A DNA stretch of 64,000 nucleotides from a virus. Below, in pieces: positions 1 through 64,000 of the stretch. The stretch covers positions 1,366 to 65,365 of IMG/VR virus record IMGVR_UViG_3300033555_000005, one strand, 5' to 3'. A program made the position numbers and the translations under genes. The notes under the pieces are model-generated. The model made no database searches and was not told the origin of the DNA. It worked only from the letters and a program-made list of their open reading frames with translations. Within the stretch, counting starts at the first letter, position 1. Each line of letters begins with the position of its first letter.

Positions 1-458
1 TCCTGCTCGACCTTGACGTTGGCCGTGACGGTCGCGCCCATCGCCTCGAGCTTCGCCGTCTCGATGGCGTCCATGACCAGCTTGGCCTCCGCGGCCGTGC
101 CGGCGAACGTCACCATGATCGACGTCGTCTGCACGTCGTCCAGGACGCACTTCTTGACGGCCAGCTTCTCGCCGAGGTCGAGGTCGAACAACTCGCTGAC
201 GTTGGCGCGCCGCACGATGCGCACGAAGCCGTCGACAGCCTCAGGCAGCTCGATGGACTGGTGCTGACCGTGCTCTCCGTGCGCAGTGCCGAACGCCTCG
301 ACGAGGGGCAGCAGGGTGTCACGCAGGCTCTCGTGGGTGGCCTTCGCGGCGACCTCGTCGTTCTTCGCGGTGCGGAACTTCGTGAAGCTCTCGATCACCA
401 GCTTCATGTTGAGCGTGGGCTTCTTGCTTGCTCCCCCGCGCCTGCTGACGACTGTCAT
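1..458 (-). CDS. hypothetical phage protein (partial, runs off left edge; MTVVSRRGGASKKPTLNMKLVIESF...)
   Basis: ATG at 458 preceded by AGGAG; frame open to window edge with strong G/C third positions; not in ORF track because it has no stop. Confidence 0.75.
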   Translation of the reverse strand, partial: MTVVSRRGGASKKPTLNMKLVIESFTKFRTAKNDEVAAKATHESLRDTLLPLVEAFGTAHGEHGQHQSIELPEAVDGFVRIVRRANVSELFDLDLGEKLAVKKCVLDDVQTTSIMVTFAGTAAEAKLVMDAIETAKLEAMGATVTANVKVEQ

Positions 459-676
459 TTTTGCTCCTGATCTATGTCCGAGTGCGTGCGGGTCGTTGCT
501 ACTCCGTCAGCGGTATGACCCTACCGTGACGAGTGGTTTGAAAGTGGGTAAGACTGCAGAGACCGGCGTGTCGCGCATGTCTGGTAGTGCGTCCCAACGG
601 TCGGAACACCGTGGACTGCCATGTCGCTGGCCCGCTGCATGTCCATGACGTCATCCTTCACCAGACCTCTGACAAA

Positions 677-724
677 ACGAGGTCCCGCCGCGCCAACCGT
701 GGTGGTTGACGGGCGGGACCTCGT
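677..724 (-). terminator. rho-independent terminator
   Basis: 13-bp perfect inverted repeat ACGAGGTCCCGCC/GGCGGGACCTCGT, T-run downstream on minus strand, 10 nt after stop of 734..2233. Confidence 0.8.
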
Positions 725-733
725 AGATGGGGG

Positions 734-2233
734 CTACTCCGCGCGGTAGCGCTCGAGCCATCCCTCGGGCTCCAGGCCGAGGTCGAGGACGACGGCGAGC
801 CAGCCCTCGGCCTCCATGAAGTCCGGCCACTCCCCGTCCTGCTCCTGCAGCACCGCGGCGATGAGCTTCTCGACGTTCTCCTCGGTCGGGTCGGCGAGGT
901 ACTGACGCGCCTCGCTGCGCTGGTCCTCAGCCTGAAGGCGTGCCAGGACCGGCTCCGCGCCGGCGAGCACGGGGTACGCCCGGACCTGTGCACCGAACTC
1001 GCACACCCGGATGAAGGCGGGGTGCAGGTTGTCAACGTCGACCGGCCGCGTGCCGTCGAGCTTCACTGGCACGACGATCTGGTCGATGTGCCCGACCGCC
1101 CAGTGCCCAGCGCCGAAGACGTACAACGCGCCGAGAGCACCGGGGTTGAAGTTGCGGGCCGGCAAGTGATCGTCGTCGAGGTCTTCAGGCAGCAGCTCGG
1201 GGAACTCGGCCGCGAGCGCGTTCCAGACGACCTCGAAGTTCGCGATGTCCTCGTTGCTGCTGTCGCGGTGCTTCGTCCAGGTGGGAGCGCTGGTGTTCCA
1301 CAGCGTGTCGTCGCTGCCGAAGTAGCCGAAGTCTTGGGGCTTCTCCAGCACTTCGACGGCGCTGCTGACGTACTGCTCGAGCTTGACGCGGTCAGTGCTG
1401 GCCACGCTCGGGACGCTGCTCTCGCCGAGTGCCTTCAGCAGGTACGCGCTGACGACCTTCTGCGTGTTCGACACGTAGTAGCTGATGTGGCTGGAGAACG
1501 ACACCTCCGGGTTGCTGTAGCCCTTCGCCCGGTAGGCGTTGATCACCAGCGTCGGGAAGATGTACCCCTCGCGCAGGTGAGCCCACAGGTGGTCGACGTC
1601 CTGGGCAACTGCGCCGTCTGGCGTGGTGACGATCCCGCGGCAGTAGAAGCAGTCGCCGGCGGTCGACAAGCTCCCGTCCTCGCGCAGCTTCGCAGCCCAC
1701 ACCGGCGCGACGGTGCCCAGCTTCGCGACGTAGACCTTGATGTCCTTGCGCAGCTTCGCTCGTGCTTCGCGCAGCTGCTGCTCGGTCTGGACGTCCGGGT
1801 AGGTGCCGGGAACCGGCAGGTAGACGCCCAGCAGCTCGCGCAGCTCGAAGCCGTCTGCGTACGGGTAGCTCTGGCGGTCGTCGCCGTTGTGTCGCACGAC
1901 GCGCCACTCGCCCTTGACGCTGAAGACGTACCAGCCGACCGGCAGCCAGTCGTTGATGCGGGTCTTCGTGACGGTGCTCTTCCAGCCGCCGGTGTTGAGG
2001 ACGATGCGGCCGTCCGCGACCCAAGTGACGACGTCAGTCTCGTGCAGCCGGATGGCGACGCCGCGGTCCGTCGGGTCGGCGGCCTCCCACTCCTGCACGG
2101 TGACGGGCACGAGTGCGCCGTCGGTGCTGCTCACTGCGCGAAGCTCGGCGTAAGTGTTGTTGTCGACCTTCTTGCTGGCGGCGCGCTTGCCGTTCTTGAA
2201 GGGCTTGCTGAAGACGGTGTCGAGGGTGCTCAT
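734..2233 (-). CDS. multi-domain early hypothetical protein (499 aa, MSTLDTVF...)
   Basis: long ORF, GAAAGG RBS before ATG 2233, own promoter upstream; no recognisable catalytic motif. Confidence 0.8.
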   Translation of the reverse strand: MSTLDTVFSKPFKNGKRAASKKVDNNTYAELRAVSSTDGALVPVTVQEWEAADPTDRGVAIRLHETDVVTWVADGRIVLNTGGWKSTVTKTRINDWLPVGWYVFSVKGEWRVVRHNGDDRQSYPYADGFELRELLGVYLPVPGTYPDVQTEQQLREARAKLRKDIKVYVAKLGTVAPVWAAKLREDGSLSTAGDCFYCRGIVTTPDGAVAQDVDHLWAHLREGYIFPTLVINAYRAKGYSNPEVSFSSHISYYVSNTQKVVSAYLLKALGESSVPSVASTDRVKLEQYVSSAVEVLEKPQDFGYFGSDDTLWNTSAPTWTKHRDSSNEDIANFEVVWNALAAEFPELLPEDLDDDHLPARNFNPGALGALYVFGAGHWAVGHIDQIVVPVKLDGTRPVDVDNLHPAFIRVCEFGAQVRAYPVLAGAEPVLARLQAEDQRSEARQYLADPTEENVEKLIAAVLQEQDGEWPDFMEAEGWLAVVLDLGLEPEGWLERYRAE

Positions 2234-2276
2234 GGTGGTGGGCCTTTCGGCGTCGTAGTGGCTCAAGCGGACCAGC

Positions 2277-2333
2277 GGAACGTAGCAGCTATTCGTTACA
2301 GGTGCAAGACAACCGTACAGATGTGTTACGCTC
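2277..2333. promoter_or_regulatory. overlapping divergent promoters, copy 1 of a 40-bp repeat
   Basis: minus: TTGCAC-N17-TACGTT with TGn extension; plus: TGT-TACGCT; 2294-2333 is 36/40 identical to 3308-3347. Confidence 0.75.
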
Positions 2334-2385
2334 CGCGGGTCGAAGTCGCACGGGGCGTCTAGCCCCCGATCACCTGGAGCACCAC

Positions 2386-3258
2386 ATGCCTCTCGAGACC
2401 ATCACCGGCACCCCCGACCACACCTACGGCATCGGGCGCTGCGGCACCGTCGCCGGCGGTCACGGCGTCACCTGGAAGCACAAGACGGGCGCGAGCCTGG
2501 CGAACGTCCGCTGCCCGCAGCACGGCTACGCGCTCTCGCAGACCACGCGGAACTGGAAGGGCGGCTACGAGTGGACCGTCATCCCGCCGGCGCAGATCGC
2601 GGAGATCGCCAAGGCCGCCAACGACGCGAAGCGCGACGACCGCATCGCGAAGAAGGCGGCCGGCGACTACACCGCGCTGCGTGACCTGAAGCCCGGTCAG
2701 CTCTACGTCGTGAGGGGACAGAGCAAGACCGTCATCAGCGGCAAGGTCATCGAAGTCGAGAAAGTCGGCAGCAAGACGCGCGTCACCGTCAGCCGTACCT
2801 ACTCCGATGTCGTGACCGGCAACGGCTGGTACCTGCAGCACCGGATCGGCGACGAGTACGTGCGTCGTGCCGAGTCGCTGACGCACACGTTCGAGTCTCC
2901 GAGCAGCACGCTGGTCATCACAGGAGAGAAGCTCACGCAGACCTGGAGCTACAAGACGTGGACCGTGGGCATCGAGGCGCGCCACGGTCGTGAGGCTGAG
3001 CCGTTCGCCGGCTGGGCCGTCGAGCAGCCGCAGTGCGTCGTCGAGCTGTGGGCGTCGACCGTGCGCCGGCTGCGGGAACAGCTCTCTAGCTCCACCGGAG
3101 TCAGCGTGGTCCGCTACTCCCGAGAGACGGACGAGAACTACAAGGTGCGGTTGTCTGAAACCCGCAAGCGCGAAGCAACTCGTCGTAGCTCCATCGAGAC
3201 CCAGCTCGAGAAGGCCGAGGAGCGTCTGCTCGTGCACACGGGAAGCGTCAGCGCCTAG
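2386..3258 (+). CDS. early hypothetical protein (290 aa, MPLETITG...)
   Basis: CACCTGGAGCACC leader/RBS before ATG 2386; followed by hairpin. Confidence 0.75.
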   Translation: MPLETITGTPDHTYGIGRCGTVAGGHGVTWKHKTGASLANVRCPQHGYALSQTTRNWKGGYEWTVIPPAQIAEIAKAANDAKRDDRIAKKAAGDYTALRDLKPGQLYVVRGQSKTVISGKVIEVEKVGSKTRVTVSRTYSDVVTGNGWYLQHRIGDEYVRRAESLTHTFESPSSTLVITGEKLTQTWSYKTWTVGIEARHGREAEPFAGWAVEQPQCVVELWASTVRRLREQLSSSTGVSVVRYSRETDENYKVRLSETRKREATRRSSIETQLEKAEERLLVHTGSVSA

Positions 3259-3272
3259 CTCTCGCACCGCCA

Positions 3273-3303
3273 CTGCCCGTCCCGCACACCGCGGGGCGGG
3301 CAG
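3273..3303 (+). terminator. stem-loop terminator candidate
   Basis: CTGCCCG-CCCGC...GCGGG-CGGGCAG inverted repeat 14 nt after stop 3258. Confidence 0.6.
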
Positions 3304-3307
3304 TCGG

Positions 3308-3347
3308 CGTTACAAGTGCAAGACAGTCGTACAGACGTGTTACGCTC
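3308..3347 (+). promoter_or_regulatory. promoter, copy 2 of 40-bp repeat
   Basis: CGTTACAAGTGCAAGACAGTCGTACAGACGTGTTACGCTC; extended -10 TGT-TACGCT upstream of 3392 gene. Confidence 0.75.
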
Positions 3348-3391
3348 TCTGAGCGCGGTCACCTGGCACCGCCTCACACCTGGAGCACCTC

Positions 3392-4651
3392 ATGCAGAGC
3401 AACGTCGAGACCACCAGCCCCGCCCTCGCCATCGTCGAGTTCGACGTCAGCCACCTGAGCGAGGCGCTCGCCAAGGTCGAGCAGTTCAACCGACGCGCCG
3501 CGAAGGCCGGCGTCACCCAGCAGTTCGAGGTCGTGCACAGCATCTCCTTCGTCCCGGCCAGCCGCGCCGAGGTCGAGCTGTTCGGCCTGCCGGACGCGGG
3601 CCACTCGGTCGTCACCTTCGTCGTGCTCGGCCAGCCCCTGGTCGTCGAGGGCTGGACCTTCGTCGCGACGCTCTCCTTCGACAAGGAGGCCGGCGTCGTC
3701 ACCCGCCCGGTGCCCGGCGCGCCGGTCGTCGACCTCACCGTCTACCGCTCGCTCACCTCCCCGATCTGCGACTCCTGCGGCACCCGCCGCCAGCGCAAGG
3801 ACGTGTACGTGCTGCTGTCCGAGGACGGCGAGCTGAAGGTCGTCGGAAGCAACTGCCTGGCGGTCTTCCTCGGCCTGGACGTCTCCGCGGCGCTGCGGTA
3901 CGTCGGGGACGCCGGCACCGAGCGCCTCGAGCAGTCCTTCAGCTTCGGCGGCGAGGACTGGCGCTTCCCGGCCACCACGGTGCTCGCTGTCGCCAGCGCG
4001 GCCGTCGCGGCCTTCGGCTGGGTCGCGAAGAGCGCCTACTCAGGCACCCCGACCGCTGCTCGCGTCTGCGACGTGCTCTACCCGCTGCCGACCAGCAAGT
4101 ACCCCCGTGAGGCTGCTCTGCGGACCCGCGCCGGGGTCGCGGAGAAGCTCGAGGCGAACGGTGGCGCGAACCGGGCCGTCGAGCGCGCCGAGGAGGTGCT
4201 GGCCTGGGTCCGCAACGGTGAGGTCGGCAGCAGCGAGTACGCGGTCAACCTGCAGGCCGTCCTCGGTGTGGACACCGTGGGTGAGCGCAACCTGGGTCTC
4301 GCGGTCTCCGCGGTCAGCTCCTGGGCCAAAGCGCAGGACCGGGTGATCGAGCGCCAGGAGCGCGCGCAGCGGGCCGCCAGCAGCGACTGGGTCGGCACCG
4401 TCGGCCAGCGCCTTGAGGGACTCGCGCTCGAGCTGGTGCAGCAGCCCCGCTTCATCGAGTCCGACTGGGGGGTCAGCACGCTGCTCGTCTTCGCCGACGA
4501 GGCCGGCAGCGTCTTCAAGTGGTTCGCCAGCGGCAGCCACGACTACGCGGTCGGCACCCACTTCACCGGCAAGGCGACCGTGAAGAAGCACGAGGAGTAC
4601 AACGGCGCGAAGAGCACCGTCGTCACCCGCGCGAAGCTGGAGACCGTCTGA
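3392..4651 (+). CDS. hypothetical protein with CxxC and probable C-terminal OB-fold
   Basis: 419 aa; CDSCG...C motif; C-terminus WVGTVGQR...FKWFAS...KATVKKHEEYNGAKSTVVTR resembles phage OB-fold domains. Confidence 0.65.
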   Translation: MQSNVETTSPALAIVEFDVSHLSEALAKVEQFNRRAAKAGVTQQFEVVHSISFVPASRAEVELFGLPDAGHSVVTFVVLGQPLVVEGWTFVATLSFDKEAGVVTRPVPGAPVVDLTVYRSLTSPICDSCGTRRQRKDVYVLLSEDGELKVVGSNCLAVFLGLDVSAALRYVGDAGTERLEQSFSFGGEDWRFPATTVLAVASAAVAAFGWVAKSAYSGTPTAARVCDVLYPLPTSKYPREAALRTRAGVAEKLEANGGANRAVERAEEVLAWVRNGEVGSSEYAVNLQAVLGVDTVGERNLGLAVSAVSSWAKAQDRVIERQERAQRAASSDWVGTVGQRLEGLALELVQQPRFIESDWGVSTLLVFADEAGSVFKWFASGSHDYAVGTHFTGKATVKKHEEYNGAKSTVVTRAKLETV

Positions 4652-4800
4652 TGTCCAAGTTCCTCGAGGGCCAGCCCCTTACCCCGCAGGAGCGGCAGAC
4701 GCTGATCGCCATCATGCACAAGTCGTACGAGACGGCGACGACGCAGGAGCGCAAGAACGAGGTCACGCGCATCGCCCACAAGCTGGGGCTGGCCCGCTAG
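4651..4800 (+). CDS. small hypothetical protein (49 aa, MSKFLEGQPL...)
   Basis: TGATG coupling to upstream gene; stop shares CTAG with convergent helicase stop. Confidence 0.65.
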   Translation: MSKFLEGQPLTPQERQTLIAIMHKSYETATTQERKNEVTRIAHKLGLAR

Positions 4801-6509
4801 ACGCTGTGCGTCGCCAGGAACATGCCGAGGGTGCCGGCGTTCATGACGATGCCGCCCTTGACCGTTCCGCGACCGGTGCGCATGGCGTTCGCGACGCGCT
4901 GCTTCTGCTCGGTCAGCTCGGCGTAGTACTCCTCGAGGCTGCCCTCGATGACGTAGTTGCGGACGTGCACCGCGTCGTGGAACTCCAGGTTCGCCCGGCG
5001 CACGCGGGCGTTGCGCTGCGTCACGCGCCCGGCGGTGAACGGGATGTCCAGGTTGAACAGGTGGTTTGCCTCGGGCAGGTCGACGCCGTAGCCGCCGGCG
5101 TCGCTGGTCAGGAACAGGCGCACTCCCGGCTCGGTCTTGAAGCGGTGCTTGTTGGCGTTGCGCTTCTTCAGCGACATGTCTCCGTCGTAGCGCACCGCGA
5201 CGTTGCCGAAGCGCTGCTCGAGGATGCGCAGCGCGAGCTTGTGGTAGCTGAACACCACGACCTTGTTGGTGCGGTTCGCGCCGTCGAGCGTCTGGCAGCA
5301 CTTGCAGACGCCGGCCAGCACGTCGTCGATGTCGAGCTGCACCTCGTCCATCTTCGGCGTCTCGTCCAGGCCGTCGAGCACTCCGTTGACGTACAGCTCA
5401 GCCGCGTAGGCGCTGCCGTCGAGAGGCTTCGGCACCCGCTTCTTCTTGCCGCGGATCGTCTTCGTGATCATCGGCCAGTTGTCGGGGTCGGCGTCGTGCA
5501 CAGCGAGCTGCTCGAGGTACCGCTGCGCGCTGCCGATGATCTGGTCGGGGTGCGCGCACAGCATCCGCATGCAGCTGATCTTTGACATGATCTTGCCCTG
5601 CGCCTCGGCGTCAGCGCTGTCGCCGGCGTACATCGCCATGAGGTCGAAGCCGTTGCGGCTCTTCTTGGACAGCTCGGCCAGCTCGAACTCGAGGTCGCGG
5701 CTCATGCGCTGGTAGACCTTCGCGCTCTCAGCGTCGAACTCGACACGCACCCGCGTCGGTCGGCTCATCGTCGGCATGTACTCGCGCACGCCGGGGTCGT
5801 CGGCGTCGAGGCTCACCGAGACGTCGGACAGCATCTCGTTGAACAGCGGCAGGTTGATGTACTCCTCGACCTTGCCGTACTTGTTGCGCCGGCAGAACGT
5901 CTTGTCGAACAGGTCGGCGCGGCCGAAGACGCTGTCGTCGATCCAGGCCAGGAGCTGGAAGACCTCGTCGCAGCGACCGTTCTCAGCCGGCGTGCCGGTC
6001 AGGCCGAACCGGAACGGAGACTCGCCGAAGGTCTCGCGGATGGCCTGCGTGATGCCGGCGGCCGGGTTCTTGATGACCGTCACCTCGTCGACGACGCAGT
6101 ACATCTGGTTGAGCTTGATGACCTCGCTGTGGTCGTCGACCACTTGGTCGTAGCCCAGCACGACGTACCGCGGGTGCTCGCGCTGAGCCCGCTGGTACAG
6201 CTCCATGCGCTTCACCGGGGGGCCGTCGATGACGATGCACGGTGCGCCGCCGATCCACCGTCCCTTCTCGTCCTTCGTGCCGCCGGTGAACTGGCTGATG
6301 GCCTGGGCGGTCTGGTCCTTCAGGCCGCCGCCGGTGACCCAGACGCCCGCGAAGTCGTCGCCGAACTCCTCATGCAACTCCTCGACGGCGGCGATTGTCA
6401 TCGGGGTCTTGCCGGTTCCCACGCCGGCGCTGACCAGGAACAACCCGCGGTCGACCATCCGCTCGACGACGGGACGCTGGTAGGGACGTAGAACCCCCGT
6501 GAAGCTCAT
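4797..6509 (-). CDS. SNF2/DEAD-like superfamily 2 helicase
   Basis: LRPYQ Q-motif, GVGTGKT, VVDEVT, LTGTP, SDAGGYGVDL, QRNARVRR; ATGA overlap with HNH stop. Confidence 0.92.
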   Translation of the reverse strand: MSFTGVLRPYQRPVVERMVDRGLFLVSAGVGTGKTPMTIAAVEELHEEFGDDFAGVWVTGGGLKDQTAQAISQFTGGTKDEKGRWIGGAPCIVIDGPPVKRMELYQRAQREHPRYVVLGYDQVVDDHSEVIKLNQMYCVVDEVTVIKNPAAGITQAIRETFGESPFRFGLTGTPAENGRCDEVFQLLAWIDDSVFGRADLFDKTFCRRNKYGKVEEYINLPLFNEMLSDVSVSLDADDPGVREYMPTMSRPTRVRVEFDAESAKVYQRMSRDLEFELAELSKKSRNGFDLMAMYAGDSADAEAQGKIMSKISCMRMLCAHPDQIIGSAQRYLEQLAVHDADPDNWPMITKTIRGKKKRVPKPLDGSAYAAELYVNGVLDGLDETPKMDEVQLDIDDVLAGVCKCCQTLDGANRTNKVVVFSYHKLALRILEQRFGNVAVRYDGDMSLKKRNANKHRFKTEPGVRLFLTSDAGGYGVDLPEANHLFNLDIPFTAGRVTQRNARVRRANLEFHDAVHVRNYVIEGSLEEYYAELTEQKQRVANAMRTGRGTVKGGIVMNAGTLGMFLATHSV

Positions 6510-7042
6510 GCTCGACGCTCCTCGTACTGGCGCTGCCGCTCCCGGTGGCAAGCACGACAGCGGCGGTAACCCTGGATGATGGACGTGTTCTCGGGAGTCC
6601 AGGGGTGCCCGGCCTTCCTGCACCCTCCTCGCGTTGCTGCTGCCCGAGACGCGTTCTCGATGAGGTCGCGCTCGACGACGTGGGTCGGGTTGCAGCAGCG
6701 CCGGTGCGGACAGTCGACGCCAAGCGTGCACGCCGGGTCCGCGTTGTGACACTCGTGGTCGAGGCTCTCCGCGTCGACCACCTTGCCGGTCAGCAACTCG
6801 AAGACGACGTGGTGTGCCGGGCGAGCCGGCTTTCCGAAGCGCCCGTAGCCGTACACGTTGACGTGCCCGAGCCACGGCCAGCAGGCATCACCCCCTCCGC
6901 TTCGGTCGACCAGCTCGAGGATGACCTGTTCGCGGGTCAGCCCCTCGGCCACGCCGGTTCGGTGCCACCTCATGTAGTGCGGTCGGCACAGCTCCTTGGC
7001 GTGCACCCGCTCTCCGCACACCCTGCACTCGCCGGTGAACAC
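6506..7042 (-). CDS. HNH homing endonuclease (free-standing)
   Basis: CWPWLG..NVYGYG, AHHVVFE, LDHECHN...CCNPTH, C-terminal GHPW...CRAC; GTG start after AGGAG. Confidence 0.9.
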   Translation of the reverse strand: MFTGECRVCGERVHAKELCRPHYMRWHRTGVAEGLTREQVILELVDRSGGGDACWPWLGHVNVYGYGRFGKPARPAHHVVFELLTGKVVDAESLDHECHNADPACTLGVDCPHRRCCNPTHVVERDLIENASRAAATRGGCRKAGHPWTPENTSIIQGYRRCRACHRERQRQYEERRA

Positions 7043-8042
7043 GCTGCTCTCGCTCCTGCTCTTCAGTGCCGAGTACCGCCACGAGGTGGTGCTGGGCCTC
7101 ATACAGCCCGAACTCGATGTCAGCTTGTTCCATGCCTCCAAGGTCCTTCTCCGACGTCCTGACGTAGTTGAAGTACGACAGGTGCATGGATCGGGTGACG
7201 GGTGGCACCACCATCTTGCCTCGCTCCCACCTACCGCTGCGCAGCTCGGCCGCCGCAAGCCGCCCAGGAGCGTCGTTGTCGTGGGCGTCGACCAGTTCGT
7301 CCGTGACGGCCATCAACAGCGCGCGCTGGGTCTTGCTGACGTCAGCCCCGTAGGTGGACAGCCCGCCCTCGTAGCCGGCGCTGTGCAGCCGTACGACGTC
7401 GAGAGGGGACTCGATCAGCACCGCGGGCTCGCCGACGGGGAAGACGTCGTAGCCGAACAGGCACAGGCTCTTGAGCATGTCCTTCGGGCGGTTCATGAAG
7501 CGGCGCTTGTTCTGCCACTTCTCCTGCCACCCGGCCAGCTCGCCCTCGGGGGTGCGCACCGGGACGATCCAGCTCTCGTTCTTCTCGCTCCAGCGCACGC
7601 CGTAGTGCTCAACGCTCTCCCGCGTCAGGTGCCTGGCCTCGAGCGCCCAGTCCGGCACGTCGGCGTACATCGCCAGCCTGGTTTCGGGGACCAGGACGAC
7701 TTCGTCGACGACCTCACGGGTGCGCTCGGCGTAGCTGACAACGTCGGCGGCCCGCGCGAGGTTGACGCCGAACTGCCGCATCCACCGCGCCGCGCGGAAG
7801 ACGTCGTTCGGGAACTGCAGCTCCATGACGAGGTCGAGGAACGTGCCCTTGAAGCCGCACGAGTAGCAGTTGTGCAGGCCGGTCAGGCGGTTCACCGACC
7901 AGCTCGGGTGCCGCTCCTCGCGCCCGAGACGCTTCATGTGGCCAGGGCAGTACCCCTGGACCTCGTCGTCGTTGCTGCGGGTGAACTGGACGCCCAGCTC
8001 GGCGAGCGCCCCTTCAAGGTCGGCCGGCGCGTCATGCCGCAC
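6888..8042 (-). CDS. dnaG: DNA primase (zinc-binding domain + TOPRIM)
   Basis: CPGH...HNCYSCG zinc finger, LIESPLDVV and DAHDNDAPG TOPRIM motifs; last 155 nt overlap the HNH gene. Confidence 0.88.
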   Translation of the reverse strand: MRHDAPADLEGALAELGVQFTRSNDDEVQGYCPGHMKRLGREERHPSWSVNRLTGLHNCYSCGFKGTFLDLVMELQFPNDVFRAARWMRQFGVNLARAADVVSYAERTREVVDEVVLVPETRLAMYADVPDWALEARHLTRESVEHYGVRWSEKNESWIVPVRTPEGELAGWQEKWQNKRRFMNRPKDMLKSLCLFGYDVFPVGEPAVLIESPLDVVRLHSAGYEGGLSTYGADVSKTQRALLMAVTDELVDAHDNDAPGRLAAAELRSGRWERGKMVVPPVTRSMHLSYFNYVRTSEKDLGGMEQADIEFGLYEAQHHLVAVLGTEEQEREQRVHRRVQGVRRAGARQGAVPTALHEVAPNRRGRGADPRTGHPRAGRPKRRG

Positions 8043-9339
8043 GGCGCAGCTCCCCGTCGTCTTCCTCGTCCGGGTCCTCGACGTTGGCGTAGTCCAGGGC
8101 GTACTCGCTGAAGGTGCTGGTGCTCCAGTCGAAGTCGATCTGCACCTCGACGAGGGGTCCGCTGCGCGACAGCAGCACCTTCAGCCAGACCTCGGTGTCA
8201 CCGTCCTCCTCGCGCGGCTCGATGGCGATGACGGTGTCGGAGTCCTGCCCGAAGCTCGAGCTGTAGCCGATGCTGCTGGCCTTGATGCTCTGCCCGCGCA
8301 TCTTGCTGTAGAGCGTCTGCGTCGAGATGACGACCGGGATGCCGAACAGCTGCGCGACGCGCTTGAGCGACCGCGTGATGTTCGTGATGGCGGCGGCGCT
8401 GCCCTTCGGCTCGCCGTTCTCGTCGTCCATCAGGTAGACGCCGTCGATGAACAGCACCTTGGGCTTGTGCTGCTGCACCTTCGCGATGATGCCCGACACC
8501 GTCGTGGTTGAGCTGACGTCCTCGCTCAGGATGAACGGGGCCGCGCCCTTCTGCAGCTTCGTCAGCGTCCGGTCGAGCCGCTTCACGTCGGTCTCGTTCA
8601 TCTTGCCCTTGAGCAGGCGGCGGTAGTTCGTGCCGGCGCGCAGCCCGACCCACCGGGCCTGCTGCTCGGCGTGGCTCATCTCGAAGCTGATCAGCAGCAC
8701 CTCGACGCCGAGCGAGTCCTTCTCCTCGATGAGCTGGTTGATGTAGTCGGCGACGGCCAGCATGACGGTGCTCTTGCCGGCCTTCGGCGGCCCTACGAAG
8801 GTCACGAGCTGACCGGGCTGCAGTCCCATCGTCGCGAGGTCCAGCGTCGGCCAGCCGGTGCCGTAGCCGCGGAGCTTGCCGGGGTTCTCGCGGAGCATCT
8901 CGAAGTACTCGTACGCCCGCTCGAACGCCGCGGGGTCGGTGAGGTTGTGGTCCTTCAGCGGCGACAGGACCGTGTTGACGTCGGCCAGTGCGGCCTGCAG
9001 CACCTGCACCGCCGCGGCGGTCTGACGGTTCTCGAGGAGCTGTGCGGCCTCCTGCACGGCCTGCCCGGTGACGTCGTACTTGTAGGCGTCGCGGGCCTTG
9101 TCGACGTAGTACGCCAGCGGCTCGAGGGTCTCGCTGAGCTTCCAGGTCGGCTTCTCGGCGCGGAGGGCCTTCACGGTCGGCGCGGTGCCGTAGAGACGCC
9201 AGTGCTCCTGCATCCACGTCAGCACCTGTCGGTGCTCCTCGTCGACGAAGAAGTCCAGGCCGATCTTCGCCTCAGCGAGGTCGGCCATCGCGCCCTCGCG
9301 CAGCACCTTGCTCAGCAGGTCGCGCTCGACGTCGGCCAT
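8032..9339 (-). CDS. dnaB: replicative DNA helicase, DnaB family
   Basis: GLQPGQLVTFVGPPKAGKS Walker A, SFEMS, LFIDGVYLM, SLKRVAQ, IGYSSSFGQDSD. Confidence 0.93.
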   Translation of the reverse strand: MADVERDLLSKVLREGAMADLAEAKIGLDFFVDEEHRQVLTWMQEHWRLYGTAPTVKALRAEKPTWKLSETLEPLAYYVDKARDAYKYDVTGQAVQEAAQLLENRQTAAAVQVLQAALADVNTVLSPLKDHNLTDPAAFERAYEYFEMLRENPGKLRGYGTGWPTLDLATMGLQPGQLVTFVGPPKAGKSTVMLAVADYINQLIEEKDSLGVEVLLISFEMSHAEQQARWVGLRAGTNYRRLLKGKMNETDVKRLDRTLTKLQKGAAPFILSEDVSSTTTVSGIIAKVQQHKPKVLFIDGVYLMDDENGEPKGSAAAITNITRSLKRVAQLFGIPVVISTQTLYSKMRGQSIKASSIGYSSSFGQDSDTVIAIEPREEDGDTEVWLKVLLSRSGPLVEVQIDFDWSTSTFSEYALDYANVEDPDEEDDGELRRAA

Positions 9340-9866
9340 CAGACGACCCCCGCGTAGCGGCTCTCGACCGGTCCACGCTGGTTCTGGTACCTGCCGGCGT
9401 ACGGCGTCTGGACGGGGGAGACCCTGGTGAAGCAGAGCTGCGCGATGGTCATGCCGGCGTGGAGCTTGATGTCCCACGGGCTGTGGTTGACCAGCTCGAG
9501 GGTGATGTGCCCCTCGAAGCCGCTGTCGATGACGCCGGCGGTGACGTGCACCAGCAGTCCCAGGCGGCCGAGGCTGCTCTTGCCCTCCACCTGCCCGACG
9601 ATGTCGCGGGGCAGCCGGACGACCTCACGGGTGCTGCAGAGCGCGAAGCCACCCCGAGCCAGGGTGAACGAGCTGGACTCGATGGCCCGCATGTGCGGGT
9701 GCGGGACGTCCGCGGTGTCGAGGATCAGCTCGGCGTTCAGGGGGACCAGGAAGTGCCGGTCCAGGGTGACGTCGTAGCTGTTCGGCTGCAGAAGGTCTCG
9801 GTCGTACGGCTCGATGCCGAGCTGACCGATGCTCACAGCACGGCCTAGCTCGTGGTCGCTCATCAC
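9339..9866 (-). CDS. dcd: dCTP deaminase
   Basis: LQPNSYDVTL, VEGKSSLGRLGL, AGVIDSGFEGHITLEL, IAQLCF, YAGRYQNQRGPVES. Confidence 0.95.
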   Translation of the reverse strand: MMSDHELGRAVSIGQLGIEPYDRDLLQPNSYDVTLDRHFLVPLNAELILDTADVPHPHMRAIESSSFTLARGGFALCSTREVVRLPRDIVGQVEGKSSLGRLGLLVHVTAGVIDSGFEGHITLELVNHSPWDIKLHAGMTIAQLCFTRVSPVQTPYAGRYQNQRGPVESRYAGVV

Positions 9867-10300
9867 AGGTGCAGTGCTCCAGGGTCTGTGACCAGAAGGC
9901 CACGGGGTCCGTAAGTCAGGTGTCGAGCAGGGTCGGCGTGGATCACGTACTGGACGTCGAGCATGTACGCGAGCCGGTGAGACAGCGTGCGCTCATCGAC
10001 GGCCCAGACGTTGGAGAAGGGCAGCGACTCGCGGTCGAGCTTCTGCTGGATCGGGTCGACGTAGTCCTCACCGAGGAAGGTGACGACGTCGAAGCGGTAG
10101 TCCCGACGCCAGAACAGGTCGTTGAGCACCTTCGCGACGTGCGGCTCGGTCTCGTACTGCGCCACTGCCCGCTTCCAGCGGTGCGCCGCGGAGTAGAGCT
10201 TGAACCGTGCGACGTTAGCCGGCGGCAGCGACGCGACGACGCCCTCGAAGACGAACAGCCACCGCGGCGGCAGCTGCCCGCTGATGTCACCCCGCAGCAC
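9863..10300 (-). CDS. conserved hypothetical protein (possibly degenerate HAD-like fold)
   Basis: 145 aa coupled to both neighbours; LFVFEGVV resembles HAD motif I without the Asp. Confidence 0.6.
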   Translation of the reverse strand: MLRGDISGQLPPRWLFVFEGVVASLPPANVARFKLYSAAHRWKRAVAQYETEPHVAKVLNDLFWRRDYRFDVVTFLGEDYVDPIQQKLDRESLPFSNVWAVDERTLSHRLAYMLDVQYVIHADPARHLTYGPRGLLVTDPGALHL

Positions 10301-10994
10301 GGCGTCGGCGCTGTCCCGAGGTCAGGGCCTTGCGGTGGTCACGGCCCTCGGTCAGCTCGATGACCTCGCCGACCGCGTACAGGAAGCTGGCCATCGAGCT
10401 GTTGTACTTGTTCCAGTCGAGGAAGCTCAGGTTCGAGCTGATGAACGTCGGCCTGCCCAGCTCGCTGCGCTTGCGCAGCAGACGGTCGAGTCCATCGTCG
10501 CTCCAGCCGGACGCCGCGCGGTACTCCTTGCCGACGTCGTCGAGGAACAGCGCGTCGCACTCGGTCTCGACGAACGACAGCCGGTAGCGGGCCTTGTTCG
10601 CCTCCTCCCAGTCGTCGGTGCGCTGCGCCTCCTGCTCCAGGCCGATGAGCTGCTTGCGGCGCTCGACCAGCTCGGCGTAGGGCACGTACTTCGTCCACGC
10701 CCCCTTGCTGTCGAGCGTCTGCTGCAGGATCGCCAGCCCCGCGGTCTTGCCCCAGCCAGCCGGCCCCAGCAGCACCAGTCCATCTCGCTGCTCGGGAGTC
10801 CAGTGGTCGCCGTAGTCGACGAGCACGTCGTAGAGCCGCTCGCTGCTCTTGATCTTGACGTCTGCCTCGTAGTCGCCCCACGTCATGCCGTGGAACTCGA
10901 GCGGGATCCCAGCCTGCTTCAGGCGCTTGCCGAGGTCGGCCTCGTTGCGCTGCTTGTCCAGCGCCCACTGCGCGATGGTGCGGGCCTTGTGCAT
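10287..10994 (-). CDS. DnaC/IstB-like AAA+ helicase loader
   Basis: GLVLLGPAGWGKT, LFLDDVGKE, RPTFISSNL; directly downstream of initiator. Confidence 0.88.
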   Translation of the reverse strand: MHKARTIAQWALDKQRNEADLGKRLKQAGIPLEFHGMTWGDYEADVKIKSSERLYDVLVDYGDHWTPEQRDGLVLLGPAGWGKTAGLAILQQTLDSKGAWTKYVPYAELVERRKQLIGLEQEAQRTDDWEEANKARYRLSFVETECDALFLDDVGKEYRAASGWSDDGLDRLLRKRSELGRPTFISSNLSFLDWNKYNSSMASFLYAVGEVIELTEGRDHRKALTSGQRRRRAAG

Positions 10995-11902
10995 CAGGTC
11001 AGTCCCTCGTACGGGTCGAGGCCGCCGTAGACCTCGGCGGCCGGTGCTGTGGCCCGACGCATCGACTCGGCGTCGGCCTCGAGCTTCGGCAGGGCGGCCA
11101 GGAACTGCGTCCACCCCTTCAGGTCACCAGACCGGTAGCGGTCCGGGCTACCGACGAAGACCTCGACGCAGGACGCCAGCTGCTCGTAGCTGTGCGTCCC
11201 GGCCCTGACCTTCGCCGTGAGCTGCTTCGCCAGGATGCCCTTGTCGACGGCCGCCGCGCTGCCGGACACGCCGGCGCGCTTCAACCCGTTCTCCAGACGC
11301 ATGGCCAAGCCGTACCCCGACGCCCCGCGCTTCGCCGCGACATCGTTCCGTTCGTCGCGCGTCGGCCGCCGGCTGCCTCCGAGCACCGGCCCCTCGTCTC
11401 CACCACCGGTGTCGTCGTCGGGCTGGACCAGCCGTCGGCTCTTCGGCCGGCTGACCGTCGTCACGCGGCGGCGCGCAGCGCCCCGCGAGTACTCCTTGGT
11501 ACTCAGTCCTTCTTCCTCAGTCCTTGTAAGAGGGCCTGGTTCTCCGCGTTGGCTCAGCCGCGTTGGATAACCAGCGCTGGTTTCCCGCGCCGGTGACGTA
11601 ATGCCGTGGTTTTTGGGACTGTCGTAGACGACCGCCTCGCTGGCGAACGTGCCGTCCGCGGTGCGCCAGCTCTGCCGCACGAGGTAGCCGGCGGCCTCCA
11701 GCTCGTCCAGGGACGTGCGCACGGCGTCGCGGCCCTCGACGTGGGTCTTCGCGAGCTGCTCGGCCCGCACGGTCCAGTCGTCGGGCTTGCTCAGGATGTA
11801 GACCAGCACGCCGAGCGACCGGAACGACAGCTTGTCGTCGGTCAGCAGCTCGTTGCTGAAGGTCGTCCAGCCCGTGCTGGGCCGTGGCGAGCGGCGGATC
11901 AC
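10994..11902 (-). CDS. replication initiator (N-terminal winged HTH, lambda-O-like position)
   Basis: WTTFSNELLTDDKLSFRSLGVLVYILSKPDDW...GRDAVRTSLDELEAAGYLVR typical of phage initiators; upstream of loader. Confidence 0.8.
   Translation of the reverse strand: MIRRSPRPSTGWTTFSNELLTDDKLSFRSLGVLVYILSKPDDWTVRAEQLAKTHVEGRDAVRTSLDELEAAGYLVRQSWRTADGTFASEAVVYDSPKNHGITSPARETSAGYPTRLSQRGEPGPLTRTEEEGLSTKEYSRGAARRRVTTVSRPKSRRLVQPDDDTGGGDEGPVLGGSRRPTRDERNDVAAKRGASGYGLAMRLENGLKRAGVSGSAAAVDKGILAKQLTAKVRAGTHSYEQLASCVEVFVGSPDRYRSGDLKGWTQFLAALPKLEADAESMRRATAPAAEVYGGLDPYEGLT
11486..11620. repeat. short direct-repeat cluster, candidate replication origin
   Basis: CTCAGTCCTT x2 (11502, 11516), CCGCGTTGG x2 (11544, 11558), CTGGTTCTCCGCG/CTGGTTTCCCGCG (11536, 11577); locally lower GC. 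Confidence 0.5.
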
Positions 11903-12061
11903 AGTTCGCCCTGCTGTCGAGACTTGACCTCAGACATGGACGTGCGCAACGCTCTCTCCGCTCTGCTAGAGCACGAGGCCGGCGTTCACTCCCCAGTGGG
12001 CCGGCCTTCGTGCTGTTCTGCACCATGTCCCCGCGCGTCTCGCGGGGCGGGTGGGAAGGCG

Positions 12062-12117
12062 ACCCTAGACGTAGGTCACACCCCGTCGTCAAGCACCCAC
12101 TCTTCGTAGTAACTACG
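12062..12117 (-). promoter_or_regulatory. putative promoter with upstream palindrome
   Basis: TTGACG-N19-TAGGGT on minus strand (spacer long); CGTAGT-A-ACTACG palindrome at 12105-12117. Confidence 0.5.
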
Positions 12118-12135
12118 CGAGGTAGGACAAAAGCA

Positions 12136-12171
12136 AGCCGGGCACAAGATGTGGAGGTCTCGTGCCCGGCT
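12136..12171 (-). terminator. rho-independent terminator
   Basis: AGCCGGGCAC/GTGCCCGGCT inverted repeat with T-run on minus strand, after 12192 gene. Confidence 0.7.
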
Positions 12172-12191
12172 CGTCTGCCTAGCGATCTTGC

Positions 12192-12491
12192 CTACTCCAG
12201 ATGCGCTGCCAGCTCGAGAGCTTCGTCCGAAGCGGTGCGCATCAGCTGCGTGCGCACCTCCTCGGGGATGGCCTCCCACGCGCCGGCAGGGTCCAGAGCC
12301 GCCACGCGCTTGCTGCCACCGACCGAGCCGTCAGACTTCAGCCCGAAGCCCCGCAGAACGGCTGCAGGAGCCTGCTGGCCGGCCTGGAGCGTCACCTCGG
12401 CCCTGGTGACCGCCATGGAGCCCCCGTCGCCGCTCTGAAGACCTCTCAGCGGAGGCTCGAACGCGAACTCGAGCTGGACGACCGCGGTCAC
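12192..12491 (-). CDS. hypothetical protein (99 aa)
   Basis: GTGA coupling to upstream gene; N-terminal QLEFAF. Confidence 0.65.
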   Translation of the reverse strand: MTAVVQLEFAFEPPLRGLQSGDGGSMAVTRAEVTLQAGQQAPAAVLRGFGLKSDGSVGGSKRVAALDPAGAWEAIPEEVRTQLMRTASDEALELAAHLE

Positions 12492-13678
12492 GAGGACGAC
12501 GAGCGGCGACGGGTCTTGGGAGCCTCTTCGACCTTCTCGACCTTCGGCTGCGCCTCGGTGCCGTCCTTGCGCGGGCGACCCGGCGACTTCGGCTTGCGGA
12601 TCTCCGAGACGATGAAGTCCGCGAAGATCATCAGGGCGCTGGCGAGCACCGCGGCCGCGGTCTCGAACTCCTCGCCCTCGGCGGCGTCGTCGACCAGCTC
12701 CTTGCTGATGCGCGAGACCTGCGCGGAGATGCGCTCCGCGGTCTCCCGCTGGCCGCGCAGGCGCGCGAAGACGGCGGCGCGGGTCTCGGCCTCGGGGTCG
12801 TCACCCTCGCCCTCGTCGGCGACCTCAGGAGCCGCCTTGGGGGCCTCGCGCACTCGGCCCGTGCTCAGAGCCGCCTGAGCCTCGTCGGGGGCCTCGTCAG
12901 GGGCCTCGTCGCCGGTGAGCAGAGGGATGATGTCTCCCTTGCTCTTGCCACGCAGCGTCTCGGTGGTGTGCACCTTCGGGTCGAGCGCCTTCGCGCGCTT
13001 CTTCAGCTCGACGAGGCTGAGCTTGAGCAGCTCCTCGCGGGACTCGCCGGCGGCCGGCTCCTCGTCCTCGTCGTCGTCGTCGGCAACGACCTCCTCCTGC
13101 TTCACGGCGGCCTTGCGGCGGCCGCGGGCGACCGGGGCCGGCTCCGGGGCCTCCTCCTCGGCCGGCTCGTCCTCCGCGGGGGCGTCGTCCTCGTCGTCAC
13201 CGAACTGGATCGGCTTGAGGCCGTTGCAGAGGTCGAACGCGGGCACCTCGAGCTGGTCGGCCTCCTCGAAGACCGAGACGTCCTCGTCCTCGCTGCCGTT
13301 CATGAACAGCAGCAGACGGCCGTCCGCGACCGGCTCGTTCTCGTCGCCGGCGAGCAGCTCGACGATGCTCTTGCCAGCCGACTCGCCGGCCTCGAAGTCG
13401 TCCTCGGCGTCGTCGATGACGCCCTTCAGCTCGGGCTTCTTGAGCGCGTCCTCGTCGCTGATGGTGGTGTAGGGGATGTCGTTCTTCTTCGCCCACTCGA
13501 CGACCGCGGCCATCTCGTCGGTCCAGTCGGCGTCCGTCACCGGCACGTACAGCGCCTCGATGGTGCGGCCCTCGACGTAGTCGTCCAGGAGCGGGATGAT
13601 GCTCTTCGGGTCCAGCTCGCCGCTGCCGGCGAACCCCAGGGTCAACGGCTTGGCAGCCGCGCGACGTCCTCTTGCCAT
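12488..13678 (-). CDS. acidic multi-domain protein with C-terminal AT-hook
   Basis: MARGRR start after AGGAG; Rossmann-like N-terminus, D/E-rich linkers, LSLVELKKRAK helical motif, SPGRPRK. Confidence 0.8.
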   Translation of the reverse strand: MARGRRAAAKPLTLGFAGSGELDPKSIIPLLDDYVEGRTIEALYVPVTDADWTDEMAAVVEWAKKNDIPYTTISDEDALKKPELKGVIDDAEDDFEAGESAGKSIVELLAGDENEPVADGRLLLFMNGSEDEDVSVFEEADQLEVPAFDLCNGLKPIQFGDDEDDAPAEDEPAEEEAPEPAPVARGRRKAAVKQEEVVADDDDEDEEPAAGESREELLKLSLVELKKRAKALDPKVHTTETLRGKSKGDIIPLLTGDEAPDEAPDEAQAALSTGRVREAPKAAPEVADEGEGDDPEAETRAAVFARLRGQRETAERISAQVSRISKELVDDAAEGEEFETAAAVLASALMIFADFIVSEIRKPKSPGRPRKDGTEAQPKVEKVEEAPKTRRRSSSS

Positions 13679-13751
13679 GTGGTGATGCTCCTTGTGGTGT
13701 TCCGGGTGAGAAGCCGACCGTAGTGCCGGCTTCTGACAACCTGCGTGAAAC

Positions 13752-14093
13752 TTAGATCGGCTGAACGCGCCGCCCTGGTGCTGACGCCGACATGGAGCTG
13801 GTCGCCGCGCGCGCACTGCGCTCGACGACCATGACCTTGTTCTTGTCGGCTGCCGTGGACAGTACGGCCTGCGCCTCGTGCAGGAGCGCTGCGACACCGG
13901 CGATTCCAGCGGCCATTTCAAGCCGCGCGCGCCATCCCTGCTCATAGGTGCACCCCGCGGCCCCGGCGAGCGCGGTGGCGAGCACGCTCTTCAGGTAGGG
14001 CCGCGGGGTGAGTCCCGTCGTGCGTTCGAAGACCTCGCGGGCGAGGTCAGTGGCCTTCGTGACGCCGAAGGCGAGGGCGAGGGTTCGCATCAT
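13752..14093 (-). CDS. membrane protein, holin-like
   Basis: 113 aa with hydrophobic helices, adjacent to second holin-like gene at end of late operon. Confidence 0.55.
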   Translation of the reverse strand: MMRTLALAFGVTKATDLAREVFERTTGLTPRPYLKSVLATALAGAAGCTYEQGWRARLEMAAGIAGVAALLHEAQAVLSTAADKNKVMVVERSARAATSSMSASAPGRRVQPI

Positions 14094-14103
14094 GCTGCGA
14101 ATG

Positions 14104-14409
14104 TTAGAGGTTGAACGTCTCCACGTCCGGCTCGCCGGGGTCAGCGGGCGGCAGCGGCGTCGGGATGCTCGAGGCGTCCAGGAAGCGCCGCATGGTGAAG
14201 CTGGCGATGGACTGCACCACGGTCTTGGCGAGGGTGAACGACAGCAGCGACCACTGCAGGTCGCCCCAGCCGTTCGCGTCTCCGAACTGGGTGCTGACGA
14301 CCAGCACGACCGCGACGAGGACGTCGATGGCCAGGCCCTGCAGCAGCGAGCGCAGCGCCCGGTTCCTGGCGTCGGTGTGCAGCCTCTGGGTCGCCGTCAG
14401 GTCGATCAC
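14104..14409 (-). CDS. holin (actinophage type)
   Basis: DARNRALRSLLQGLAIDVLVAVVLVV plus second hydrophobic segment; position after fibre genes. Confidence 0.7.
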   Translation of the reverse strand: MIDLTATQRLHTDARNRALRSLLQGLAIDVLVAVVLVVSTQFGDANGWGDLQWSLLSFTLAKTVVQSIASFTMRRFLDASSIPTPLPPADPGEPDVETFNL

Positions 14410-14816
14410 GGACGAGCCGGCTTCGGATCAGGTGCCGGCGGTGCCGGCGGTGCCGGGTCCGGGGTCCGCTCAGGCGGCGGCTTCTGGTTCGCCGGCACCT
14501 CCGGGCGGGCCTTGCCGCTGTCCGGGCGCGGCGGGTTCGTCTCGTTGGTGCGGTCGTTGACCGTCGACTCGACCTGCGCTCCGGGCGGCAGGAAGATGCC
14601 GTTGCTGTCCCGCCGGCCGCCGACCTCAGGCCGAGGCACTTCGCCGTTCAGCTCGTCGAAGCCCTCCAGCGGCACGTACTCGAGACCGGCCGGCAGCGAG
14701 CCGGTGTTCACCGCGGGGTCAGCGATGAGTCCCTCGAGCTGGTCGATGAACTCCTGCTCAGCCTCGATGAGGTTCACGACGTTGCCGTCGCGGTCGATCA
14801 GTGCGTACCTGCCCAT
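14406..14816 (-). CDS. tail fibre assembly-like protein
   Basis: YALIDRDGNVVNLIEA N-terminus typical of genes following Gly-rich fibre genes; Pro-rich tail. Confidence 0.6.
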   Translation of the reverse strand: MGRYALIDRDGNVVNLIEAEQEFIDQLEGLIADPAVNTGSLPAGLEYVPLEGFDELNGEVPRPEVGGRRDSNGIFLPPGAQVESTVNDRTNETNPPRPDSGKARPEVPANQKPPPERTPDPAPPAPPAPDPKPARP

Positions 14817-14819
14817 GTC

Positions 14820-15707
14820 CTAGAACTCCGTCCACTCGATGAAGACAGCCCCGGAGCCCCCGTTGCCGCCCTTGCCCGCCGTGATAGGTCCGCTCGTGGA
14901 GCAGTTCGCTCCACCACCGCCACCACCGCAGCTCGTTCCACCGCCATCTGTGCCCGCCGTGCCGGCACCCGCAGAACGGCTACCCGAGCCGCCCGCGCCA
15001 CCCTGGAACGTCGAGCCACCGTTGCCGCCGTTGCCGCCAACCGTGTAGTTGCTGCCCTGGCCGCCGCCGCCGGCACCCGGCGACCAACCTGCCTGCGACA
15101 CCGTCTGCCCCGTACCTCCTGGACCCCCGGAGTACGACGAAGCCACTCCAACGGAGCCGTTCAACGCACCGGACCCGAGCGCACCTACCGGCGCGCCTGA
15201 GCCACCCGCTGCAGGTGTTATGGGCGAGCCGGTGCTGTTGAGGCCACCGCCGCCGCCTCCACCGCCAGCGCCACCCGAACCGCCTGTGCCACCCGTGCCA
15301 CCCTGCGCGCCGGCACCAGTGCCGGCACCGCCGCCCACAACCTGCAGCTGACCGAACGCGGTCGTTCCACCGCCCTGACCGACGAGGCCGTTGACGTTGG
15401 TGTTCTGAGCAGCGGTGTAGCTCGCGCCACCGAGGCCACCAGCTCCGAGCGTGACTGCGAGGCTCTCACCCGGCGTCACGGGGATGTTGCGGGCGAAGAT
15501 CAACGCTCCAGTGCCGCCGCCACCGCCGCCGGCCGACGCGCCCTGTCCGCTGAACGCGGTGCCGCCGGTCGATCCCCCACCGCCACCGCCGGTCAGGAAG
15601 CAGTCGACGAAGAAGACGCCAGGCGGGACGACGAACGTTCCCGACGTCGTGAAGCGCTGAGACCGCCGGCGGGAGCCGGCACCTGCTGCAGTGCTCGAGG
15701 CACCCAT
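14820..15707 (-). CDS. glycine-rich tail fibre/receptor-binding protein, paralog B
   Basis: FTTSGTFVVPPGV...GGGGG...C-terminal GGSGAVFIEW. Confidence 0.8.
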   Translation of the reverse strand: MGASSTAAGAGSRRRSQRFTTSGTFVVPPGVFFVDCFLTGGGGGGSTGGTAFSGQGASAGGGGGGTGALIFARNIPVTPGESLAVTLGAGGLGGASYTAAQNTNVNGLVGQGGGTTAFGQLQVVGGGAGTGAGAQGGTGGTGGSGGAGGGGGGGGLNSTGSPITPAAGGSGAPVGALGSGALNGSVGVASSYSGGPGGTGQTVSQAGWSPGAGGGGQGSNYTVGGNGGNGGSTFQGGAGGSGSRSAGAGTAGTDGGGTSCGGGGGGANCSTSGPITAGKGGNGGSGAVFIEWTEF

Positions 15708-16646
15708 CTAGCTCTCCGTCCACTCGATGACGACCAGGCCCACGCCGCCGGTGCCGCCGTTCGCGCCACGCGTGACGCCGAAGAATCCGACGTGGCTTGC
15801 GCCACCGCCGCCGCCTCCACCGCCTTCAGAGGCGTTGGTGCCGTCCTGACCCTGGTTGCTCGAGCCGTTGCCACCCGAGCCGGCCGCGCCGCCGATGGTG
15901 AGGTTGGCACCCTTGCCGCCACCACCGCCGCCAAACGGCGTCGCTGAGACGTTCTGGCCGTAGCTGCCTCCCTGACCACCACCACCGCCGCCGACGGAGA
16001 AACCGGTCATGAGCACCGCTGAGTTTGTCGGCGACACACCAGCAGCGCCGGGTCCGTAGCTCGACGAGACGCCGGCCGCGGCAACAGGCACAACGTTCGT
16101 TGTAGACCCGATGTTGCCACCGGCACCACCGGCACCACCGACGCTGGATGCTGAAGCGGCGTTGTTGCCACCACCACCACCACCACCGGGAGCACCCCCG
16201 GATCCTCCAGCACCACCGACGCCGCCGACCGCCGTTGCACTGCTGCCGATAGCTCCTCCTGCGCCGCCGGTGGCCACGATGCTGAACACAATCGAGTTGC
16301 CACCGGTGCCGCCAATCGACACACCACCGGCGTTGGCGTCGACACCACCTGCTGCAGCACCCAGTCCAGACGTTCCGGCTGCTCCGACGATGACGGCGTA
16401 GCTGGCTCCGGGAGTAACCGGCACGCCGCGAGCCACGACAGCACCACCACCTCCACCGCCGCCTGCACCAGCTGACGAACCAGAGACGTCGTTGCCGTAA
16501 CCAGCGCCCCCGCCGCCGCCGCCGCCGGCAACCACCGTGACAGCGTCGAGCATGGTGACACCGGCGGGCACGACGAAGGTGCTGGTCGTGGTGATCCTGA
16601 CCGAGCGCCGCGTTGAGCCGCCCGTCTTCGTAGTCGACAGACCCAT
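15708..16646 (-). CDS. glycine-rich tail fibre/receptor-binding protein, paralog A
   Basis: ITTTSTFVVPAGV...GGGGG...C-terminal GGVGLVVIEW. Confidence 0.8.
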   Translation of the reverse strand: MGLSTTKTGGSTRRSVRITTTSTFVVPAGVTMLDAVTVVAGGGGGGGAGYGNDVSGSSAGAGGGGGGGAVVARGVPVTPGASYAVIVGAAGTSGLGAAAGGVDANAGGVSIGGTGGNSIVFSIVATGGAGGAIGSSATAVGGVGGAGGSGGAPGGGGGGGNNAASASSVGGAGGAGGNIGSTTNVVPVAAAGVSSSYGPGAAGVSPTNSAVLMTGFSVGGGGGGQGGSYGQNVSATPFGGGGGGKGANLTIGGAAGSGGNGSSNQGQDGTNASEGGGGGGGGASHVGFFGVTRGANGGTGGVGLVVIEWTES

Positions 16647-16655
16647 GTTCTTCTC

Positions 16656-17663
16656 CTAGTCCAGCGTGCGGGTGTAGCCGAACGCGCTGGCCGAGATGTT
16701 CGCGGCCGCACCACCGGGCAGCGGCACGAGGTTGCGCACCGTCAGGTTCTCGTTCGGCGCGAGGCGGAACGGGCCGTTCAGCACGGTGATGCTGCTCGCC
16801 GGCACGCGCATCGAGCGGCACAGGTTCTCGGTGCCGAGCAGCACACTGACGTACGCCGGCGACGTGTCTCGGTTGGCGACCATGACCTGCGCGACGATGC
16901 GGTCGCGAGCAGACGCCCCACCCACGACGGTCGATGCACCGTCTGCAGGGATGGATCCGACGCGTCCGATGCGCTCGACCTGCGTGGCGGCAGGGTCGAT
17001 GTCGACGTAGGCGATCTGCAAGCCGAGGTTCGCCTGCACAGCCGCGGTGGCCGCGGAGTACCTGCAGCGCAGCTCCTCACCCTCAAGCAGCACGAGAGAG
17101 CTGTCGAGGCTCTGCACCTCGTATCCCTGGATGATCGTGCCACCGTTGAAGTCGCTGGCGAGACTGCTGTCGGTGGCCGTTGTCAGCGCGTAGCCGATAG
17201 GTGAGTCGCCGGCGTTGTGCGCCGTGATGCTCTTGATGACGCGACGGCGGCCGACCGGCACCGCCGGCAGCAGCAGCACCGGCGTACCGGGGTAGCCGGT
17301 TTCAAGGCCCAAGACGCTGCGTCGCTCGACGCCGGACGTCATGACGCCGGGAGTCATGACGTCGTAGAGGAAGCGAGCCGAGAGGTTCGCCGGCTCGTCA
17401 ACGTCGACGTCGTCGAAGGTCTGCGCAGCCGAGCCGGACGGGGTGACGACGACCCGGACGCGCTGCGGCTTGTCGAGGTAGAAGTCGATCTGCCCCTGCG
17501 CGAAGGTGAAGGGGTTGGGCAGAGTCGCAGTGCCGGTGTCGCTGGTGTAGAGCAGCTGCGCGATGGGTGTCAGCGTGCCGTTCTCGTGGACCGCGACGCT
17601 GCCGTCTGCGGGCGCACCGGACACACGCCGGATGACGGCCTTGGTGAAGTGCGCGCGAGGCAT
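16656..17663 (-). CDS. virion fibre/attachment protein
   Basis: N-terminal LYTSDTGTATLPNPF attachment-like module plus two beta-sandwich modules shared with 37510..38133. Confidence 0.7.
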   Translation of the reverse strand: MPRAHFTKAVIRRVSGAPADGSVAVHENGTLTPIAQLLYTSDTGTATLPNPFTFAQGQIDFYLDKPQRVRVVVTPSGSAAQTFDDVDVDEPANLSARFLYDVMTPGVMTSGVERRSVLGLETGYPGTPVLLLPAVPVGRRRVIKSITAHNAGDSPIGYALTTATDSSLASDFNGGTIIQGYEVQSLDSSLVLLEGEELRCRYSAATAAVQANLGLQIAYVDIDPAATQVERIGRVGSIPADGASTVVGGASARDRIVAQVMVANRDTSPAYVSVLLGTENLCRSMRVPASSITVLNGPFRLAPNENLTVRNLVPLPGGAAANISASAFGYTRTLD

Positions 17664-17714
17664 GCAGTGCTCCTAGTTGCCGGGTCGTGAGGAGTCTCCC
17701 AGGTTGGGAGACCG

Positions 17715-18362
17715 TCAGAGGTAGAGCGGTGGCGTGTAGTTGCCGAGGTGGAAGGGTCGTGCATCGAACGCGCCGATTCCGGCGTTGCCGTTCTGCGTGC
17801 TCTCCCAGTAGCCGAAGCCGTGCTTCGTCTCCTTCGCCAGGTACGAGTCGGTGACGCTGATGAACAACGTGCTTGTCGCGGAAGCTAGCGTGGCAGCGCC
17901 ACCACCTCGGCATTCGATCAGGTCGCCTCGCATCGTGATGTTCATCGACCCGACGCCACCACTGACTCGGCCAACCTGTGTGTAAGAACCTGCAGTGCAC
18001 TTCTGCAAGATCATGTCGACGTAGCCGTACGTCTCACAGGTCGTCACGCCGGCCGCATCGGTGCTGCAGAACGTCTGCGTGTAGTAGTGGTGAAAGAAGC
18101 GCCAGTGGTTCTGCACGTCCTTGACGCGGAAGTAGATGGCCTGTCCATGACCGCCGGCGGGGAATGCGATGCTGACCGACGCGTCATGCCCGGCGAAGAG
18201 CAGGTCCATCACGGCGAACGGTCCAGGGCTGGTGTTCTGGGCCAACCCCTTGTTGCCGCTGATGGTGACGCTGCCCCGCACGACCTCCCAAGGGAAGCCA
18301 CTGGAGCTGACGCCGAGCGGACCGTTGGCCCGGACGAAGTTGTCGGCGACAGCGATGCCCAT
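17715..18362 (-). CDS. beta-rich tail-associated protein
   Basis: DNFVRANGPLG...WEVVRG module also at C-terminus of 18981..22091. Confidence 0.65.
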   Translation of the reverse strand: MGIAVADNFVRANGPLGVSSSGFPWEVVRGSVTISGNKGLAQNTSPGPFAVMDLLFAGHDASVSIAFPAGGHGQAIYFRVKDVQNHWRFFHHYYTQTFCSTDAAGVTTCETYGYVDMILQKCTAGSYTQVGRVSGGVGSMNITMRGDLIECRGGGAATLASATSTLFISVTDSYLAKETKHGFGYWESTQNGNAGIGAFDARPFHLGNYTPPLYL

Positions 18363-18365
18363 GCG

Positions 18366-18971
18366 TCAGACCGAGTACTCGAGGAAGAGCGTGAAGCTCA
18401 TGCTCTTCGGGGTGTTGGGTGCAGCGCTGACAGCGCTGACGACGATCTGCAGACGATCGAGGTCAGCCAGCGCGAGCTTCTCGTTCAGCATCGTGCTGGT
18501 GTTCGTCGTCGTCACGTTGACGTTGCCGAGGCCGGCGACGGTCTGGCCGTTTCGCTGCACGTTGACGGTGACGCTTGTGCCGCTGCGGATGCCGTGCCGA
18601 ACGCCGACCAGCGTGACCGTCTGGCCTGGAGGCGCTGCGACGAAGAACGGCGGGATGAAGCCGGTGTCGTCGATAGCTACGAGCACGTCGGGCGCGGCGA
18701 CGAAGGTGTGCGGGATGCGCACGACCTTCGGTGGGTTGACCGACACCCAGTCCGTGCCGGTGCTCCAGCTGAACAGTCCGGTCTGCGGGTTGCGGTACAG
18801 CGTGCCGCGGTTGTCAACAGACGCCGCGAGTCGATCACCGAGCTGCACGTCGGAGAACAACGTGTTGACCTCTGCACTGCGGTCTGCCAGCCGTCGTAGG
18901 TCCACGGGGACGTCGTCGGGGTCGGTTGTGGTCGGGAAGGGGTAGCCGCCTCGTGCGGTGCTGCCGGGCAT
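18366..18971 (-). CDS. tail fibre-associated protein
   Basis: GYPFPTTTDPDDVPVDLRRLA N-terminus typical of actinophage minor tail proteins. Confidence 0.65.
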   Translation of the reverse strand: MPGSTARGGYPFPTTTDPDDVPVDLRRLADRSAEVNTLFSDVQLGDRLAASVDNRGTLYRNPQTGLFSWSTGTDWVSVNPPKVVRIPHTFVAAPDVLVAIDDTGFIPPFFVAAPPGQTVTLVGVRHGIRSGTSVTVNVQRNGQTVAGLGNVNVTTTNTSTMLNEKLALADLDRLQIVVSAVSAAPNTPKSMSFTLFLEYSV

Positions 18972-18980
18972 GTTGCTCTC

Positions 18981-21900
18981 CTACTTCCTCGTGCTGACGA
19001 TGAACGTGTCCCAGCGGGGCTGCGTCCGGGCCTCGCTGGTGCGTACCCGCATGCCTGCGTACAGGCTGCCCGTCAGTGGCGCTGTGTCCGTGAGAGTCAG
19101 CACCTCGGCCGCGCTGTTGCGGCTCGCGCCGACGCGCGTGACACCCAGCTCGGTCTCGACTCGAAGCGTCCAGCTGTCTCCAGCGACAGCGACCCCTGCG
19201 GCAGTGCTGGCCATCACGGAGCGCACGTTGGCGACGCGGCGGGTCAGTCTCACCGTGCCGTTCGGCTCGACCTCGAGCGCGTAGTGGCTGGTGCCGTCAG
19301 CGGAGCTGCGCGCGACGATCTGCCACGTCGCGACCAGAGGCAGCCGGCGGAAGCTCGAGGTGACGTGCATGCTCGGGCTGTTGACGAGCTGCAGTGCGAG
19401 GTCAGCGTCGCCAGCGGTGTCGCTGTACGCCTGGGCGTTGCTGATGCCCCAGACACCGCGAACGATAAGCCACTCGCTGCCGAGACTCGCGCGGCCGAGG
19501 GACGTCAAGCTGTTCGCTCGGTCGAAGTCGTCGCGAACACGCATGATCGCAGTGCCGAGAGGCTGGTCGTCGCGCGTTGTGTCGATGTAGGTCGGGTAGA
19601 GCGCCTGGCGCGCGGCGTAGGTGTCTGGTGTCGTCTCGCTCTGCACCACCGAGTAGGTCTCGAGGTCGGACTCGACGGTGACGGCGTCGACGAGCGACAA
19701 GTTCTCGTTGCTGACCCAGTAGACGTTCAGCTCTCGTCCGACCGCGTAGTCGTTGATCAGCAGGTTGTACCTCAAGCCGACCATCTTGTTGAGCTTGTCG
19801 ACGTTGAATCGCAACGTGAGGTCGTTGTTGACCGCGTTGGAGAAGGCGTTCCACCTCGACGCAAGACTGCGGTTGACGGGCACCGTGGCAGTCCACCGTG
19901 TGCGCATGCGCGCGCCGACTGTGATCAGGGGAGAGTCGTCGGGGTCGAGGTCAGTGCCGTGCGAAGCGCGAGGGCTGTCGACGACAGCTTGCGCGAACAG
20001 CAGCTTGTACTGCGCCGGGTGAGGGATGAAGTCCTGGACCAACTCGTTGAGTCGTGAGACGCGAGAGCTGCGGCGCTCGTAGTAGTGCGTCGGGCTGCGG
20101 TGCGGCACGCCTTGCCACACGTACTCGCTCTGCAGTGACGGCGTTGCGCCGTCGAACTGGCGGGCCACGATCATGAGGCACTGCAGCATCGTTGCGTTGC
20201 GCCAGAGAAGGTTTGTGGTGCTCGAGCGGATGACGAGCTGGATGCGGTCGTAGTTCGCCTGGTCCGGCACGGTGTGCTCGTAGCGCACGGTCTGCAGGCC
20301 GCTGCCAATCTGCTTCGGCTCACCGAACTCGTAGCCGATGAAAGCGTTGCCGTCGAACTTCGCGACGCCGACTTCGACGGTCTGGAAGCCCATCGTGTTG
20401 ACGGTGGCCATGTCGACGAGCAACGACCACGGCTGCCGTGGCTCAACGAGACGAGTTTCTGCCTCGTACGTCGCGATGTAGGGCGGCAACACCGGCTTGG
20501 CGTTGTCGCTTCCTGCGACGTCGCCGGCGTAGGTGACAGTGAGAGCGTCGATGAGAGCGACCGCGGTCTGCGACGACTGCACGACTGACTCGAAGGTCAG
20601 CCCACCGAAGCCGAGAGGGGCAGCGACGTTCTTGCTCCATCCTTCGGCCGAGCTGCCGAAGCCTGACGTGTTGCCGACGTAGTTGACGAGGTTCGCGGCG
20701 AGAAACAGCCGGACTTCGCGCGCCGGTGCCCACGGGCGAAGGACGTAGTCCTCCTGGATCTGCAGCGCGCAAGCTCGCACAGTCGCGCCCGCGGTGAGCC
20801 CGTTCAGCACTAGGTGGTACTCGAGGTAGCGGGCTGTCGGAGGAGCCAGTGCGGTGTGAGCTGGGCGTGCTGTCCAGCTGTCGACGACGTTGGTCGGGTC
20901 ACCGACGTTGACCGCACCGACGACGTTGCCTTCGACGTTGAGCCAACGCAGCCCTACTGCAGCCGTGACACCAGGCGCGGTCGTGCGCACGTACTGGCTG
21001 ACCATGTAGGGCAAGTTCGGGATGACCGGCGACGCGTACTGCAGGCGTTCACGGCTGTTGGGAGTTACCGGCGCAGGGCGCACCTCACAGACCCCTGCAG
21101 CTGTCGCGGTGATGACGACTGCGCCTTCCCCACCGGGGCCTCGGTTCGCCGGCACGAAGCCCTCGTACGAAGTGGTGCAGTTGGTGCGACCTGTCCATCG
21201 CCCGACGCCGCCATCCGGTCCGGCGTCGAGGCGGTCGAGCGCGAGGTTGTGCCCGAGTCGTACGGCACTGTCCCAGCCGGTGAAGACGGTAGCCAGCTCG
21301 CGGACGCCAGCGAGAGTGCCGCGTACGCCCCACAGGCGCAGGGCGCTCGCTGTCATGCGCCTCATGAGCCGGTCGCCCAGCTCAGGCTCGTAGTCGACAC
21401 CGAGCTGCTGCGCCAGCGCCGGCAGCAGGGTGCTCGACAGCTCGCGGGGGTTGTTCACCCGACGAAGGCTTTCCAGCTCGGTGCGCGCGTGGTCGAGCTG
21501 GAAGCCGAACGCTGACAGGAAGCGGTAGAGGAAGGTCTGCTCTTCATCGTCCCGAAGGTCGCCGACTGCGTTGTACTCCGGGGCCTTGAAGACGTCAGGC
21601 AGCCGCCGGTACATCCGCTGCGTCATGCCGTGGTCGCTCGTGGCCAGCACCTCGGCTACGCCAGTGCGTCGCCACAGCGCCGTCGCGACGTCTCGCACGA
21701 ACAGGCCGTAGTAGTAGTGCGTCCCGCCGACAGGAGGGCTGACGGGGTCCTCAGAGCCGTACCGCCCAGTGCCGAATACCGAGAGGTCGTACAGCGCTGT
21801 CTGGCTGCCCGCGGCGAGCACGACCTTGTCGCTGTCGGTGTAGCTCGTCGCTGCGAGGGCGGTCGGTTGATCGAGCAGCGCTTCGCCGTCGTTCTCGTCG

Positions 21901-22091
21901 ATAGGGTTGCCGACAAGGTTGCGGACGAGCCGCTGCGCAGTCCAGACCCCACCAGGCCGAGTCCACGTCACGCTGATGCGGCCGTAGTCCGTGGCGCGAG
22001 CTTGGAACTCGGACGCGACGAACTCGGACTCAAGGTTGCCGCTGTAGAGCGCGGTGCCGTAGAGCCGCTGGCCGTACCGGGTTGACGCCAT
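18981..22091 (-). CDS. baseplate wedge protein (P2 gpI-like domain) with carbohydrate-binding-like extensions
   Basis: 1036 aa; LLPALAQQLGV...ALRLWGVRGTLAGVRELATVFTG gpI-like motif. Confidence 0.78.
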   Translation of the reverse strand: MASTRYGQRLYGTALYSGNLESEFVASEFQARATDYGRISVTWTRPGGVWTAQRLVRNLVGNPIDENDGEALLDQPTALAATSYTDSDKVVLAAGSQTALYDLSVFGTGRYGSEDPVSPPVGGTHYYYGLFVRDVATALWRRTGVAEVLATSDHGMTQRMYRRLPDVFKAPEYNAVGDLRDDEEQTFLYRFLSAFGFQLDHARTELESLRRVNNPRELSSTLLPALAQQLGVDYEPELGDRLMRRMTASALRLWGVRGTLAGVRELATVFTGWDSAVRLGHNLALDRLDAGPDGGVGRWTGRTNCTTSYEGFVPANRGPGGEGAVVITATAAGVCEVRPAPVTPNSRERLQYASPVIPNLPYMVSQYVRTTAPGVTAAVGLRWLNVEGNVVGAVNVGDPTNVVDSWTARPAHTALAPPTARYLEYHLVLNGLTAGATVRACALQIQEDYVLRPWAPAREVRLFLAANLVNYVGNTSGFGSSAEGWSKNVAAPLGFGGLTFESVVQSSQTAVALIDALTVTYAGDVAGSDNAKPVLPPYIATYEAETRLVEPRQPWSLLVDMATVNTMGFQTVEVGVAKFDGNAFIGYEFGEPKQIGSGLQTVRYEHTVPDQANYDRIQLVIRSSTTNLLWRNATMLQCLMIVARQFDGATPSLQSEYVWQGVPHRSPTHYYERRSSRVSRLNELVQDFIPHPAQYKLLFAQAVVDSPRASHGTDLDPDDSPLITVGARMRTRWTATVPVNRSLASRWNAFSNAVNNDLTLRFNVDKLNKMVGLRYNLLINDYAVGRELNVYWVSNENLSLVDAVTVESDLETYSVVQSETTPDTYAARQALYPTYIDTTRDDQPLGTAIMRVRDDFDRANSLTSLGRASLGSEWLIVRGVWGISNAQAYSDTAGDADLALQLVNSPSMHVTSSFRRLPLVATWQIVARSSADGTSHYALEVEPNGTVRLTRRVANVRSVMASTAAGVAVAGDSWTLRVETELGVTRVGASRNSAAEVLTLTDTAPLTGSLYAGMRVRTSEARTQPRWDTFIVSTRK

Positions 22092-22094
22092 GCG

Positions 22095-22790
22095 CTAGCC
22101 GGGGAGGTGCGTGTAGTCGGCGCGGAGCGGCGTGCTCGCGGTGTCCCCACGCAAGCTCACCGCGGTGCCCTGGCTCTGCTTGACCGCGAGCGTCACGTAG
22201 CTCGTCGGGTCGACCGGCAGGCGGCCGAGCCAGCTCAAGCTGATGGTCTGGTCTTCGCCGCCGAACGCGAGTCGCTCGTCCATCGCGAGGACGCTGCCGG
22301 CAGCTGTGAAGAACGCCAGCCCTCGCAAGCCGACTGCGGTAGCGACTGACTCGAAGGTGACCGTTGCGGTCAAGCTCCAGATGCCAGGAGAGGGCGCGAC
22401 GCTGTAGAACCGACCCAAGCCGCCGTCGTACATCGACAACGCAGTGCCGTAGTCGTTCAAGCTGACGACGGTGTCGGGCAAGGTCAGAGCCTGGAAGTTC
22501 GCCGAGCTGCTGTAGAGCACCGAGCTGGTGCGGTTGACAGTGACGGCTGCCCGCTTGAGCCGGTTCTCCAGCGTCGCGACACGCGGGATGACGTTGGCCT
22601 CGAACAGCGCCAGTCGGCTACCGACATCGGTTGCGGGGAAGGTCTCTGACGTCGCTGGGTTGCGGCCGAGAGCCTGCTGGATGGCAACGACCTCCTCCTG
22701 CAGGTCGTTGATGTCCTGCGCGGCGTTGATGTCGACGCGGTCGACGCGCGCGACGAAGGCTCTCGTCGAGTTGGGGTAGCTGGCGACCAT
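22095..22790 (-). CDS. minor tail/baseplate-associated protein
   Basis: AQDINDLQEEVVAIQQALGRNP coiled segment plus beta-domain; synteny. Confidence 0.6.
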   Translation of the reverse strand: MVASYPNSTRAFVARVDRVDINAAQDINDLQEEVVAIQQALGRNPATSETFPATDVGSRLALFEANVIPRVATLENRLKRAAVTVNRTSSVLYSSSANFQALTLPDTVVSLNDYGTALSMYDGGLGRFYSVAPSPGIWSLTATVTFESVATAVGLRGLAFFTAAGSVLAMDERLAFGGEDQTISLSWLGRLPVDPTSYVTLAVKQSQGTAVSLRGDTASTPLRADYTHLPG

Positions 22791-22799
22791 GAGGCTCTC

Positions 22800-24734
22800 C
22801 TACTCGCAGACGTACGGGGTCGTGGCGAAGGCGCTGGCCACCGGGCCGGTGTTGCCGTTGAAGGCCAGCGTGCGGAACGCCAGCACCTGCGCGACGCCGC
22901 CTCCGATGCGAGGAAGGTCGAAGGACGCCTCGCCGAAGCTGAAGGGGCCGAGCACAGTCTTGCGCGAGACCACTCCTGCGGTGGTTCGGTACTCGACCTC
23001 CACGTCCCAGTAGGTGGTGTTCGCTCCAGGCGACCACGTCAGCTCGACGTGAGTGCTGTTCGGGTCGCAGCGCAGCAGACGGAGCTGTGGCTGCGTGCTC
23101 GCGGTCGGGGTAGCTGCAGCACCGGCTGCCCCGGCGCTGTTCACGACGCCGCCCTCGGCAGTCAGCGCGAAGGTGCCGATGATCGGCAGCTCGTTGTCGG
23201 CAAGCGAGACGTCAGCCGCACCAACAGCACCGCTGGTACGGGCCATGCGGCTGATGCTGACGTTGATCACACCCTGCACGCGGATGGCGGTGGCGTAGAC
23301 CGTCGACAGCGCAACACGCTCGCCGAAGCCGACGTTGTCGAAGGCAAGGACACCCTGCAGCGCGCTGTTGACAGCCTGCCGCACCGTCTCCTGGCTGAAG
23401 CGGCTGTCGACGATGACGTTCAGCGAGATGTCGATGGGGACGTACGTCGGAGTCGCGGCGACCACAGTCACACCGGCCATCTTGCGTGGCAGCAGGTAGT
23501 CGATGACGGCGTTCAGCGTCTGCTGTGAGGGCTGGTCGCCGCCGGGCGGCGCGAGGTAGAGCGTGACGTTGGTGTAGACGCGCGCCACTGCCTTGGCCTT
23601 CGCGATCTGCACGCCAGGCACGGTCACGGCGAGCACCTCGTAGTCGCGCAGCGACACGGCGCGGCCGTTCGTGCGCCGGGCGCGGGGGGCGTTCGCTCGG
23701 ATGCTCTCAAGCGACTCGCTGTCCGTGCCACCGCGGGCAGGCTGCAGGTTGACGGCGACCAGCTCAGTCGGCGCGAGCTGGTCGCTCTCGCCGAGAGGCG
23801 TGCCGGTCGGGCTGGTGTACCTGATGTCCTCAGGGTCGACAACCTCGGTGAGGGTGCCGTCCGGCACGTTGCCCTCGGAGCCGCCGCCGACGCGGTAGCG
23901 GGCGTGCAGCACGGATCCGCGAGGGGCGATGCGTCCGTTGACGCCGTCGCCCATGGTGATGGTGACGGCGTCCTCGGCGTCGATGGTGAGCTGGTAGGCG
24001 TTGTCGAGCGGGCCGGCGTCGAGCAGGTTGCCGACGCGGAACCAGACCTGGCCGGCGTCGCCGGGTCGCTCGACGACGCGGATGACGACGCTGCCCGAGA
24101 TGACCGGAGCCTGCGCCAGCGTGTAGCTCGCGTTCGGGTCGGCACAGAGCGTCGCGATGACCTCGTCGAGGACAGTCTCGCCCTGCTGCGCGATGACGGT
24201 GATGCTCGTGCGGGCCGGCAGGACGCCGCCGTTCGCGTCACGCGCGGTGCTTGCTGCGAACGTGATCGGGACGGTGGTCTCGAAGACGACCGGTGCGTTG
24301 TCGCGAGAGAGGTTCGGGGCGCTGCCGCTGCCGGGCTCAGAAGCGCTGCTCTCCTGCGGAGCGGTTGACAGCTTGAAGCCAGCCGGGATGGTGACGTTGA
24401 GGTTCGACGTCGTGACCGACATCGTGACGGGCACCACCGAGCCGGTGGCGCTCTGCGGCGTGTAGTCGAGCACCGCGGCGTGGTTCAGCACCGACTGCCG
24501 CTGCGTCGCGGTCTGCAGGAACGCCTCGTTGGCGACGCGGTCGGTGTAGTAGCTGAGGACGTCGCCCTCGTAGGCGAACATCTCGGCCAGCACGACGCCG
24601 AGGTCGTTCGGGTCACCTGTCGCCGCGCTGCGCCACTCCGGGGCGCGCTCAGCTGCGAAGGTGAGCAGGCTCTCGCGGAAGCCTGCGAAGTCCCTGGAGG
24701 TGTAGTCGATGGCCGGCAGTCCGGTCGTCGTCAC
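22800..24734 (-). CDS. baseplate J/gp47-family wedge protein
   Basis: IDYTSRDFAGFRESL, DLGVVLAEMFAY, ANEAFLQTATQRQSV, GGTDSESLESIRANAP, RAVSLRDYE. Confidence 0.92.
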   Translation of the reverse strand: MTTTGLPAIDYTSRDFAGFRESLLTFAAERAPEWRSAATGDPNDLGVVLAEMFAYEGDVLSYYTDRVANEAFLQTATQRQSVLNHAAVLDYTPQSATGSVVPVTMSVTTSNLNVTIPAGFKLSTAPQESSASEPGSGSAPNLSRDNAPVVFETTVPITFAASTARDANGGVLPARTSITVIAQQGETVLDEVIATLCADPNASYTLAQAPVISGSVVIRVVERPGDAGQVWFRVGNLLDAGPLDNAYQLTIDAEDAVTITMGDGVNGRIAPRGSVLHARYRVGGGSEGNVPDGTLTEVVDPEDIRYTSPTGTPLGESDQLAPTELVAVNLQPARGGTDSESLESIRANAPRARRTNGRAVSLRDYEVLAVTVPGVQIAKAKAVARVYTNVTLYLAPPGGDQPSQQTLNAVIDYLLPRKMAGVTVVAATPTYVPIDISLNVIVDSRFSQETVRQAVNSALQGVLAFDNVGFGERVALSTVYATAIRVQGVINVSISRMARTSGAVGAADVSLADNELPIIGTFALTAEGGVVNSAGAAGAAATPTASTQPQLRLLRCDPNSTHVELTWSPGANTTYWDVEVEYRTTAGVVSRKTVLGPFSFGEASFDLPRIGGGVAQVLAFRTLAFNGNTGPVASAFATTPYVCE

Positions 24735-25108
24735 TCGCCACCACCCAGTGTGATCGTCGTGGAGCGCGTGACTCCTTCTCCTGCCCCTACAGCCAGCGCG
24801 AACTCTACGGTCAGGCGCAGCGCCGACTGCTCAGAGTCGACGTCGGCTCCCAGACTCACCAGGCGCGCAGTGCGGACGTAGGTCTCGACGCGCTCCTGAA
24901 CTCGCGTGACGAGCAGCGCGGCCGTCACTTCGTCGAGCGGCTCGAAGACCGTCTCTCGGATGGGGCTGCCGAAGTCGGGGCGCATGACCCGCTCTCCAGG
25001 CTGCGTCAGCAGGAAGCTCGTGAGGTGCTGGCGGCCAACCACCTCGGGCACCGACGTCGTGGCGATGCGTCCGAAGTTGTCGACGCCGAAGGGCAGCTTG
25101 AGGTCCAT
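24731..25108 (-). CDS. baseplate gpW/gp25-family protein
   Basis: LLTQPGERVMRPDFGSPI. Confidence 0.92.
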   Translation of the reverse strand: MDLKLPFGVDNFGRIATTSVPEVVGRQHLTSFLLTQPGERVMRPDFGSPIRETVFEPLDEVTAALLVTRVQERVETYVRTARLVSLGADVDSEQSALRLTVEFALAVGAGEGVTRSTTITLGGGE

Positions 25109-25111
25109 CAG

Positions 25112-25525
25112 GTCACATCCCGATCTTCTGCAGAGTCCGACGCTGCCGCATGGCGTCCCGGTTGCACGCCCGGCAGTGCCGCGCGCCTGACTTCTTGACG
25201 TGCGTGTTCGTCTCGTCGTACTCGTGGCCGGCAGGGCAGTGCGTCACCGCGGCCGCGCGCCTGCGCTGGTTCTCGAGGTGGGTCACAGGTTCGCAGTGTT
25301 CAGGGCGTACGCAGCTCGTTCGTCGACAGAGGTGATCTAGCTCAAGACCCTCGGGCACCGGACCGTGCACGGCTTCCCAGAAGTGGACGTGCGCCCCCTT
25401 CTTCACGCCGTCGACCATGAACTGTCCGTAGCCCTTGACGAGGGTGCGCTGCCAGACCCAGCACCCAGTCGTCTCGTCGACGATGTACTGCTGCTCGCTC
25501 TTCGGCTTCACGTCACATCCCGATC
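25112..25525. repeat. 14-bp direct repeat flanking HNH cassette
   Basis: GTCACATCCCGATC at 25112-25125 and 25512-25525, exactly 400 bp apart. Confidence 0.9.
25113..25511 (-). CDS. HNH homing endonuclease (free-standing)
   Basis: GCWVWQ...KGYG, AHVHFWE, LDHLCRRTSCVRPEH, CPAGHEY...CRAC. Confidence 0.92.
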   Translation of the reverse strand: MKPKSEQQYIVDETTGCWVWQRTLVKGYGQFMVDGVKKGAHVHFWEAVHGPVPEGLELDHLCRRTSCVRPEHCEPVTHLENQRRRAAAVTHCPAGHEYDETNTHVKKSGARHCRACNRDAMRQRRTLQKIGM

Positions 25526-25863
25526 CAGGTTCCGAGCCAAACCGGCTTGGTGGGGCTGCCGTTCTCGAACATGACCCAGACGGGGTCTCCGCGCTTCGGG
25601 ATCCGCAGGGTGATCTTCTCGGTCTTGCCCGTGACAGGGAGGTTGTGCGAGTCCCCCCGGCTGTCAGCACCGTTCGCGGTCGTCTGCACGAGCTTCGGCT
25701 GCTGCGTCAGGTACGGGAAGCAGGGCAGCGCCCAGTCGAAGGCAGCCCCGCCGTTCACCGTCGGCACCGTGATCTGCAGTCGGCCGCGCTTCTCAGGGTC
25801 CGCGGTGCCGTGCACCTTGCCGCGGTACAGACCGAAGAGCTGCACCTCGTCTTCGCCGGTCAC
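25513..25863 (-). CDS. baseplate spike gpV-like protein (OB-fold only)
   Basis: LYRGKV...DPEKRGRLQITVP...WALPC...PKRGDPVWVMFENGSPTKPVWLG; only 116 aa. Confidence 0.85.
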   Translation of the reverse strand: MTGEDEVQLFGLYRGKVHGTADPEKRGRLQITVPTVNGGAAFDWALPCFPYLTQQPKLVQTTANGADSRGDSHNLPVTGKTEKITLRIPKRGDPVWVMFENGSPTKPVWLGTWIGM

Positions 25864-27137
25864 CGACGCGCCTTCGACACCTGGGCGGTCCAGCGGTCAA
25901 GCCGCGGAGCCTCGAGCCGGCGCTTGTTCATGACGCGCTCGGGACGGCCGGGTGGCTGCTCGATGGGTGAGCAGTCGTCGTCAGGGTTGAAGATCGTGGG
26001 CACCTCAGGATCGTTGCTCGTGTCGTCCCGGTCCGGGTCCAGAGCTGGCTCTTCCGCCACCGGCTCTCCGGTCACGGGGTCGACAGAGACGACAGGCACC
26101 TGCAGCACGCTGTCTCGGCCCAGCTCGAGGTGACAGCGGTACGTCGTCGGCCGGCCGGGCCGCTGTCCTTCGAGATGGTGCTCGACAGAACCGGTCCACC
26201 AGCGACCGGTGGCTTCGTCGACGGCTTCGGTGAAGGCGACAGTCTGCCCGCAGCGCAGCCGCGAGAAGCCGGACACCACAGCGCTCGCTGTCACGAAGAA
26301 GCGGTTCATGCCGTTGAGACCAGAGATGGTCTCGTTGGCGTCGGCGATGCTTGTCGCAACTTCCTTCGTGATGAACTCGGTGAAGACGGGCGCGTCGCCC
26401 TTGTCGCGGGGGTTCTCTCGGAACGTCGACTTGAAGGGACGTCCGTTGTCGTCTACCCCACGCACTAGGCGCTTCATGTTGCTGGCGAGCGGTGATGCGC
26501 CGGTGCGCTGCATGAACTCGAACAGCGTGCCTCGCGTCGGTCCGTAGCCCTGCGCGAAGCGGAACGTCGGCACGGGCACGCCGGGACGCACCTCGAGCAG
26601 TCGGCGCTTGAACTGCAGCTCGGTGCGTCGTGCGCTGAAGGTGAAGCCGATGTCCTTGGCCAACCGCACGCAGACGTTCCAGTCGGTGCGTCCGAGCTGC
26701 GGGATGTGACGGTGGAAGCGGGTGCTGGGGTCGTTGCGCATCGTGAAGCGGTGCTCGCTGCCGATGCGCCTGATGAGGGGCACGACGTTCAGCCTCAGGA
26801 AGCTGCGCATGCGCGGCTTGTTCAGCCGGTAGCTCGCACCGACGAGGTACACCTCGAGCCGCGCGGCTTGGCCCTTGCGCTTCTGGATGAGCTTCGAGCT
26901 GTGCACGTATCCGTAGAACGTCTCGATGTCACGCGGCAACCACCCCCACCGCACGACGACAGGCTGACCGCGTCGGTAGCGCCGGCGGCCGATGCCCGAG
27001 TCGCGGTAGGTGAGCAGCACGGTGTCGTGCTGGTACTCCTTCTGCCGCACGAGCGCAGCCGTCGGCTGCTGGTAGGTCAGCTTCTGCGCGCGCTGGAAGT
27101 CGACCATCAAGTAGGGCCGGTCGAGAGTGCGCACCAT
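25860..27137 (-). CDS. baseplate hub protein (gpD/gp27-like)
   Basis: position between LysM/gpX and gpV; QLGRTDWNVCVRLAKDIGF, LRCGQTV...WWTGSVEHHL. Confidence 0.8.
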   Translation of the reverse strand: MVRTLDRPYLMVDFQRAQKLTYQQPTAALVRQKEYQHDTVLLTYRDSGIGRRRYRRGQPVVVRWGWLPRDIETFYGYVHSSKLIQKRKGQAARLEVYLVGASYRLNKPRMRSFLRLNVVPLIRRIGSEHRFTMRNDPSTRFHRHIPQLGRTDWNVCVRLAKDIGFTFSARRTELQFKRRLLEVRPGVPVPTFRFAQGYGPTRGTLFEFMQRTGASPLASNMKRLVRGVDDNGRPFKSTFRENPRDKGDAPVFTEFITKEVATSIADANETISGLNGMNRFFVTASAVVSGFSRLRCGQTVAFTEAVDEATGRWWTGSVEHHLEGQRPGRPTTYRCHLELGRDSVLQVPVVSVDPVTGEPVAEEPALDPDRDDTSNDPEVPTIFNPDDDCSPIEQPPGRPERVMNKRRLEAPRLDRWTAQVSKARR

Positions 27138-27433
27138 CAGAGATCGACCGCCAGCACAGGGATGCGCAGAAGCTGGCCAGGCACCAGATCGTCTGGGTAG
27201 CCGAGGAGCACGTCAAGGTTGGCGTCCGCGATGCGCCACCAGAACTCGCTGTCGCCGTACGCCCGGTCAGCCAGGCGGTCAAGCGAGTCTCCCTCGACGA
27301 CTAGGTGCATCGTGAAGTCGTCGATGATCGGATCGCCGAGCGCAGGCTGAATGGTGACGCGGAAGACCCCGTCGCTGGCAGCGACAGGAGCTAGCCGGCT
27401 TCCGGCGTAACGGCTTTCGTCGTAGACGGGCAT
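27137..27433 (-). CDS. LysM/gpX-like baseplate protein
   Basis: VVEGDSLDRLADRAYGDSEFWWRIADAN...GQLLRIP. Confidence 0.88.
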   Translation of the reverse strand: MPVYDESRYAGSRLAPVAASDGVFRVTIQPALGDPIIDDFTMHLVVEGDSLDRLADRAYGDSEFWWRIADANLDVLLGYPDDLVPGQLLRIPVLAVDL

Positions 27434-28287
27434 CAGGAGAACTCTTCCGGTTGGCGTCCGCGGGGCCTAGCTGGTGGTTTACGCGGCGCAGCTGCTGCAG
27501 CCGGGGGCAGGTTCTGCCCGTTCTTCACGACACGACCGCGTTCCTGTGCACGCTGTAGCAGCGTGCCTCCCTTCGTGCCGAAGTCGTTGAAGCTGCGCCC
27601 GAGGTGCTGCGTGACCTGGAGCGTCACCGCTGCGCGCATCGGCACCATGCGGTCGCTGAAGGTGGAGTAGTCGACGGTCATCGACGTGATGGCTCCGATG
27701 AAGGTCAAGCCGACCTTGCCAGCACCACCGCCGAAGACGAAGTAGCAGGGAACGAGAGTCATCGGAGTGATGACGGCGTCGGCCGCGGGAGCGAAGTTGT
27801 CGCGCGCCTTGACCACGCTCTCGAGTGCAGCGATGTCGCGGTACACGCCGATGTCACGCAGGTCGGTCGGCCGCGTCTTGCCGGGGCCGTAGGCGACCTC
27901 GTACGTCCGGTCGAAAAGCAGGTTGAAAGCGAGCGTCGTCTGTCCGACGCCGATTGCCACCGCTGCCTGCTGCGCGGCAGTCTGCTCGCTCGGGTCGATG
28001 CCGCTCTCGATGGCCTGGTAGCCGACGCTCAGCGTCGTCGGGTTGAACATGAAGCGGCATGCGAACGGGTACTTCTGCGGACCCTGCACGTTGTCGTCAG
28101 TCTGCTGGATGATGCCCTGCTTCAGGGGGCTGTTCATCTTCGTCAAGATGCTGTTCAGACGAGGGTCGGCGGCTGGGTTGACGTACTGGTTGAGGTCGTT
28201 CGCGCTGAACTTCCCCTGCAGGCCGATCCCTCCCCTCTTCGTGACGGCGACCGTCCCTGGGTTGCCATCGAGGCCCTCGATGATCAT
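27433..28287 (-). CDS. tail tube initiator (T4 gp48/gp54-like)
   Basis: FMFNPTTLSVGY, LAFNLLFDRT, GAITSMTVDYSTFSDRMVPMRAAV; follows tape measure. Confidence 0.75.
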   Translation of the reverse strand: MIIEGLDGNPGTVAVTKRGGIGLQGKFSANDLNQYVNPAADPRLNSILTKMNSPLKQGIIQQTDDNVQGPQKYPFACRFMFNPTTLSVGYQAIESGIDPSEQTAAQQAAVAIGVGQTTLAFNLLFDRTYEVAYGPGKTRPTDLRDIGVYRDIAALESVVKARDNFAPAADAVITPMTLVPCYFVFGGGAGKVGLTFIGAITSMTVDYSTFSDRMVPMRAAVTLQVTQHLGRSFNDFGTKGGTLLQRAQERGRVVKNGQNLPPAAAAAPRKPPARPRGRQPEEFS

Positions 28288-31200
28288 GCGCCCGCTCCGA
28301 TCATGTCGAGCGTGCTGCCACGCTCGGCTTCTGCCTTGACCATCTCGAGGAAACCGCGAGCGTCTTGCTGCGTAGCCTTGCCGACAACCGTGACGGGCGC
28401 GGTGATGGACAGCGTGACGCTGCGCGAGACGCCGCCGCTGCTGGCCATCGGAGCGTCCATGGAGCCCGCTGCGGTGCGCGACTGCGCGATCATCGAGCGG
28501 AGCTTGCCGGCAGCCTTCTTCGGCACGACCATCTCGCCGGCGTGCAGTTGGGCCGTCTCGTCCTGGACGACGTCCCACGCGCCCTTCTGGTACCAGTTCT
28601 TGCGCTGGCTGTGCGCCCACGCCTTCGACGGGGTGCCGTACCGGCCGGCGATGTACTTCAGACCGACGTCGATCTGGGTGCCTGCGTCGCCGAGGTACGT
28701 CTTCGCTTCGGGGCTGGTCTTCCAGCCCTTGCCGTAGTGGGCAGACATCATCATCTGCGGGATGCCGCGGGCGCTTGACGTCGGGTTGACGGCGTCGGCC
28801 TTCCAGCCGCTCTCCTTCATCCAGAGCTTGTAGAGGCTGTCCCACTCGTTGTCGGTCCAGCCTCGAGCCGCGGCCTTCGCCTGGCCAAGAGCAGCTGCAC
28901 CTCCGGGGTTCGCCGGGGCTGCCGCCGCGGTGTCACTGCCGGCCGACACAGGGGCTGCGGGAGCCGCAGCGCCCCGCTCCGAGCTGATGCCTGCCACGGC
29001 TGCGCCGAGCTTCGCAGCCGCGCCCTGCAGCACTGCGCCGAGAGCTTCAGACTCGCTGGCGAAGCTGCCGCCGTTGTTCGCAGCTGCGATGGCCACAGGA
29101 GCCATCTGCGGTGATGCCCCAACGCCGTTGGCAGGATCCGTTGTCGACGCGCCGGCGAGGTCCATCGGGTTGACTGCCCCGCTGCGCATGCTCTTCGCAC
29201 CGACCGGCTCGACGTGCCACGGCTCGAAGCTCATCGGGTAGACGAGCCCGAACGCGCCGGGGTTCTTCCCACCCCAGTGCGGACCGTCGCTGGCCAGCCC
29301 GAAGTTGTGGTTGGAGCTGCCTGGCTTCGCAGCCTTGGCCTGACCCGGCACGCGCCGGATCCAGCGGTCGTACAGCCGCTCCTGCTCCTTGATGTTGCGG
29401 TAGCCCGAGCCAACGTTGTACGACGTGCCGACCGACGCCGACCACGCCTTGAGCCGGCGCATGAACTCGGGGTGCATGCCTTCGGTGTCACCGGTGACCT
29501 CGCCGCCCTTGGCGAAGCGCGAGCCGTCACCCTGACCGCCGAGCACCGTGCCGCTGAAGCCGAGCTTCTTCATGAGCGCCTGCGCGCCGCCGAATCGGCT
29601 GACGACCTCGAGCGGCACGACAACCTCCCCAGGCGTGGCGAGGATCGGCACGCTGTCCTGGGTGTGGTTGCCAGCGACGCGGCCGCCCTTGCGCATGCGG
29701 GGGACGCCACCGCTGGTGTCCTCGGCGCTGAAGAACGGCGCGGGCGGCGGTGCTCCGGGCGTCGAGGTGCTCGAGTTGGAGAGGGACTTCTGGCCGTTCG
29801 GGATGCCCTTCTCGCACAGCGGGCAGTCCCGCTTCGGCTCCCCGTGCTTGCTCTGGATGTGGTCGGCCGCGAGGCGGTCGTACTTGTAGCCGGTGCCGCG
29901 GTCGATGGCGTCACCCAGTCCTGGGATCTTGCCGAACATCTGGTGCGCCGTCAGCGACTTCCAGGTGTCGAAGCCGCGACCGCCGTCGCCGGCCTGCTCG
30001 GACCCGCGGGCCTTCATGCCGTCGTTCAGCTCGTCTTGCTCGCCCTCACGGAGACCAGCGACGATGGCAGACCCGCCGGCGGCCGCGCCGAGAGCGATGG
30101 CTCCAGCTGCCAGGCCGGCACCGCTGGCGGCGAAGCGTCCAGCTGCAGCTGCGCCGCGACCCAGTCCACGCCCTGCTCGCCCGAGTCGTCCACCACGACC
30201 GCGGCCAGGGCGAGGACGACCCCCGCGCCGGCGGCCGACGTCAGGGTCATCGTCGTCCCCGCCGCCACTGCCCCCGTCGCAGATGCAGTCTGGCCAGTTC
30301 GTCACGAAGACGCGCTGCTCACCGCCACCGAGGCCGCCACCGCCTCCGTCTCCGTCTCCGTCGCCACCGCCGCCTGCGCCGTTGCGCCGACGACGACGGC
30401 CAGCGAGCAGATCCTTGATCTGGGATCCCGCGAAGAGCGCACCTCCGACACCACCAGCTGCAGCGAGTCCGTTCATGATCGGGCTGCCGGCGGCGGCCGC
30501 GAAGCCCGCGCCGTTCAGCGGCAGACCCCCGAGCTTGTCGTTCAGGTCGATGAAGGACTGCGTCAGGTTCTCGGTCGTGTCGGCCAGCGTCTCGAAGCCG
30601 GCCATGATGCCGCCGCGAGCGGCCTCCCCTAGCTCGGTGGCGTTCTCGACGCTCTGCGCCGAGCTGCGGTTCTGCGAGCTGCGGATGTTGTCACGCAGGC
30701 CGGCCTGCTTCACCAGCGCGCGGTCCTCGGAGCTGACGTTCTGCCCGGCGTTCAGCTTCGCAGCTGCGCTGATGGCCCTCGTAGCTTGCGCCGCGTTGCC
30801 GCCGGCCGCCGTCGTGCCGCCCTTCGGCGTGACGTTGGCACGCGTGATGGCGTACTGCCGGAACTGCTCCTGCGCGTTCTGGTCTGGCAGCAGGTAGTCG
30901 AGCGACCGCTGCAGCGGTGAGCCAGGGACCATGCCCTCGGTGATCATCTGCGCTGTGAAGGGCTGTCCGCGGAAGACGGTCTGCAGCACCCGGTCGTAGA
31001 CCTGCGTCGGGTTCTGCATCGCGCCGCCGCGCCCGAGCGACCCCTGCCCGGTCGCGCCGCGCAGGCGGTTGCTCGAGGTGCCGGTGTAGAGGCTCGCTGC
31101 CGCCTGCGCGCTGCCACCGAGACCAAGGTCTGGGTTCAGCGCTGTCAGCTCTCCTGCCTGCCGCTGCACGCCCCCGCCGCGACCTGTGGTCAGGGTGCCG

Positions 31201-31841
31201 CCGGTGGCCCGCGTGAGTGTCTGGATGCCAGCCTGGCGATCCTCCAGAGACTGAGCACCACCGATGCCGGTGGCAGCCATCTGCTCGCGCAGGCGCTCGG
31301 CCCCGGAGTACCCACCACCAGTCGCCCGGCCGAGGTAGTTGGACTGCAGGTCGTTGTCGCTGAGGCCACCCATGCGGGGGCTGAAGTAGGCCGAGCTGGC
31401 CCCGACGACGGCTGCCGCTGCACCGCCGCCGTACTTCACCACCGACCGCCAGCTCATGCCGCCGCCTCCACCGCCGGCAGAGCCGCCTCCAGCAGGCGTG
31501 GGGGTGCCGTTGCCGTTGCCCCCGCCGTTGCCGGCCCCAGACGGCACCGAGGCCGGCGGGGCCGGCGGCATGTCGGGGTTGCGACCGCTGCCTGTCCCCG
31601 TGCCGCCGCCGCCGCCGGGGCTGCCGACGCTGCCCGTGAGCGCACCGAGCCGGCGCAGGTCGCCCTCGCGCCGCTTCAGGTCTTGAATGGCCTTGTCAAA
31701 GTTCTTGACGTCCTGCGTCAGACCCTGCCAGGTGCGCCGCAGCTCGCGCAGCGACGCGTCGTTGACGATGAAGGTCGCCGCGGTGGCCGAGCTGGTTCCG
31801 CTCCCGCCGCCGCCGGGTGCACCGGGTGTCGGCTCAGCCAC
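28284..31841 (-). CDS. tape measure protein with M15-type peptidase and lytic transglycosylase-like domains
   Basis: 1185 aa; SGYRNIKEQ...PGSSNHNFGLASD...EPWHVE (M15); WMKESGW...SARGIPQ...GLKYIAGRYG (SLT-like). Confidence 0.9.
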   Translation of the reverse strand: MAEPTPGAPGGGGSGTSSATAATFIVNDASLRELRRTWQGLTQDVKNFDKAIQDLKRREGDLRRLGALTGSVGSPGGGGGTGTGSGRNPDMPPAPPASVPSGAGNGGGNGNGTPTPAGGGSAGGGGGGMSWRSVVKYGGGAAAAVVGASSAYFSPRMGGLSDNDLQSNYLGRATGGGYSGAERLREQMAATGIGGAQSLEDRQAGIQTLTRATGGTLTTGRGGGVQRQAGELTALNPDLGLGGSAQAAASLYTGTSSNRLRGATGQGSLGRGGAMQNPTQVYDRVLQTVFRGQPFTAQMITEGMVPGSPLQRSLDYLLPDQNAQEQFRQYAITRANVTPKGGTTAAGGNAAQATRAISAAAKLNAGQNVSSEDRALVKQAGLRDNIRSSQNRSSAQSVENATELGEAARGGIMAGFETLADTTENLTQSFIDLNDKLGGLPLNGAGFAAAAGSPIMNGLAAAGGVGGALFAGSQIKDLLAGRRRRRNGAGGGGDGDGDGGGGGLGGGEQRVFVTNWPDCICDGGSGGGDDDDPDVGRRRGGRPRPGRGRGGRLGRAGRGLGRGAAAAGRFAASGAGLAAGAIALGAAAGGSAIVAGLREGEQDELNDGMKARGSEQAGDGGRGFDTWKSLTAHQMFGKIPGLGDAIDRGTGYKYDRLAADHIQSKHGEPKRDCPLCEKGIPNGQKSLSNSSTSTPGAPPPAPFFSAEDTSGGVPRMRKGGRVAGNHTQDSVPILATPGEVVVPLEVVSRFGGAQALMKKLGFSGTVLGGQGDGSRFAKGGEVTGDTEGMHPEFMRRLKAWSASVGTSYNVGSGYRNIKEQERLYDRWIRRVPGQAKAAKPGSSNHNFGLASDGPHWGGKNPGAFGLVYPMSFEPWHVEPVGAKSMRSGAVNPMDLAGASTTDPANGVGASPQMAPVAIAAANNGGSFASESEALGAVLQGAAAKLGAAVAGISSERGAAAPAAPVSAGSDTAAAAPANPGGAAALGQAKAAARGWTDNEWDSLYKLWMKESGWKADAVNPTSSARGIPQMMMSAHYGKGWKTSPEAKTYLGDAGTQIDVGLKYIAGRYGTPSKAWAHSQRKNWYQKGAWDVVQDETAQLHAGEMVVPKKAAGKLRSMIAQSRTAAGSMDAPMASSGGVSRSVTLSITAPVTVVGKATQQDARGFLEMVKAEAERGSTLDMIGAGA

Positions 31842-31908
31842 CGCAGGTCTCCTTCGTGAGGTATCGTTACAGGTGCAGCGTTGGTGTACTAACTAGGAGC
31901 TAAGACCC

Positions 31909-32055
31909 ATGATCGTGTTCGCCTTCATCGCCTGCTGGTTCGCTACTCGGTACGTCTGCGAGGGCAACATCATCGAGGGCTTCTTCGTCGGCATCGGCCT
32001 GCTGTTCCTCGCGTGGCTCGCGCTGGGCGCGGTCCTCGCTGTCCTGCCGGGCTAG
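31909..32055 (+). CDS. antisense 48-aa two-helix membrane peptide (moron-like)
   Basis: AGGAG RBS, MIVFAFIACWFATRYVCEGNIIEGFFVGIGLLFLAWLALGAVLAVLPG; upstream 14-mer shared with early promoter. Confidence 0.7.
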   Translation: MIVFAFIACWFATRYVCEGNIIEGFFVGIGLLFLAWLALGAVLAVLPG

Positions 32056-32174
32056 CGCCTGGTGCCCAGCTTCTGGGCGACGCGCCACCAGTAGTCACGC
32101 TCTCGGCGGGGTAGCTCGCGGACCTCGGTGAGCGTCCACGGGAAGGCCCTGCTGATGGCCTCGTACTCGACCAT
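32052..32174 (-). CDS. tail assembly chaperone extension (gpT-like), probably expressed by frameshift
   Basis: MVEYEAISRAFPWTLTEVRELPRRERDYWW; frame stays open back across the chaperone stop. Confidence 0.7.
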   Translation of the reverse strand: MVEYEAISRAFPWTLTEVRELPRRERDYWWRVAQKLGTRR

Positions 32175-32208
32175 GAGCGTCTGGTAGCTGGCGCGTCGCC
32201 CGTCCTCA

Positions 32209-33138
32209 TCAGTCGCCCCGAAACATGTCCCGCAGCGTCATGACGAGCGGGAACTCACGCGCGCAGTCCGCGCACTCCTGCTTCACGTCCCCGTACTGGG
32301 GACCAGGCTGCCGCTCGACGAGGAAGCGCAGCAGGTGCAGGCGGTCACGCATGGGCATGTCGAGCACGGGGCCAGGACCCCGCACAGGCTTGCCGTCGAG
32401 CGAGACGAGCAGCTCGGTGAGCAGGAGCGTGTTCAGCTCGCTCTCGGTCTTCTTGACGTTCTCGCTGGTGTACACGAGCTTCTGCGCCCGGCCGTCGACC
32501 AGACGCACCTCGCACACCGCCCCGCTGGGCAGGTCGACGTCGAAGAGCCGCTGGTTGCGGTCGTCGACGTCGTACTGCTTGAGCGGCACGTCGTTGCTGT
32601 AGGAGTAGTCGACCTCGAAGGCCGTCTCGCAGAACGGGCAGCGCACGTTGAGTCGCTGCGTGTCGCCGTACGCCATGCGCCTGATCTGCAGCACGAGCAG
32701 ATCGCGGTCGCCGATGAGCAGGGTGTCGAGAGCCTTGGTCAGCTCCTTCACGTCCTCGACCGGGCCGATGCTGACGACGCCGGCCTTCACGATGGCGTCG
32801 ATGTAGCGGCCCATGTCGCCGGTGGCGAAGGCCCGCTCGAGCTGCTCCTCGTCACGGCCGCGCAGCTCACGCACCGTGCACTCGGTCCAGCGGTTGCTGT
32901 CGGCGTCGACGAAGCCGGCAAGCAGGCGAGCAGAGCCGTCAGGCGGCCCCTCGATGAGGATGTCGTCCTCGTCGTCGCCGAGCACGGAGGCAGTGATGGC
33001 GTTGAACCCGTCCGGGTTCGTCTCCGGGTCGGGTAGCTGCTGCTGCTCCCGGCCAGGCACCGGAAGCGAATCCAGTGCCGGGTCCAGGGGCACCTCCGCG
33101 CCACCGTTGTCGAAGTCCAACGCCATCCCTGCCGTCAT
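32209..33138 (-). CDS. tail assembly chaperone (T4 gp26-like hub chaperone family)
   Basis: VRELRGRDEE, LLIGDRDLLVLQIRRMAYG, RCPFC, CADC; between tube and TMP. Confidence 0.82.
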   Translation of the reverse strand: MTAGMALDFDNGGAEVPLDPALDSLPVPGREQQQLPDPETNPDGFNAITASVLGDDEDDILIEGPPDGSARLLAGFVDADSNRWTECTVRELRGRDEEQLERAFATGDMGRYIDAIVKAGVVSIGPVEDVKELTKALDTLLIGDRDLLVLQIRRMAYGDTQRLNVRCPFCETAFEVDYSYSNDVPLKQYDVDDRNQRLFDVDLPSGAVCEVRLVDGRAQKLVYTSENVKKTESELNTLLLTELLVSLDGKPVRGPGPVLDMPMRDRLHLLRFLVERQPGPQYGDVKQECADCAREFPLVMTLRDMFRGD

Positions 33139-33183
33139 TCCGTGCTCCCTGTTGTGAGGTCGTGCCCGAGTGGTGAAGTGCGC

Positions 33184-33765
33184 CTAGTAGTTCTTGCTGC
33201 CCGCGACGTCGCTGTTGCCGTTGTCGTTGGCGTACACGAGGCCGAAGCCCTCGTGCTGCAGCACCATGGACTCCATGATGAGACCGTTGCCGCCAGCGTC
33301 GAGGTCGCTGTACGCCAGGCTCTGCGGCCAGGCGTTGTAGATGTGGTACTTCGCCTTGACCGGCACCGACGTGCTGCGGGTCCACGGGTGGGCCAGCACG
33401 TAGATGTCGATGTCCGCGCGGAAGTCGGTCGGCGCAGCACCACGGGTCGGGCCTCGACCAGAGATGACGCTGAAGATCGACTTGTACCACTCGTACTGGT
33501 CGCCGAAGCCGACCATCATCCCGCGGCTCAGGGTGAGCGGCGGGAAGTTGCTCTGGCCGGGCATCTTCTGGGTGGTGGTGTTGAAGCCACCCTGGCGGTA
33601 GGCGATCAGGTCGGTCTCGACCGACAGACCTCCGACCGTCATGAACCCGAGCCGGGCGGCCATGTTGCCCTTGCTCGTCTGGTAGTTGATGTTGACCTGG
33701 AAGCGGAAGTTGCGCAGCGGGTCGGTCTTCACCGACGACCGGCTGTCCTTCACGATGGCGGGCAT
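33184..33765 (-). CDS. tail tube protein (T4 gp19-like)
   Basis: DPLRNFRFQV, YRQGG...KMPGQSNFPPLTLSRG, IYNAWPQSLAYSDLDAG...ESMVLQHEGF. Confidence 0.93.
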   Translation of the reverse strand: MPAIVKDSRSSVKTDPLRNFRFQVNINYQTSKGNMAARLGFMTVGGLSVETDLIAYRQGGFNTTTQKMPGQSNFPPLTLSRGMMVGFGDQYEWYKSIFSVISGRGPTRGAAPTDFRADIDIYVLAHPWTRSTSVPVKAKYHIYNAWPQSLAYSDLDAGGNGLIMESMVLQHEGFGLVYANDNGNSDVAGSKNY

Positions 33766-33806
33766 GCTGACTCTCTCTTCTCGTGGAGTGGTTGGTAGCC
33801 GGTCGA

Positions 33807-35402
33807 CTACGCGGCGTTCTCGGCCACGTTGGCCGAGCCGCCCTCGAACTGGGCGATGGTGAGGACGACGAACTCGGCAGGACGCTGAAGCGACAGACCG
33901 ACCTCGATGTTGACCTGGCCGGCCTGCACCTGCGCCAGGGTGTTGTTGTCGCCGTCGCACTTGACGTAGTACGCCTGGTCCGGCGTTGCGCCCTTGAGGC
34001 CGCCAGCGACGAACAGCTCGCGCAGCACCTTGTCGGCTGCGTCCTCCATCGCGCCCCAGAGGAACTGGTCGTTGTTCTCGAACGGCACGAAGGCCAGCAC
34101 GTTCAGCAGGTCCGCGCGGACGCTGATGATGGTGCGTCGAGCCGACACGTACCGGGTGACGAAGTCACGCCGCAGCGTGCGCGCGCCGAAGATGGTCGCA
34201 CCGCGGTTCGGGATGATCTTCACAGCGTTGACGTTCGCCAGGTTGAGGCGGTCGAGCTGCGGGTTCTTCAGCGTCGCCTTCGGGTCGAGTGCGAGCACGC
34301 CGGCGAGCTGACCGTCGACGATGCCGGCAGGCGACTTGAAGGAACCGCGCGTCGAGTCGGTCGCGATGAACCTTCCGACGACGGACGGACCGACCGGCAC
34401 CAGCTTCGTGCTGCCGGGCACCGCGTTCGCCGGGTCAGAGACGACGATGGGCGGGTAGTAGACCGCCAGGTGGTCGCTCTTCGGGTAGGTGCTGGAGAGC
34501 GAGATGGCCGCGTCAGCGTCGTCACCGAACTTCGTGTCAACGACGACGAAGACGTCACCACGACCCGGCTCGGGGATGTCCTGCCGCGTCCTCGCAGCGT
34601 CCGCGTAGTCGGCGAACGCGGTGATCAGGACAGCCTTCGTGACACCGGGGACGTTGAGCACGAAGGGCTGCGTGATGATGTCGCAGGAGTAGACGGCGTT
34701 GAGGATCGACGTGTCGCTGATGGCCGCGCCGTCGTCGCCGCCGATCAGCTTGCTGCCTCCGACGACCGTGCTTGCGGCCAGCGTGTGTCCGGCGGTGTAG
34801 ACGTAGCCAGCGAACAGCGTCGCGTCGACGAAGGCCGAACCGGTCTCGACGTTGTTGAGCAGTCCGAGCGCGTTGCGCGCGTCCTGCGGGTTCAACGACA
34901 GGTCGGTCCAGCGCTCGACGATGTGCGACGCCCCAGGCGTCTGGCCGACCGGCACGAGCCGGACGACGAGGCTGAAGCGACCGGCCTCGCTGCCGTTGAG
35001 CACCTCGATGAAGAGGGTGTTACCCCAGGTGCCGACGTTGTCCGCGGTGAGCGTCAGCGCGTTGGCACCAGGCGTCACGCCGGCATCAGGGCTGACGAGC
35101 CGGAAGGTGAGGCTCGCTGCGACCGCACCGGTGCCGACCGGACGAGCCGCGAAGACGGTGCGGCCGCCGTTGATGAACTGGTCGTACAGGGCCTGCAGCA
35201 GCTGGTCCTCGGCAATAATGCCGGTGAAGTTGCCGAACGCCTTCGTGACCTCGGACCAGCTGGTGAAGCGCCGGGGGATGGTCGGACCCCGCCGCGCCGG
35301 CGCGATGATGGCCGCGACCGCGACAGTCGAGTTGACGGGCGTCTGCTCGCGCAGCAGCACCTCGTTGACGTACGTGCCGGGGCGGGCGTACGGGGTGGTC
35401 AT
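33807..35402 (-). CDS. tail sheath protein
   Basis: YARPGTYVNE, TIPRRFTSWSE, KSPAGI, LNLANVNAV...GARTL..FVTRYVSARR, FVPFENNDQFLW, RPAEFVVLTI. Confidence 0.95.
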   Translation of the reverse strand: MTTPYARPGTYVNEVLLREQTPVNSTVAVAAIIAPARRGPTIPRRFTSWSEVTKAFGNFTGIIAEDQLLQALYDQFINGGRTVFAARPVGTGAVAASLTFRLVSPDAGVTPGANALTLTADNVGTWGNTLFIEVLNGSEAGRFSLVVRLVPVGQTPGASHIVERWTDLSLNPQDARNALGLLNNVETGSAFVDATLFAGYVYTAGHTLAASTVVGGSKLIGGDDGAAISDTSILNAVYSCDIITQPFVLNVPGVTKAVLITAFADYADAARTRQDIPEPGRGDVFVVVDTKFGDDADAAISLSSTYPKSDHLAVYYPPIVVSDPANAVPGSTKLVPVGPSVVGRFIATDSTRGSFKSPAGIVDGQLAGVLALDPKATLKNPQLDRLNLANVNAVKIIPNRGATIFGARTLRRDFVTRYVSARRTIISVRADLLNVLAFVPFENNDQFLWGAMEDAADKVLRELFVAGGLKGATPDQAYYVKCDGDNNTLAQVQAGQVNIEVGLSLQRPAEFVVLTIAQFEGGSANVAENAA

Positions 35403-35451
35403 CGTGTTGTTCTCCTTCAGAGTCGAGCTACGGGGTGGGTCCGAGTACGAG

Positions 35452-36213
35452 CTACCGAGTGGTGTCCAACTCGATGACCGCCAGGTCGAAGCGGTTCACC
35501 GCTGCCAGCGCTGCCATGTCGGACTCGAAGAGTTCCGACTGGACGCCGACCGTGTACATCTTGCGGAACACGCGCTTTCCTTCTTCATCGCGCGTGTCCC
35601 CCGGTGTGGGACCGGAGAGCAAGTCCATTCGGCGCAGCGACAGGTCATCCGGGGCGTCCACCGTCGCGACCATCTCGAGGTAGCCGAAGCGCGGCGAGAG
35701 CCGGTTCGACATGAGGGTCGTCATGATCTGGCGGTCGTGCCGGTTGTACCTGGCAAACTGCGTGATCTGGTACTCGAGACGGAACGGGATCGGTAGCTCG
35801 ACGCGGCCGCCGGCGGCCGGCATGCCAGGGGGCGTGTAGGCGTTGGAGGTGTCCGCGCCGCCGTACGTCGCGAAGCCGCGGTGCTCGCGCTCGCGGTCGC
35901 GGACGGCTCCGAGGAAGTCGATGGTGATGTACGGGTAGGTGCGTCGGCGCACCTCGTTCTCGGGCAGCCGGAAGTAGACCGGGACTGCTCGCTTCTTCGC
36001 GTTGGGTCCGACCGCCGGCGGGCCGTCGTTGTGGTCGGCGTCCTGGCCGCCGTCCGGGTCCGGCCCGCGGTCGTCGACCGCGACGAACACCTGCACGCCT
36101 GAGAGCTTGCGCTTCAGCGCCGCGTCCTCACGGGTGATCCAGCCGTCGTTCAACTCCTCGGAGCTGATGAGGGCCTGTCCTGGTACACCGACGCCGATGG
36201 GCACTACCGGCAC
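35452..36213 (-). CDS. tail completion/sheath terminator-like protein
   Basis: synteny upstream of sheath; RRTYPYITID, LEYQIT..ARYNRHDRQI. Confidence 0.65.
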   Translation of the reverse strand: MPVVPIGVGVPGQALISSEELNDGWITREDAALKRKLSGVQVFVAVDDRGPDPDGGQDADHNDGPPAVGPNAKKRAVPVYFRLPENEVRRRTYPYITIDFLGAVRDREREHRGFATYGGADTSNAYTPPGMPAAGGRVELPIPFRLEYQITQFARYNRHDRQIMTTLMSNRLSPRFGYLEMVATVDAPDDLSLRRMDLLSGPTPGDTRDEEGKRVFRKMYTVGVQSELFESDMAALAAVNRFDLAVIELDTTR

Positions 36214-36626
36214 CTCCGGTTCAGCTCGCGCGTCAGCCCTGCGGACCAGTGCTGGATGACTTCAGGGCCGCGCTGGGAGACGGTGCTGCGGACCCAGGCG
36301 CGCGGCGAGGTGTCCAGGCCGCCCCACTCCAGCTCCTCGGCAAGGTCGGCCTGCTCCGAGTCTCCGCTGACGCCGACGATGACGTCTCCGCGGCCGGCCC
36401 GCTCGCGCATGACGAGGCCGTTCAGGTGTCCGTCGTGCACGCGCACCTCTCGGGCGACCTGCGCGCCGCCGGGAGCTGACCGAACCGCAGCGCGTAGCGG
36501 AGTGACCAGCGTGCCAGCCGTCTTCACCGCGGTGCGCCGCGCGACGTCACCGATGTCGCAGGCTTCCATGCGACTCGCGAGACGCGTCATCCGAGGTGAG
36601 CTGATGATGGACATGCGCGCGCTCAC
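36204..36626 (-). CDS. neck/tail-completion protein
   Basis: coupled to downstream gene; ELEWG motif; synteny. Confidence 0.55.
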   Translation of the reverse strand: MSARMSIISSPRMTRLASRMEACDIGDVARRTAVKTAGTLVTPLRAAVRSAPGGAQVAREVRVHDGHLNGLVMRERAGRGDVIVGVSGDSEQADLAEELEWGGLDTSPRAWVRSTVSQRGPEVIQHWSAGLTRELNRRCR

Positions 36627-36715
36627 CTCTCTGCGACGACGTGCTGCGGGTCCTTGCTGCGTGGGTCTTGCTGCACGCGCAAGGTACGACCGCCGCGCGG
36701 GTCGTTCGCGGAGAG

Positions 36716-37513
36716 CTACAGGAAGTCTCTGCTCCTGCTGCCGATCACCTGAGTGCCCAGCGAGCGTCGACTGCGAGTGCGTGCGATGCCCGCCCCGCCC
36801 GTGCTGCAGAAGAGCACGCGGCTATGCCCGTGGCCGGACGACGTCAGCTCAGACATGCCGTCCGGTGGAACCTGTAGCGCGCCGGGGAAGACGCGACGCT
36901 GCAAGGTCTGCAACGCGGTGTTCGAGCCACTCGTCGAGCGCAGCGGCTCGAAGCCAGGTCCAGAGCCGGTGCCAGGGCTGCCCGAGTGGTCGATGTTCAT
37001 GGCGATCTGGATGCCTTCGGCTCCAGGTAGGCCAGCTGCACCGCCCGGCACCTGCCTGACACCGGTGACCGTGTCGGACTCGGTGACGCTGATGCTGCCG
37101 ACTTCACGAAGAGCGATGACGTGCACGTTGAGGCTGTTCGTGCTCAGCGAAGGTGAGGTGGCCGTGGTGCCGGACAGCGGCCGCACGTAGATCGAGCGGC
37201 CCTCTTCATCTGCCGGCGACGACACCGTCTTGCGGAAGACGTGGCCCCAGGAGGTTGGGCTACTGGACTGCGGTCGGGCAGCTGAGACCTCGGTGTACTC
37301 GTCGCTGTGCGGGCCACCGTCGACCAACGACACGACCGCACGCGAGTTCGACGGGACGTGGTGGTCCCACGAGATGAAGACGAGCAGTGTGTCTCCAGCG
37401 CGTAGCCCGTCGACGAGGTTGCCGGAACCTGGCCCTTGCGCTGGCTGCCGCGCCGGAAGCTGGTTGACGCTGCTCGCGCTGACTGAGGTGTGTCCGAGGA
37501 CGGACGCGCTCAC
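36716..37513 (-). CDS. putative virion accessory protein
   Basis: beta-rich; GLRAGDTLLVFI...SWGHVFRKT; GTGA coupling. Confidence 0.6.
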   Translation of the reverse strand: MSASVLGHTSVSASSVNQLPARQPAQGPGSGNLVDGLRAGDTLLVFISWDHHVPSNSRAVVSLVDGGPHSDEYTEVSAARPQSSSPTSWGHVFRKTVSSPADEEGRSIYVRPLSGTTATSPSLSTNSLNVHVIALREVGSISVTESDTVTGVRQVPGGAAGLPGAEGIQIAMNIDHSGSPGTGSGPGFEPLRSTSGSNTALQTLQRRVFPGALQVPPDGMSELTSSGHGHSRVLFCSTGGAGIARTRSRRSLGTQVIGSRSRDFL

Positions 37514-38133
37514 ACGGCCTCCAGCACGCCCGAGAGGTAGGCGTTGACGTTGCCGGTGCCGGTGCCTCGGGCCGTGATCGTCTCGCCACCGAACAGCAGC
37601 ATGTCAAGGCCGATGACAGCCGGCTCGCGGGTCGAGACCTTCGCGAGGTACCCGACCGTCCCGCCGGCGCTGATGCGCACCTGCACGTCAGTCGTTGCTC
37701 CTGCCGTCGACAGCACCAGCTCTCGAACGCGGAAGCGACGGTCTGCTGGGATGAAGGCACTGCGCTCAGCAGTCGCGATGTCGCGAAGGTCGATGCGGTG
37801 CAGCGTCAAGCCTTCCACGATGGCGTCCAGCTCGACCAACTCGACCATCGTCTGCGAGACGCCCTGCAGATGCGTCACGCGTAGCTCTTCCCCCTCGAGC
37901 AGCACGGTCGACAGCGGCCAGAGCCGTGACGAGCTGGGCTGCACGAAGACCTCAGACAGCAGCGCGCTGCTTCCGAGGAGCAGGACCATGCTGGTACCGG
38001 TCGTGCTGACGGCGTCGGTGGACTGGGAGACGGTACGCACGATGGCCTTGCGCCCCGCGGGCACGGTGTAGAGCAGCGTCGACGTGCCTGCGGCCGGGTT
38101 GGACGCGGTGAAGCGCCGGTGCTGGACAGCCAT
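37510..38133 (-). CDS. putative virion accessory protein, paralog of 16656..17663 C-terminus
   Basis: LYTVPAGRKAIV...VLLEGEELR. Confidence 0.65.
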   Translation of the reverse strand: MAVQHRRFTASNPAAGTSTLLYTVPAGRKAIVRTVSQSTDAVSTTGTSMVLLLGSSALLSEVFVQPSSSRLWPLSTVLLEGEELRVTHLQGVSQTMVELVELDAIVEGLTLHRIDLRDIATAERSAFIPADRRFRVRELVLSTAGATTDVQVRISAGGTVGYLAKVSTREPAVIGLDMLLFGGETITARGTGTGNVNAYLSGVLEAV

Positions 38134-38145
38134 GCGTGGGTGCTC

Positions 38146-38793
38146 CTAGCTCAGAAGGGAGTCGAGGAGAAGATCGACTCCCGAGGACGGGGACATGTCA
38201 GCGCCGGCGCGCACACCTGCAGCGAAGCGCTGCGCGCCGAGCGCCGACGTTGAAGACATCGTGTTGCCCTCGCTGTCGGTCATCTCGGAGAGCGGCGCAG
38301 TCTGGGTGTAGCTCGACGAGGTACCCGACGCCGTTGCGGTGCCTGGGACGTTGTTCGCCGCACGGTCGTAGGTGAAGCTCGTCGGTGACGTGATGCCCGA
38401 GATGCGGTAGCTGCCGTTGAAGGTTGCGTCGATACCGGCGACCGTCACCGTCCTGCCCAGGAGGAAGTCGTGGGGGCTGTTCGTCGTCAGCGTTGCGACG
38501 TTCCCTGTGAGGGCGCGGTTGATGACCGCTCGGGTAGTTCGAGCGCCGCGACTGGTGATCGGAACGACCGTCGACCCGCTGGTCAGCACGACGCTGCCGC
38601 CGGCGGTGCGAACCGCGCCGACTAGCAACGCACGGTCGGCCTTCGCCTGCGCTCCGTCCGGTGTCTCCGCGGCGCGGGCCAGCGCGAGCGCGTTCTCCGT
38701 CGCCAGCTCGAGAGCGTTGAGCACCGCAGCGATGTTGTTGATGTCCGCGGCTGTGACGATCTGGCCTTCGACGCGTCCGGTGGGGACGGGCAT
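38146..38793 (-). CDS. putative virion accessory protein
   Basis: ATLTTNSPHDFLLGRTVTVAG..FNGSYRI...TSFTY beta-module common in phage structural proteins. Confidence 0.6.
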   Translation of the reverse strand: MPVPTGRVEGQIVTAADINNIAAVLNALELATENALALARAAETPDGAQAKADRALLVGAVRTAGGSVVLTSGSTVVPITSRGARTTRAVINRALTGNVATLTTNSPHDFLLGRTVTVAGIDATFNGSYRISGITSPTSFTYDRAANNVPGTATASGTSSSYTQTAPLSEMTDSEGNTMSSTSALGAQRFAAGVRAGADMSPSSGVDLLLDSLLS

Positions 38794-38805
38794 GGTGCGC
38801 TCCTT

Positions 38806-39387
38806 CTACTTGCGGCGGTGCTCGGGGTGCGTGCTGGTCAGCACGTACCGCTGCATGTCGGGGCTGTCGTACAGCTCGTCGAAGCGGAGCTGACGACCGC
38901 TGATGCGCAGCGTGGTGTCGCGGTTGGACGCGTCGAAGTGCCCGCTGCTCTGGATCGTCTCGACGTCGAAGACACGTCCGCGGAAGGCGAAGCGGTTGTG
39001 CAGGTGCTTCTCACGGTTCTCGACGAGGTCGATGTCCAGCCCGGCGCGGCGGGCCTGGTCGTAGCTCAGGCGCAGCACGATGTTGTCCATGACCGCGAAG
39101 CCACCGTCACCGCCCTGCTCTTGGCCCTGCTGCACGACGGCCGACAGGACCGGGATGCGCCGAGGTCCGTCGAAGCGCTTGCCGCCCTCGATGTGCCCCT
39201 CGTCGTAGATGTCGTCGGTGGTCGTGCCGACGCCGTCGGCGAAGTTCTCGTCGAGGAACCACCAGTCGACCTCGGTGCCGTACACCTGCTGGTGCAGCTC
39301 GAGGCCGCGGTCGATGCGCTCCAGCTCGTCCTTGGTCGAGAAGAAGCGACCCCGCGGGCGGCCGAAGAAGCGTGAGGTGCCGGCCAT
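38806..39387 (-). CDS. neck/head-closure protein (gp14-like)
   Basis: VYGTEVDWWFLD, DDIYDEG, HNRFAFRGRVFDV; synteny. Confidence 0.65.
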   Translation of the reverse strand: MAGTSRFFGRPRGRFFSTKDELERIDRGLELHQQVYGTEVDWWFLDENFADGVGTTTDDIYDEGHIEGGKRFDGPRRIPVLSAVVQQGQEQGGDGGFAVMDNIVLRLSYDQARRAGLDIDLVENREKHLHNRFAFRGRVFDVETIQSSGHFDASNRDTTLRISGRQLRFDELYDSPDMQRYVLTSTHPEHRRK

Positions 39388-39830
39388 CAGCCGTGCTTCG
39401 CAGCCCAGGCAGCGCCCTCGGGCGAGAGCGCCTGCGGTCCGCTGTGCTGCAGGCCGGGGCGCAGGTCACGCGCGTGGTCAAGCATGGCCTTGCCGAAGCC
39501 CTTGCGCTGCATGTTCTTGCTGACCTGGGCCTTGTAGATGGCCGAGCGCGTTGCGTCTGGGCTGCCCTGAGGGTGGGGGGTACCTGTGTACTCGCCGTTG
39601 CGGTTGGTGCTCGGGTCGAACCAGTCGACGTAGCCGATGCGACGACCGCTGTTGGTGTGAACGGCCTCGACGCCCTTGGCGTACTTCGGGTTGGTGCCGG
39701 TCTCGGGCTTGCCGAACAGGCCGATAGGTCGGGTCGTGTACTTGCCGCCGAGTCCGAAGGTGCGTGGCGCGAGGTGCTGGCTGCTGCCGAGGTGGCTCAC
39801 GCCGGCGTCGAAGCTCTCGTTGCGGCTCAC
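39387..39830 (-). CDS. GNAT-family acetyltransferase 1
   Basis: AQVSKNMQRKGFGKAMLD acetyl-CoA motif A; LSPEGAAWA. Confidence 0.75.
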   Translation of the reverse strand: MSRNESFDAGVSHLGSSQHLAPRTFGLGGKYTTRPIGLFGKPETGTNPKYAKGVEAVHTNSGRRIGYVDWFDPSTNRNGEYTGTPHPQGSPDATRSAIYKAQVSKNMQRKGFGKAMLDHARDLRPGLQHSGPQALSPEGAAWAAKHG

Positions 39831-40996
39831 GGCCCGTCGTCCCCGTAGTTGGCGCGTCCGTCGCGCTGCACGAAGCCGCTGCCGGTGATGCCCAGGTTCC
39901 GAGGCGCGAAGACGCGTAGCGGGGCGGTGGGTGAGCGGTCGTCGTACTCGCGCGCGACGTAGACCGGCACGAGCCGGCCGGTGGTGAGCGACACGCGGCG
40001 CACGGTGAAGACCTCGATCTTGGACAGCCCGACGCCGAGCTGACGGCAGAGGTCGTCGTAGATGGTGCGCTTCTCAGCGATCAGCTCGCCGAGGTTGCGG
40101 AAGCGTTCGCTGCGCGGGAGCGACGTGCCGTCCGCGGTCGTGACGTCGATGTCGTAGGCCGCGTCGGTGCGCACGACCTCCAGCGCCTCAGTGGCGGCCA
40201 GCAGTGCGACAGCGTGGTGTTCGACTGGACCGATGCTGTCGACCGTCGCGTTGCTGTAGAGGAAGCGCTTGAAGCCGCGCGCGTCCCGGTAGACCTGCAG
40301 GTCTTCGCTGCTGTGCGCGTGCTTCAGAGCCGCGCTGCGCACGAAGGTGTTCAGCTCCAGGTCGGTGAAGAACTGGTAGTGCTGGCCGGTCACCGTGACG
40401 ATGGCGTCGTTGACCGGCGGGGTGCCCATGAGCAGCACGCCGGCGCGCGCGTCAAGCGTGTAGGCGGTCGTCGGGACCGGCGCGCTGTACCCGCCGCCAG
40501 GCAGCTCGGTCGCGACGACGACGGACAGCGACTCGGGTCGGACGACCTCAGCCGGCAGGTCGAAGCGTCGCGTGAAGCCGTCACCCTGCACCGCGGCCTG
40601 GAAGGTCTCCTCGAAGTCACCCAGCTCGAGGCGCAGCCGGTCACGGATGGCGCGGAGCGCGGGGCTGTCGGGATCCGGCACAGGGTCGTGCGCCGGCGGC
40701 CGCGGAGGCGGGGAGGCGGGGAGGCCGTTGATGACGAAGGGGCCAGCGAGGTTCTGGCTGCTGATGTTGTCGAGCGTTCCGAGCACCGGCAGGTAGGTGC
40801 CGTCCGGCAGGAGGTTCGGGATCGTGATGGTGACGCTGCCACCGTGGTCGACGATGAAGTCGACGCTGAACAGCTTTCCCAAGCTGTCGACGAGGAACGC
40901 GGAGCTGACGCGGCCGAAGCCGCTACCGATGAGCTGCAGCGTGCCGGCCCGGACTGCCGGCCCGCCGTACCCGGTGATGACGGGTGTGAGGGCCAT
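39827..40996 (-). CDS. head-tail adaptor with N-terminal Ig/IPT-like domain
   Basis: AIRDRLRLELGD, YQFFTDLEL..FVRSA, AATEALEVVRTDAAYDIDV...DG..LPRSERFRNL. Confidence 0.7.
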   Translation of the reverse strand: MALTPVITGYGGPAVRAGTLQLIGSGFGRVSSAFLVDSLGKLFSVDFIVDHGGSVTITIPNLLPDGTYLPVLGTLDNISSQNLAGPFVINGLPASPPPRPPAHDPVPDPDSPALRAIRDRLRLELGDFEETFQAAVQGDGFTRRFDLPAEVVRPESLSVVVATELPGGGYSAPVPTTAYTLDARAGVLLMGTPPVNDAIVTVTGQHYQFFTDLELNTFVRSAALKHAHSSEDLQVYRDARGFKRFLYSNATVDSIGPVEHHAVALLAATEALEVVRTDAAYDIDVTTADGTSLPRSERFRNLGELIAEKRTIYDDLCRQLGVGLSKIEVFTVRRVSLTTGRLVPVYVAREYDDRSPTAPLRVFAPRNLGITGSGFVQRDGRANYGDDGP

Positions 40997-40998
40997 GG

Positions 40999-41760
40999 TC
41001 AGCCTCCTCTGGTCGCCAGCATCGTACGAGCGGGTCGGCTGCTTGCTGGTGAGTCCGTCAGCGCGGTGCGCAGCGGCTGCATCGCGCGGGCCGGCGCGGG
41101 GCGCATGCTCGACGCCCCGTCACGAGCCGCGCGAGTGCTAGCGGGGGTCAGCAGCAGGCCGGACGTGCGGCGCGCTGCACGGGCCGACGAGGTCAGCGCC
41201 CCGAAGGTGCCCGGCGACAGGACGTACGGCAGCATCTCCCACAGCAGGCTGACCGCGTCGATGGCGAGGGCGTAGTCCAGCCACCGCAGTGGCCGCTCGG
41301 AGAAGACGTTGCCGAGCAGGGACCACAGCACGCGCTGCTCTTGAGCAGCCAGTGCGTAGATGGTCCAGGGCGCTGTCCGGCTCTGCTGCGCTAGGACGAG
41401 GAGCGCCCAGTCCGAGGTGCGCTGAGAGCTGCGGGTGACGGTGTCGTTCCACAGGAGCGGCAGGTGCTTCGACGTGCCGGCGATGTAGTCCGCACGGTCA
41501 AGCAGAGACGGAAGCAGCGCGCTCGGCACGCGCACGTAGGCGACTCGCAAGGTCGTTGTAGACGTCAGCGAGGCCAACTCGGTGCTTGCGGTGCGACGGC
41601 TCTCGTACCGAGGTGAGCCGGCGTCGACGGGCACGCTGATGACCGCGCTGACCGTCCTCTCGTACCGCCTGCTGATCGGGCCGCGAACGGTCAGGTAGGG
41701 GTCGTATTGCGACGGGATTTGCACCAGAGGTGCGCGGAGCCAGAGGTCGTAGTCACCCAT
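40999..41760 (-). CDS. hypothetical virion-associated protein
   Basis: coupled ORF in structural operon; atypical codon usage. Confidence 0.5.
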   Translation of the reverse strand: MGDYDLWLRAPLVQIPSQYDPYLTVRGPISRRYERTVSAVISVPVDAGSPRYESRRTASTELASLTSTTTLRVAYVRVPSALLPSLLDRADYIAGTSKHLPLLWNDTVTRSSQRTSDWALLVLAQQSRTAPWTIYALAAQEQRVLWSLLGNVFSERPLRWLDYALAIDAVSLLWEMLPYVLSPGTFGALTSSARAARRTSGLLLTPASTRAARDGASSMRPAPARAMQPLRTALTDSPASSRPARTMLATRGG

Positions 41761-43211
41761 CAGAGCACCGTGAGGTTGCGCTCCGAAACCGCCTCGAGAG
41801 GCGACAGCGAGTCCTGCTCAGCGAAGGCCGCGACGTAGTACTTGCGCAGGTCGTAGCTGTTGCGCGGGAACGAGTACCCGCCGGTGACTGTCGAGCTGGT
41901 TGTACTGGACACCGGGGTGTCGTTGTCGGCGCGGTAGAGAACGATGAAGGCACCGCCCAAGTAGGGCGTGCCGTTGACGTCGCGGATGACTCCGCTGATG
42001 GACTTCACCGGGTCGAGCAGCGGCTCGTCGCCTGGCTGGAACTGGTAGTCCACACGTCGGCCAGCTGTGAACAGCCTCGCGGCCGCCTCCTGCAGCACGC
42101 GCAGCTCGTCGGAGCTGACGCGGCTGACGGTGACCGTTCGCTGCGCGATGTCGGCCGGTCGGGGCAGCGCGTCGCTGGACCCTCGGGGGAACAGGACGAT
42201 GCGCACCGCGGTGTCCGCGGGGCCGCCCAGCGCGTCCGCGCCGCGCCGCGGGAAGAGCGCGGTCCGTGACGCCGAGTCCGTGGGCGTAGGAATCTGGTCA
42301 GTCGGCAGTCGGGCAACAGCGATGGCGCGTGTCGTGCTGTCGAGTAACGACGAGAGGATGTCGGCTGCCCGGCGCGCCACCGTGACGACGCGAGCGGAGG
42401 TATCGACCGGAGGCGGAACAGTGTCGAGAGGCAGCCGGGCCGTCACAGTCTGCCGCGCCGATGCGTCCAGCAGTTTGGGCACGATGTCGCTAGAGACGCG
42501 AGCCGCCTGAGTCTCGCGGCGCGAGGTGTCCAAGGGGCGGGGCAGTGCTTCGGCCGACAGCCGGAAGTACGCAGCAGCTCGAACCGCGGTGTCGACGGGC
42601 CGAGAAATGACGTCGGTGGACGTGCGGCTGGCTCGTACGGAGAAGGAAGTGAGGTCCGCGAGTCGTGAGTCCACACCTCCGGTCTGAAGGCTGATGTTGA
42701 CTCCGTTGAGGTTGACGCCGCCCACCGTGACCAACGCGTACGCCTCGACGAACAGCTTCGGGTTCGGTCCGGTGGTGAAGGCAGCGACGGTCACCGGGAC
42801 CGACATGACCGTCAGGGCCGTCGGGAGCGTGCCCAACGCCGTCATGGCGTTGCCTGCTAACACGGAAGTGCCGTTGCTGCTGCGCACGTAGACGTAGACC
42901 GCGAGCTGCCCGGTGACAGCAGCGGTGTCACACAGGACGTTGAGGTGCACCGTCCAGGTGCCCCCCGCGAACGCGACGGGATCCGGGCTGACAGCCGCTA
43001 GCTGCTCCCACCCGATGGGTGCAGCCCCTGGAACCGCCGCGTCGGCGCTGCTCGACACCTCAGGCACGAAGCGCCGGTTGCCGGTGCCGGCGCTGGCGTA
43101 GCTCGCCTTGGTTGCGACGCTGGCTGCGGTGCCACTCGCGCCAAGCTCGTGGACGTCGCCGGCGACGACCGTGCTGCGCAGGAACTGGGTGGGAGGGATG
43201 CCGCTCATCAA
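41760..43211 (-). CDS. fibrous virion protein with nine 21-aa repeats
   Basis: central R-x3-D-x6-D-x3-R-x5 repeat; C-terminal ISGVIRDVNG...YRAD..PVSSTTS...YSF prealbumin-like module. Confidence 0.75.
   Translation of the reverse strand: MMSGIPPTQFLRSTVVAGDVHELGASGTAASVATKASYASAGTGNRRFVPEVSSSADAAVPGAAPIGWEQLAAVSPDPVAFAGGTWTVHLNVLCDTAAVTGQLAVYVYVRSSNGTSVLAGNAMTALGTLPTALTVMSVPVTVAAFTTGPNPKLFVEAYALVTVGGVNLNGVNISLQTGGVDSRLADLTSFSVRASRTSTDVISRPVDTAVRAAAYFRLSAEALPRPLDTSRRETQAARVSSDIVPKLLDASARQTVTARLPLDTVPPPVDTSARVVTVARRAADILSSLLDSTTRAIAVARLPTDQIPTPTDSASRTALFPRRGADALGGPADTAVRIVLFPRGSSDALPRPADIAQRTVTVSRVSSDELRVLQEAAARLFTAGRRVDYQFQPGDEPLLDPVKSISGVIRDVNGTPYLGGAFIVLYRADNDTPVSSTTSSTVTGGYSFPRNSYDLRKYYVAAFAEQDSLSPLEAVSERNLTVL
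42060..42626 (-). repeat. 9 x 63-nt (21-aa) protein-level tandem repeat
   Basis: RTSTDVISRPVDTAVRAAAYF / RLSAEALPRPLDTSRRETQAA / RVSSDIVPKLLDASARQTVTA etc., no indels. Confidence 0.9.
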
Positions 43212-43218
43212 GCCTCCC

Positions 43219-43521
43219 TTAGAGCAGCGTCTCGAGGTAGTCGTAGCAGGCGACCTGACTCACCATCAGCGCGGCAAGTGCCGCGGCCGGGTCTCCCGTC
43301 GTACGGTGCCCGATGTCGCTGCGTCCGACGCTGTTGCACGCGCTGACGTTCGTCGTCGTGGTCGGGTCGTGATGCAAGATCAGCGCGTTCACCAAACCAC
43401 CGCCCGCCAGTGGCGCTTCGTACCGGAGGGACACCGCCTTCGGCGCAACGAGCACCGTGAGCTTCGTCCGCACGGTGACACCGTCTGCGAGGTAGTCGAC
43501 GCCGCATGACCGATCAGCCAC
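43219..43521 (-). CDS. hypothetical protein (100 aa)
   Basis: ORF fills gap in structural operon. Confidence 0.55.
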   Translation of the reverse strand: MADRSCGVDYLADGVTVRTKLTVLVAPKAVSLRYEAPLAGGGLVNALILHHDPTTTTNVSACNSVGRSDIGHRTTGDPAAALAALMVSQVACYDYLETLL

Positions 43522-43525
43522 GGCT

Positions 43526-43963
43526 CTACGTGCCCAGGTCGATGCTCACGGTCTGGTCGAGCGAGTCGGTGCCGGTCAGCGTCGGCGGGTTCGGCTGCGG
43601 CATCGCGAAGACCAAGATGCCTGTGTCAGCCGCTCCTGGCGCGGCCGCTACGGCCGGCGCGATGACACCCACGATCCGAGGGGTGCGCGCCGTGCCCGTG
43701 CCAGCCGGGGAGGTGTGCGTGAACTTCTTGAACAGCGTGCCAGTCTGCGCGCCGGCGTTCTTGGTCACCGTAGTGGCCAGCGCGCGAGCGAAGCCGTCTG
43801 CGGTCATCTCGTTGCCCGCCACGCCGCCCAGCACCGTCCAGGTGTTCGGAGACGGGATGGCCGTAGCTGACTCCGACAGCGCGATGACCGTCGAGGCGGT
43901 CGGCCGGGTCGTGTTGAAGTGGGCGTCCCAGGTGTAGTCGCGTCCGACAGTGGTACGGCTCAC
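43526..43963 (-). CDS. putative virion structural protein
   Basis: IALSE...LGGVAGNEMTADGFARALAT...LFKKFT; GTGA coupling. Confidence 0.7.
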   Translation of the reverse strand: MSRTTVGRDYTWDAHFNTTRPTASTVIALSESATAIPSPNTWTVLGGVAGNEMTADGFARALATTVTKNAGAQTGTLFKKFTHTSPAGTGTARTPRIVGVIAPAVAAAPGAADTGILVFAMPQPNPPTLTGTDSLDQTVSIDLGT

Positions 43964-44388
43964 GTCTGCTCCTCGATGACCTCGGTGTCGAGCAGCGCCG
44001 CGATGCGGCGCACAAGCCTGGGGTCGTCGCCGGACACGCCGGTCAGAGCGTGTACCGGCACGTTGCGCTCGGTCACCGACCGCAGGAAGGCGGCCAGCTC
44101 GGTCGGGTCGGGTGCCCAGCCGTCCTCGTACGAGGTCACGGCGTTGCCGACGTCGACGCTCTCGATGCGGTGACGCATTTCGGTCTCGCCCGTCGCCATG
44201 GCCGCGACCGGGAAGACGCCGGTGGACTCGTAGACCTTGCCGTCGCTGTGCAGAACGTTGCTGTCCTTCGCCGCCTGACGGCGCTCGTTGGCGTTGAGGT
44301 TGAAGCGCTCGACAGCCTTCTCGTCAGCCGAGAGGTCGTTGACGAGGTCGTAGCCCTTGCTGAGGTGAAAGACGATCTGCTTGCTCAT
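43960..44388 (-). CDS. hypothetical virion-associated protein
   Basis: ATGA/GTGA coupled, strong codon bias. Confidence 0.7.
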   Translation of the reverse strand: MSKQIVFHLSKGYDLVNDLSADEKAVERFNLNANERRQAAKDSNVLHSDGKVYESTGVFPVAAMATGETEMRHRIESVDVGNAVTSYEDGWAPDPTELAAFLRSVTERNVPVHALTGVSGDDPRLVRRIAALLDTEVIEEQT

Positions 44389-44930
44389 GCCGCCGTGTCT
44401 CCTTCAACGCGAAGCGTCACGCCGTCGTTGTTCTGGGCCGGCGTGTTCTTGGCCGTGCGGCGCACCCAGATGGCGATGACGCTGCCGGGCGCGATGTCGC
44501 CGATGGCCAGCCCGGTGGCCTTGGTCGTCGGGCTCCCGAACGCCGTCGTGCCAGTCGGGGCGGTGTTCTTGTTCGCGATCTGCGCGGCCTGCGCGCCAGG
44601 TCCCTGACCGACAGGCACGACGCCGATGTTGTCGAGCGCGATGGCGGTGTCAGCGCCGCCGGCGACCTCGGTCGCGAGCCAGATGACAGTGCGCTGCAGC
44701 ACCAGCGTCGGGTGCGCGTTGTGCACGAAGATGCACTTGTAGTCCAGGTTCTGCGCCGCGTTCTCGTCGCCCGTGACGTCGGGGAAGAGGTTGTTGAGCA
44801 CGGCGTCGGTGAGCTGCGTCGTCGAGATGAAACGGCCGTTCGAGCCAGCTGCCGTGCCCACCGTCGTGTTGCCGGTGGTGCCGGTCGTCACGCTGTACTT
44901 GTACTGGATGTCCGAAGACTGGATGGGCAT
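44385..44930 (-). CDS. putative virion structural protein
   Basis: LNNLFPDVTGDENAA..LDYKCIFVHNAH conserved-looking motif. Confidence 0.7.
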   Translation of the reverse strand: MPIQSSDIQYKYSVTTGTTGNTTVGTAAGSNGRFISTTQLTDAVLNNLFPDVTGDENAAQNLDYKCIFVHNAHPTLVLQRTVIWLATEVAGGADTAIALDNIGVVPVGQGPGAQAAQIANKNTAPTGTTAFGSPTTKATGLAIGDIAPGSVIAIWVRRTAKNTPAQNNDGVTLRVEGDTAA

Positions 44931-44975
44931 GGCAGCTGGCTCCTTGGGGTCGCTGGTGGTGAGGCTAGAGCGACG

Positions 44976-45521
44976 TCAGGCGGGGCTGAGGGAGAGCACG
45001 AGCGCGAGGTTCTTCTCCTCCAGGTGCTGCGCGACCCAGCGCGGCACGCGGTACCGGTAGCCCTCGCGGAACGTGAAGGTGTTCCCGTAGCCGATGGTGA
45101 TGTCCTCGAGGTCGTAGAGCGCCCGCACGAGCGTCGGGCTGTTCAGCAGGTCTGGGGTGAGCACCTCGCCGGCCTGCGCGAGAGCCTTCGGCTTCTCGTC
45201 GGGCATCTCCATGACGTCGTACGTCGAGGTGCCCGAACCGATGCGGGTGCCCTCCTCGGGCACTTCCTCCTGCTCGACGACGCCAGGCTGACGGGCAGCC
45301 GTGTCGATGAGCTTGTCCGTTCCCTCAAGCACCGGCTGGCCGGACGTGAGGTCGATGACGCCCTCGTCCTTGATGGCCTGCTGACCGGCGGTGACGAGTC
45401 CCAGCTCGTCTCGGCGCTCGTTCACCGCGTCCTCGTGCTGTCGCTGCAGCACCTCCTTCTGGTTGCCCGTGAAGTCGCCTCGCTGAGAGGGGTTCCGTGC
45501 GCCACGCTGCTGACCTGCCAT
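44976..45521 (-). CDS. capsid-associated hypothetical protein
   Basis: AGGAG RBS; C-terminal DLEDITIGYGNTFTFREGYRYRVP. Confidence 0.7.
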   Translation of the reverse strand: MAGQQRGARNPSQRGDFTGNQKEVLQRQHEDAVNERRDELGLVTAGQQAIKDEGVIDLTSGQPVLEGTDKLIDTAARQPGVVEQEEVPEEGTRIGSGTSTYDVMEMPDEKPKALAQAGEVLTPDLLNSPTLVRALYDLEDITIGYGNTFTFREGYRYRVPRWVAQHLEEKNLALVLSLSPA

Positions 45522-45594
45522 GTCGTTCTCCTTGTTCGGTGTCCGAGTGCGCTGACGCGCTGTCCCGCCAAGGAGTGTGACGTGTGCGTGCGAG

Positions 45595-46071
45595 CTAGGT
45601 GAGGAGACCAGCAGCGCGTAGTGCGGACTCGAGCTGGTTCACACGCGTGCGGAGGTTCGAGATGACGCCAGACTCCTCCGCGCCGTACGTGGCGTCGACC
45701 ACCGCGGCGTCGGCAGCTGTCAGCGCGGCCGCGCGCTGCGCCGCCCTCACACGCGCGCCTGCGGCGTCCCAGACGAGCACGATGCCGTTCGCGGGGGCCG
45801 GCGACGGAGACGTCAGCAGCTGCCCCTGCACGGCCACCGGCACCTGCAGCGTGGCGCGGTTGGTGCCTTCGCCGCTCTCGACGAGGACGATGCTGCCCTC
45901 CTCAACCGAGAAGAAGACCCAGCCGTTGCCACGGACCTTGACAGGGTTGGCGAGCGACGTCGTGCCGGCGTTGCTAGTGAACAACAGAGCGAGCGAGTTG
46001 TCGCTAGCGCGACGCACGGTGACGTCGGAACCTGCGGTACCGAACTCCTGCTCTACGCGGACGATAGCCAT
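45595..46071 (-). CDS. short head-fibre/decoration-like protein
   Basis: LLFTSNAGTTSLANP module plus C-terminal coiled coil LRTRVNQLESALRAAGLL. Confidence 0.65.
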   Translation of the reverse strand: MAIVRVEQEFGTAGSDVTVRRASDNSLALLFTSNAGTTSLANPVKVRGNGWVFFSVEEGSIVLVESGEGTNRATLQVPVAVQGQLLTSPSPAPANGIVLVWDAAGARVRAAQRAAALTAADAAVVDATYGAEESGVISNLRTRVNQLESALRAAGLLT

Positions 46072-46090
46072 GGCGAGCAGTCTGCATGCA

Positions 46091-46119
46091 GAAGGCCCGC
46101 CTCCAAGGGAGACGGGCCT
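46091..46119 (-). terminator. stem-loop terminator
   Basis: AGGCCCG...CGGGCCT; near-identical to hairpin at 58317. Confidence 0.65.
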
Positions 46120-46134
46120 GGTGCAGGTGGAGAG

Positions 46135-46503
46135 CTACGCGGCCTTGCGCCCTCCGCGAGCACGCATCGTCGCGCCGCCCTCTGTCGCCAAGGTGCGCAC
46201 GGTCGTCGGGCTCAGGTCGTACACCTGAGCCAGCTCGTTGAGCGACGCGCCGGCCTTGTACTCCTTGGCGATCTTCTTCGAGAGCTTCGGGCGCTCGGGG
46301 TCAGCCTTGCGGTTCGCACCGCCGCGGGTCCTGATCTTCACGCCCATCTCGAGCAGCAGCAGCCGAACGCGACCGGCGCTCGTGCCGTGCTTGTCAGCCA
46401 ACCTGCCCAGCGACCACTTCCCGGTGATGTAGTCCTTCTCCAGCTTCGCGCCGAGCTTGTCGCGCTCGTCGTCCGTCATTCTCTTGTGCTTCGTGATCGT
46501 CAT
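46135..46503 (-). CDS. tandem helix-turn-helix DNA-binding regulator
   Basis: two copies of Y..G.SL..LA...G/D.S...VR.LL.E.G...R.RGG. Confidence 0.85.
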   Translation of the reverse strand: MTITKHKRMTDDERDKLGAKLEKDYITGKWSLGRLADKHGTSAGRVRLLLLEMGVKIRTRGGANRKADPERPKLSKKIAKEYKAGASLNELAQVYDLSPTTVRTLATEGGATMRARGGRKAA

Positions 46504-46508
46504 GTTGG

Positions 46509-46543
46509 GGAACGTAGCAGAATCTGATCTAGGTGCAGTGCAA
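46509..46543 (-). promoter_or_regulatory. promoter for leaderless HTH transcript
   Basis: (T/C)TGCAC...TGC-TACGTT; 12-bp exact match to 2277-2288; -10 box ends 7 nt before ATG, no RBS. Confidence 0.7.
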
Positions 46544-46558
46544 CGCCGAAAGGCGCTG

Positions 46559-46951
46559 TCATCTTGAAGAGCGTGGCTTTCGCAACGTGCCGATCTTCGC
46601 TCTGCCGGTGTACCGGTCCGGTCGGTCCCCCTCATGGACTAGAGCCGACACGGGCCTCTTGAGCAGTTCCGCTGCAGTCAGGCGGTGATGCCCGTCTGCC
46701 GTGAGCGTCTCTCCACCGCGCCGAGCCAGGAGAACAGGGGGCACGTCCGCGCCGTCGCGGTAGCCCTGCATGGCTGACTGCACGCGCGCATCAGACTCTG
46801 GGTACCGCTGGAACCGCACCCTCGAGGGGTGGATGTCCTCCTTGCTGACCCGCATGGGAGCACCAGGCTCTCCATCGTTCACCAGCTCGTTGACAGCGTG
46901 GTGGAGGTAGACGTCGCCTCCGAACTGCTCGCCCAGCACGCGAAGGCTCAT
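46559..46951 (-). CDS. stand-alone ParB/Srx-domain protein 1
   Basis: VPPVLL...TADGHHRLTAA; N-terminal LGEQF. Confidence 0.82.
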   Translation of the reverse strand: MSLRVLGEQFGGDVYLHHAVNELVNDGEPGAPMRVSKEDIHPSRVRFQRYPESDARVQSAMQGYRDGADVPPVLLARRGGETLTADGHHRLTAAELLKRPVSALVHEGDRPDRYTGRAKIGTLRKPRSSR

Positions 46952-46970
46952 GTTCGGGATGCTCCCACGC

Positions 46971-47004
46971 CGAAGGGCCGACCCCGTGAGGAGCCGGCCC
47001 TTCG
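46971..47004 (-). terminator. stem-loop after major capsid gene
   Basis: CGAAGGGCCG/CGGCCCTTCG 10-bp perfect inverted repeat. Confidence 0.75.
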
Positions 47005-47021
47005 GTGAGGTGCGGGTTCAG

Positions 47022-47999
47022 CTAGTTGGTCTCGGCCACCACGACGGCGTTGTCCGTGATGAGACCGAAGCCCCAGATGGCGTACCAGGCGAGGGCGTGC
47101 TCACGACCGAAGTCGAGGATGCCGCCGTCGCGCAGCTCCACCGGGAGGCTGATGGCGTGGCCGAAGGCGTTGTCGCCCATGAAGATGGCCTGGTAGACGT
47201 CCGGGCCGGTCGTGACCTTGCGGACCTGAGTCGTCTCGATGAAGACGACGTCGTTGATCCGGCCGATCTCGCCGAGCATGAAGTTGCCGGGAGCGGCGTA
47301 CTTCGAGACCTCGAAGAACTCGGGGTCGTCCCGCAGACGACGGGACTGGTGCGGGTGCACGAAGCAGACGTAGGTCTCGCCGAGGCGCGGGACGTTCTTG
47401 GTGGCGAGCGTCTCGACGGCGTCCTTGATGACGGCCATGGTCATGTGGAACTGGCCGGTCAGGCCCGCCCGGTTGGCCGCCGGCGTGCCGTCGGCGTACG
47501 GGTTGTAGCTGGCGTTCGTCGACAGCTGCGGGTTGGAGTACCCGAAGATGATGGACGACGCCGTGAGGATGGTGTCGCGGGCGCTGCCGTCGAGGTACAG
47601 CGCCATGTTGCGGCCGAGCAGACGCGAGGCGCTGGCCATGACGTCGTCGAACGACGCGTTGAGCAGCAGCTCGGAGACGGCGACGGCGTAGCCCTGCTCC
47701 GCGACGGTGATCTGGTACTGCGAGGCGCTCAGCGCGTTCGTCTGCATGCGCACGCCCTCGACGAGCTGCGAGGCGCTGCCGAGGTTGTTGTAGCGCATGA
47801 AGTTGATCGTGAGACCGGGCTGGACGCCCAGCTCGGTCTTCTTCACCGCGAACTGCTCGAAGCGCAGGATCGGCATCGACTGGAAGAGGATCTCCTTCGA
47901 CCAGATGGACTGGATCGCCGGACCGAGCTGCGAGTTGGCACCCGCGTAGGCCGTGGGGGACGCCGAGAGGTACGGCGTACCGGTGATGGCATTCGCCAT
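47022..47999 (-). CDS. major capsid protein, N4-gp56 family
   Basis: 325 aa; LRFEQFA, GLTINFMRY, YVCFVHPHQSRRLRDD, GEIGRINDVVFIET, DFGREHALAWYAIWGFG. Confidence 0.93.
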   Translation of the reverse strand: MANAITGTPYLSASPTAYAGANSQLGPAIQSIWSKEILFQSMPILRFEQFAVKKTELGVQPGLTINFMRYNNLGSASQLVEGVRMQTNALSASQYQITVAEQGYAVAVSELLLNASFDDVMASASRLLGRNMALYLDGSARDTILTASSIIFGYSNPQLSTNASYNPYADGTPAANRAGLTGQFHMTMAVIKDAVETLATKNVPRLGETYVCFVHPHQSRRLRDDPEFFEVSKYAAPGNFMLGEIGRINDVVFIETTQVRKVTTGPDVYQAIFMGDNAFGHAISLPVELRDGGILDFGREHALAWYAIWGFGLITDNAVVVAETN

Positions 48000-48041
48000 G
48001 TGGGACTTCTCCTTCTGCTTGTCGTGGGTGCCCGGCTGGGT

Positions 48042-48887
48042 CTAGCCGAACATCCCGCGGTCACGCTGCTGCTGCGAAGCAGCGCCCAGCAGCCGGCCCC
48101 GGTTCTGTGCGTACGTCGTCATGTCCATGCCGCGAATGTCATCGGCGCTGACCGTTTCGTATCCCGAGTTGTTGTCCATTGGCCCCACTGGCGGTGCAGT
48201 GACACCGACACCCCGAGCGCCCTGGCGGGCGCTCTGGGTAGCCGAGGCCACCTGCTGGAGGATAGAGGCGCTGCGCGAGACCATCGCGGAGACCGCGGAG
48301 TCCAGCTCGGCCTCGTTGTTGCCGGCGACGAGGTCGCGCAGCTCAGGCAGGATGTCGTTGCCGTGCTGCTCCAGGAGCTGGCCGCGGTAGGCCATCAGCT
48401 CGTTGAACTGCCGCTCCTTGGCCAGGATGGCGTCGCGCTCGGCGAGCTGCTGCTGCAGCGTCTGCACCTGGCTGAGGGTCTGCTGCTGGTACTCCTCGAG
48501 CTTCTGCCCGAAGCTCAGCTCGGCGAGGCGCTTCTCCTCCGAGGCGTTCGCCGCGGCCAGCTCGGCGGCAGCCTGTGACTCCTGGCGGGCGGTGAGGTCG
48601 GTGGTGAACGCACCCATCTGGTCCTCGAGCTTCCTGCGCGCGGTCGCCTCGGCCTCGATCCGCTCGTAGAGCTTGTCCTTCTCCTGCTGACGCGCCGCCT
48701 CGACCTGCTCGGCCGTGAACATCTGGACGGTCGGGGCTGCCACGACGGGCGGCGCGGTCGGGATGACGATGCTCGTCGGGTCGCCGACGGGGGTCGACAT
48801 GGTCGCGTCCCCGACGATGCTGCGGTGCAGAGCCAGCAGGCCCTTGATGTCGCCGCGCTGCAGGAGCGCGATGGCGAGCTTGTCCAC
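48042..48887 (-). CDS. capsid scaffolding protein
   Basis: Q/E-rich coiled coil immediately upstream of MCP; C-terminal DIRGMDMTTYAQNR. Confidence 0.82.
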   Translation of the reverse strand: MDKLAIALLQRGDIKGLLALHRSIVGDATMSTPVGDPTSIVIPTAPPVVAAPTVQMFTAEQVEAARQQEKDKLYERIEAEATARRKLEDQMGAFTTDLTARQESQAAAELAAANASEEKRLAELSFGQKLEEYQQQTLSQVQTLQQQLAERDAILAKERQFNELMAYRGQLLEQHGNDILPELRDLVAGNNEAELDSAVSAMVSRSASILQQVASATQSARQGARGVGVTAPPVGPMDNNSGYETVSADDIRGMDMTTYAQNRGRLLGAASQQQRDRGMFG

Positions 48888-48982
48888 GGTGTTGCCTCCG
48901 GTGTCGTTGTCCTAGTGCCGCGCGAGTGCGCAGCTGTCCCGTTGGACATCCTGGAGTCACCGAGGTCGGACCTCGCGGAGAG

Positions 48983-49759
48983 CTAGCGGACGGTGCTGAA
49001 CTCGACGTCGAGCTTGTGCGCCGGCATGAGCGCGCGACGTGCCGACGTCGTCGGGTCACGGTGGAAGTCCGCGATGTCGTGGCCCTCGAACTGGCTGCTC
49101 TGCATGAGCGTGTAGCCGGGCTGCCGGACGTAGTGGTCAGTCTCCGAGACCGACTTGCCGGTGAAGAGGTTCAGCTGGTCCGGGTCACGGTGGTCCGGCG
49201 CGTTGTAGCGGTTGTCGTGCGCGTCCTTGGTCTCGTTGAACGGACGAGGTACGTGCGGCGGCTTCACGACGCCGCTCTGGTCCTGCATGTAGCTGTGGTT
49301 GAAGTCCTGGTTGGACGCCGTGTGCCGCGGTGACGTCGAGGACGGAGCCTTGAAGGCGTTCCAGTTGATCTTGGGGAACGTGCCTGTCTCGCCGACGCGG
49401 GCATGGATGGCGCGCTTGATGCCGTAGCCGGTTTCGCTCTGGATCTCTCCGTACTTGCCGCCTTCCTGGTACTGGTCGTGCGCAGGCTCGACTTCGTACA
49501 CCCGGCTGCGGTAGCGCGGGTCGGGGTCGTGGTTCTCGGGGTGCGCCATGGACCGTGACCCGGTGTTGATGGCGTAGCTCCACGCCTCTTCCTCGCCGTG
49601 CGTGGCGAAGGCCATGTCAGTGTGCGCCGGCTTGCCGGCTCCCGAGCTGAAGCCTCGCGACGACAGCGCGTCCGCGCCGGTGTGCGACGACGGTCGGATG
49701 TGCGTGTCGTCGATCTGCCGCGGGGTGCCGTGGAACTGCTTGCGCTGAAGGTTTCTCAC
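48983..49759 (-). CDS. ADP-ribosyltransferase-like protein (Arr-type)
   Basis: FHGT, AFAT...AWSYA, RVYEVEP, GEIQS motifs; GTGA coupled to portal stop. Confidence 0.68.
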   Translation of the reverse strand: MRNLQRKQFHGTPRQIDDTHIRPSSHTGADALSSRGFSSGAGKPAHTDMAFATHGEEEAWSYAINTGSRSMAHPENHDPDPRYRSRVYEVEPAHDQYQEGGKYGEIQSETGYGIKRAIHARVGETGTFPKINWNAFKAPSSTSPRHTASNQDFNHSYMQDQSGVVKPPHVPRPFNETKDAHDNRYNAPDHRDPDQLNLFTGKSVSETDHYVRQPGYTLMQSSQFEGHDIADFHRDPTTSARRALMPAHKLDVEFSTVR

Positions 49760-51534
49760 GTCGTGTTGTCCACGTCCGTCGCAGGCCGGCGGCGGCCGGC
49801 GACAGTGGTTCCGTACGCGCGGGTGTTCAGGCGGGTCATCAGCGCCTGCGTGTCGCCGCTCATCGCCATGACCGCCGAGGCGGTTCCTGCGGTGCTGCCG
49901 GCCGTGACGTCCGGGCCGCCGGCGCTGACCTGCTCCGGGCCGCCGCCGCCGGCCATGCCTGCGACCGGGGGAGCGAAGGGCTGCGGCGCGCCGGGTACGA
50001 ACTGGCCGGTCTCTGCCTGCACGAGCGCGCTGATCTGGCTCTTGAGCATGTCAAGCGCGCCCTGGTTGATGGCGTCCTCGACCAGCTCCAGGAACGTCTC
50101 GCGCAGCTTCTCGTCGGGGAACACCTCGCCCAGCTCCTCCAGTGCGTCCTTCTTTGACACCAAGCCCATCTGCATCTTGAGCATAACCTCGTTGAGGATG
50201 ACGGTCTTGTCCACAGGCAGCGGCGGTGGCCAGTGGATGACCGACACGAAGCTGACAGGGTCGTCGACGTCGAGCAGCGGCTGCTGGTACGCCTTCAGCT
50301 CCTCGTTCGCCTCAGGGGACCACTGCAGTGCGAGCGGCTCCTTCATCGCCAGCGTCATGAGAGCGATCTCGTTGATCTTCTCGAGCATGCGGCCGTACGT
50401 CATCTTCTTGTGGTTGTAGCGCTGCATCATCGGCTGGTACTGGATGGCCAGCGCGACGCCGCTGGTGTTGCTGATCGGCTGCACGTCACCGAGCGCGCCC
50501 TCGGGCACACCGGTCAGCTCGTGCATGGCCTTCTTCAGCAGCTCGAGGTACTGGATGCCGGCCTGGACGCCGCCACCGCCCAGCTCGAGGTTGAAGACGT
50601 TGGCGTCCTTCGGCAGGCCGCCCCACATCTTCTTCGCGCCGCGCTCGAGCTGGCTGCTCTTCGCGCCCGTCATCACGGTCACCGGCGCGGCGTGGTAGTT
50701 GACGATGTCGGAGACGTCAGTCGCCTTCTCGTTGTACTCCCGGTTCAGCGTGGTGATGTCGTTGATGTCGGACAGGCCCCACGGACTGCCGGACACCATG
50801 ATGTTCGGAGCGAAGGCGATGGGGATGATGCCGAGCGGGTTCGGGCGCGCGTCGATGAGCTGGTCGTTGATGTACTCCTCGATGTACCCGTCCGTAAGCA
50901 GCTCGGTGTAGGTGAACACCTGCCGGGTGCCCTCAGGCGTCGTTCCCCAGAAGCGGTACTTCAGCTTGAACCGGAGGAGTCGCTGCTTGTCGTGCGGGTG
51001 GAACTCGGGGAAGCAGTAGCTGCTGTTGAGCGGGATGATGCGCAGCTTGCCAGGCATGAAGCGCTGCAGCACGCCGGGGATCGGCGCGCCGGCCTGGTCG
51101 ACGCCGGTGTAGTACGGCTCCTCGTAGGCGACCTTCGCGAAGACGTCTCCGCTCACCGACCCTTGGTTGCCCAGCTCCCAGAGCAGCGAGTCCTTGTGGT
51201 TGTCCAGCTCCCACACGCGCTCGAGCAGCGACGGAACGATGTGCTCGGTCTCCTTCGGCGAGCGGAAGTTGACCCCGCGGCCGAACGTGAAGTTCGTGAT
51301 GAAGTCGGAGAACGCCTTGCAGTAGTTGAAGGTGAGCTGCGGCTCGCCCGGCTCCCGGCGGTAGCTCCAGTGGTGGCCGAGGTAGAAGGCCCAGTTGTGC
51401 GCGTACCTGTTCAGCCGAGGACCGTGCACCTCGAACTCCTCGTCGGCAAGCTCGACCAACCCCATGGGTGAGATGGCGATGGTCAGGTCGCTGCCGGACG
51501 CGCGGTGCGAAGGGCTGTCGAAGCTGATGGTCAC
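49756..51534 (-). CDS. portal protein (SPP1 gp6-like)
   Basis: 592 aa; FNYCKAF, VSGDVFAKV, PWGLSDINDI..LNREYN, SNTSGVALAIQYQP. Confidence 0.92.
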   Translation of the reverse strand: MTISFDSPSHRASGSDLTIAISPMGLVELADEEFEVHGPRLNRYAHNWAFYLGHHWSYRREPGEPQLTFNYCKAFSDFITNFTFGRGVNFRSPKETEHIVPSLLERVWELDNHKDSLLWELGNQGSVSGDVFAKVAYEEPYYTGVDQAGAPIPGVLQRFMPGKLRIIPLNSSYCFPEFHPHDKQRLLRFKLKYRFWGTTPEGTRQVFTYTELLTDGYIEEYINDQLIDARPNPLGIIPIAFAPNIMVSGSPWGLSDINDITTLNREYNEKATDVSDIVNYHAAPVTVMTGAKSSQLERGAKKMWGGLPKDANVFNLELGGGGVQAGIQYLELLKKAMHELTGVPEGALGDVQPISNTSGVALAIQYQPMMQRYNHKKMTYGRMLEKINEIALMTLAMKEPLALQWSPEANEELKAYQQPLLDVDDPVSFVSVIHWPPPLPVDKTVILNEVMLKMQMGLVSKKDALEELGEVFPDEKLRETFLELVEDAINQGALDMLKSQISALVQAETGQFVPGAPQPFAPPVAGMAGGGGPEQVSAGGPDVTAGSTAGTASAVMAMSGDTQALMTRLNTRAYGTTVAGRRRPATDVDNTT

Positions 51535-51587
51535 GCGGGTGCTCCTAGTCCTGGGCCGTCGTGCTGCTCAGGGGGAGTCTCCCCGGA

Positions 51588-51818
51588 TCAGTCCAGGGGT
51601 ACGGCGAGAGCGAGCTGCATCCCGGTCTCGGTCTCCTCGTACTGGAGCGCAAAGCTGCCCTCAGCCGGAAGGTCTGCCGTGCCACCGGCAGTCATGAAGG
51701 TCAGGCACTGGACGCCCTCGACGGTGGTCCAGGAAACCAGTGCGTCCAAGAGCTGCACGCCCTCTGGCAGGTCGAGCGCGTACTCCAGCAGCTCGCGCGT
51801 CACGCGGATGGTGGCCAT
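51588..51818 (-). CDS. hypothetical protein (76 aa)
   Basis: ORF between ParB gene and portal; MATIRVTRELLEYALDLP. Confidence 0.6.
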   Translation of the reverse strand: MATIRVTRELLEYALDLPEGVQLLDALVSWTTVEGVQCLTFMTAGGTADLPAEGSFALQYEETETGMQLALAVPLD

Positions 51819-51859
51819 GCTGTTACCCCGAGTAGTTGGTCTGAAAAGTTGAGCGTAGC

Positions 51860-52417
51860 TCAGACTCCGTGGAGGTCCCGCGCCTTCATGCCGAAGCCGA
51901 CCTCGGCGTCCATGTCGACGTGGTCGACCTTGATGGGCTTGCCGGCGGCGCGGGCGGCCGCGACGCGGTGGTGACCGTCGACGAGGACGTCCTTGCCGCG
52001 GATGCGCATGACCCGCGGGCGCGTGGGGCCGGACCCCGGCAGCCGGGAGCTGGCACGCGCCGTCTCGCGCTCGGTCTGCAGGGTGTGCAGTGGGTGGTTG
52101 GGCTGCAGCTCGCGGACCTCCGCGCCTGCCCAGTGCTCCTCGCCGCGGAGCTTGTACGCCTGCTTCGTCGTCGCCGTGTTGTCTCGGATGAAGCCGTGCG
52201 CCTCAACGTGCGCGCTTGGCTCGTCGTTGAAGTGGACGTTGCGGGGGTCGACCTCGCGGCCGCGGAAGCGCTGAGGCTCGTCGTAGGTCAGCACGCCCTG
52301 GCCAGGTGCGTGCTGCTGCACCGCGCCGTGGAAGTGCTCCGCGCGGCCGCCGGCGGCCTGCTTGCGCGCCGACGAGTGCAGCAGGCTCTCCATGCCGGGG
52401 AGCGGCAGCTGCCTCAC
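51860..52417 (-). CDS. stand-alone ParB/Srx-domain protein 2
   Basis: RPRVMR...VLVDGHHRVAAA; GTGA coupling. Confidence 0.82.
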   Translation of the reverse strand: MRQLPLPGMESLLHSSARKQAAGGRAEHFHGAVQQHAPGQGVLTYDEPQRFRGREVDPRNVHFNDEPSAHVEAHGFIRDNTATTKQAYKLRGEEHWAGAEVRELQPNHPLHTLQTERETARASSRLPGSGPTRPRVMRIRGKDVLVDGHHRVAAARAAGKPIKVDHVDMDAEVGFGMKARDLHGV

Positions 52418-52809
52418 CGGAACTGCTCCCTGTACATCCGCGTCGCCTCGTCGAAGACGTGATGCCGGCCGGGGTGAGCCGCCTGCAGGCGCGGCAGCAT
52501 GCGCTGGGCGTCGTGGGACATGCCGTCGACCGTGTGCGTCATCGGCAGGTCGGGGTGCTCCTTCAACGCAGCTCCGTGCAGCGCCGTCGCGACGCCCTTG
52601 CCGCGGTGGTCCTCGTCGACGGTCAGGCTGTCGGGGTAGAGCGTGCGCTCGGGGAAGTAGCTCTCGTTGACGTGGTAGGTCAGGTCGCCCACTGCACGAC
52701 CGCGGTGGAACGCCTGCACGCGGCCCTCGATGCGTCCGTCGTCCCCCACCTCGTGCTCGGTCTTGACGCGCAGGTTGCTGACGGGGTCACGGCGCTGACG
52801 CATCTTCAC
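52414..52809 (-). CDS. GNAT-family acetyltransferase 2
   Basis: LTVDEDHRGKGVATALH; C-terminal REQFR. Confidence 0.8.
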   Translation of the reverse strand: MKMRQRRDPVSNLRVKTEHEVGDDGRIEGRVQAFHRGRAVGDLTYHVNESYFPERTLYPDSLTVDEDHRGKGVATALHGAALKEHPDLPMTHTVDGMSHDAQRMLPRLQAAHPGRHHVFDEATRMYREQFR

Positions 52810-53138
52810 GGCCGGCGGCCAAGCGTGCGGTTCAGCGCCTTGCCGGCGTCGCTCGCGTGCGCGGAGTGCTGGATGGTCACGCTCGGCCAGCGACGAGACA
52901 CCTCGGCGTACATGGCGGTCGCCACTCCTCTGCGCTGGTGCTCCTCCTTGACCCACACGTTGGGGTGCGCACGAGGCGCGGCGTCCCCGTCGTGCAGTCG
53001 CTGGTAGACCGACAGCCCCCCGATGGTCTTCCCCTCGTGCTGGGCCTTGACGTGCATCGCCGGGAGGCCCCAGTGCGTCTGCGGCTCGTGCTGCACCTCG
53101 ATGGTGTAGTCGTCGAACTGCCGGCCGAGCGCGCTCAC
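52806..53138 (-). CDS. GNAT-family acetyltransferase 3
   Basis: VWVKEEHQRRGVATAMY, SDAGKAL; N-terminal MSALGRQF. Confidence 0.82.
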   Translation of the reverse strand: MSALGRQFDDYTIEVQHEPQTHWGLPAMHVKAQHEGKTIGGLSVYQRLHDGDAAPRAHPNVWVKEEHQRRGVATAMYAEVSRRWPSVTIQHSAHASDAGKALNRTLGRRP

Positions 53139-53857
53139 GGCGTGAGGAACTGGCGTCCCAGCGCCCGGTGCAAGCTGCGACGGCCGATGGCCTGAGCGCT
53201 GCTGCCGAGCGTCACGATCTTCTGCTCAGCGAACTCGCCCGGCGCGAGCCCGCCGAAGTTGTTGACGCTGTTCTGCCCGCGGGTCTCGGTGGTCATCGCC
53301 GGCCGCGCCTGGCGGCTGAACATCTGGCTGTGCGAGCGCCAGGCCGCCTCCTCGCCGTCCGCGCTGAAGTTCCGTCCGGTGCCGCCGTGGCCGAAGGTGT
53401 CGTGCACCGCTCGGAACATGTCGTTCTCGTCGTTGGTGAAGAACGGGTGCGCACCGGTGACCGCGGTAGGGAGCACCTTGATGCGGTTGTTCTCGTGCAG
53501 GTCGCGCATCATCGCCTTGCTGTTCGGCGCGCCTGTGCTGGTGACGTACGGGTCGCTGCTGGCCTTCTCGACGCTGATGCCCATGCCGCCCTGGTGCTGG
53601 GGCTTGGTCATGAAGTCGTACTGCCGGCCGACCTCCTCGCGCATCGCCTTGAAGTGGGGCAGCGCCGCGTCGTCGTGCATCGGGGCGGCCGCGTAGGCGC
53701 GCGCGACGTGATGCGCGACGACGGGGTCGACGGCGACGCGGGAGAAGTCGCGGTTGCTGCTCGGCCCCATGCCGGTCAGCGCGCGGTACCGGGCGATGCC
53801 CTGCGCCACGGCGGGCACCGGGCCACTGCCTACGACGAAGTGCTCCATGCGGCTCAT
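53135..53857 (-). CDS. HDxxGH-motif protein (zincin-like metal-binding candidate)
   Basis: NDMFRAVHDTFGHG...GEEAAWRSH...TETRGQNS; C-terminal LGRQF. Confidence 0.6.
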   Translation of the reverse strand: MSRMEHFVVGSGPVPAVAQGIARYRALTGMGPSSNRDFSRVAVDPVVAHHVARAYAAAPMHDDAALPHFKAMREEVGRQYDFMTKPQHQGGMGISVEKASSDPYVTSTGAPNSKAMMRDLHENNRIKVLPTAVTGAHPFFTNDENDMFRAVHDTFGHGGTGRNFSADGEEAAWRSHSQMFSRQARPAMTTETRGQNSVNNFGGLAPGEFAEQKIVTLGSSAQAIGRRSLHRALGRQFLTP

Positions 53858-54249
53858 CAGCGTGCCCTCTCGTTCCAGAGCAGCACGTTGACGTGCTTCT
53901 CGCCGTTGATCAACGCGTTCGCGATGCGGTGGTGGCCGTCCACGATGCGGTAGCGGCCCTTCGTGTCCTTGATGACGCCGGGTGCTTGCTGGTCGTGGTT
54001 TGGGGCGTGAAGCGTGCCTTGGTCCACGATCCCCTGCGTCGGTCGCAGCGCAGACGTCTTCACGCGGGCGGTCTTCGGGTTGTACTGCGAGACCAACCGG
54101 TACTCGTGGTTGCTCTTCTCGATCTGCGGGTGCGGGAAGACGTCACCCACCGGCACAGTCTCGTGGCCCTTCGCCGGGAAGGCGGGAGCCTCCATGCCGG
54201 GGAACGGGGGCTGGTAGACGCCCCTGCCGAAGTGCGCCGTGCGGCTCAC
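53857..54249 (-). CDS. stand-alone ParB/Srx-domain protein 3
   Basis: LRPTQ, PGVIK..GRYRIVDGHHRIANA; GTGA/TGATG coupling. Confidence 0.82.
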   Translation of the reverse strand: MSRTAHFGRGVYQPPFPGMEAPAFPAKGHETVPVGDVFPHPQIEKSNHEYRLVSQYNPKTARVKTSALRPTQGIVDQGTLHAPNHDQQAPGVIKDTKGRYRIVDGHHRIANALINGEKHVNVLLWNERAR

Positions 54250-54602
54250 AGCTTGCGCACTTGGCCGATGTCGTTGTGGTTCCAGCGGACCGGGTCTGAG
54301 CTGACGAGCGGCTTGCCGTCCCACGTCATCGTGTCACCGTGCAGATGCACGCCGGCCTTGTCTACGCGGAACACGCGGCCAGTGGCCACGCCGGAAGCGC
54401 CCTTGCCGGCCATCAGCCGGTCGTGGACCGTCTCGCCCTCCTTGCCGATGGCCAGCCGAACGTGGTCACCTGCCTGCAGCTCGTGGCTCTCGATGTGGCC
54501 AGAGTGCCGCGGCAGCTGTCCAGCTTCGGCTGCGAAGTGCTCGCTGCGCGTGGTTGGCTCAGCGGCCTGTCGCATGCGCGCCTTGCGGGGGAGGTTGCTC
54601 AT
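54246..54602 (-). CDS. His-rich hypothetical protein (118 aa, MSNLPRK...)
   Basis: ATGA coupled to peptidase; LQAGDHVRL SH3/KOW-like strand. Confidence 0.65.
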   Translation of the reverse strand: MSNLPRKARMRQAAEPTTRSEHFAAEAGQLPRHSGHIESHELQAGDHVRLAIGKEGETVHDRLMAGKGASGVATGRVFRVDKAGVHLHGDTMTWDGKPLVSSDPVRWNHNDIGQVRKL

Positions 54603-55396
54603 CGGACGACGACCGCGCCTTCGCCACCCTGGTGCAGCAGCCAGTCGAGGTCGTCGAGCAGCACGTAGACCATGCCGCCGGGCCGGCCGAGGTCGGCGAC
54701 GCCGTAGTCCTCGCCCCAGCTCTGCTGGATGACGGCGACCTCCTTGGTGCCGGTCCACTCGCCGGGCATCCGCATCTTCAGCCGCACCGCAGGGCTGTAG
54801 ACGCAGTGGCCACCGGACTGCGCGCTCGCGCGGTCGACCTCCACCAGACCGCTGGGGTGGGGGCTGAACATGCTCTCGAGCCACGGCAAGCCGTAGACGA
54901 CCCCGCCGACTGCCCTGTTGCCCCGCACGACGTCGCCGATGGCGTCGCCGCTGCCGGCCCCGACCCACCAGAAGCTGCTCCACCAGCCGTGGTCGCGGCC
55001 GTAGACCATCCCGCTGTGCACCGAGGTGCCGCCGTAGTCCGGGCCGGCCTCACGAGGGCACTGGCTGCCCCAGTCGCAGCCGGGCCAGGGGTCGAGGTGC
55101 TGCACGTCGTGGTAGGCCAGCGCCATCGCCTGCTGGTCGGTGTGCGCCGGCTTCAGGCGCTTCGGGGCGCTGTTCCGGCGGTGCGTCATGCCGTAGAGCA
55201 CGCACTGGCCCTCGAGGCCCTGGTCCATGCCAGGTCCCGGCTTCCAGCTGCGAGTGGCCCGCGGCGCGTTCTGGGGCACCTCCGTCATCAGGCGCTCGAC
55301 GGTGTACGCCCGGTTCGACTCCGGGAAGTAGGGGACTCGGTCGAGCCGCGGGTCCAACGCGACGAGGCCGTTCTTCAGCTGGCGCGGCTCGGTCAT
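54599..55396 (-). CDS. papain-like cysteine peptidase (C1-type)
   Basis: DQGLEGQC (oxyanion Gln, catalytic Cys), GGHC (His), QQSWG (NSWG-equivalent), GGTS. Confidence 0.85.
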   Translation of the reverse strand: MTEPRQLKNGLVALDPRLDRVPYFPESNRAYTVERLMTEVPQNAPRATRSWKPGPGMDQGLEGQCVLYGMTHRRNSAPKRLKPAHTDQQAMALAYHDVQHLDPWPGCDWGSQCPREAGPDYGGTSVHSGMVYGRDHGWWSSFWWVGAGSGDAIGDVVRGNRAVGGVVYGLPWLESMFSPHPSGLVEVDRASAQSGGHCVYSPAVRLKMRMPGEWTGTKEVAVIQQSWGEDYGVADLGRPGGMVYVLLDDLDWLLHQGGEGAVVVR

Positions 55397-55413
55397 GCAG
55401 TCCTCCTGTGAAA

Positions 55414-55486
55414 GGCCAGCCGCCCCCGTCCCTGCGCCCGATCAGGGGCCACCCGAAAGCGGGAGCAGAGACGAGGGCCGCCGGCC
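55414..55486 (-). other. long RNA stem-loop (27-bp arms)
   Basis: 22/27 Watson-Crick; 3 of 5 mismatches become G-U pairs on the minus (sense) strand. Confidence 0.6.
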
Positions 55487-55498
55487 CGTGGTAGCGAG

Positions 55499-55915
55499 CT
55501 AGGAGTCGCTGAAGGCGACGGTGACGTTCAGGTCCGAGCCGGCGGTGGTCGTACCGACCGAGGTGACGCTCAGGTCGAACGTCGTGCCCTCGCCGAAGCG
55601 GATGAGGGCGCTCTCGGTCGGACCCGTGATCGGGTTCGGCTGAGGGTTCGGGTTGGCCAGCGTCGCCACCGGGTTGTTGATGTTCGCGATGAGGTCGACG
55701 TTCACCTCCGTGGTGCCGGCAGCGATGGTGCAGGTGGCGAGGACGACGCCCTCCTTGCGAACATCGAAGACGAGGTTGCCGCCGACCGGGGCCGTACCGA
55801 CGACGGCCGAGATGTTCGTGACGCTGCCAGAGAAGGCGGCGTTGAAGCGGTCACGCACGCCCGCGGCGATGACGCCGGGGGCCTCGAGGACGAACGTGCT
55901 GCGGTTGTCAGCCAT
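55499..55915 (-). CDS. putative virion structural/decoration protein
   Basis: beta-rich SGSVTNISAVVGTAPVGGNLVFDVRK...GSDLNVTV. Confidence 0.7.
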   Translation of the reverse strand: MADNRSTFVLEAPGVIAAGVRDRFNAAFSGSVTNISAVVGTAPVGGNLVFDVRKEGVVLATCTIAAGTTEVNVDLIANINNPVATLANPNPQPNPITGPTESALIRFGEGTTFDLSVTSVGTTTAGSDLNVTVAFSDS

Positions 55916-55970
55916 GGTGCTGTGTCTCCTTGAGAGGTAGGGGTGGTGCAGGGCCATGCGGGACGTGCGA

Positions 55971-56252
55971 CTAGCGAAGAGGCTTGAGCTTGCCCTTGGC
56001 GCGGAGCTTGTCCCCACGCTTCGTGACGACGTCCTGGCCGGACATCTTGCTGGCCGCGCGCTCGGCGACCGTCTTGCTGGGCTTCTGCGCGTCGACGATC
56101 TTGTCGAAGCGCTCGCGGGCGGTCGGCACCGGAGCAGCGGCGCTCCACGACTTCGGCGCAGGAGGCGTCGAGCCCATGCCGGACTGAGACATGCCGGTGC
56201 GGCTGTCCGTGTACACGCCGGGCGGCGTGCGCTTGTCGTTCCAGAGCGACAC
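55971..56252 (-). CDS. basic hypothetical protein (93 aa)
   Basis: K/R-rich C-terminus KRGDKLRAKGKLKPLR. Confidence 0.6.
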   Translation of the reverse strand: MSLWNDKRTPPGVYTDSRTGMSQSGMGSTPPAPKSWSAAAPVPTARERFDKIVDAQKPSKTVAERAASKMSGQDVVTKRGDKLRAKGKLKPLR

Positions 56253-56256
56253 GACG

Positions 56257-56655
56257 TCAGTCCGTGACGACAGCGGCGTTGAGCGTCTCGTAACGCCCGC
56301 CGGCGCGCTGCTCCTGGACGTACTCGATGACGTTGCCCTCGCCCGCGCCGCCGGCGAACGAGCCGAGGTACATCGGGCTGTCGACCCAGGCGGCCGAGCC
56401 GACGTGCGCCCGCTCGCGGTAGACCTCGTCGGCGTGCTTGTACGTGGTGTCGCTGTTCACGGCGTTGGGGTGACCGGGGGCGCTGATGCCGCCCTCGGCC
56501 ATGCCGCGCTGGAAGTCGTTCGGCACGTCGGTGTCGGTCGCGAGGCCCTCCTCGAAGCGGAGAGGGCCGCGCAGGCCGGGCGCGCCGGGAGCCATCTTGC
56601 GCTCGTAGACGGCCCCGACGTGCTCGGGGAACTGGGGTGCGGGGGCGATGCCCAT
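56257..56655 (-). CDS. conserved hypothetical protein downstream of terminase
   Basis: GAGGAG RBS; LRFEEGLATDTDVPNDF, RAHVGSAAWVD. Confidence 0.75.
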   Translation of the reverse strand: MGIAPAPQFPEHVGAVYERKMAPGAPGLRGPLRFEEGLATDTDVPNDFQRGMAEGGISAPGHPNAVNSDTTYKHADEVYRERAHVGSAAWVDSPMYLGSFAGGAGEGNVIEYVQEQRAGGRYETLNAAVVTD

Positions 56656-56714
56656 GTGGGTGCTCCTCGGTCGGGGCGATCTGATGTCCCGGCGAGCGTA
56701 GGTCTGCACGAGGG

Positions 56715-58301
56715 CTACCGGCCGTAGAAGGGGTTCACGCTCTCCTGCGCGGTCGGCATCGTCACTGCCTTGGTCATGTACACGGCGAGGGCCAGACTGT
56801 CCGCGTAGTCGTCGTGGGCCTCGGCAGCGTTCGGGGCGGCCGCGAGCAGGTACTTGCCCTGGTAGGTCTTCTCGAGGTCGGTCATCTGCTGGATGAAGCG
56901 CTGGTAGCTCTTCTTCCTGCGCACCCGCGCGCCGGCCGGCCAGCCGAGCAGGCCCTGGTTCATGACCTCCATGAGGTGCTTCCACCGCGCGCTCTGGTCG
57001 ACGCTGTTGCTGGCGAGAGCTTCAACCTGCGCGCCGGGCATCAGGCGCTGCAGACGATCCGCGACGACGTCGCCGACGCCCTGCCCGTCGACGGCGACCG
57101 CCATCACGCTGTAGTGCTGCGCGAAGTCGATGATCCGCGCGTACTGCTCCTCCCACCGGTCGCCGTGCATCTCCATCCAGTTCAAGACGCGGTGGTCGTA
57201 GTAGCCGAACTCGTTCGGGTTGGCCCAGTCCACCCACAGCGCCGTCACGACGGTGCTGTCCTGCTTCCTCGCAGGGTCGATGCCGAGGATGATGGGCGAG
57301 TCGTACCAGCGGTCGACGAGGGCCTGCATGCTGGTGTCACCCAGCTCCTCCAGCCTCTCGGCGGTGGTGAACATGCCTCGCTCGAGCAGCCACTTCAGCG
57401 CGTAGCTGAGCTGGAACTCGTCACTGTCCTCGCCGATGCGCTGCATGGTCTTGCGGACGTGCTTGAGGTAGCGCGGGTTCGCCTTCGCGCACGAGCGCCA
57501 GTCGTGCTGGAAGTGGTTCTGCCGTGCGCCCCGCTTCGTCGACATCCGCTTGTTCAGCTGGATCGTGTTGTAGAAGACGCCCTTGTGCGTGAACGGCGTG
57601 CCGGTCATGACCATGGTGGCGTTGTAGAACGCGCCCATCGGGGTGATGCTCTGGTTGACGACCTTGTCCTCGGCGCGCTGCGCCTCGTCGATGACGATGA
57701 GGTGGTAGGACTTCGACTCGATCTGCGCCTTCGGGTTCGCAGTCTGCATGCGGCAGATGGAGCCACTGACCTTCAACCGCAGCAGCTTCCCGCCACCCTC
57801 GAGCTTGTCGTCGATCTCGGGGTCCGCGAGCAGCTCCTTGGCCGCCTCGGACGACAGCACGAGGTTGATGCGCTGGAACAGCGTCTCAGCCTGGGACTCG
57901 ACCGGAGCGAAAGTACCTACCCAGAAGCCGTTCTTGAAGACGCCGAACCAGTCAGGCCACATGCTCGCGAGCTTCGGTAGCAGGATCATGCAGCTCGCGA
58001 CGACGTACGCGATGGTCTGCGTCTTGCCGCTCTGCCGGCTGAACAGCGCTGTGATGGCGTCGCCGTCGTTCAGCACGATGCTCTCGACGACGCGATAGGC
58101 GAACTCGCGCTGGTAGCTGAAGAGCGGATCGCCAGCAAGCTCGTCGGCGAACTGCAGGATGCGCTCGCAGATGTTGTGCACGAAGTCGGCGTCGTCTGAC
58201 GACAGAACGCGCTGCTCATCTTCCTGCATCGCACCGGTCAGTGCGTCAAGTTCGTCGTCCAGGTCCGAGTCGAGCCCCAGGTCTTTCACCGTTGTCGTCA
58301 C
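56715..58301 (-). CDS. terL: terminase large subunit
   Basis: FSRQSGKT Walker A, IVIDEAQ Walker B, TGTP, ILGIDPAR, AVDGQGVG, HDDYADSLAL. Confidence 0.95.
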   Translation of the reverse strand: MTTTVKDLGLDSDLDDELDALTGAMQEDEQRVLSSDDADFVHNICERILQFADELAGDPLFSYQREFAYRVVESIVLNDGDAITALFSRQSGKTQTIAYVVASCMILLPKLASMWPDWFGVFKNGFWVGTFAPVESQAETLFQRINLVLSSEAAKELLADPEIDDKLEGGGKLLRLKVSGSICRMQTANPKAQIESKSYHLIVIDEAQRAEDKVVNQSITPMGAFYNATMVMTGTPFTHKGVFYNTIQLNKRMSTKRGARQNHFQHDWRSCAKANPRYLKHVRKTMQRIGEDSDEFQLSYALKWLLERGMFTTAERLEELGDTSMQALVDRWYDSPIILGIDPARKQDSTVVTALWVDWANPNEFGYYDHRVLNWMEMHGDRWEEQYARIIDFAQHYSVMAVAVDGQGVGDVVADRLQRLMPGAQVEALASNSVDQSARWKHLMEVMNQGLLGWPAGARVRRKKSYQRFIQQMTDLEKTYQGKYLLAAAPNAAEAHDDYADSLALAVYMTKAVTMPTAQESVNPFYGR

Positions 58302-58316
58302 TTGCTGAAGGTACGG

Positions 58317-58352
58317 CGAAGGCCCGCCCCCACTGTGGGAGACGGGCCTTCG
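58317..58352 (-). terminator. stem-loop terminator
   Basis: CGAAGGCCCG/CGGGCCTTCG 10-bp perfect inverted repeat. Confidence 0.7.
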
Positions 58353-58366
58353 TGCCTTGGCTGCAG

Positions 58367-58711
58367 CTAGCGCCGGCGGTCGTTGAAGACGTTGGCAGTG
58401 CGTGCGGTCTGCATGATGGAGGACACGGCCTGCTCGACGCCGTACGTCTTCGCGTTCGGGTTCGCGCCCCGCTTGGCCGCTCCCTCGGTGTTCGCGTGCG
58501 GCCCGTGCTCGTGCGTGGTGTACCGGCCGCCGGGGTGCTCGACCGAGTAGTGGCCGACCGTGGCCCCCGACACCAGCTTGCCGTTGTCACCGCGAGAAGG
58601 CTCGCTGCTGTAGCTCACCTTGAACTCGTGGCCATTGGCCTGGACGACGGCGCTCTGGCCGCCCTTCAACTTGTGCAGCGCGGCGTGAAGACTCATGTCG
58701 CTCATCTTCAC
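58367..58711 (-). CDS. His-rich hypothetical protein
   Basis: GTGA coupling; THEHGPHA. Confidence 0.7.
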   Translation of the reverse strand: MKMSDMSLHAALHKLKGGQSAVVQANGHEFKVSYSSEPSRGDNGKLVSGATVGHYSVEHPGGRYTTHEHGPHANTEGAAKRGANPNAKTYGVEQAVSSIMQTARTANVFNDRRR

Positions 58712-58941
58712 AGGCCCTGACGCTCGTGGTCGTAGACCTCAGTCGTCTTGCCGTACAGGCGCTCGGTGCGAAGCAGCATCGCGTCGTTCTCGCGCATCGT
58801 GCGCTTGGCCTTCCGCACGCTGGCGTTGGGCTGTCGGAGGCGGTACACCGGGCTGCTCGCGCGCTCGATGCGCCACGCGGTCCAGCCGGCGGTCGCGATC
58901 ACTACCAGCACGACGTCGATTCCGTTGATGGTATCGAGCAT
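58708..58941 (-). CDS. small single-pass membrane protein (MLDTINGIDVVLVV...)
   Basis: TGATG coupling; hydrophobic N-terminus, basic C-terminus. Confidence 0.6.
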   Translation of the reverse strand: MLDTINGIDVVLVVIATAGWTAWRIERASSPVYRLRQPNASVRKAKRTMRENDAMLLRTERLYGKTTEVYDHERQGL

Positions 58942-59414
58942 CAGACGACCGCCGGCGCGATAGCCACGAGCTGGTAGCGCCAGTTGATGCATCCGCCGAT
59001 GTCGGGCAGCAGCTTCGGAAGTACGTCGTCGCCGTACACGAACTTTCCGATGCTGGCCGCCTTGGCGGGAAGGCTCGCCAGGGTCCTCGCGGCGACGTGC
59101 CGGGTCTCGAGCTGCGCCTTCTCGCCGCCGAAGGTCACGTACTTCCGCTCGCCCAGCTCGGGGTGGCCGAGGTCGTGGTTCTCGTAGACAGCCACGCCGT
59201 CTCCGCGGGAGTGCGCACGCGCGGCCAACGTGAGGACGCTCGTGACGTACTGCACCACGAGGTCTGAGTCAGCGCCGTCGATGTTGCGCTGCGCGTCAGC
59301 GGTCAAGTCGTCGGCCGTGTAGACCCGCACCTGCGCGGTGGTCATGTGCTCGAGCGCGCGATCCGCTCCCTGCACGGTGCTGGCGATTTCCAGCGCCTTC
59401 TCGATAGGGGTCAC
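58941..59414 (-). CDS. hypothetical protein (MTPIEKALE...)
   Basis: GTG after AGGAG; strong codon bias. Confidence 0.7.
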   Translation of the reverse strand: MTPIEKALEIASTVQGADRALEHMTTAQVRVYTADDLTADAQRNIDGADSDLVVQYVTSVLTLAARAHSRGDGVAVYENHDLGHPELGERKYVTFGGEKAQLETRHVAARTLASLPAKAASIGKFVYGDDVLPKLLPDIGGCINWRYQLVAIAPAVV

Positions 59415-59549
59415 TGCATGCTCCTGTCGTAGTGCTCCGGGTGGTGACCCCGGTGACGGTACAGCAACAGGGCTGTACATGCACGCGTCTCAACGGGGTA
59501 CGCTGTAGAAGTCAGTCGGAACATCTACCTGGAGCAGAAGGAGCACGTC

Positions 59550-59951
59550 ATGGGCGCACTCGGAGCACTTGGCATGGCAGAGCAGGTCAGCGAGGGCAAC
59601 CTCCAGCTCAACAGTGCAATCCGCTGGCACCTCGGCAGCAACCACTACCCGCCCGTCCCCGTCTTCATGGACGCCGTCGCGCTCGCCGCCATTGAAGCCG
59701 GCCAGGACGAGGACTGGGACAAGCTCATCAAGCTGCCGAAGGGCTGCACCACGCACCAGCTCGTGCACGACAACGGCGCGGAGCAGGACAGCACCTGCGC
59801 GCTCGAGCCGGCAGTCACCTGGAGCAACGGCAGCACGTCGGTGCGCGCCGGCGACGTCATCGAGTCGTTTCGACTCGACAGCTTCATCTTCTCCTTCAAC
59901 GACCCCACGGTGGTCTGCTGCGGTCGCGACGCTGCCGACTGTGACTGCTAG
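59550..59951 (+). CDS. early hypothetical protein
   Basis: CCTGGAGC/AAGGAG leader; IRWHLGSNHYPPVP. Confidence 0.8.
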   Translation: MGALGALGMAEQVSEGNLQLNSAIRWHLGSNHYPPVPVFMDAVALAAIEAGQDEDWDKLIKLPKGCTTHQLVHDNGAEQDSTCALEPAVTWSNGSTSVRAGDVIESFRLDSFIFSFNDPTVVCCGRDAADCDC

Positions 59952-60200
59952 GTGTACACCCCCGACGACAGTGACGGCCCTGCCATCAAGTGCCCTGGCC
60001 ACGGCCCTGACACCGCGTGCGAGGACTACCCGGACGGCGCGTGCACGGCATGCAACGAGAAGGCCGACGAGCTGAGCCCGCGGCCCAGCAACCACCGGAG
60101 AAACTCGGCACGAGACATCAACGCCGCCCTCATCCTCGGGGCCGGTCCGCGTGCCCGCCCGGTCCCGAAGTTCAACCCCTACCCGAACGGACCACGATGA
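59952..60200 (+). CDS. small Cys-containing hypothetical protein
   Basis: TAG-GTG abutting; CPGH...C...CTAC. Confidence 0.6.
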   Translation: MYTPDDSDGPAIKCPGHGPDTACEDYPDGACTACNEKADELSPRPSNHRRNSARDINAALILGAGPRARPVPKFNPYPNGPR

Positions 60201-60448
60201 GCGAGACGAACGACGACGACCTCAAGCAGAAGCAGGTGTTGGTTCTGCGCAAAGTGCTCGGCAAGACGGTCAAGGGCGACGACCTCGAGGTCCACATCTG
60301 CATGGCGACGCTGGACGGCGTCACCGTGCTCGACATCCGCGAGTACGTGCCGTCCCTGGGCGTCTACGGTCGCGGGACCACGCAGCTCTGGAACACCGAG
60401 ACGCTGCGCGTGATGCGCACAGCGTTCCGCAACGTGGACCCCCGCTGA
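60197..60448 (+). CDS. PC4/YdbC-like ssDNA-binding protein candidate
   Basis: ATGA coupling; DGVTVLDIREYV...YGRG. Confidence 0.6.
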   Translation: MSETNDDDLKQKQVLVLRKVLGKTVKGDDLEVHICMATLDGVTVLDIREYVPSLGVYGRGTTQLWNTETLRVMRTAFRNVDPR

Positions 60449-60556
60449 AGCGCCGGGTCGTCATCGCGGTGCGTGTCGTGCTGACCGTCGGCGCGCCACT
60501 GCTCTACCTCGCGGGCGCTGCCGTTGACCACGCAGCCAACCTCGTGCCGGTGCGTC

Positions 60557-60865
60557 GTGGGTAGCGCGGCGAAGCTGACGGTCGCAGCTGTGCCCGAGGG
60601 CACCCGCCAGGGACCGGTCGTGCTGCGCGAGCTGCGCTGCAAGGGCTGCCGGCGGCTGGTGGGCTACACGAGCCGGCCGCAGCCCGTACCGGTCCAGTGC
60701 ACGGATCCGTTCTGCGCCCTCGAGCCGCCGTCTTCGTCGACGAACGAGGAGCGCGACAGCTTCATGTGGCACCTGTTCGTGGCTGAGATGCGCTCGCCGG
60801 CTGATCTGGGGGAGCTGTTCGGCCTGAGCCGTCAGGGTGTGGCGCGCGTTCTCGCGTCACGCTGA
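60557..60865 (+). CDS. zinc-ribbon + HTH regulator
   Basis: ELRCKGCRRLVG...C....C; C-terminal PADLGELFGLSRQGVARVL. Confidence 0.7.
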   Translation: MGSAAKLTVAAVPEGTRQGPVVLRELRCKGCRRLVGYTSRPQPVPVQCTDPFCALEPPSSSTNEERDSFMWHLFVAEMRSPADLGELFGLSRQGVARVLASR

Positions 60866-60896
60866 CACTGCACGACCCGGACGCCGTCGCCGGCGG

Positions 60897-61139
60897 CTAC
60901 CGCGTTCGGGCGTGCAGCTCCTCGAGCACCTGCAGGAGCGCCGCAGCGCCCATTCTGGCCTCGTCAAGGCTCTCGGACTGCCCAGAGCGCGTCCAGTCCC
61001 CCAGCGCCCGCCCGATAGCCGGCACGGTGGCATCAGCCCAGTCGACGAGGCGGTCCGTGGACATCTTGGTGACCCGCTGCTCGAGCCGCTGTTCTGCCAG
61101 CTGGCCGGCGATCCGCCGGACGACGTCGAGAGCCTTCAC
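60897..61139 (-). CDS. hypothetical protein (80 aa)
   Basis: GTGA coupling; LDEARMGAAALLQVLEELH. Confidence 0.7.
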   Translation of the reverse strand: MKALDVVRRIAGQLAEQRLEQRVTKMSTDRLVDWADATVPAIGRALGDWTRSGQSESLDEARMGAAALLQVLEELHARTR

Positions 61140-61681
61140 AGGTGCGTGCTCCGGGCGTCCTCGAAGTCGATGACGAGGTCGCTGTCCGGCCCGCCGTCCC
61201 ACGGCACCAGCGACCAGCCCTGATCGGCCATCCAGCTCTCCTCCTGCGCTGCCACTGCCTTCTCGGGGGCGTCTGCGGCCGCCCAGGAGCGCATCCAGGC
61301 GACCAGGCGGTCCCACCAGGCGACGACGTCAACAGCGCGCGCCCAGTCGGCGATCTCGGTCGCCGTGATGCCGGGGATGTGCGCTCCCTCGACAGCCTCG
61401 AGCAGCTTCGCGGACTCGTCGTCGGCGAGCACGATGTCGCTGGCCGGCTCCCAGTAGCCCAGGACGAGCGCCCGGCGGGTCAGCGGCAGCCGGAAGACCC
61501 GGCCGTGCCCGCGGCGGTAGGGCTGCTCCAGCTCACGCGGCCGCGCGGTCTCGCTCAGCGGTGGCCGGCCGGACACCCGGCGGCCGGGGTAGCGCTGCAG
61601 GTGCCAGAACAGGCTCTCGCAGCTGACGATGAGCGGCCCCTTGGTGAAGACGAAGGGCTGGCTGTCGTGGGTCGTGGGAAT
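61136..61681 (-). CDS. hypothetical protein with probable ATT start (MPTTHDSQPF...)
   Basis: CCTGGAGCACCCC-ATT leader identical in form to leaders at 2371 and 3377; frame open. Confidence 0.6.
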   Translation of the reverse strand: MPTTHDSQPFVFTKGPLIVSCESLFWHLQRYPGRRVSGRPPLSETARPRELEQPYRRGHGRVFRLPLTRRALVLGYWEPASDIVLADDESAKLLEAVEGAHIPGITATEIADWARAVDVVAWWDRLVAWMRSWAAADAPEKAVAAQEESWMADQGWSLVPWDGGPDSDLVIDFEDARSTHL

Positions 61682-61712
61682 GGGGTGCTCCAGGTAGTGG
61701 TCCGGGGTGTGC

Positions 61713-61746
61713 CCGACGCCCCCAGCAGCAGAGCCAGGGGCGTCGG
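61713..61746 (-). terminator. stem-loop
   Basis: CCGACGCCCC/GGGGCGTCGG 10-bp perfect inverted repeat after 61763 stop. Confidence 0.6.
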
Positions 61747-61762
61747 CGTGCGAGATGACGGT

Positions 61763-61981
61763 CTAGCAGGCCAGCACGTAGACGACGAGCAGGATGACCG
61801 CCACGACGAGGGTGCCGAAGCGGCCGTTGCCCGTGACGTTGCCGCGGATGGAGTAGAAGCCCAGCACCTCAGCCAAGCCCAGGATGAAGGCGATGACCGT
61901 CGCGATGAGCAGGATGGTGCAGATGATCGGCGGGATGCCGGCGTTGGTGCTGGCCTGAGACAGGGTGTGCGCGAGCAACAT
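61763..61981 (-). CDS. small two-helix membrane protein
   Basis: IICTILLIATVIAFILG and GTLVVAVILLVVYVLAC. Confidence 0.7.
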   Translation of the reverse strand: MLLAHTLSQASTNAGIPPIICTILLIATVIAFILGLAEVLGFYSIRGNVTGNGRFGTLVVAVILLVVYVLAC

Positions 61982-61984
61982 GGT

Positions 61985-62122
61985 CTAGCCCTTCTTCTTG
62001 GAGGAAGTGGACTTCATGGGCTTGCCGGCGGCCTTCAGGTTGTCGTACGCGCCGACCTTCTTGCCGCGAGCTGCAGCGTTCTTCTTCGCAGCAGCCTTCT
62101 GCGCGGGGGTCAGAGACGCCAT
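61985..62122 (-). CDS. 45-aa Lys/Ala-rich basic peptide
   Basis: MASLTPAQKAAAKKNAAARGKKVGAYDNLKAAGKPMKSTSSKKKG; below ORF-track cutoff. Confidence 0.7.
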   Translation of the reverse strand: MASLTPAQKAAAKKNAAARGKKVGAYDNLKAAGKPMKSTSSKKKG

Positions 62123-62124
62123 GG

Positions 62125-62250
62125 CTACTTCGCCCTCGGAGCAGGCTTGCCGCTGGCCTTCGAGCCCTTGAGGTTGCTCTTGTCCTTCTTCACCTGCATC
62201 GCCTTCTCCTGCATCTTCGGGGGGAGCTTGCTGATCTTCTTGGGCGGCAT
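62125..62250 (-). CDS. 41-aa Lys-rich basic peptide
   Basis: MPPKKISKLPPKMQEKAMQVKKDKSNLKGSKASGKPAPRAK; AAG-dominated codons. Confidence 0.7.
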   Translation of the reverse strand: MPPKKISKLPPKMQEKAMQVKKDKSNLKGSKASGKPAPRAK

Positions 62251-62252
62251 GG

Positions 62253-62762
62253 CTAGTAGCTCACTCTCGAGAAGGGGTACTGGTTGATGACGAGTCGGTC
62301 AAGTGTCTGGCCGAAGCTCTTGTTGCGCTTGAGAGCGCGCCAGTCCGCTGCCGGAACGCCTTCGTAGGCGTAGGTTCCGCCGTTGCGGAAGCGGACCGTC
62401 AGCAGCTTGCGGTCCGGGTCGTACCTCGCCTCACGCGCCCGCGGCCGCTCGGTCGCGATGCTGTTCGGCGGCGACAGCACCTCGGTGCGGTCAACGACCT
62501 CCTGCACGGGATCCAGAAGACCCAGCTCAGCCTGGTCGAACAGTGAGAGCTGGGTGCCGCCCGGCACCGGCTGCGCGCCGGGTGTGCGCCGGTTCTCACC
62601 AGGAGCCGCGTCGGTGTTGGTGCGGCGCAGCTCCTCGTTGATCCCGACCCTGGCCGGGTTGTTCGAGCGGGTGCGCCGAAGACCGGTCGGCCGCCGGCCA
62701 GATGCCCGCATCCCGGCGGCAAGCGCCTCTCCGAGGTCACCGTTGAAGCCACTGCGTGCCAC
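62253..62762 (-). CDS. KTSC-domain protein
   Basis: ARYDPDRKLLTVRFRNGGTYAYEGVP..DWRAL...SFG. Confidence 0.85.
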   Translation of the reverse strand: MARSGFNGDLGEALAAGMRASGRRPTGLRRTRSNNPARVGINEELRRTNTDAAPGENRRTPGAQPVPGGTQLSLFDQAELGLLDPVQEVVDRTEVLSPPNSIATERPRAREARYDPDRKLLTVRFRNGGTYAYEGVPAADWRALKRNKSFGQTLDRLVINQYPFSRVSY

Positions 62763-62835
62763 TGCTTACCTCCTGATGCGCGCGGCCCCGCCCCCGCGGG
62801 TGCAGGAACGGGGCCACGAGCTGAGCCAGTCTGAG

Positions 62836-63357
62836 CTAGCGGGCCTTGGGGGCCTTGCCGCCGGCGTTGGTGTCGTCGTCGTCCTTGACGTCGGACTCCT
62901 TGGCGGGGGAGTCCGCGACGGCGGCCTTCTGCTTCTCCTTCACGACGCCGGCGTTGGTGCCGGTGCGCTCGCCGAGGTTCTTGAGCGAGTCCTCGGCCGA
63001 CGCGATCTGGTTGTCGTACGTCAGGACGGGGTCGCCCAGATCACGACGGAGCTGCGCGTTCGCGATGTCCTCGGCCGTCTTGCCCTGGACGTCGCGCTCG
63101 GCGTCCTCGGGGGTGTCGAGGATGAGGTACGCCGGGATCGTCACCGGCGGCAGGCCGTAGGCGATGGCGACGGCCGGGTCGGGCAGCTGGTCGACGCTGA
63201 AGACCTGGCCGGGGAGGCCGGCGTTGGAGTCGGCGACGCCGCCGGCCCCCTGCACAGTGGTGCCGACCTGCGGGTCCGCGAAGTCGACGGTCGCGCCGTA
63301 GCCGGTCGCGAGACCACGGCTTGCCTTGAGGTACTCGTCCTTGCTGGGGAGCGACAT
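62836..63357 (-). CDS. hypothetical protein (MSLPSKDEYL...)
   Basis: GAAGG RBS, strong codon bias. Confidence 0.75.
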   Translation of the reverse strand: MSLPSKDEYLKASRGLATGYGATVDFADPQVGTTVQGAGGVADSNAGLPGQVFSVDQLPDPAVAIAYGLPPVTIPAYLILDTPEDAERDVQGKTAEDIANAQLRRDLGDPVLTYDNQIASAEDSLKNLGERTGTNAGVVKEKQKAAVADSPAKESDVKDDDDTNAGGKAPKAR

Positions 63358-63409
63358 GTGCTCGCCTTCCGTGTTGGTGACGGGTGTCGAACGCGAGCGT
63401 AGAACCGCG

Positions 63410-63694
63410 CTACTGCTCGATCTGCGAGAGCACGTCGGGCATGAACGTGTCGATGACGACAGCACCGCCGCGGGGACCGCCCTTCTGCAGCCACACGCGC
63501 AGGTCGTGCAGCGCGACGTCAAGCTGCTCGAGCGGGTACTCGGTCGCCTCGCTGTCGTTCTCGTCGCGGTCGAACAGCGTGAGGAAGACGCGCAGCGAAG
63601 TTTCGACGTCGTTCTTGCCGACGCCGCCACTGCCCTCCTCGAACGCGTGCAGCAGGTCGGGAGCAGTCACCGTCGCGGCCGTGCGGGGATCCAT
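63410..63694 (-). CDS. hypothetical protein (MDPRTAAT...)
   Basis: TGATG coupling. Confidence 0.65.
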   Translation of the reverse strand: MDPRTAATVTAPDLLHAFEEGSGGVGKNDVETSLRVFLTLFDRDENDSEATEYPLEQLDVALHDLRVWLQKGGPRGGAVVIDTFMPDVLSQIEQ

Positions 63695-64000
63695 CAGCTC
63701 ACCAGCTCCTTCATGACGAGGCAGTCTCGCGCGTGGTCGCGCAGGTAGTCCGGGTCGAGCAGCTTGGCGCACAGCACGCAGCGGTGCATGACCAGGCAGT
63801 CGACGTGCACGAACGGCTGCTGCGCCGTCCACCCGCGCATCGACGTCTCAGGCGTCAGCACGGTGCCCGACCACGAGTCGAGCGGCTGTGCGTGCTCTCG
63901 CGCGGCCGGCAGCGCGTTGACGTAGATGCCCTGCCGCGCCTCCAGCTCGAGCATGTCGGCCTCGGAGTGGTACGGCAGCCGGCGTCGCTTGGACGTCGGG
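63694..64000 (-). CDS. hypothetical protein with CxxC...H (possibly 5'-truncated by window edge)
   Basis: frame open to right edge; HRCVLCAK...YLRDHARDC. Confidence 0.6.
   Translation of the reverse strand, partial: PTSKRRRLPYHSEADMLELEARQGIYVNALPAAREHAQPLDSWSGTVLTPETSMRGWTAQQPFVHVDCLVMHRCVLCAKLLDPDYLRDHARDCLVMKELVS

Follow-up and report, generated by a model that had tools for sequence, protein, structure and literature searches.

Small enzyme genes and a shared terminal peptide in the head operon of an uncultivated phage: candidates for packaging into the virion

Why does a phage carry a series of small enzyme genes among its head genes, and might their products travel inside the head? The question is raised by a stretch of 64,000 nucleotides (the window; positions 1,366 to 65,365 of IMG/VR record IMGVR_UViG_3300033555_000005) from an uncultivated, soil-type phage, whose record is a fragment of about 66% completeness. 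We read the window as the late structural operon of a BRock-like actinobacterial myovirus, the hosts presumably being actinobacteria. About nine small enzyme genes on the minus strand are interspersed with the terminase, portal, scaffold, capsid and neck genes. A preliminary description had listed eight of them as a candidate battery of proteins loaded into the prohead and delivered with the DNA.

Gene content of the head operon

All eight ORFs are present on the minus strand with the coordinates described, and their GC3 of 0.75-0.95 is coding-like. GTGA, ATGA or TGATG overlaps with neighbouring genes were confirmed for seven of the eight, the exception being 46559. As judged from these overlaps, the enzymes are co-transcribed and translationally coupled with head proteins and would thus be made late. 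The gene list required two corrections: the start of 53857 most likely moves to 54195, and three small genes had been overlooked. The genes discussed here are as follows.

56715..58301, minus strand: terminase large subunit (TerL; phrog_2, 5e-25; 50-80% identity to TerL of relatives)
56260..56652, minus strand: conserved post-terminase protein of ~130 aa, overlooked earlier (77% identity, same-position genes in L027 and L037)
54599..55396, minus strand: peptidase-like protein heading the run (phrog_16701 'peptidase', 1.8e-13; papain-type motifs by eye)
54246..54602, minus strand: new gene, His-rich protein of 118 aa (9 His), ATGA-coupled to the peptidase gene
53857..54195, minus strand: mini ParB/Srx protein with DGHHR, 112 aa (revised start ATG 54195; longest ORF reaches 54324)
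53135..53857, minus strand: HDxxGH protein, virus-only family phrog_3170 (2e-43)
52806..53138, minus strand: mini-GNAT 1, 110 aa (Acetyltransf_1, 25.0 bits; cut-off 20.7)
52414..52809, minus strand: mini-GNAT 2, 131 aa (Acetyltransf_1, 25.9 bits; cut-off 20.7)
51860..52417, minus strand: mini ParB/Srx protein with DGHHR and N-terminal QLPLPGME motif (profile match; L027 homologue)
51594..51818, minus strand: conserved 74-aa pre-portal protein, overlooked earlier (the genes immediately before portal in L027, L028 and L037 are 43-51% identical)
49756..51534, minus strand: portal protein (SPP1_portal, 1.9e-16; phrog_64, 8.6e-32)
48983..49759, minus strand: Arr-like ADP-ribosyltransferase (ART) in the N-terminal ~125 aa, followed by a conserved C-terminal extension; overlaps the portal gene by GTGA
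48042..48887, minus strand: scaffolding protein (homologue of LuckySocke 'scaffolding protein')
47022..47999, minus strand: major capsid protein (phrog_1357, 1.8e-61)
46559..46951, minus strand: mini ParB/Srx protein with DGHHR (phrog_1033, 3.6e-5)
46135..46635, minus strand: HTH_58 DNA-binding protein following the ParB-like gene 46559 (Pfam HTH_58, 1.1e-22)
39387..39830, minus strand: basic protein of 147 aa with only a GNAT motif-A-like stretch, coupled on both sides

Gene 53857 most likely begins at ATG 54195; the in-frame stretch 54196-54324 has a GC3 of just 0.65. The new gene 54246..54602 has a GC content by codon position of 0.71/0.48/0.84 and gave no match in family searches. The peptidase-like protein, without a match in the PDB or Pfam, has homologues upstream of TerL in L008 and L009. 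A gene for an HTH_58 protein also occurs in the corresponding region of a 104-kb relative. The eight proteins contain 4.6-8.4% His (11 of 131 residues in mini-GNAT 2, as described) and have a pI of mostly 9.6-10.5, the values for the structural proteins being 0.4-2% and about 5. This basic, His-rich make-up, unlike that of the acidic structural proteins, was counted for packaging, as was the label 'structural protein' given to phage E3 gp205, a protein with extra domains in which the HDxxGH domain occurs.

Three GNAT-motif ORFs had been listed; an acetyl-CoA motif A (Q/R-x-x-G-x-G/A) is seen by eye in all three, which encode proteins of only 110-147 aa. Mini-GNATs 1 and 2 exceed the Pfam Acetyltransf_1 cut-off and are paralogues (28% identity, E 3e-6). 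The third, 39387, is doubtful: it reaches 12.4-12.7 bits, below the cut-off, with a sub-threshold motif-A match (E 0.019 / 0.007), and is missing between the homologues of its flanking genes in L005.

The assignment of 48983 as an Arr-like ART is backed by a homologue with a Pfam link, by Foldseek and by conserved motifs. The window ART itself gave no match to Pfam Arr-ms. Its homologue (E 6e-14) comes from the gap set, one ORF of which matches Arr-ms (1.2e-4) and is presumed to be the same, the L011 homologue. Relatives include Arr-sized mini-ARTs of 118-128 aa, those of L035 having Arr-ms matches marked 'weak' or 'faint'. Foldseek with the ART model, at a pLDDT of just 62, placed Arr structures at the top (2hw2, 9iaf, 9iba; E 8e-3, probability 1.0), followed by other ARTs. 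The motifs HG[TA], [FS][AS]T and VYxV(EP) are invariant in 14 homologues, and the C-terminal half adds 120 conserved aa with an invariant QLNLF.

The arginine-containing active-site motif DGHHR is invariant in 46559, 51860, 53857 and their relatives. Pfam ParB_N had no match anywhere in the record, and single-sequence searches with the three proteins returned weak matches only (for 53857, ParBc_2 at E 0.013 and phrog_1033 at E 0.005). A profile of six DGHHR mini-domains matched PDB proteins of the ParB/Srx fold at E 4e-4 to 0.05 over ~40 aligned residues: SbnI (3.7e-4), free serine kinase (1e-3) and ParB (0.054). In relatives, mini ParB/Srx proteins carry a QLPMFMT-type motif, comparable to QLPLPGME of 51860.

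The HDxxGH protein is proposed to be metal-hydrolase-like. Its AF2 model (pLDDT 89) matches no solved fold; the best structural matches have a Z of 3 or less, several being zincin-like. Classification as a zincin (the MPTase of polyvalent proteins) was rejected, as the motif is HDxxGH, not HExxH on a zincin fold.

Recurrence in relatives and a shared terminal peptide

The preliminary description had anticipated variable enzyme genes at the same positions in related genomes, and a synteny survey bore this out: in relatives, the terminase-portal gap or a site adjoining portal again carries these families. The gap contains the HDxxGH protein in L005, L007, L009, L023, L027, L028 and L037, ParB-like proteins in L005 (two copies), L009 and L027, and GNATs in L024 (a relative of mini-GNAT 2), L028 and L037. 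In L027 a homologue 70% identical to 51860..52417 immediately follows the HDxxGH gene, and in L037 the HDxxGH-GNAT overlap with mini-GNAT 1 is identical in arrangement. The position of the ART and its overlap with the portal gene are the same in L027 and L028, making three phages with the window; in L011 and L013 the ART sits just before portal.

The eight genes are patchy among relatives, and the cultured BRock and LuckySocke have none. The preliminary description had named homologues mainly outside head modules as evidence against its reading, and this applies in part: outside such modules lie close homologues of the GNAT (identity 79% and 64%, the range for mini-GNAT 1), the HDxxGH protein (45-53%) and the ART-like protein (52%). 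Close homologues and entire arrays of tagged genes (see below) were found away from head genes, beside genes for thymidylate synthase, KTSC, Lsr2, RecA, WhiB, SpoVS, endolysin, an HslV-type peptidase and cobaltochelatase-like proteins. In four related genomes the 14-20 kb sampled on and about the head module did not include the tagged genes.

A single terminal peptide is common to four of the proteins, being MSxLGRQF-like at the N-terminus or ALGRQF at the C-terminus:

53147..53164, minus strand: tag ALGRQF, C-terminal, HDxxGH protein
53115-53138, minus strand: tag MSALGRQF, N-terminal, mini-GNAT 1
49733-49759, minus strand: tag-like MRNLQRKQF, N-terminal, Arr-like ART
46922-46951, minus strand: tag MSLRVLGEQF, N-terminal, mini ParB/Srx protein 46559

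The consensus is M-S-(A)-x-x-x-L-[SG]-x(1,2)-Q-[FW] at the N-terminus or ALGRQF at the C-terminus, the latter in the HDxxGH family. In the six-frame translated genome LG[RE]QF occurs three times, always at a terminus of these small proteins. The tag is limited to four of the nine or ten proteins and is absent from mini-GNAT 2, two ParB-like proteins and 39387. In related phages the same peptide begins dozens of unrelated small proteins, often in tandem arrays; ART, GNAT, ParB/Srx and unassigned bodies bear it in L035, L028, L030, L014, L020 and L005. As a DNA pattern against IMG/VR, the fuller form MSAxDNLSPxQF gave 27 matches, all 27 at true ORF starts, compared with 1 match for a composition-matched scramble. 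Synonymous codons differ inside the tag, indicating selection on the peptide. From its sequence behavior, the peptide may be a portable address tag.

The tag also follows a capsid lineage. All four tag-bearing genomes testable by length have the window's capsid family (59-79% identity by tblastn, 64-81% in a second search), and tag-bearing genomes with this family range in GC from 44 to 66%. The major capsid protein contains an internal LSASQY segment similar to the tag core. No tagged homologues were found in the isolate phage collection, nor tagged small genes in BRock or LuckySocke.

Packaging into the head and its alternatives

We propose a clade-wide pool of very small 'conflict' enzymes, members of which occupy plastic sites in the operon: the terminase-portal gap, the post-portal slot and, behind the capsid and neck genes, two more slots. 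The pool would comprise Arr-like ART (using NAD+), mini-GNATs (acetyl-CoA), ParB/Srx proteins of nucleotide-binding, kinase, NTPase or nuclease type, and HDxxGH proteins. The terminal peptide would serve as docking signal for one conserved partner, most probably the procapsid interior (scaffold, capsid protein or portal). Tagged enzymes would thereby become internal head proteins, exit together with the DNA and, as soon as the next infection begins, act on targets in the host or its defences. The untagged members (mini-GNAT 2, two ParB-like proteins and 39387) may simply be late cytoplasmic enzymes. Loading of the small enzymes into the head is plausible (probability about 0.35-0.4), and we assign about 0.4 to the whole reading, in which the tagged enzymes are late, docked and packaged internal head proteins of this capsid lineage. 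That GNAT, ParB and ART genes standing alone next to head genes encode packaged proteins is itself an idea already published: passages of PMC5512222 and PMC9503650 predict that the products of solo GNAT and ParB genes lying among late genes are deployed by way of the capsid. Text searches of these two papers did not find a shared terminal peptide.

A tag conserved within a single phage clade is equally compatible with any partner specific to that clade or located in the host. An explanation without packaging could well be true, if at less than even odds. Here the genes would be mobile accessory genes in permissive gaps, including the terminase-portal gap, whose products act in the cytoplasm of the producing cell, for example against defences that sense portal, terminase or capsid late in infection; the docking partner of the peptide would be either a conserved hub of the host or a regulator, chaperone or modifying enzyme encoded by the phage. 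The homologues and tag arrays outside head modules argue for this, as does the finding that the gap also contains further unrelated genes, some of them for homing-type endonuclease VII. Moreover, the invariant QLNLF of the ART family resembles a sliding-clamp-binding motif, pointing to a cytoplasmic host target, and an HslV-family peptidase gene adjoins tag arrays in 12 loci. A passage of PMC9503650 likewise offers, as an alternative, the countering of immunity aimed at the packaging apparatus. However, no partner gene was found that all tag-bearing loci share, a host-hub motif is not expected to follow one capsid lineage (as in the four genomes tested), and the tight ART-portal coupling is kept in three phages.

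Two further explanations concern what the enzymes do. That they modify small molecules, inactivating antibiotics or immune-signalling nucleotides by ADP-ribosylation, acetylation or phosphorylation, appears unlikely to us. The infected actinobacterial cell would stay productive in antibiotic-rich soil, or a nucleotide-based defence would be blunted. Among solved folds, the rifampin ADP-ribosyltransferase Arr comes nearest to the ART, and mini-ARTs of relatives correspond to Arr in size; the ParB/Srx profile is closest to the small-molecule kinases SbnI and SerK, and mini-GNAT 1 has a weak AAC(3)-I match (E 0.011). PMC9503650 reports Arr-family ARTs in actinophages, with such a reading. All these matches are weak and at fold level, however; the shared terminal docking peptide is left without a reason, and the 120-aa extension of the ART has a protein-docking-like motif. 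A role in head assembly or DNA packaging is still less probable, and we consider it highly doubtful. In this case ParB-like nucleases or NTPases would aid the terminase, GNATs would acetylate the capsid, the peptidase would be the prohead protease, and the HTH protein with its ParB neighbour would form a small-terminase-like DNA recogniser. The genes are indeed located and coupled within the head operon, and the HTH_58 protein has a weak small-terminase match (phrog_1206, 2.8e-6); no other small terminase and no prohead protease of known type was identified among the record's genes. Against such a role, BRock and LuckySocke make the same head while lacking all eight genes, which are patchy among relatives and have homologues in non-structural regions.

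Comparison with known systems

Phage T4 packages Alt and the internal proteins IPI-III in its head and delivers them with the DNA. As with the capsid-targeting sequence of this system, a short N-terminal peptide is shared by unrelated small basic proteins, an ART among them; a peptide of this kind is a feature of T4-type capsid-targeted internal proteins. The tandem arrays of tagged genes can be likened to the variable ip loci of T-even phages, which are not necessarily beside head genes. In contrast to T4, the peptide is unrelated in sequence and also occurs C-terminally, neither a prohead protease of T4 type nor a cleavage site was identified, actinobacteria are the presumed hosts, and packaging is a proposal. 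The cargo-loading peptides of encapsulins provide a further analogy, and an analogy only: enzymes of unrelated kinds would be bound to the interior of an HK97-fold shell through a short peptide at one terminus or the other. The peptides are not alike in sequence, and the shell here is a DNA-filled phage capsid.

Arr, the best fold match of the window ART, has the HG[TA], [FS][AS]T and VYxVEP motifs in common with it, whereas the lack of an Arr-ms match and the C-terminal half with QLNLF set the window ART apart. In MuF (SPP1 gp7)-linked toxins the effector gene directly adjoins the portal gene, as the ART gene does here, but a search of the record for a MuF domain (Phage_Mu_F), extended to an E of 1, found none. 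The Dar proteins of phage P1 (DarA, DarB, DdrA, DdrB, Hdf, Ulx) are, like the proposed cargo, several separately encoded proteins loaded into one head; compared by description only, they are large and the window proteins small. P1 DdrB has a ParB/Srx domain, according to a passage of PMC5512222. Polyvalent proteins have at least two domains per polypeptide, whereas each effector domain here is its own gene of 110-260 aa, and the ParB likeness is at the ParB/Srx level, not established as DdrB type. As far as described in parts of Iyer et al. 2017 (PMC5512222) and an ART survey (PMC9503650), these proteins draw on the same repertoire of ART, GNAT, ParB/Srx and peptidase domains near portal, terminase and capsid genes, and our analysis supports the view that conflict enzymes of the polyvalent-protein type occur as solo genes within this late head operon.

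The late operon and its small genes

The linear IMG/VR record, nearly all of which lies in the window, is 65.5 kb long, 66% complete (CheckV) and has a GC content of 68%. Between 33 and 59 kb every gene is on the minus strand, in a late operon of myovirus type.

Genes of the late operon, in window coordinates
33807-35495, minus strand: sheath, at the end of the neck and tail gene run
47022-47999, minus strand: major capsid protein
48042-48887, minus strand: scaffold
49756-51534, minus strand: portal
51594-51818, minus strand: conserved small gene, absent from the preliminary description
54246-54602, minus strand: His-rich gene of 118 aa, filling the space of the first 43 codons of the longest 53857 ORF and ATGA-coupled to the peptidase gene
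56260-56652, minus strand: conserved small gene, absent from the preliminary description
56715-58301, minus strand: terminase large subunit

The eight small genes under study, named by their left coordinates, had been described as three GNATs (39387, 52414 and 52806), three ParB/Srx proteins with a DGHHR motif (46559, 51860 and 53857), an Arr-like ART (48983) and an HDxxGH protein (53135). All eight ORFs are present, with a GC3 of 0.75-0.95 and coding-type GC by codon position, and the GTGA, ATGA and TGATG overlaps attributed to them were all recovered. The initial 43 codons of the longest 53857 ORF lack a coding-like signature. The eight-gene observation is confirmed, with a corrected gene map. 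The eight proteins contain 4.6-8.4% His, compared to 0.4-2% in the structural proteins, and their pI is mostly 9.6-10.5, compared to ~5. Promoter and terminator scans gave only background levels. At 43208-43507, the listed minus-strand ORF has a low GC3 (0.49), and this frame probably does not represent a gene; on the plus strand, the GC3 of an ORF at 43479-43937 is coding-like.

The closest isolates are the Streptomyces phages BRock, LuckySocke, Alone3, GiJojo and pSt2308 (capsid identity 73-74%); megablast of 10 kb against isolate phages gave no match. Metagenomic relatives are nearer, with a capsid identity of 94% in L027 (a 104-kb contig) and 93% in L005 and L028. Among these and other related loci we noted a terminase gene of 910 aa in L028 (2317-5049), which has a weak LAGLIDADG match and probably carries an intein, portal matches split by ~0.9 kb in L025 and L026, and an insertion of ~50 aa in the capsid genes of genomes G003 and G004.

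The eight enzymes had been proposed to be loaded into the prohead and delivered with the DNA. The proposal is partly supported, and synteny bears on it in both directions: the same families recur between the terminase and portal genes (the gap) of metagenomic relatives, but they are also found outside head modules. The HDxxGH protein occupies the gap in L005, L007, L009, L023, L027 (81% identity), L028 and L037. In L027 it is directly followed by a homologue of 51860 (70% identical), and further DGHHR mini-proteins are encoded in the gaps of L005 (two) and L009. The ART-like gene directly precedes the portal in L011 and L013, and in L027 and L028 it overlaps the portal stop. Among the nearest relatives, three of the eight genes (53135, 51860 and 48983) thus have a long-standing place in the head module. 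GNATs occur in the gaps of L024, L028 and L037; L037 retains both the position of 52806 and the 4-nt HDxxGH-GNAT overlap. The remaining four genes are patchy. BRock and LuckySocke have none of the eight, although they share the terminase, portal, scaffold and capsid genes, and other small genes fill their gap. Outside head modules, the ART homologue P0124 lies downstream of a VanY-domain gene, and RecA, WhiB and SpoVS genes are neighbours of HDxxGH homologues (45-53% identity), one of which adjoins a DUF7178 gene. The closest GNAT homologue (79%) is found among thymidylate synthase, KTSC and Lsr2 genes, and another (64%) in a run of small genes.

Families of the small proteins

As had been claimed, the proteins have the domain repertoire of phage polyvalent proteins. 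Searched as single sequences against Pfam, NCBIfam and PDB, five of the eight proteins returned nothing. Two of the three GNAT assignments hold: 52806 and 52414 exceed the Pfam Acetyltransf_1 cut-off, whereas 39387 gives only a sub-threshold motif-A match. 52806 and 52414 are paralogues; they are not halves of one split gene, because they align to the same central portion of the profile.

The three DGHHR proteins match weakly when searched singly, and an atlas look-up of 51860 was uninformative (scores ≤0.82). A profile built from six DGHHR mini-domains, searched against PDB, retrieved the ParB/Srx-fold proteins SbnI, free serine kinase and ParB. The ParB/Srx mini-proteins share an N-terminal motif, Q-L-P-[ML]-[FP]-[MG]-[MT], distinct from the terminal peptide described below and of the form QLPLPGME in the window (51860-52417 and 53857-54324) and QLPMFMT in relatives (L035 2835; L038 1320; L039 5023-5517). 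At 46135-46951 a ParB/Srx mini-gene is followed by an HTH_58 gene, a pair resembling a split ParB-HTH protein. The longest HTH_58 ORF overlaps its neighbour by 77 nt in another frame; the gene probably starts at an internal ATG.

53135 belongs to phrog_3170 (2e-43) and has more than 340 metagenomic homologues of ~240 aa, none of them named. The nearest ESM Atlas clusters are viral. Its AF2 model is confident (pLDDT 89) and matched no solved fold (best Z ≤3); several of these weak matches are zincin-like. In phage E3 gp205 (L003 5515-8091), annotated as 'structural protein', the HDxxGH domain shares a polypeptide with DUF7178; it adjoins a DUF7178 gene in cluster C mycobacteriophages (L004 6732-9912) and lies one gene away from one in L030 (6001-8203), an arrangement that suggests a functional link between the two domains.

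The HG[TA], [FS][AS]T and VYxV motifs are invariant among the 13 homologues of the ART-like 48983. A set of gap ORFs including its L011 homologue gave one Pfam Arr-ms match. In comparisons with its AF2 model (moderate, pLDDT 62), Arr structures ranked first, ahead of cholera-toxin-type, Tpt1 and PARP ARTs. The C-terminal half of the 13 ART-like homologues carries QLNLF(T/S)GKTV (49163-49177 in the window, inside 48983-49759), replaced by QLDLYSGKTV in the distant relative from L011; the Q is invariant (14/14). QLNLF fits the bacterial sliding-clamp-binding consensus QL[SD]LF.

A shared terminal peptide

In the six-frame translation of the record, LG[RE]QF occurs only three times, each time at a protein terminus: 53135 has it at the C-terminus, 52806 and 46559 at the N-terminus. 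A looser version, MRNLQRKQF, opens 48983. The 70-kb contig L035 encodes two mini-ARTs, one mini-GNAT, one mini-ParB/Srx protein and one unknown protein that all open with M-x-A-x-[DE]-[NH]-L-S-x-x-Q-F, and the tag also starts gap genes in L005, L014, L020, L028 and L030. A degenerate DNA pattern for the tag found 27 sites in IMG/VR, all of them true ORF starts (81-181 aa; contig GC 39-66%), compared to one site for a composition-matched scrambled pattern. Synonymous codons vary within the tag and the DNA upstream is not conserved, so it is the peptide that is under selection. For the same reasons, and since a direct-repeat search revealed no cassette boundaries at the DNA level, the shared ALGRQF was rejected as a recombination or RNA-level signal.

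Low-GC contigs contain tandem arrays of ~5 to a dozen tagged genes, with the variants MSAxDNLSPxQF, MSNLNPxQF and MSAQDNLGRQW. These arrays adjoin endolysin, HslV-family peptidase and cobaltochelatase-like genes rather than head genes. The peptidase and endolysin genes lie beside the arrays in 12 low-GC loci (including L041 1479-2033, L046 3535-4089 and L057 5334-5882), and the peptidase is a candidate tag-processing enzyme. The window's capsid family (identity 59-79% by tblastn, 64-81% by genome search) and its order of head genes are shared by all four tag-bearing genomes of testable length; the 14-20 kb sampled around the head module contains none of their tagged genes. Searches of isolate phages, including BRock and LuckySocke, turned up no tagged homologue; the 'MSAANLExLGRQF' of these two phages is internal to a minor tail protein gene and not at a gene start. 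Tag-like matches in antisense ORFs of L010 and L023 were attributed to chance. The literature searched contained no account of the peptide.

Both tag cores also occur inside head proteins: the capsid protein (47022-47999) has an ALSASQY segment (LSxxQ[FY]), and portals of relatives (e.g. L001 9694, L017 4606) contain LGEQF, which reads LGEVF in the window portal. The resemblance could be fortuitous or could reflect mimicry of a head-protein contact.

Possible roles of the tagged proteins

That enzymes whose genes adjoin head genes are packaged has been suggested before. Iyer et al. (PMC5512222, PMC9503650) already proposed head packaging for ARTs next to terminase, portal and capsid genes and for GNATs and ParB proteins encoded as solo genes amid late genes; the preliminary description thus extends an existing hypothesis to a rich new case. 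The novelty lies in a portable terminal peptide on four window proteins and on dozens of unrelated mini-proteins within one capsid lineage.

Functioning at either end of unrelated enzymes, as this peptide does, is a typical property of docking signals. Because of this, and of the likeness of the arrays to T4, we consider head loading the single most likely role (probability about 0.35-0.4). Gene positions outside head modules and the clamp-binding-like QLNLF of the ART family counsel caution, and we give almost the same probability to a cytoplasmic role in which the tag docks on a host hub or on a partner encoded by the phage. No gene family shared by the low-GC and high-GC tag loci emerged as a candidate partner. 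Two minor alternatives are that the proteins modify small molecules or that they take part in head assembly itself. As a more specific and more doubtful form of head loading, M-S-A-x-[DE]-N-L-S-P-x-Q-F, with its NLGRQ[FW] variant, could be the capsid-loading address of the BRock-like clade, recognized by the conserved capsid, scaffold or portal proteins, which contain LSxxQ[FY]/LGEQF segments.

If the tag is a loading signal, it would provide a sequence-only list of proteins co-injected with the DNA for a clade of ~100-kb actinobacterial phages that includes relatives of Streptomyces phages, and a means to load selected proteins into their capsids. As a capsid address, it would make the whole injected proteome readable from sequence, including arrays of up to a dozen tagged mini-enzymes, and would allow foreign proteins to be directed to the capsids. 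Even if it docks elsewhere, the tag defines a large, apparently undescribed family of mini-enzymes (Arr-like ARTs, GNATs, ParB/Srx proteins and the HDxxGH family), which probably act in phage-host conflict. Phage T4 has a capsid-targeting sequence and variable ip loci, and the tandem arrays of small tagged genes recall both.

Follow-up and report, generated by a model that had tools for sequence, protein, structure and literature searches.

Several small and otherwise unrelated proteins of an uncultured virus carry similar peptides of the type LG[RE]QF close to one end. The question raised by this locus is whether these peptides represent a genuine shared signal and, if so, what this signal does. 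The window analysed here comprises 64,000 nucleotides (positions 1,366 to 65,365 of the IMG/VR record IMGVR_UViG_3300033555_000005).

Terminal peptides in the window

The five peptides in which an earlier note had seen a common tag were all present where it had placed them (Table 1), and the synonymous codon differences it had described among the LG[RE]QF copies were confirmed. Six-frame translation of the 65.5-kb record revealed exactly three occurrences of LG[RE]QF, all in coding frames and each at most 13 residues from a protein end. A single gene junction (HD/mini-GNAT) harbours two ALGRQF copies, 32 nt from each other and identical at 15 of 18 nucleotides; the mini-GNAT gene begins with a GTG overlapping the TGA of the HD gene, and the ART gene with a GTG overlapping the portal TGA. 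Two weaker variants proposed before fared differently: the protein at 54246 starts with a decayed leader lacking QF, whereas HLAPRTF in the protein at 39387 is internal, and the start reads MSRNESFDAG instead. The latter protein gave no Pfam or PHROG match, and its GNAT label is that of the earlier note.

Table 1. Features of the window related to the terminal peptide.
Feature	Position	Strand	Basis
GNAT-like protein, start MSRNESFDAG (short leader form); HLAPRTF further in	39387..39830	-	ORF
MSLRVLGEQF leader, ParB/Srx-fold protein (gene 46559-46951)	46922..46951	-	ORF and peptide
MRNLQRKQF leader, Arr-like ART (gene 48983-49759)	49733..49759	-	ORF; body related to L138 protein
YREQFR at C-terminus, GNAT2 (gene 52414-52803; end ...MYREQFR*)	52417..52434	-	not conserved in homologues
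MSALGRQF leader, mini-GNAT (gene 52806-53138)	53115..53138	-	ORF, Pfam Acetyltransf_1, homologues
ALGRQF near C-terminus, HD-family protein (gene 53135-53857; end ...HRALGRQFLTP*)	53147..53164	-	family conservation
MSRMEHFVVG, HD protein N-terminus, short leader form	53828..53857	-	HD alignment consensus
ParB-like paralogue, start MSRTAHFGRG (short leader form)	53857..54249	-	weak ParBc_2 and phrog_1033 matches
118-aa protein, start MSNLPRKARMRQ, decayed leader without QF	54246..54602	-	cf. MSNLGPQF, MSNLSPHQF, MSNLNPAQF in relatives
Papain-like cysteine peptidase	54599..55396	-	phrog_16701 match; tag link not supported

The carriers are separate genes encoding 77-258 aa and are not fused into one large polypeptide. 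As had been claimed, they belong to different folds, which were assigned by Foldseek for the ParB protein (Srx/ParB-N), by Pfam for GNAT and by Pfam in relatives for the Arr-like ART. In AF2 models, residues 1-12 of the ParB/Srx protein had pLDDT values <50 and its domain about 90 or more, and residues 1-9 of the HD protein had a pLDDT of 43; the Arr-ms Pfam match begins at residue 12, directly behind the tag. The leader is predicted to be disordered, and judged from the models and the Pfam match the tag is an add-on to complete domains.

Within the window alone, some four-of-five pattern common to three termini is expected by chance. LG.QF was the most improbable terminal pattern, 4.7% of composition shuffles did as well, and the evidence for a tag from the window only is marginal (look-elsewhere p about 0.05). 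A null model of random internal windows was discarded, as it was inflated by real repeats and paralogues. We nevertheless regard the leader as real because the comparative evidence in relatives is decisive.

The leader in related phages

Homologues of the ParB/Srx protein, of both GNAT families and of the Arr-like ART begin with a consensus leader in uncultured, GC-rich actinobacterial phages, a group that has the same terminase-portal-capsid module as the window phage. An N-terminal L..(.)QF leader of the type M..(D/E)(H/N)L(S/N/G)P.QF was found in eight of nine metagenomic ParB homologues, and leaders were present in all six mini-GNAT homologues (e.g. MSASDHLSPDQF, MSQRALGEQF). GNAT2 homologues have N-terminal leaders as well (MSAADHLSELQF, MSAQEHLGSQF, MSAKDALGRQF, MSRNEHFADG), and the closest one (72% identity) ends ...FDESKRSYL, without the C-terminal REQF. 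The body of the window ART matched an L138 protein starting MSNLSPHQF (tblastn, 2e-7), which clusters with Arr-ms-positive tagged proteins, and ART relatives carry the leader; one tagged ART gave a weak ART-PolyVal match. Searches with ParB, ART and GNAT against 50,697 phage records (tblastn) gave nothing useful for cultured tagged relatives.

From these comparisons, the leader is a peptide of about 12 residues with the consensus M-x-A-S-[DE]-[NH]-L-[SN]-P-x-Q-F, ending in Gln-Phe, and the window copies at the ParB, GNAT and ART starts are best described as divergent or degenerate forms of it. Of 48 tabulated tags, which carry 14 family labels, 31 have exactly 12 residues, and BLAST sorted the post-tag parts of 33 tagged proteins into 14 clusters. 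The conserved stretch stops abruptly at Q-F, with variable residues behind it. Codon use in the tags is diverse (four codons for Leu, both AGY and TCN for Ser, three for Pro), indicating conservation at the peptide level. The proposal of a terminal signal conserved as a peptide was thus borne out by homologues and codon turnover, and on sequence evidence this conservation extends over proteins of different folds. Tags were no more similar within genomes than between them (permutation p 0.69), which gives no indication that they co-evolve with a genome-specific receptor, and genome-specific co-variation of the tag was rejected.

Two further candidates were set aside. A 133-aa family starting M..LAPNPQF in the terminase-portal interval is a conserved BRock-like protein and not a tag, because its BRock form reads ...APAPQVPE; a 44-aa 'tagged' ORF in the G002 provirus is doubtful, the capsid module and HD both being absent there. 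BRock and Alone3 gave zero tag-pattern matches.

The motif was N-terminal in 9 of 9 strict (P 8e-9) and 11 of 15 loose matches (P 1e-7) in a 58.6-kb relative, in 7 of 7 in 17 kb of G001 (P 9e-7), and in 5 of 10 in the window genome (P 8e-4). An unanchored DNA pattern had two matches in IMG/VR, both directly behind a start codon; with a related, slightly broader unanchored pattern, none of 80 loci in bacterial genomes was N-terminal. These counts argue strongly that the motif is essentially N-terminal in the relatives. The earlier view of a tag at either terminus therefore stood for the N-terminus and fell for the C-terminus, where the GNAT2 copy is unconserved and the HD copy is a feature of its own family.

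The window shows a late-operon setting, with tagged genes whose starts overlap the portal and HD stop codons, and no promoter- or terminator-like site was found on the coding strand of the terminase-MCP interval. The terminase-portal interval of L135 and of L144 contains tagged genes as well, in L144 on the opposite strand. In G001, a complete IMG/VR phage of 107 kb, and in a 70-kb Logan contig, however, tagged arrays were located 13-30 kb upstream of the terminase. The arrays of tag-rich relatives adjoin integrase, regulatory or repressor-like and small early-type genes, and, being remote from the head genes, may have early or prophage-stage expression. While the expected terminal enrichment in relatives was thus found (P 1e-7 to 1e-9, N-terminal), the tag is not restricted to the head region as had been supposed.

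The HD family and candidate peptidases

The HD family is virus-only, its gene lies between terminase and portal, and the motif occurs at both ends of the protein. Close homologues retain RRSLHRALGRQ[FW] near the C-terminus, and distant ones have [RN]NL[SNQ]P.QFGEM or HMQS.QF 20-30 residues before the end; since it is kept in both, the C-terminal motif is a family feature and not a scar. The N-terminal alignment consensus is MxRxxxFxVG, and certain members begin MLNPQQFDVG. Three tag-bearing genomes (the window phage, L135 and G001) have the HD gene, and it was absent in BRock and Alone3, which gave no match to the tag pattern; with few related genomes, this co-occurrence may be phylogenetic. 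In the window, L135 and the distant L159, the gene immediately after HD is a tagged one. HD domains also form part of multidomain proteins, Rhodococcus phage E3 gp205, annotated as 'structural protein', and a 'large polyvalent protein' of a Planktothrix phage.

Members of the family share invariant His, Asp and Glu. Searches for its fold yielded only insignificant matches (Foldseek E 0.74 and VIA Z 3.1 at best), none of 45 members matched Pfam, no PDB sequence matched the HD protein, and AFDB and Atlas searches returned uncharacterised viral clusters only. Many of the weak structural matches, all insignificant, were zincin-like enzymes, and H-D-x-x-G-H is not known to be a peptidase motif. With no significant fold match, a role of HD as a protease is unsupported.

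The link to the C1 peptidase that the earlier note had envisaged did not hold. A homologue of the papain-like peptidase was found in L010 only (28% identity); the complete, tag-bearing G001, with MCP and portal 81% and 60% identical to those of the window phage, had no match to it, and the enzyme was rejected as tag partner. A Prp system was likewise rejected, as no PF04327 match was obtained at E of 1 or better in G000, G001 and G003, whereas control genomes matched. The portal-scaffold interval contains no protease gene, and no canonical prohead protease accompanies the tag.

Possible roles of the leader

The capsid targeting sequence of T4 IPI-III, their sole conserved part, directs these proteins into the scaffolding core (PMC3012670). 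The leader resembles it as a short N-terminal peptide on otherwise unrelated proteins of one phage, those of T4 diversifying rapidly. The T4 sequence has no similarity to the leader, however, and late operons are not the setting of many tagged genes; the capsid module of the window is of a BRock-like type that includes a scaffold but lacks a protease gene in the portal-scaffold interval, and neither a T4-type prohead protease nor its cleavage motif was found. The capsid and scaffolding proteins (CP, SP) of phage 80alpha and ribosomal protein L27 carry the leader MLxx(D/N)LQ(F/L)F|A(S/H)KK, which is removed by the cysteine protease Prp (PMC5744158, PMC9405229). Both leaders extend over 9-15 residues from Met1 on non-homologous proteins, with (D/N)-L ... 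Q-F and a terminal Phe. They differ in spacing (NL-x2-3-QF here, NLQFF|A there) and in the variable residues that here replace Ala-Ser-Lys-Lys; PF04327 is missing from the window record and G001, and Actinobacteria are not among the long-L27/Prp lineages listed in a review (PMC9405229).

Among polyvalent proteins (Iyer et al. 2017, PMC5512222), ParB/Srx-like, ART and peptidase domains are likewise encoded with virion genes, and the relevant passages describe solo DdrB-like ParB domains adjoining virion genes, packaging of P1 DdrB and predicted delivery with the DNA. The peptidases in these passages are metallopeptidases, in contrast to the papain-like enzyme of the window; the carriers here are separate small genes, each with a short leader and without fusion, and no shared short leader is described in the passages concerned. 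No description of the leader was found in the literature searched, in line with the earlier note, which knew of none. Another likeness is to double-glycine leaders, short N-terminal leaders on diverse cargo that are read and cut by papain-fold C39 peptidase domains; here, there is neither a Gly-Gly site nor an ABC exporter, and the tag is not accompanied by a conserved papain-like peptidase.

The best reading, which we put forward tentatively, is that the tag is a leader for trafficking or processing of its carriers; a short constant sequence ahead of changing enzyme bodies has the look of an address signal. This address would be read by one phage-encoded partner, would most plausibly bring the enzymes into the procapsid for delivery with the DNA, and may be trimmed after Q-F. 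By analogy, the ART and ParB families among the carriers agree with virion cargo known elsewhere, T4 Alt being a packaged ART. The HD protein would be the best candidate for fellow cargo, adaptor or leader-processing enzyme because of the motif at both its ends and the tagged genes often directly following it.

Alternatively, though this is rather unlikely, the leader could be a docking motif that brings host-takeover or anti-defence enzymes to one intracellular hub, a host machine or a non-capsid phage factor, with no packaging. Tagged arrays in early-type or immunity-proximal regions of the 70-kb relative and G001 would suit this role, whereas tagged genes within the head module of the window, L135 and L144 would not. 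A short, disordered tag is linear-motif-like, but a docking motif would not require a near-fixed distance to Met1 (31 of 48 at exactly 12 residues) or a strictly N-terminal position, which none of the 80 bacterial pattern matches had. The lack of systematic tag differences between genomes is expected with a conserved receptor; for enzymes as chemically diverse as an ART, two GNAT families, ParB/Srx and unknowns, however, no single substrate hub suggests itself.

More specific than the trafficking or processing reading, and unlikely in this full form, would be an undescribed sorting system of Q-F leader and HD protein, in which HD recognises and perhaps cuts the leader and loads swappable ARTs, acetyltransferases, ParB/Srx proteins and unknowns into the capsid for co-injection. 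Quite unlikely is a removable pro-peptide that holds toxic enzymes in an inactive state; a phage hydrolase, HD or in some phages the papain-like peptidase, would activate them by cutting after Q-F, independently of encapsidation. The sharp motif end with variable sequence behind it and the likeness to the Prp-cleaved leader on non-homologous proteins are consistent with cleavage, but Prp is absent, and any inhibition by the leader is hypothetical. For HD, the motif at both ends, as in self-processing viral proteases, the invariant His, Asp and Glu and the zincin-like enzymes among its matches stand against the insignificance of all these matches (Z at most 3.1) and a motif not known from peptidases; the papain-like peptidase lies close to tagged genes in the window and L010 and yet has no match in G001. 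That the ALGRQF pair is a junction duplication from gene insertion and the rest coincidence, leaving a functionless tag, would agree with the marginal window statistic, the near-identical adjacent copies and the unconserved GNAT2 REQF, but is very improbable and largely refuted by dozens of independent N-terminal copies with synonymous codon turnover on unrelated proteins of relatives, by their positional enrichment, and by the separate conservation of each ALGRQF copy in its own family.

If it functions as an address, the 12-residue leader would label the delivered or co-regulated effector set of a whole soil actinophage group, most proteins of this set being without known function, and would make it simple to load foreign proteins into Streptomyces-type phage particles; T4-like cargo tagging would then have arisen independently in a protease-less capsid lineage. 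Even without packaging, one peptide on more than 10 unrelated enzyme families would point to a single undiscovered partner. Should the sorting-system reading be true, the leader would by itself suffice to recognise injected effectors in a large set of soil actinophages.

Q-F leader in the window and its relatives

All five terminal peptides listed in the earlier note are present where it placed them. In a six-frame translation of the whole record, LG[RE]QF occurs three times, always in a real frame and at most 13 residues from a protein end, and the copies indeed use different synonymous codons. Two of them lie 32 nt apart at the junction of the genes for the HDxxGH-motif protein (HD protein) and the mini-GNAT: the former ends ...ALGRQFLTP*, and the latter begins MSALGRQF, its GTG overlapping the HD stop codon. 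In a look-elsewhere test restricted to the window, some four-of-five pattern common to three termini proved to be expected by chance; the least probable shared terminal pattern, LG.QF, was equalled by 4.7% of composition shuffles. The tag statistic from the window alone is marginal, and the reality of the tag was decided by the relatives.

The 130-aa ParB protein has metagenomic homologues (47–79% identity) beginning MTRALSEHQF, MSAPDHLNPGQF, MSAQDNLSPHQF, MAASEHLNPQQF and others alike, and those of the 110-aa GNAT begin MSASDHLSPDQF, MAASEHLSPYQF, MSQRALGEQF and others alike; the two families are unrelated, yet have one common leader. GNAT2 homologues begin MSAADHLSELQF, MSAQEHLGSQF and MSAKDALGRQF. 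Tagged genes occur seven in a row on a 70-kb Logan contig (at least 13 within 58.6 kb), two to four in tandem on small JGI contigs, and at least five times within 17 kb of G001, a complete 107-kb IMG/VR phage. From 48 tags with 14 family labels, all of which have Q and F by construction, the consensus M-x-A-S-[DE]-[NH]-L-[SN]-P-x-Q-F was obtained, with Leu in 40/48 and a length of exactly 12 residues in 31/48. After the tag had been stripped, 33 carriers fell into 14 BLAST clusters (12 GNATs, 5 of an unknown family, 4 Arr-like ARTs, 2 ParB/Srx and ten singletons), which upholds the claim that the tag sits on otherwise unrelated proteins. The Pfam Arr-ms match of the Arr-like ART carriers begins at residue 12. 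Because homologues and their contigs carry the same leader, MSLRVLGEQF, MSALGRQF and MRNLQRKQF of the window are divergent members of the family; MSNLPRKARMRQ (gene 54246) looks like a decayed copy.

The motif is N-terminal in 9/9 strict (binomial P = 8e-9) and 11/15 loose matches (P = 1e-7) of a 58.6-kb relative, in 7/7 matches of the 17 kb of G001 (P = 9e-7), and in 5/10 matches of the window genome (P = 8e-4). As an unanchored DNA pattern, D-N-L-S-P-x-Q-F gave two IMG/VR matches, both right behind the start codon; for a related, slightly broader unanchored pattern, the 80 loci checked in bacterial genomes were all inside ordinary proteins. Leader codons vary (four for Leu, three for Pro, both AGY and TCN for Ser), confirming conservation at the peptide level. 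In the AlphaFold model of the ParB protein, residues 1–12 have pLDDT <50 and the Srx/ParB-N domain ~90 or more; in that of the HD protein, the values are 43 for residues 1–9 and 91.6 overall. The models place the leader outside the protein fold.

Since M-S-R-x-x-[HS]-F-x-x-G heads three window proteins, MSRNEHFADG replaces the long leader at the same position in the GNAT2 family, and a stretch ...TAREQFEML... is common to the N-terminal regions of gp101 and the HD-containing gp102 of mycobacteriophage Cali, MSRxxHF..G is probably a short variant of the leader. The adjoining Cali genes (634 and 433 aa) share ...(I/V)TAREQFEML.PW.REA... Protein starts and ends also showed a third motif, [FW]-[NH]-D-[RK]-R.

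Coordinates of window genes, terminal motifs and related loci
Feature	Sequence	Position (strand)	Detail
Terminase	window	56715–58301
MCP	window	47022–47999
ParB/Srx protein	window	46559–46951 (−)	130 aa
ART	window	48983–49759 (−)	Arr-like
GNAT2	window	52414–52803 (−)
Mini-GNAT	window	52806–53138 (−)
HD protein	window	53135–53857 (−)
ParB-like paralogues	window	51860–52417; 53857–54249
Short motif, HD	window	53828–53857 (−)	MSRMEHFVVG
Short motif, ParB paralogue (gene 53857)	window	54220–54249 (−)	MSRTAHFGRG
Short motif, GNAT-like (gene 39387)	window	39801–39830 (−)	MSRNESFDAG
~130-aa gene	window	56260–56652 (−)	between terminase and 55971–56252
Third motif, gene end	window	58367–58711	...VFNDRRR*
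Third motif, gene start	window	55971–56252	MSLWNDKR
Third motif, starts of four successive small genes upstream of terminase	L135 (relative)	4964–6360	MVEFNDRR and similar
Third motif, gene end	L010 (relative)	4418–4651
Peptidase homologue	L010	5576–6694
gp101, gp102	Cali (L004)	2714–5912

Genomic setting

The 65.5-kb phage record (G+C ~68%) has a CheckV completeness of 66%, a 101.6-kb contig holds ParB and HD proteins identical to its own, and the genomes of relatives with an 81%-identical MCP measure 107–115 kb; it is therefore probably a fragment of a larger phage genome. Nearly all window genes are on the minus strand. Small enzyme genes are scattered from the terminase to past the MCP: a papain-like peptidase, the HD-motif protein, two mini-GNATs and three ParB-like genes stand among the head genes, the ART gene immediately after the portal, and a further ParB gene after the MCP. 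The start codons of tagged genes overlap the stop codons of the portal and HD genes, no promoter- or terminator-like site was found on the coding strand between terminase and MCP, and the tagged genes are part of a late operon.

The window and G001 are 81% identical in the MCP, 60% in the portal and 45% in the HD homologue. L135 keeps the window's gene order of terminase, HD, tagged GNAT and portal, and a further relative, L144, has two tagged genes between terminase and portal on the opposite strand. The capsid module is also present, at lower identity (portal ~53%), in Streptomyces phages BRock and Alone3, where portal, scaffold and MCP are contiguous, without intervening genes; these two phages gave zero matches to [NH]-L-x3-Q-F and have no HD homologue.

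Three further observations concern neighbouring genes. All BRock-like phages keep the ~130-aa gene next to the terminase (gp155 in BRock, gp72 in Alone3). Two ParB-like paralogues have P-[LF]-P-G-M-E-[SA] near their N-termini (MRQLPLPGMESLL; ...QPPFPGMEAP). The sole homologue found of the papain-like peptidase (28% identity, in L010) has a Lys/Ala/Thr-rich N-terminal extension and lies ~1.2 kb downstream of a tagged GNAT.

Possible roles of the leader

The observation of the earlier note is confirmed and extended, and its interpretation is partly upheld: the Q-F peptide is a real leader of the address type, with no description found in the literature searched and a destination that can be proposed only tentatively. 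An address or processing leader is favored by the pairing of variable bodies with a short, disordered N-terminus that stays constant and stops sharply at Q-F, by the late-operon placement with its start/stop overlaps, and by carrier classes known as virion travelers, such as T4 Alt. P1 DdrB also travels in the virion, and solo ParB genes adjoin virion genes (PMC5512222). Precedents are the T4 capsid-targeting sequence (PMC3012670) for an address-type leader and the Prp-cleaved leader common to non-homologous proteins (PMC5744158, PMC9405229).

Three findings argue against packaging specifically: in tag-rich relatives the tagged arrays are 13–30 kb away from the terminase, on its upstream side, and have integrase, repressor-like and small early-type genes as neighbours; neither Prp nor a conserved peptidase was found to accompany the tag; and tags are no more alike within than between genomes. 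Of the capsid-targeting or protease-recognition signal proposed in the earlier note, the terminal address-type leader stands through the relatives, and the head-region setting does not, given these distant arrays. A trafficking or processing signal with capsid delivery is proposed tentatively, at somewhat less than even chances. Docking to a hub other than the capsid is less likely, and an activation pro-peptide is less probable again; part of the probability is assigned to none of these readings. Chance or scar similarity, to which the marginal 4.7% of the shuffle test would point, is very improbable because the leader recurs on unrelated families in relatives with N-terminal enrichment of P down to 8e-9.

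HD family and C-terminal copies

The C-terminal tag that had been claimed for GNAT2 (...MYREQFR*) is not kept, a 72%-identical homologue ending ...SKRSYL, and its REQF is regarded as a chance match. ALGRQF near the HD C-terminus proved conserved, as RRSLHRALGRQ[FW] in dozens of close homologues; more distant ones have [RN]NL[SNQ]P.QFGEM or HMQS.QF 20–30 residues before the end. N-termini read MSRxEHFxVG in most members and MLNPQQFDVG in some. With the retained C-terminal copy and the MLNPQQFDVG starts, the motif is a native feature of the family at either end of the protein. In L159, a distant phage, the HD protein (44% identity) begins MLNPQQFDVG, the overlapping next gene begins MSAAENLSAEQF, and SRxxHFQDA, akin to the short leader form, occurs in three small genes just upstream. 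The HD-tag link rests on few genomes, which are partly related to one another.

The family is large and virus-only (phrog_3170), with invariant H137, H152-D153, H157, E169, H176 and TRGQN 192–196. The domain is also found within Rhodococcus phage E3 gp205 (annotation "structural protein") and within a Planktothrix phage "large polyvalent protein". It has no Pfam model, and fold searches gave no significant match, none to any solved fold; zincin-like enzymes turn up repeatedly among the non-significant matches, a lead rather than a result. With a confident model (pLDDT 91.6) that matches no solved fold significantly, the HD protein is a good target for structural and biochemical work.
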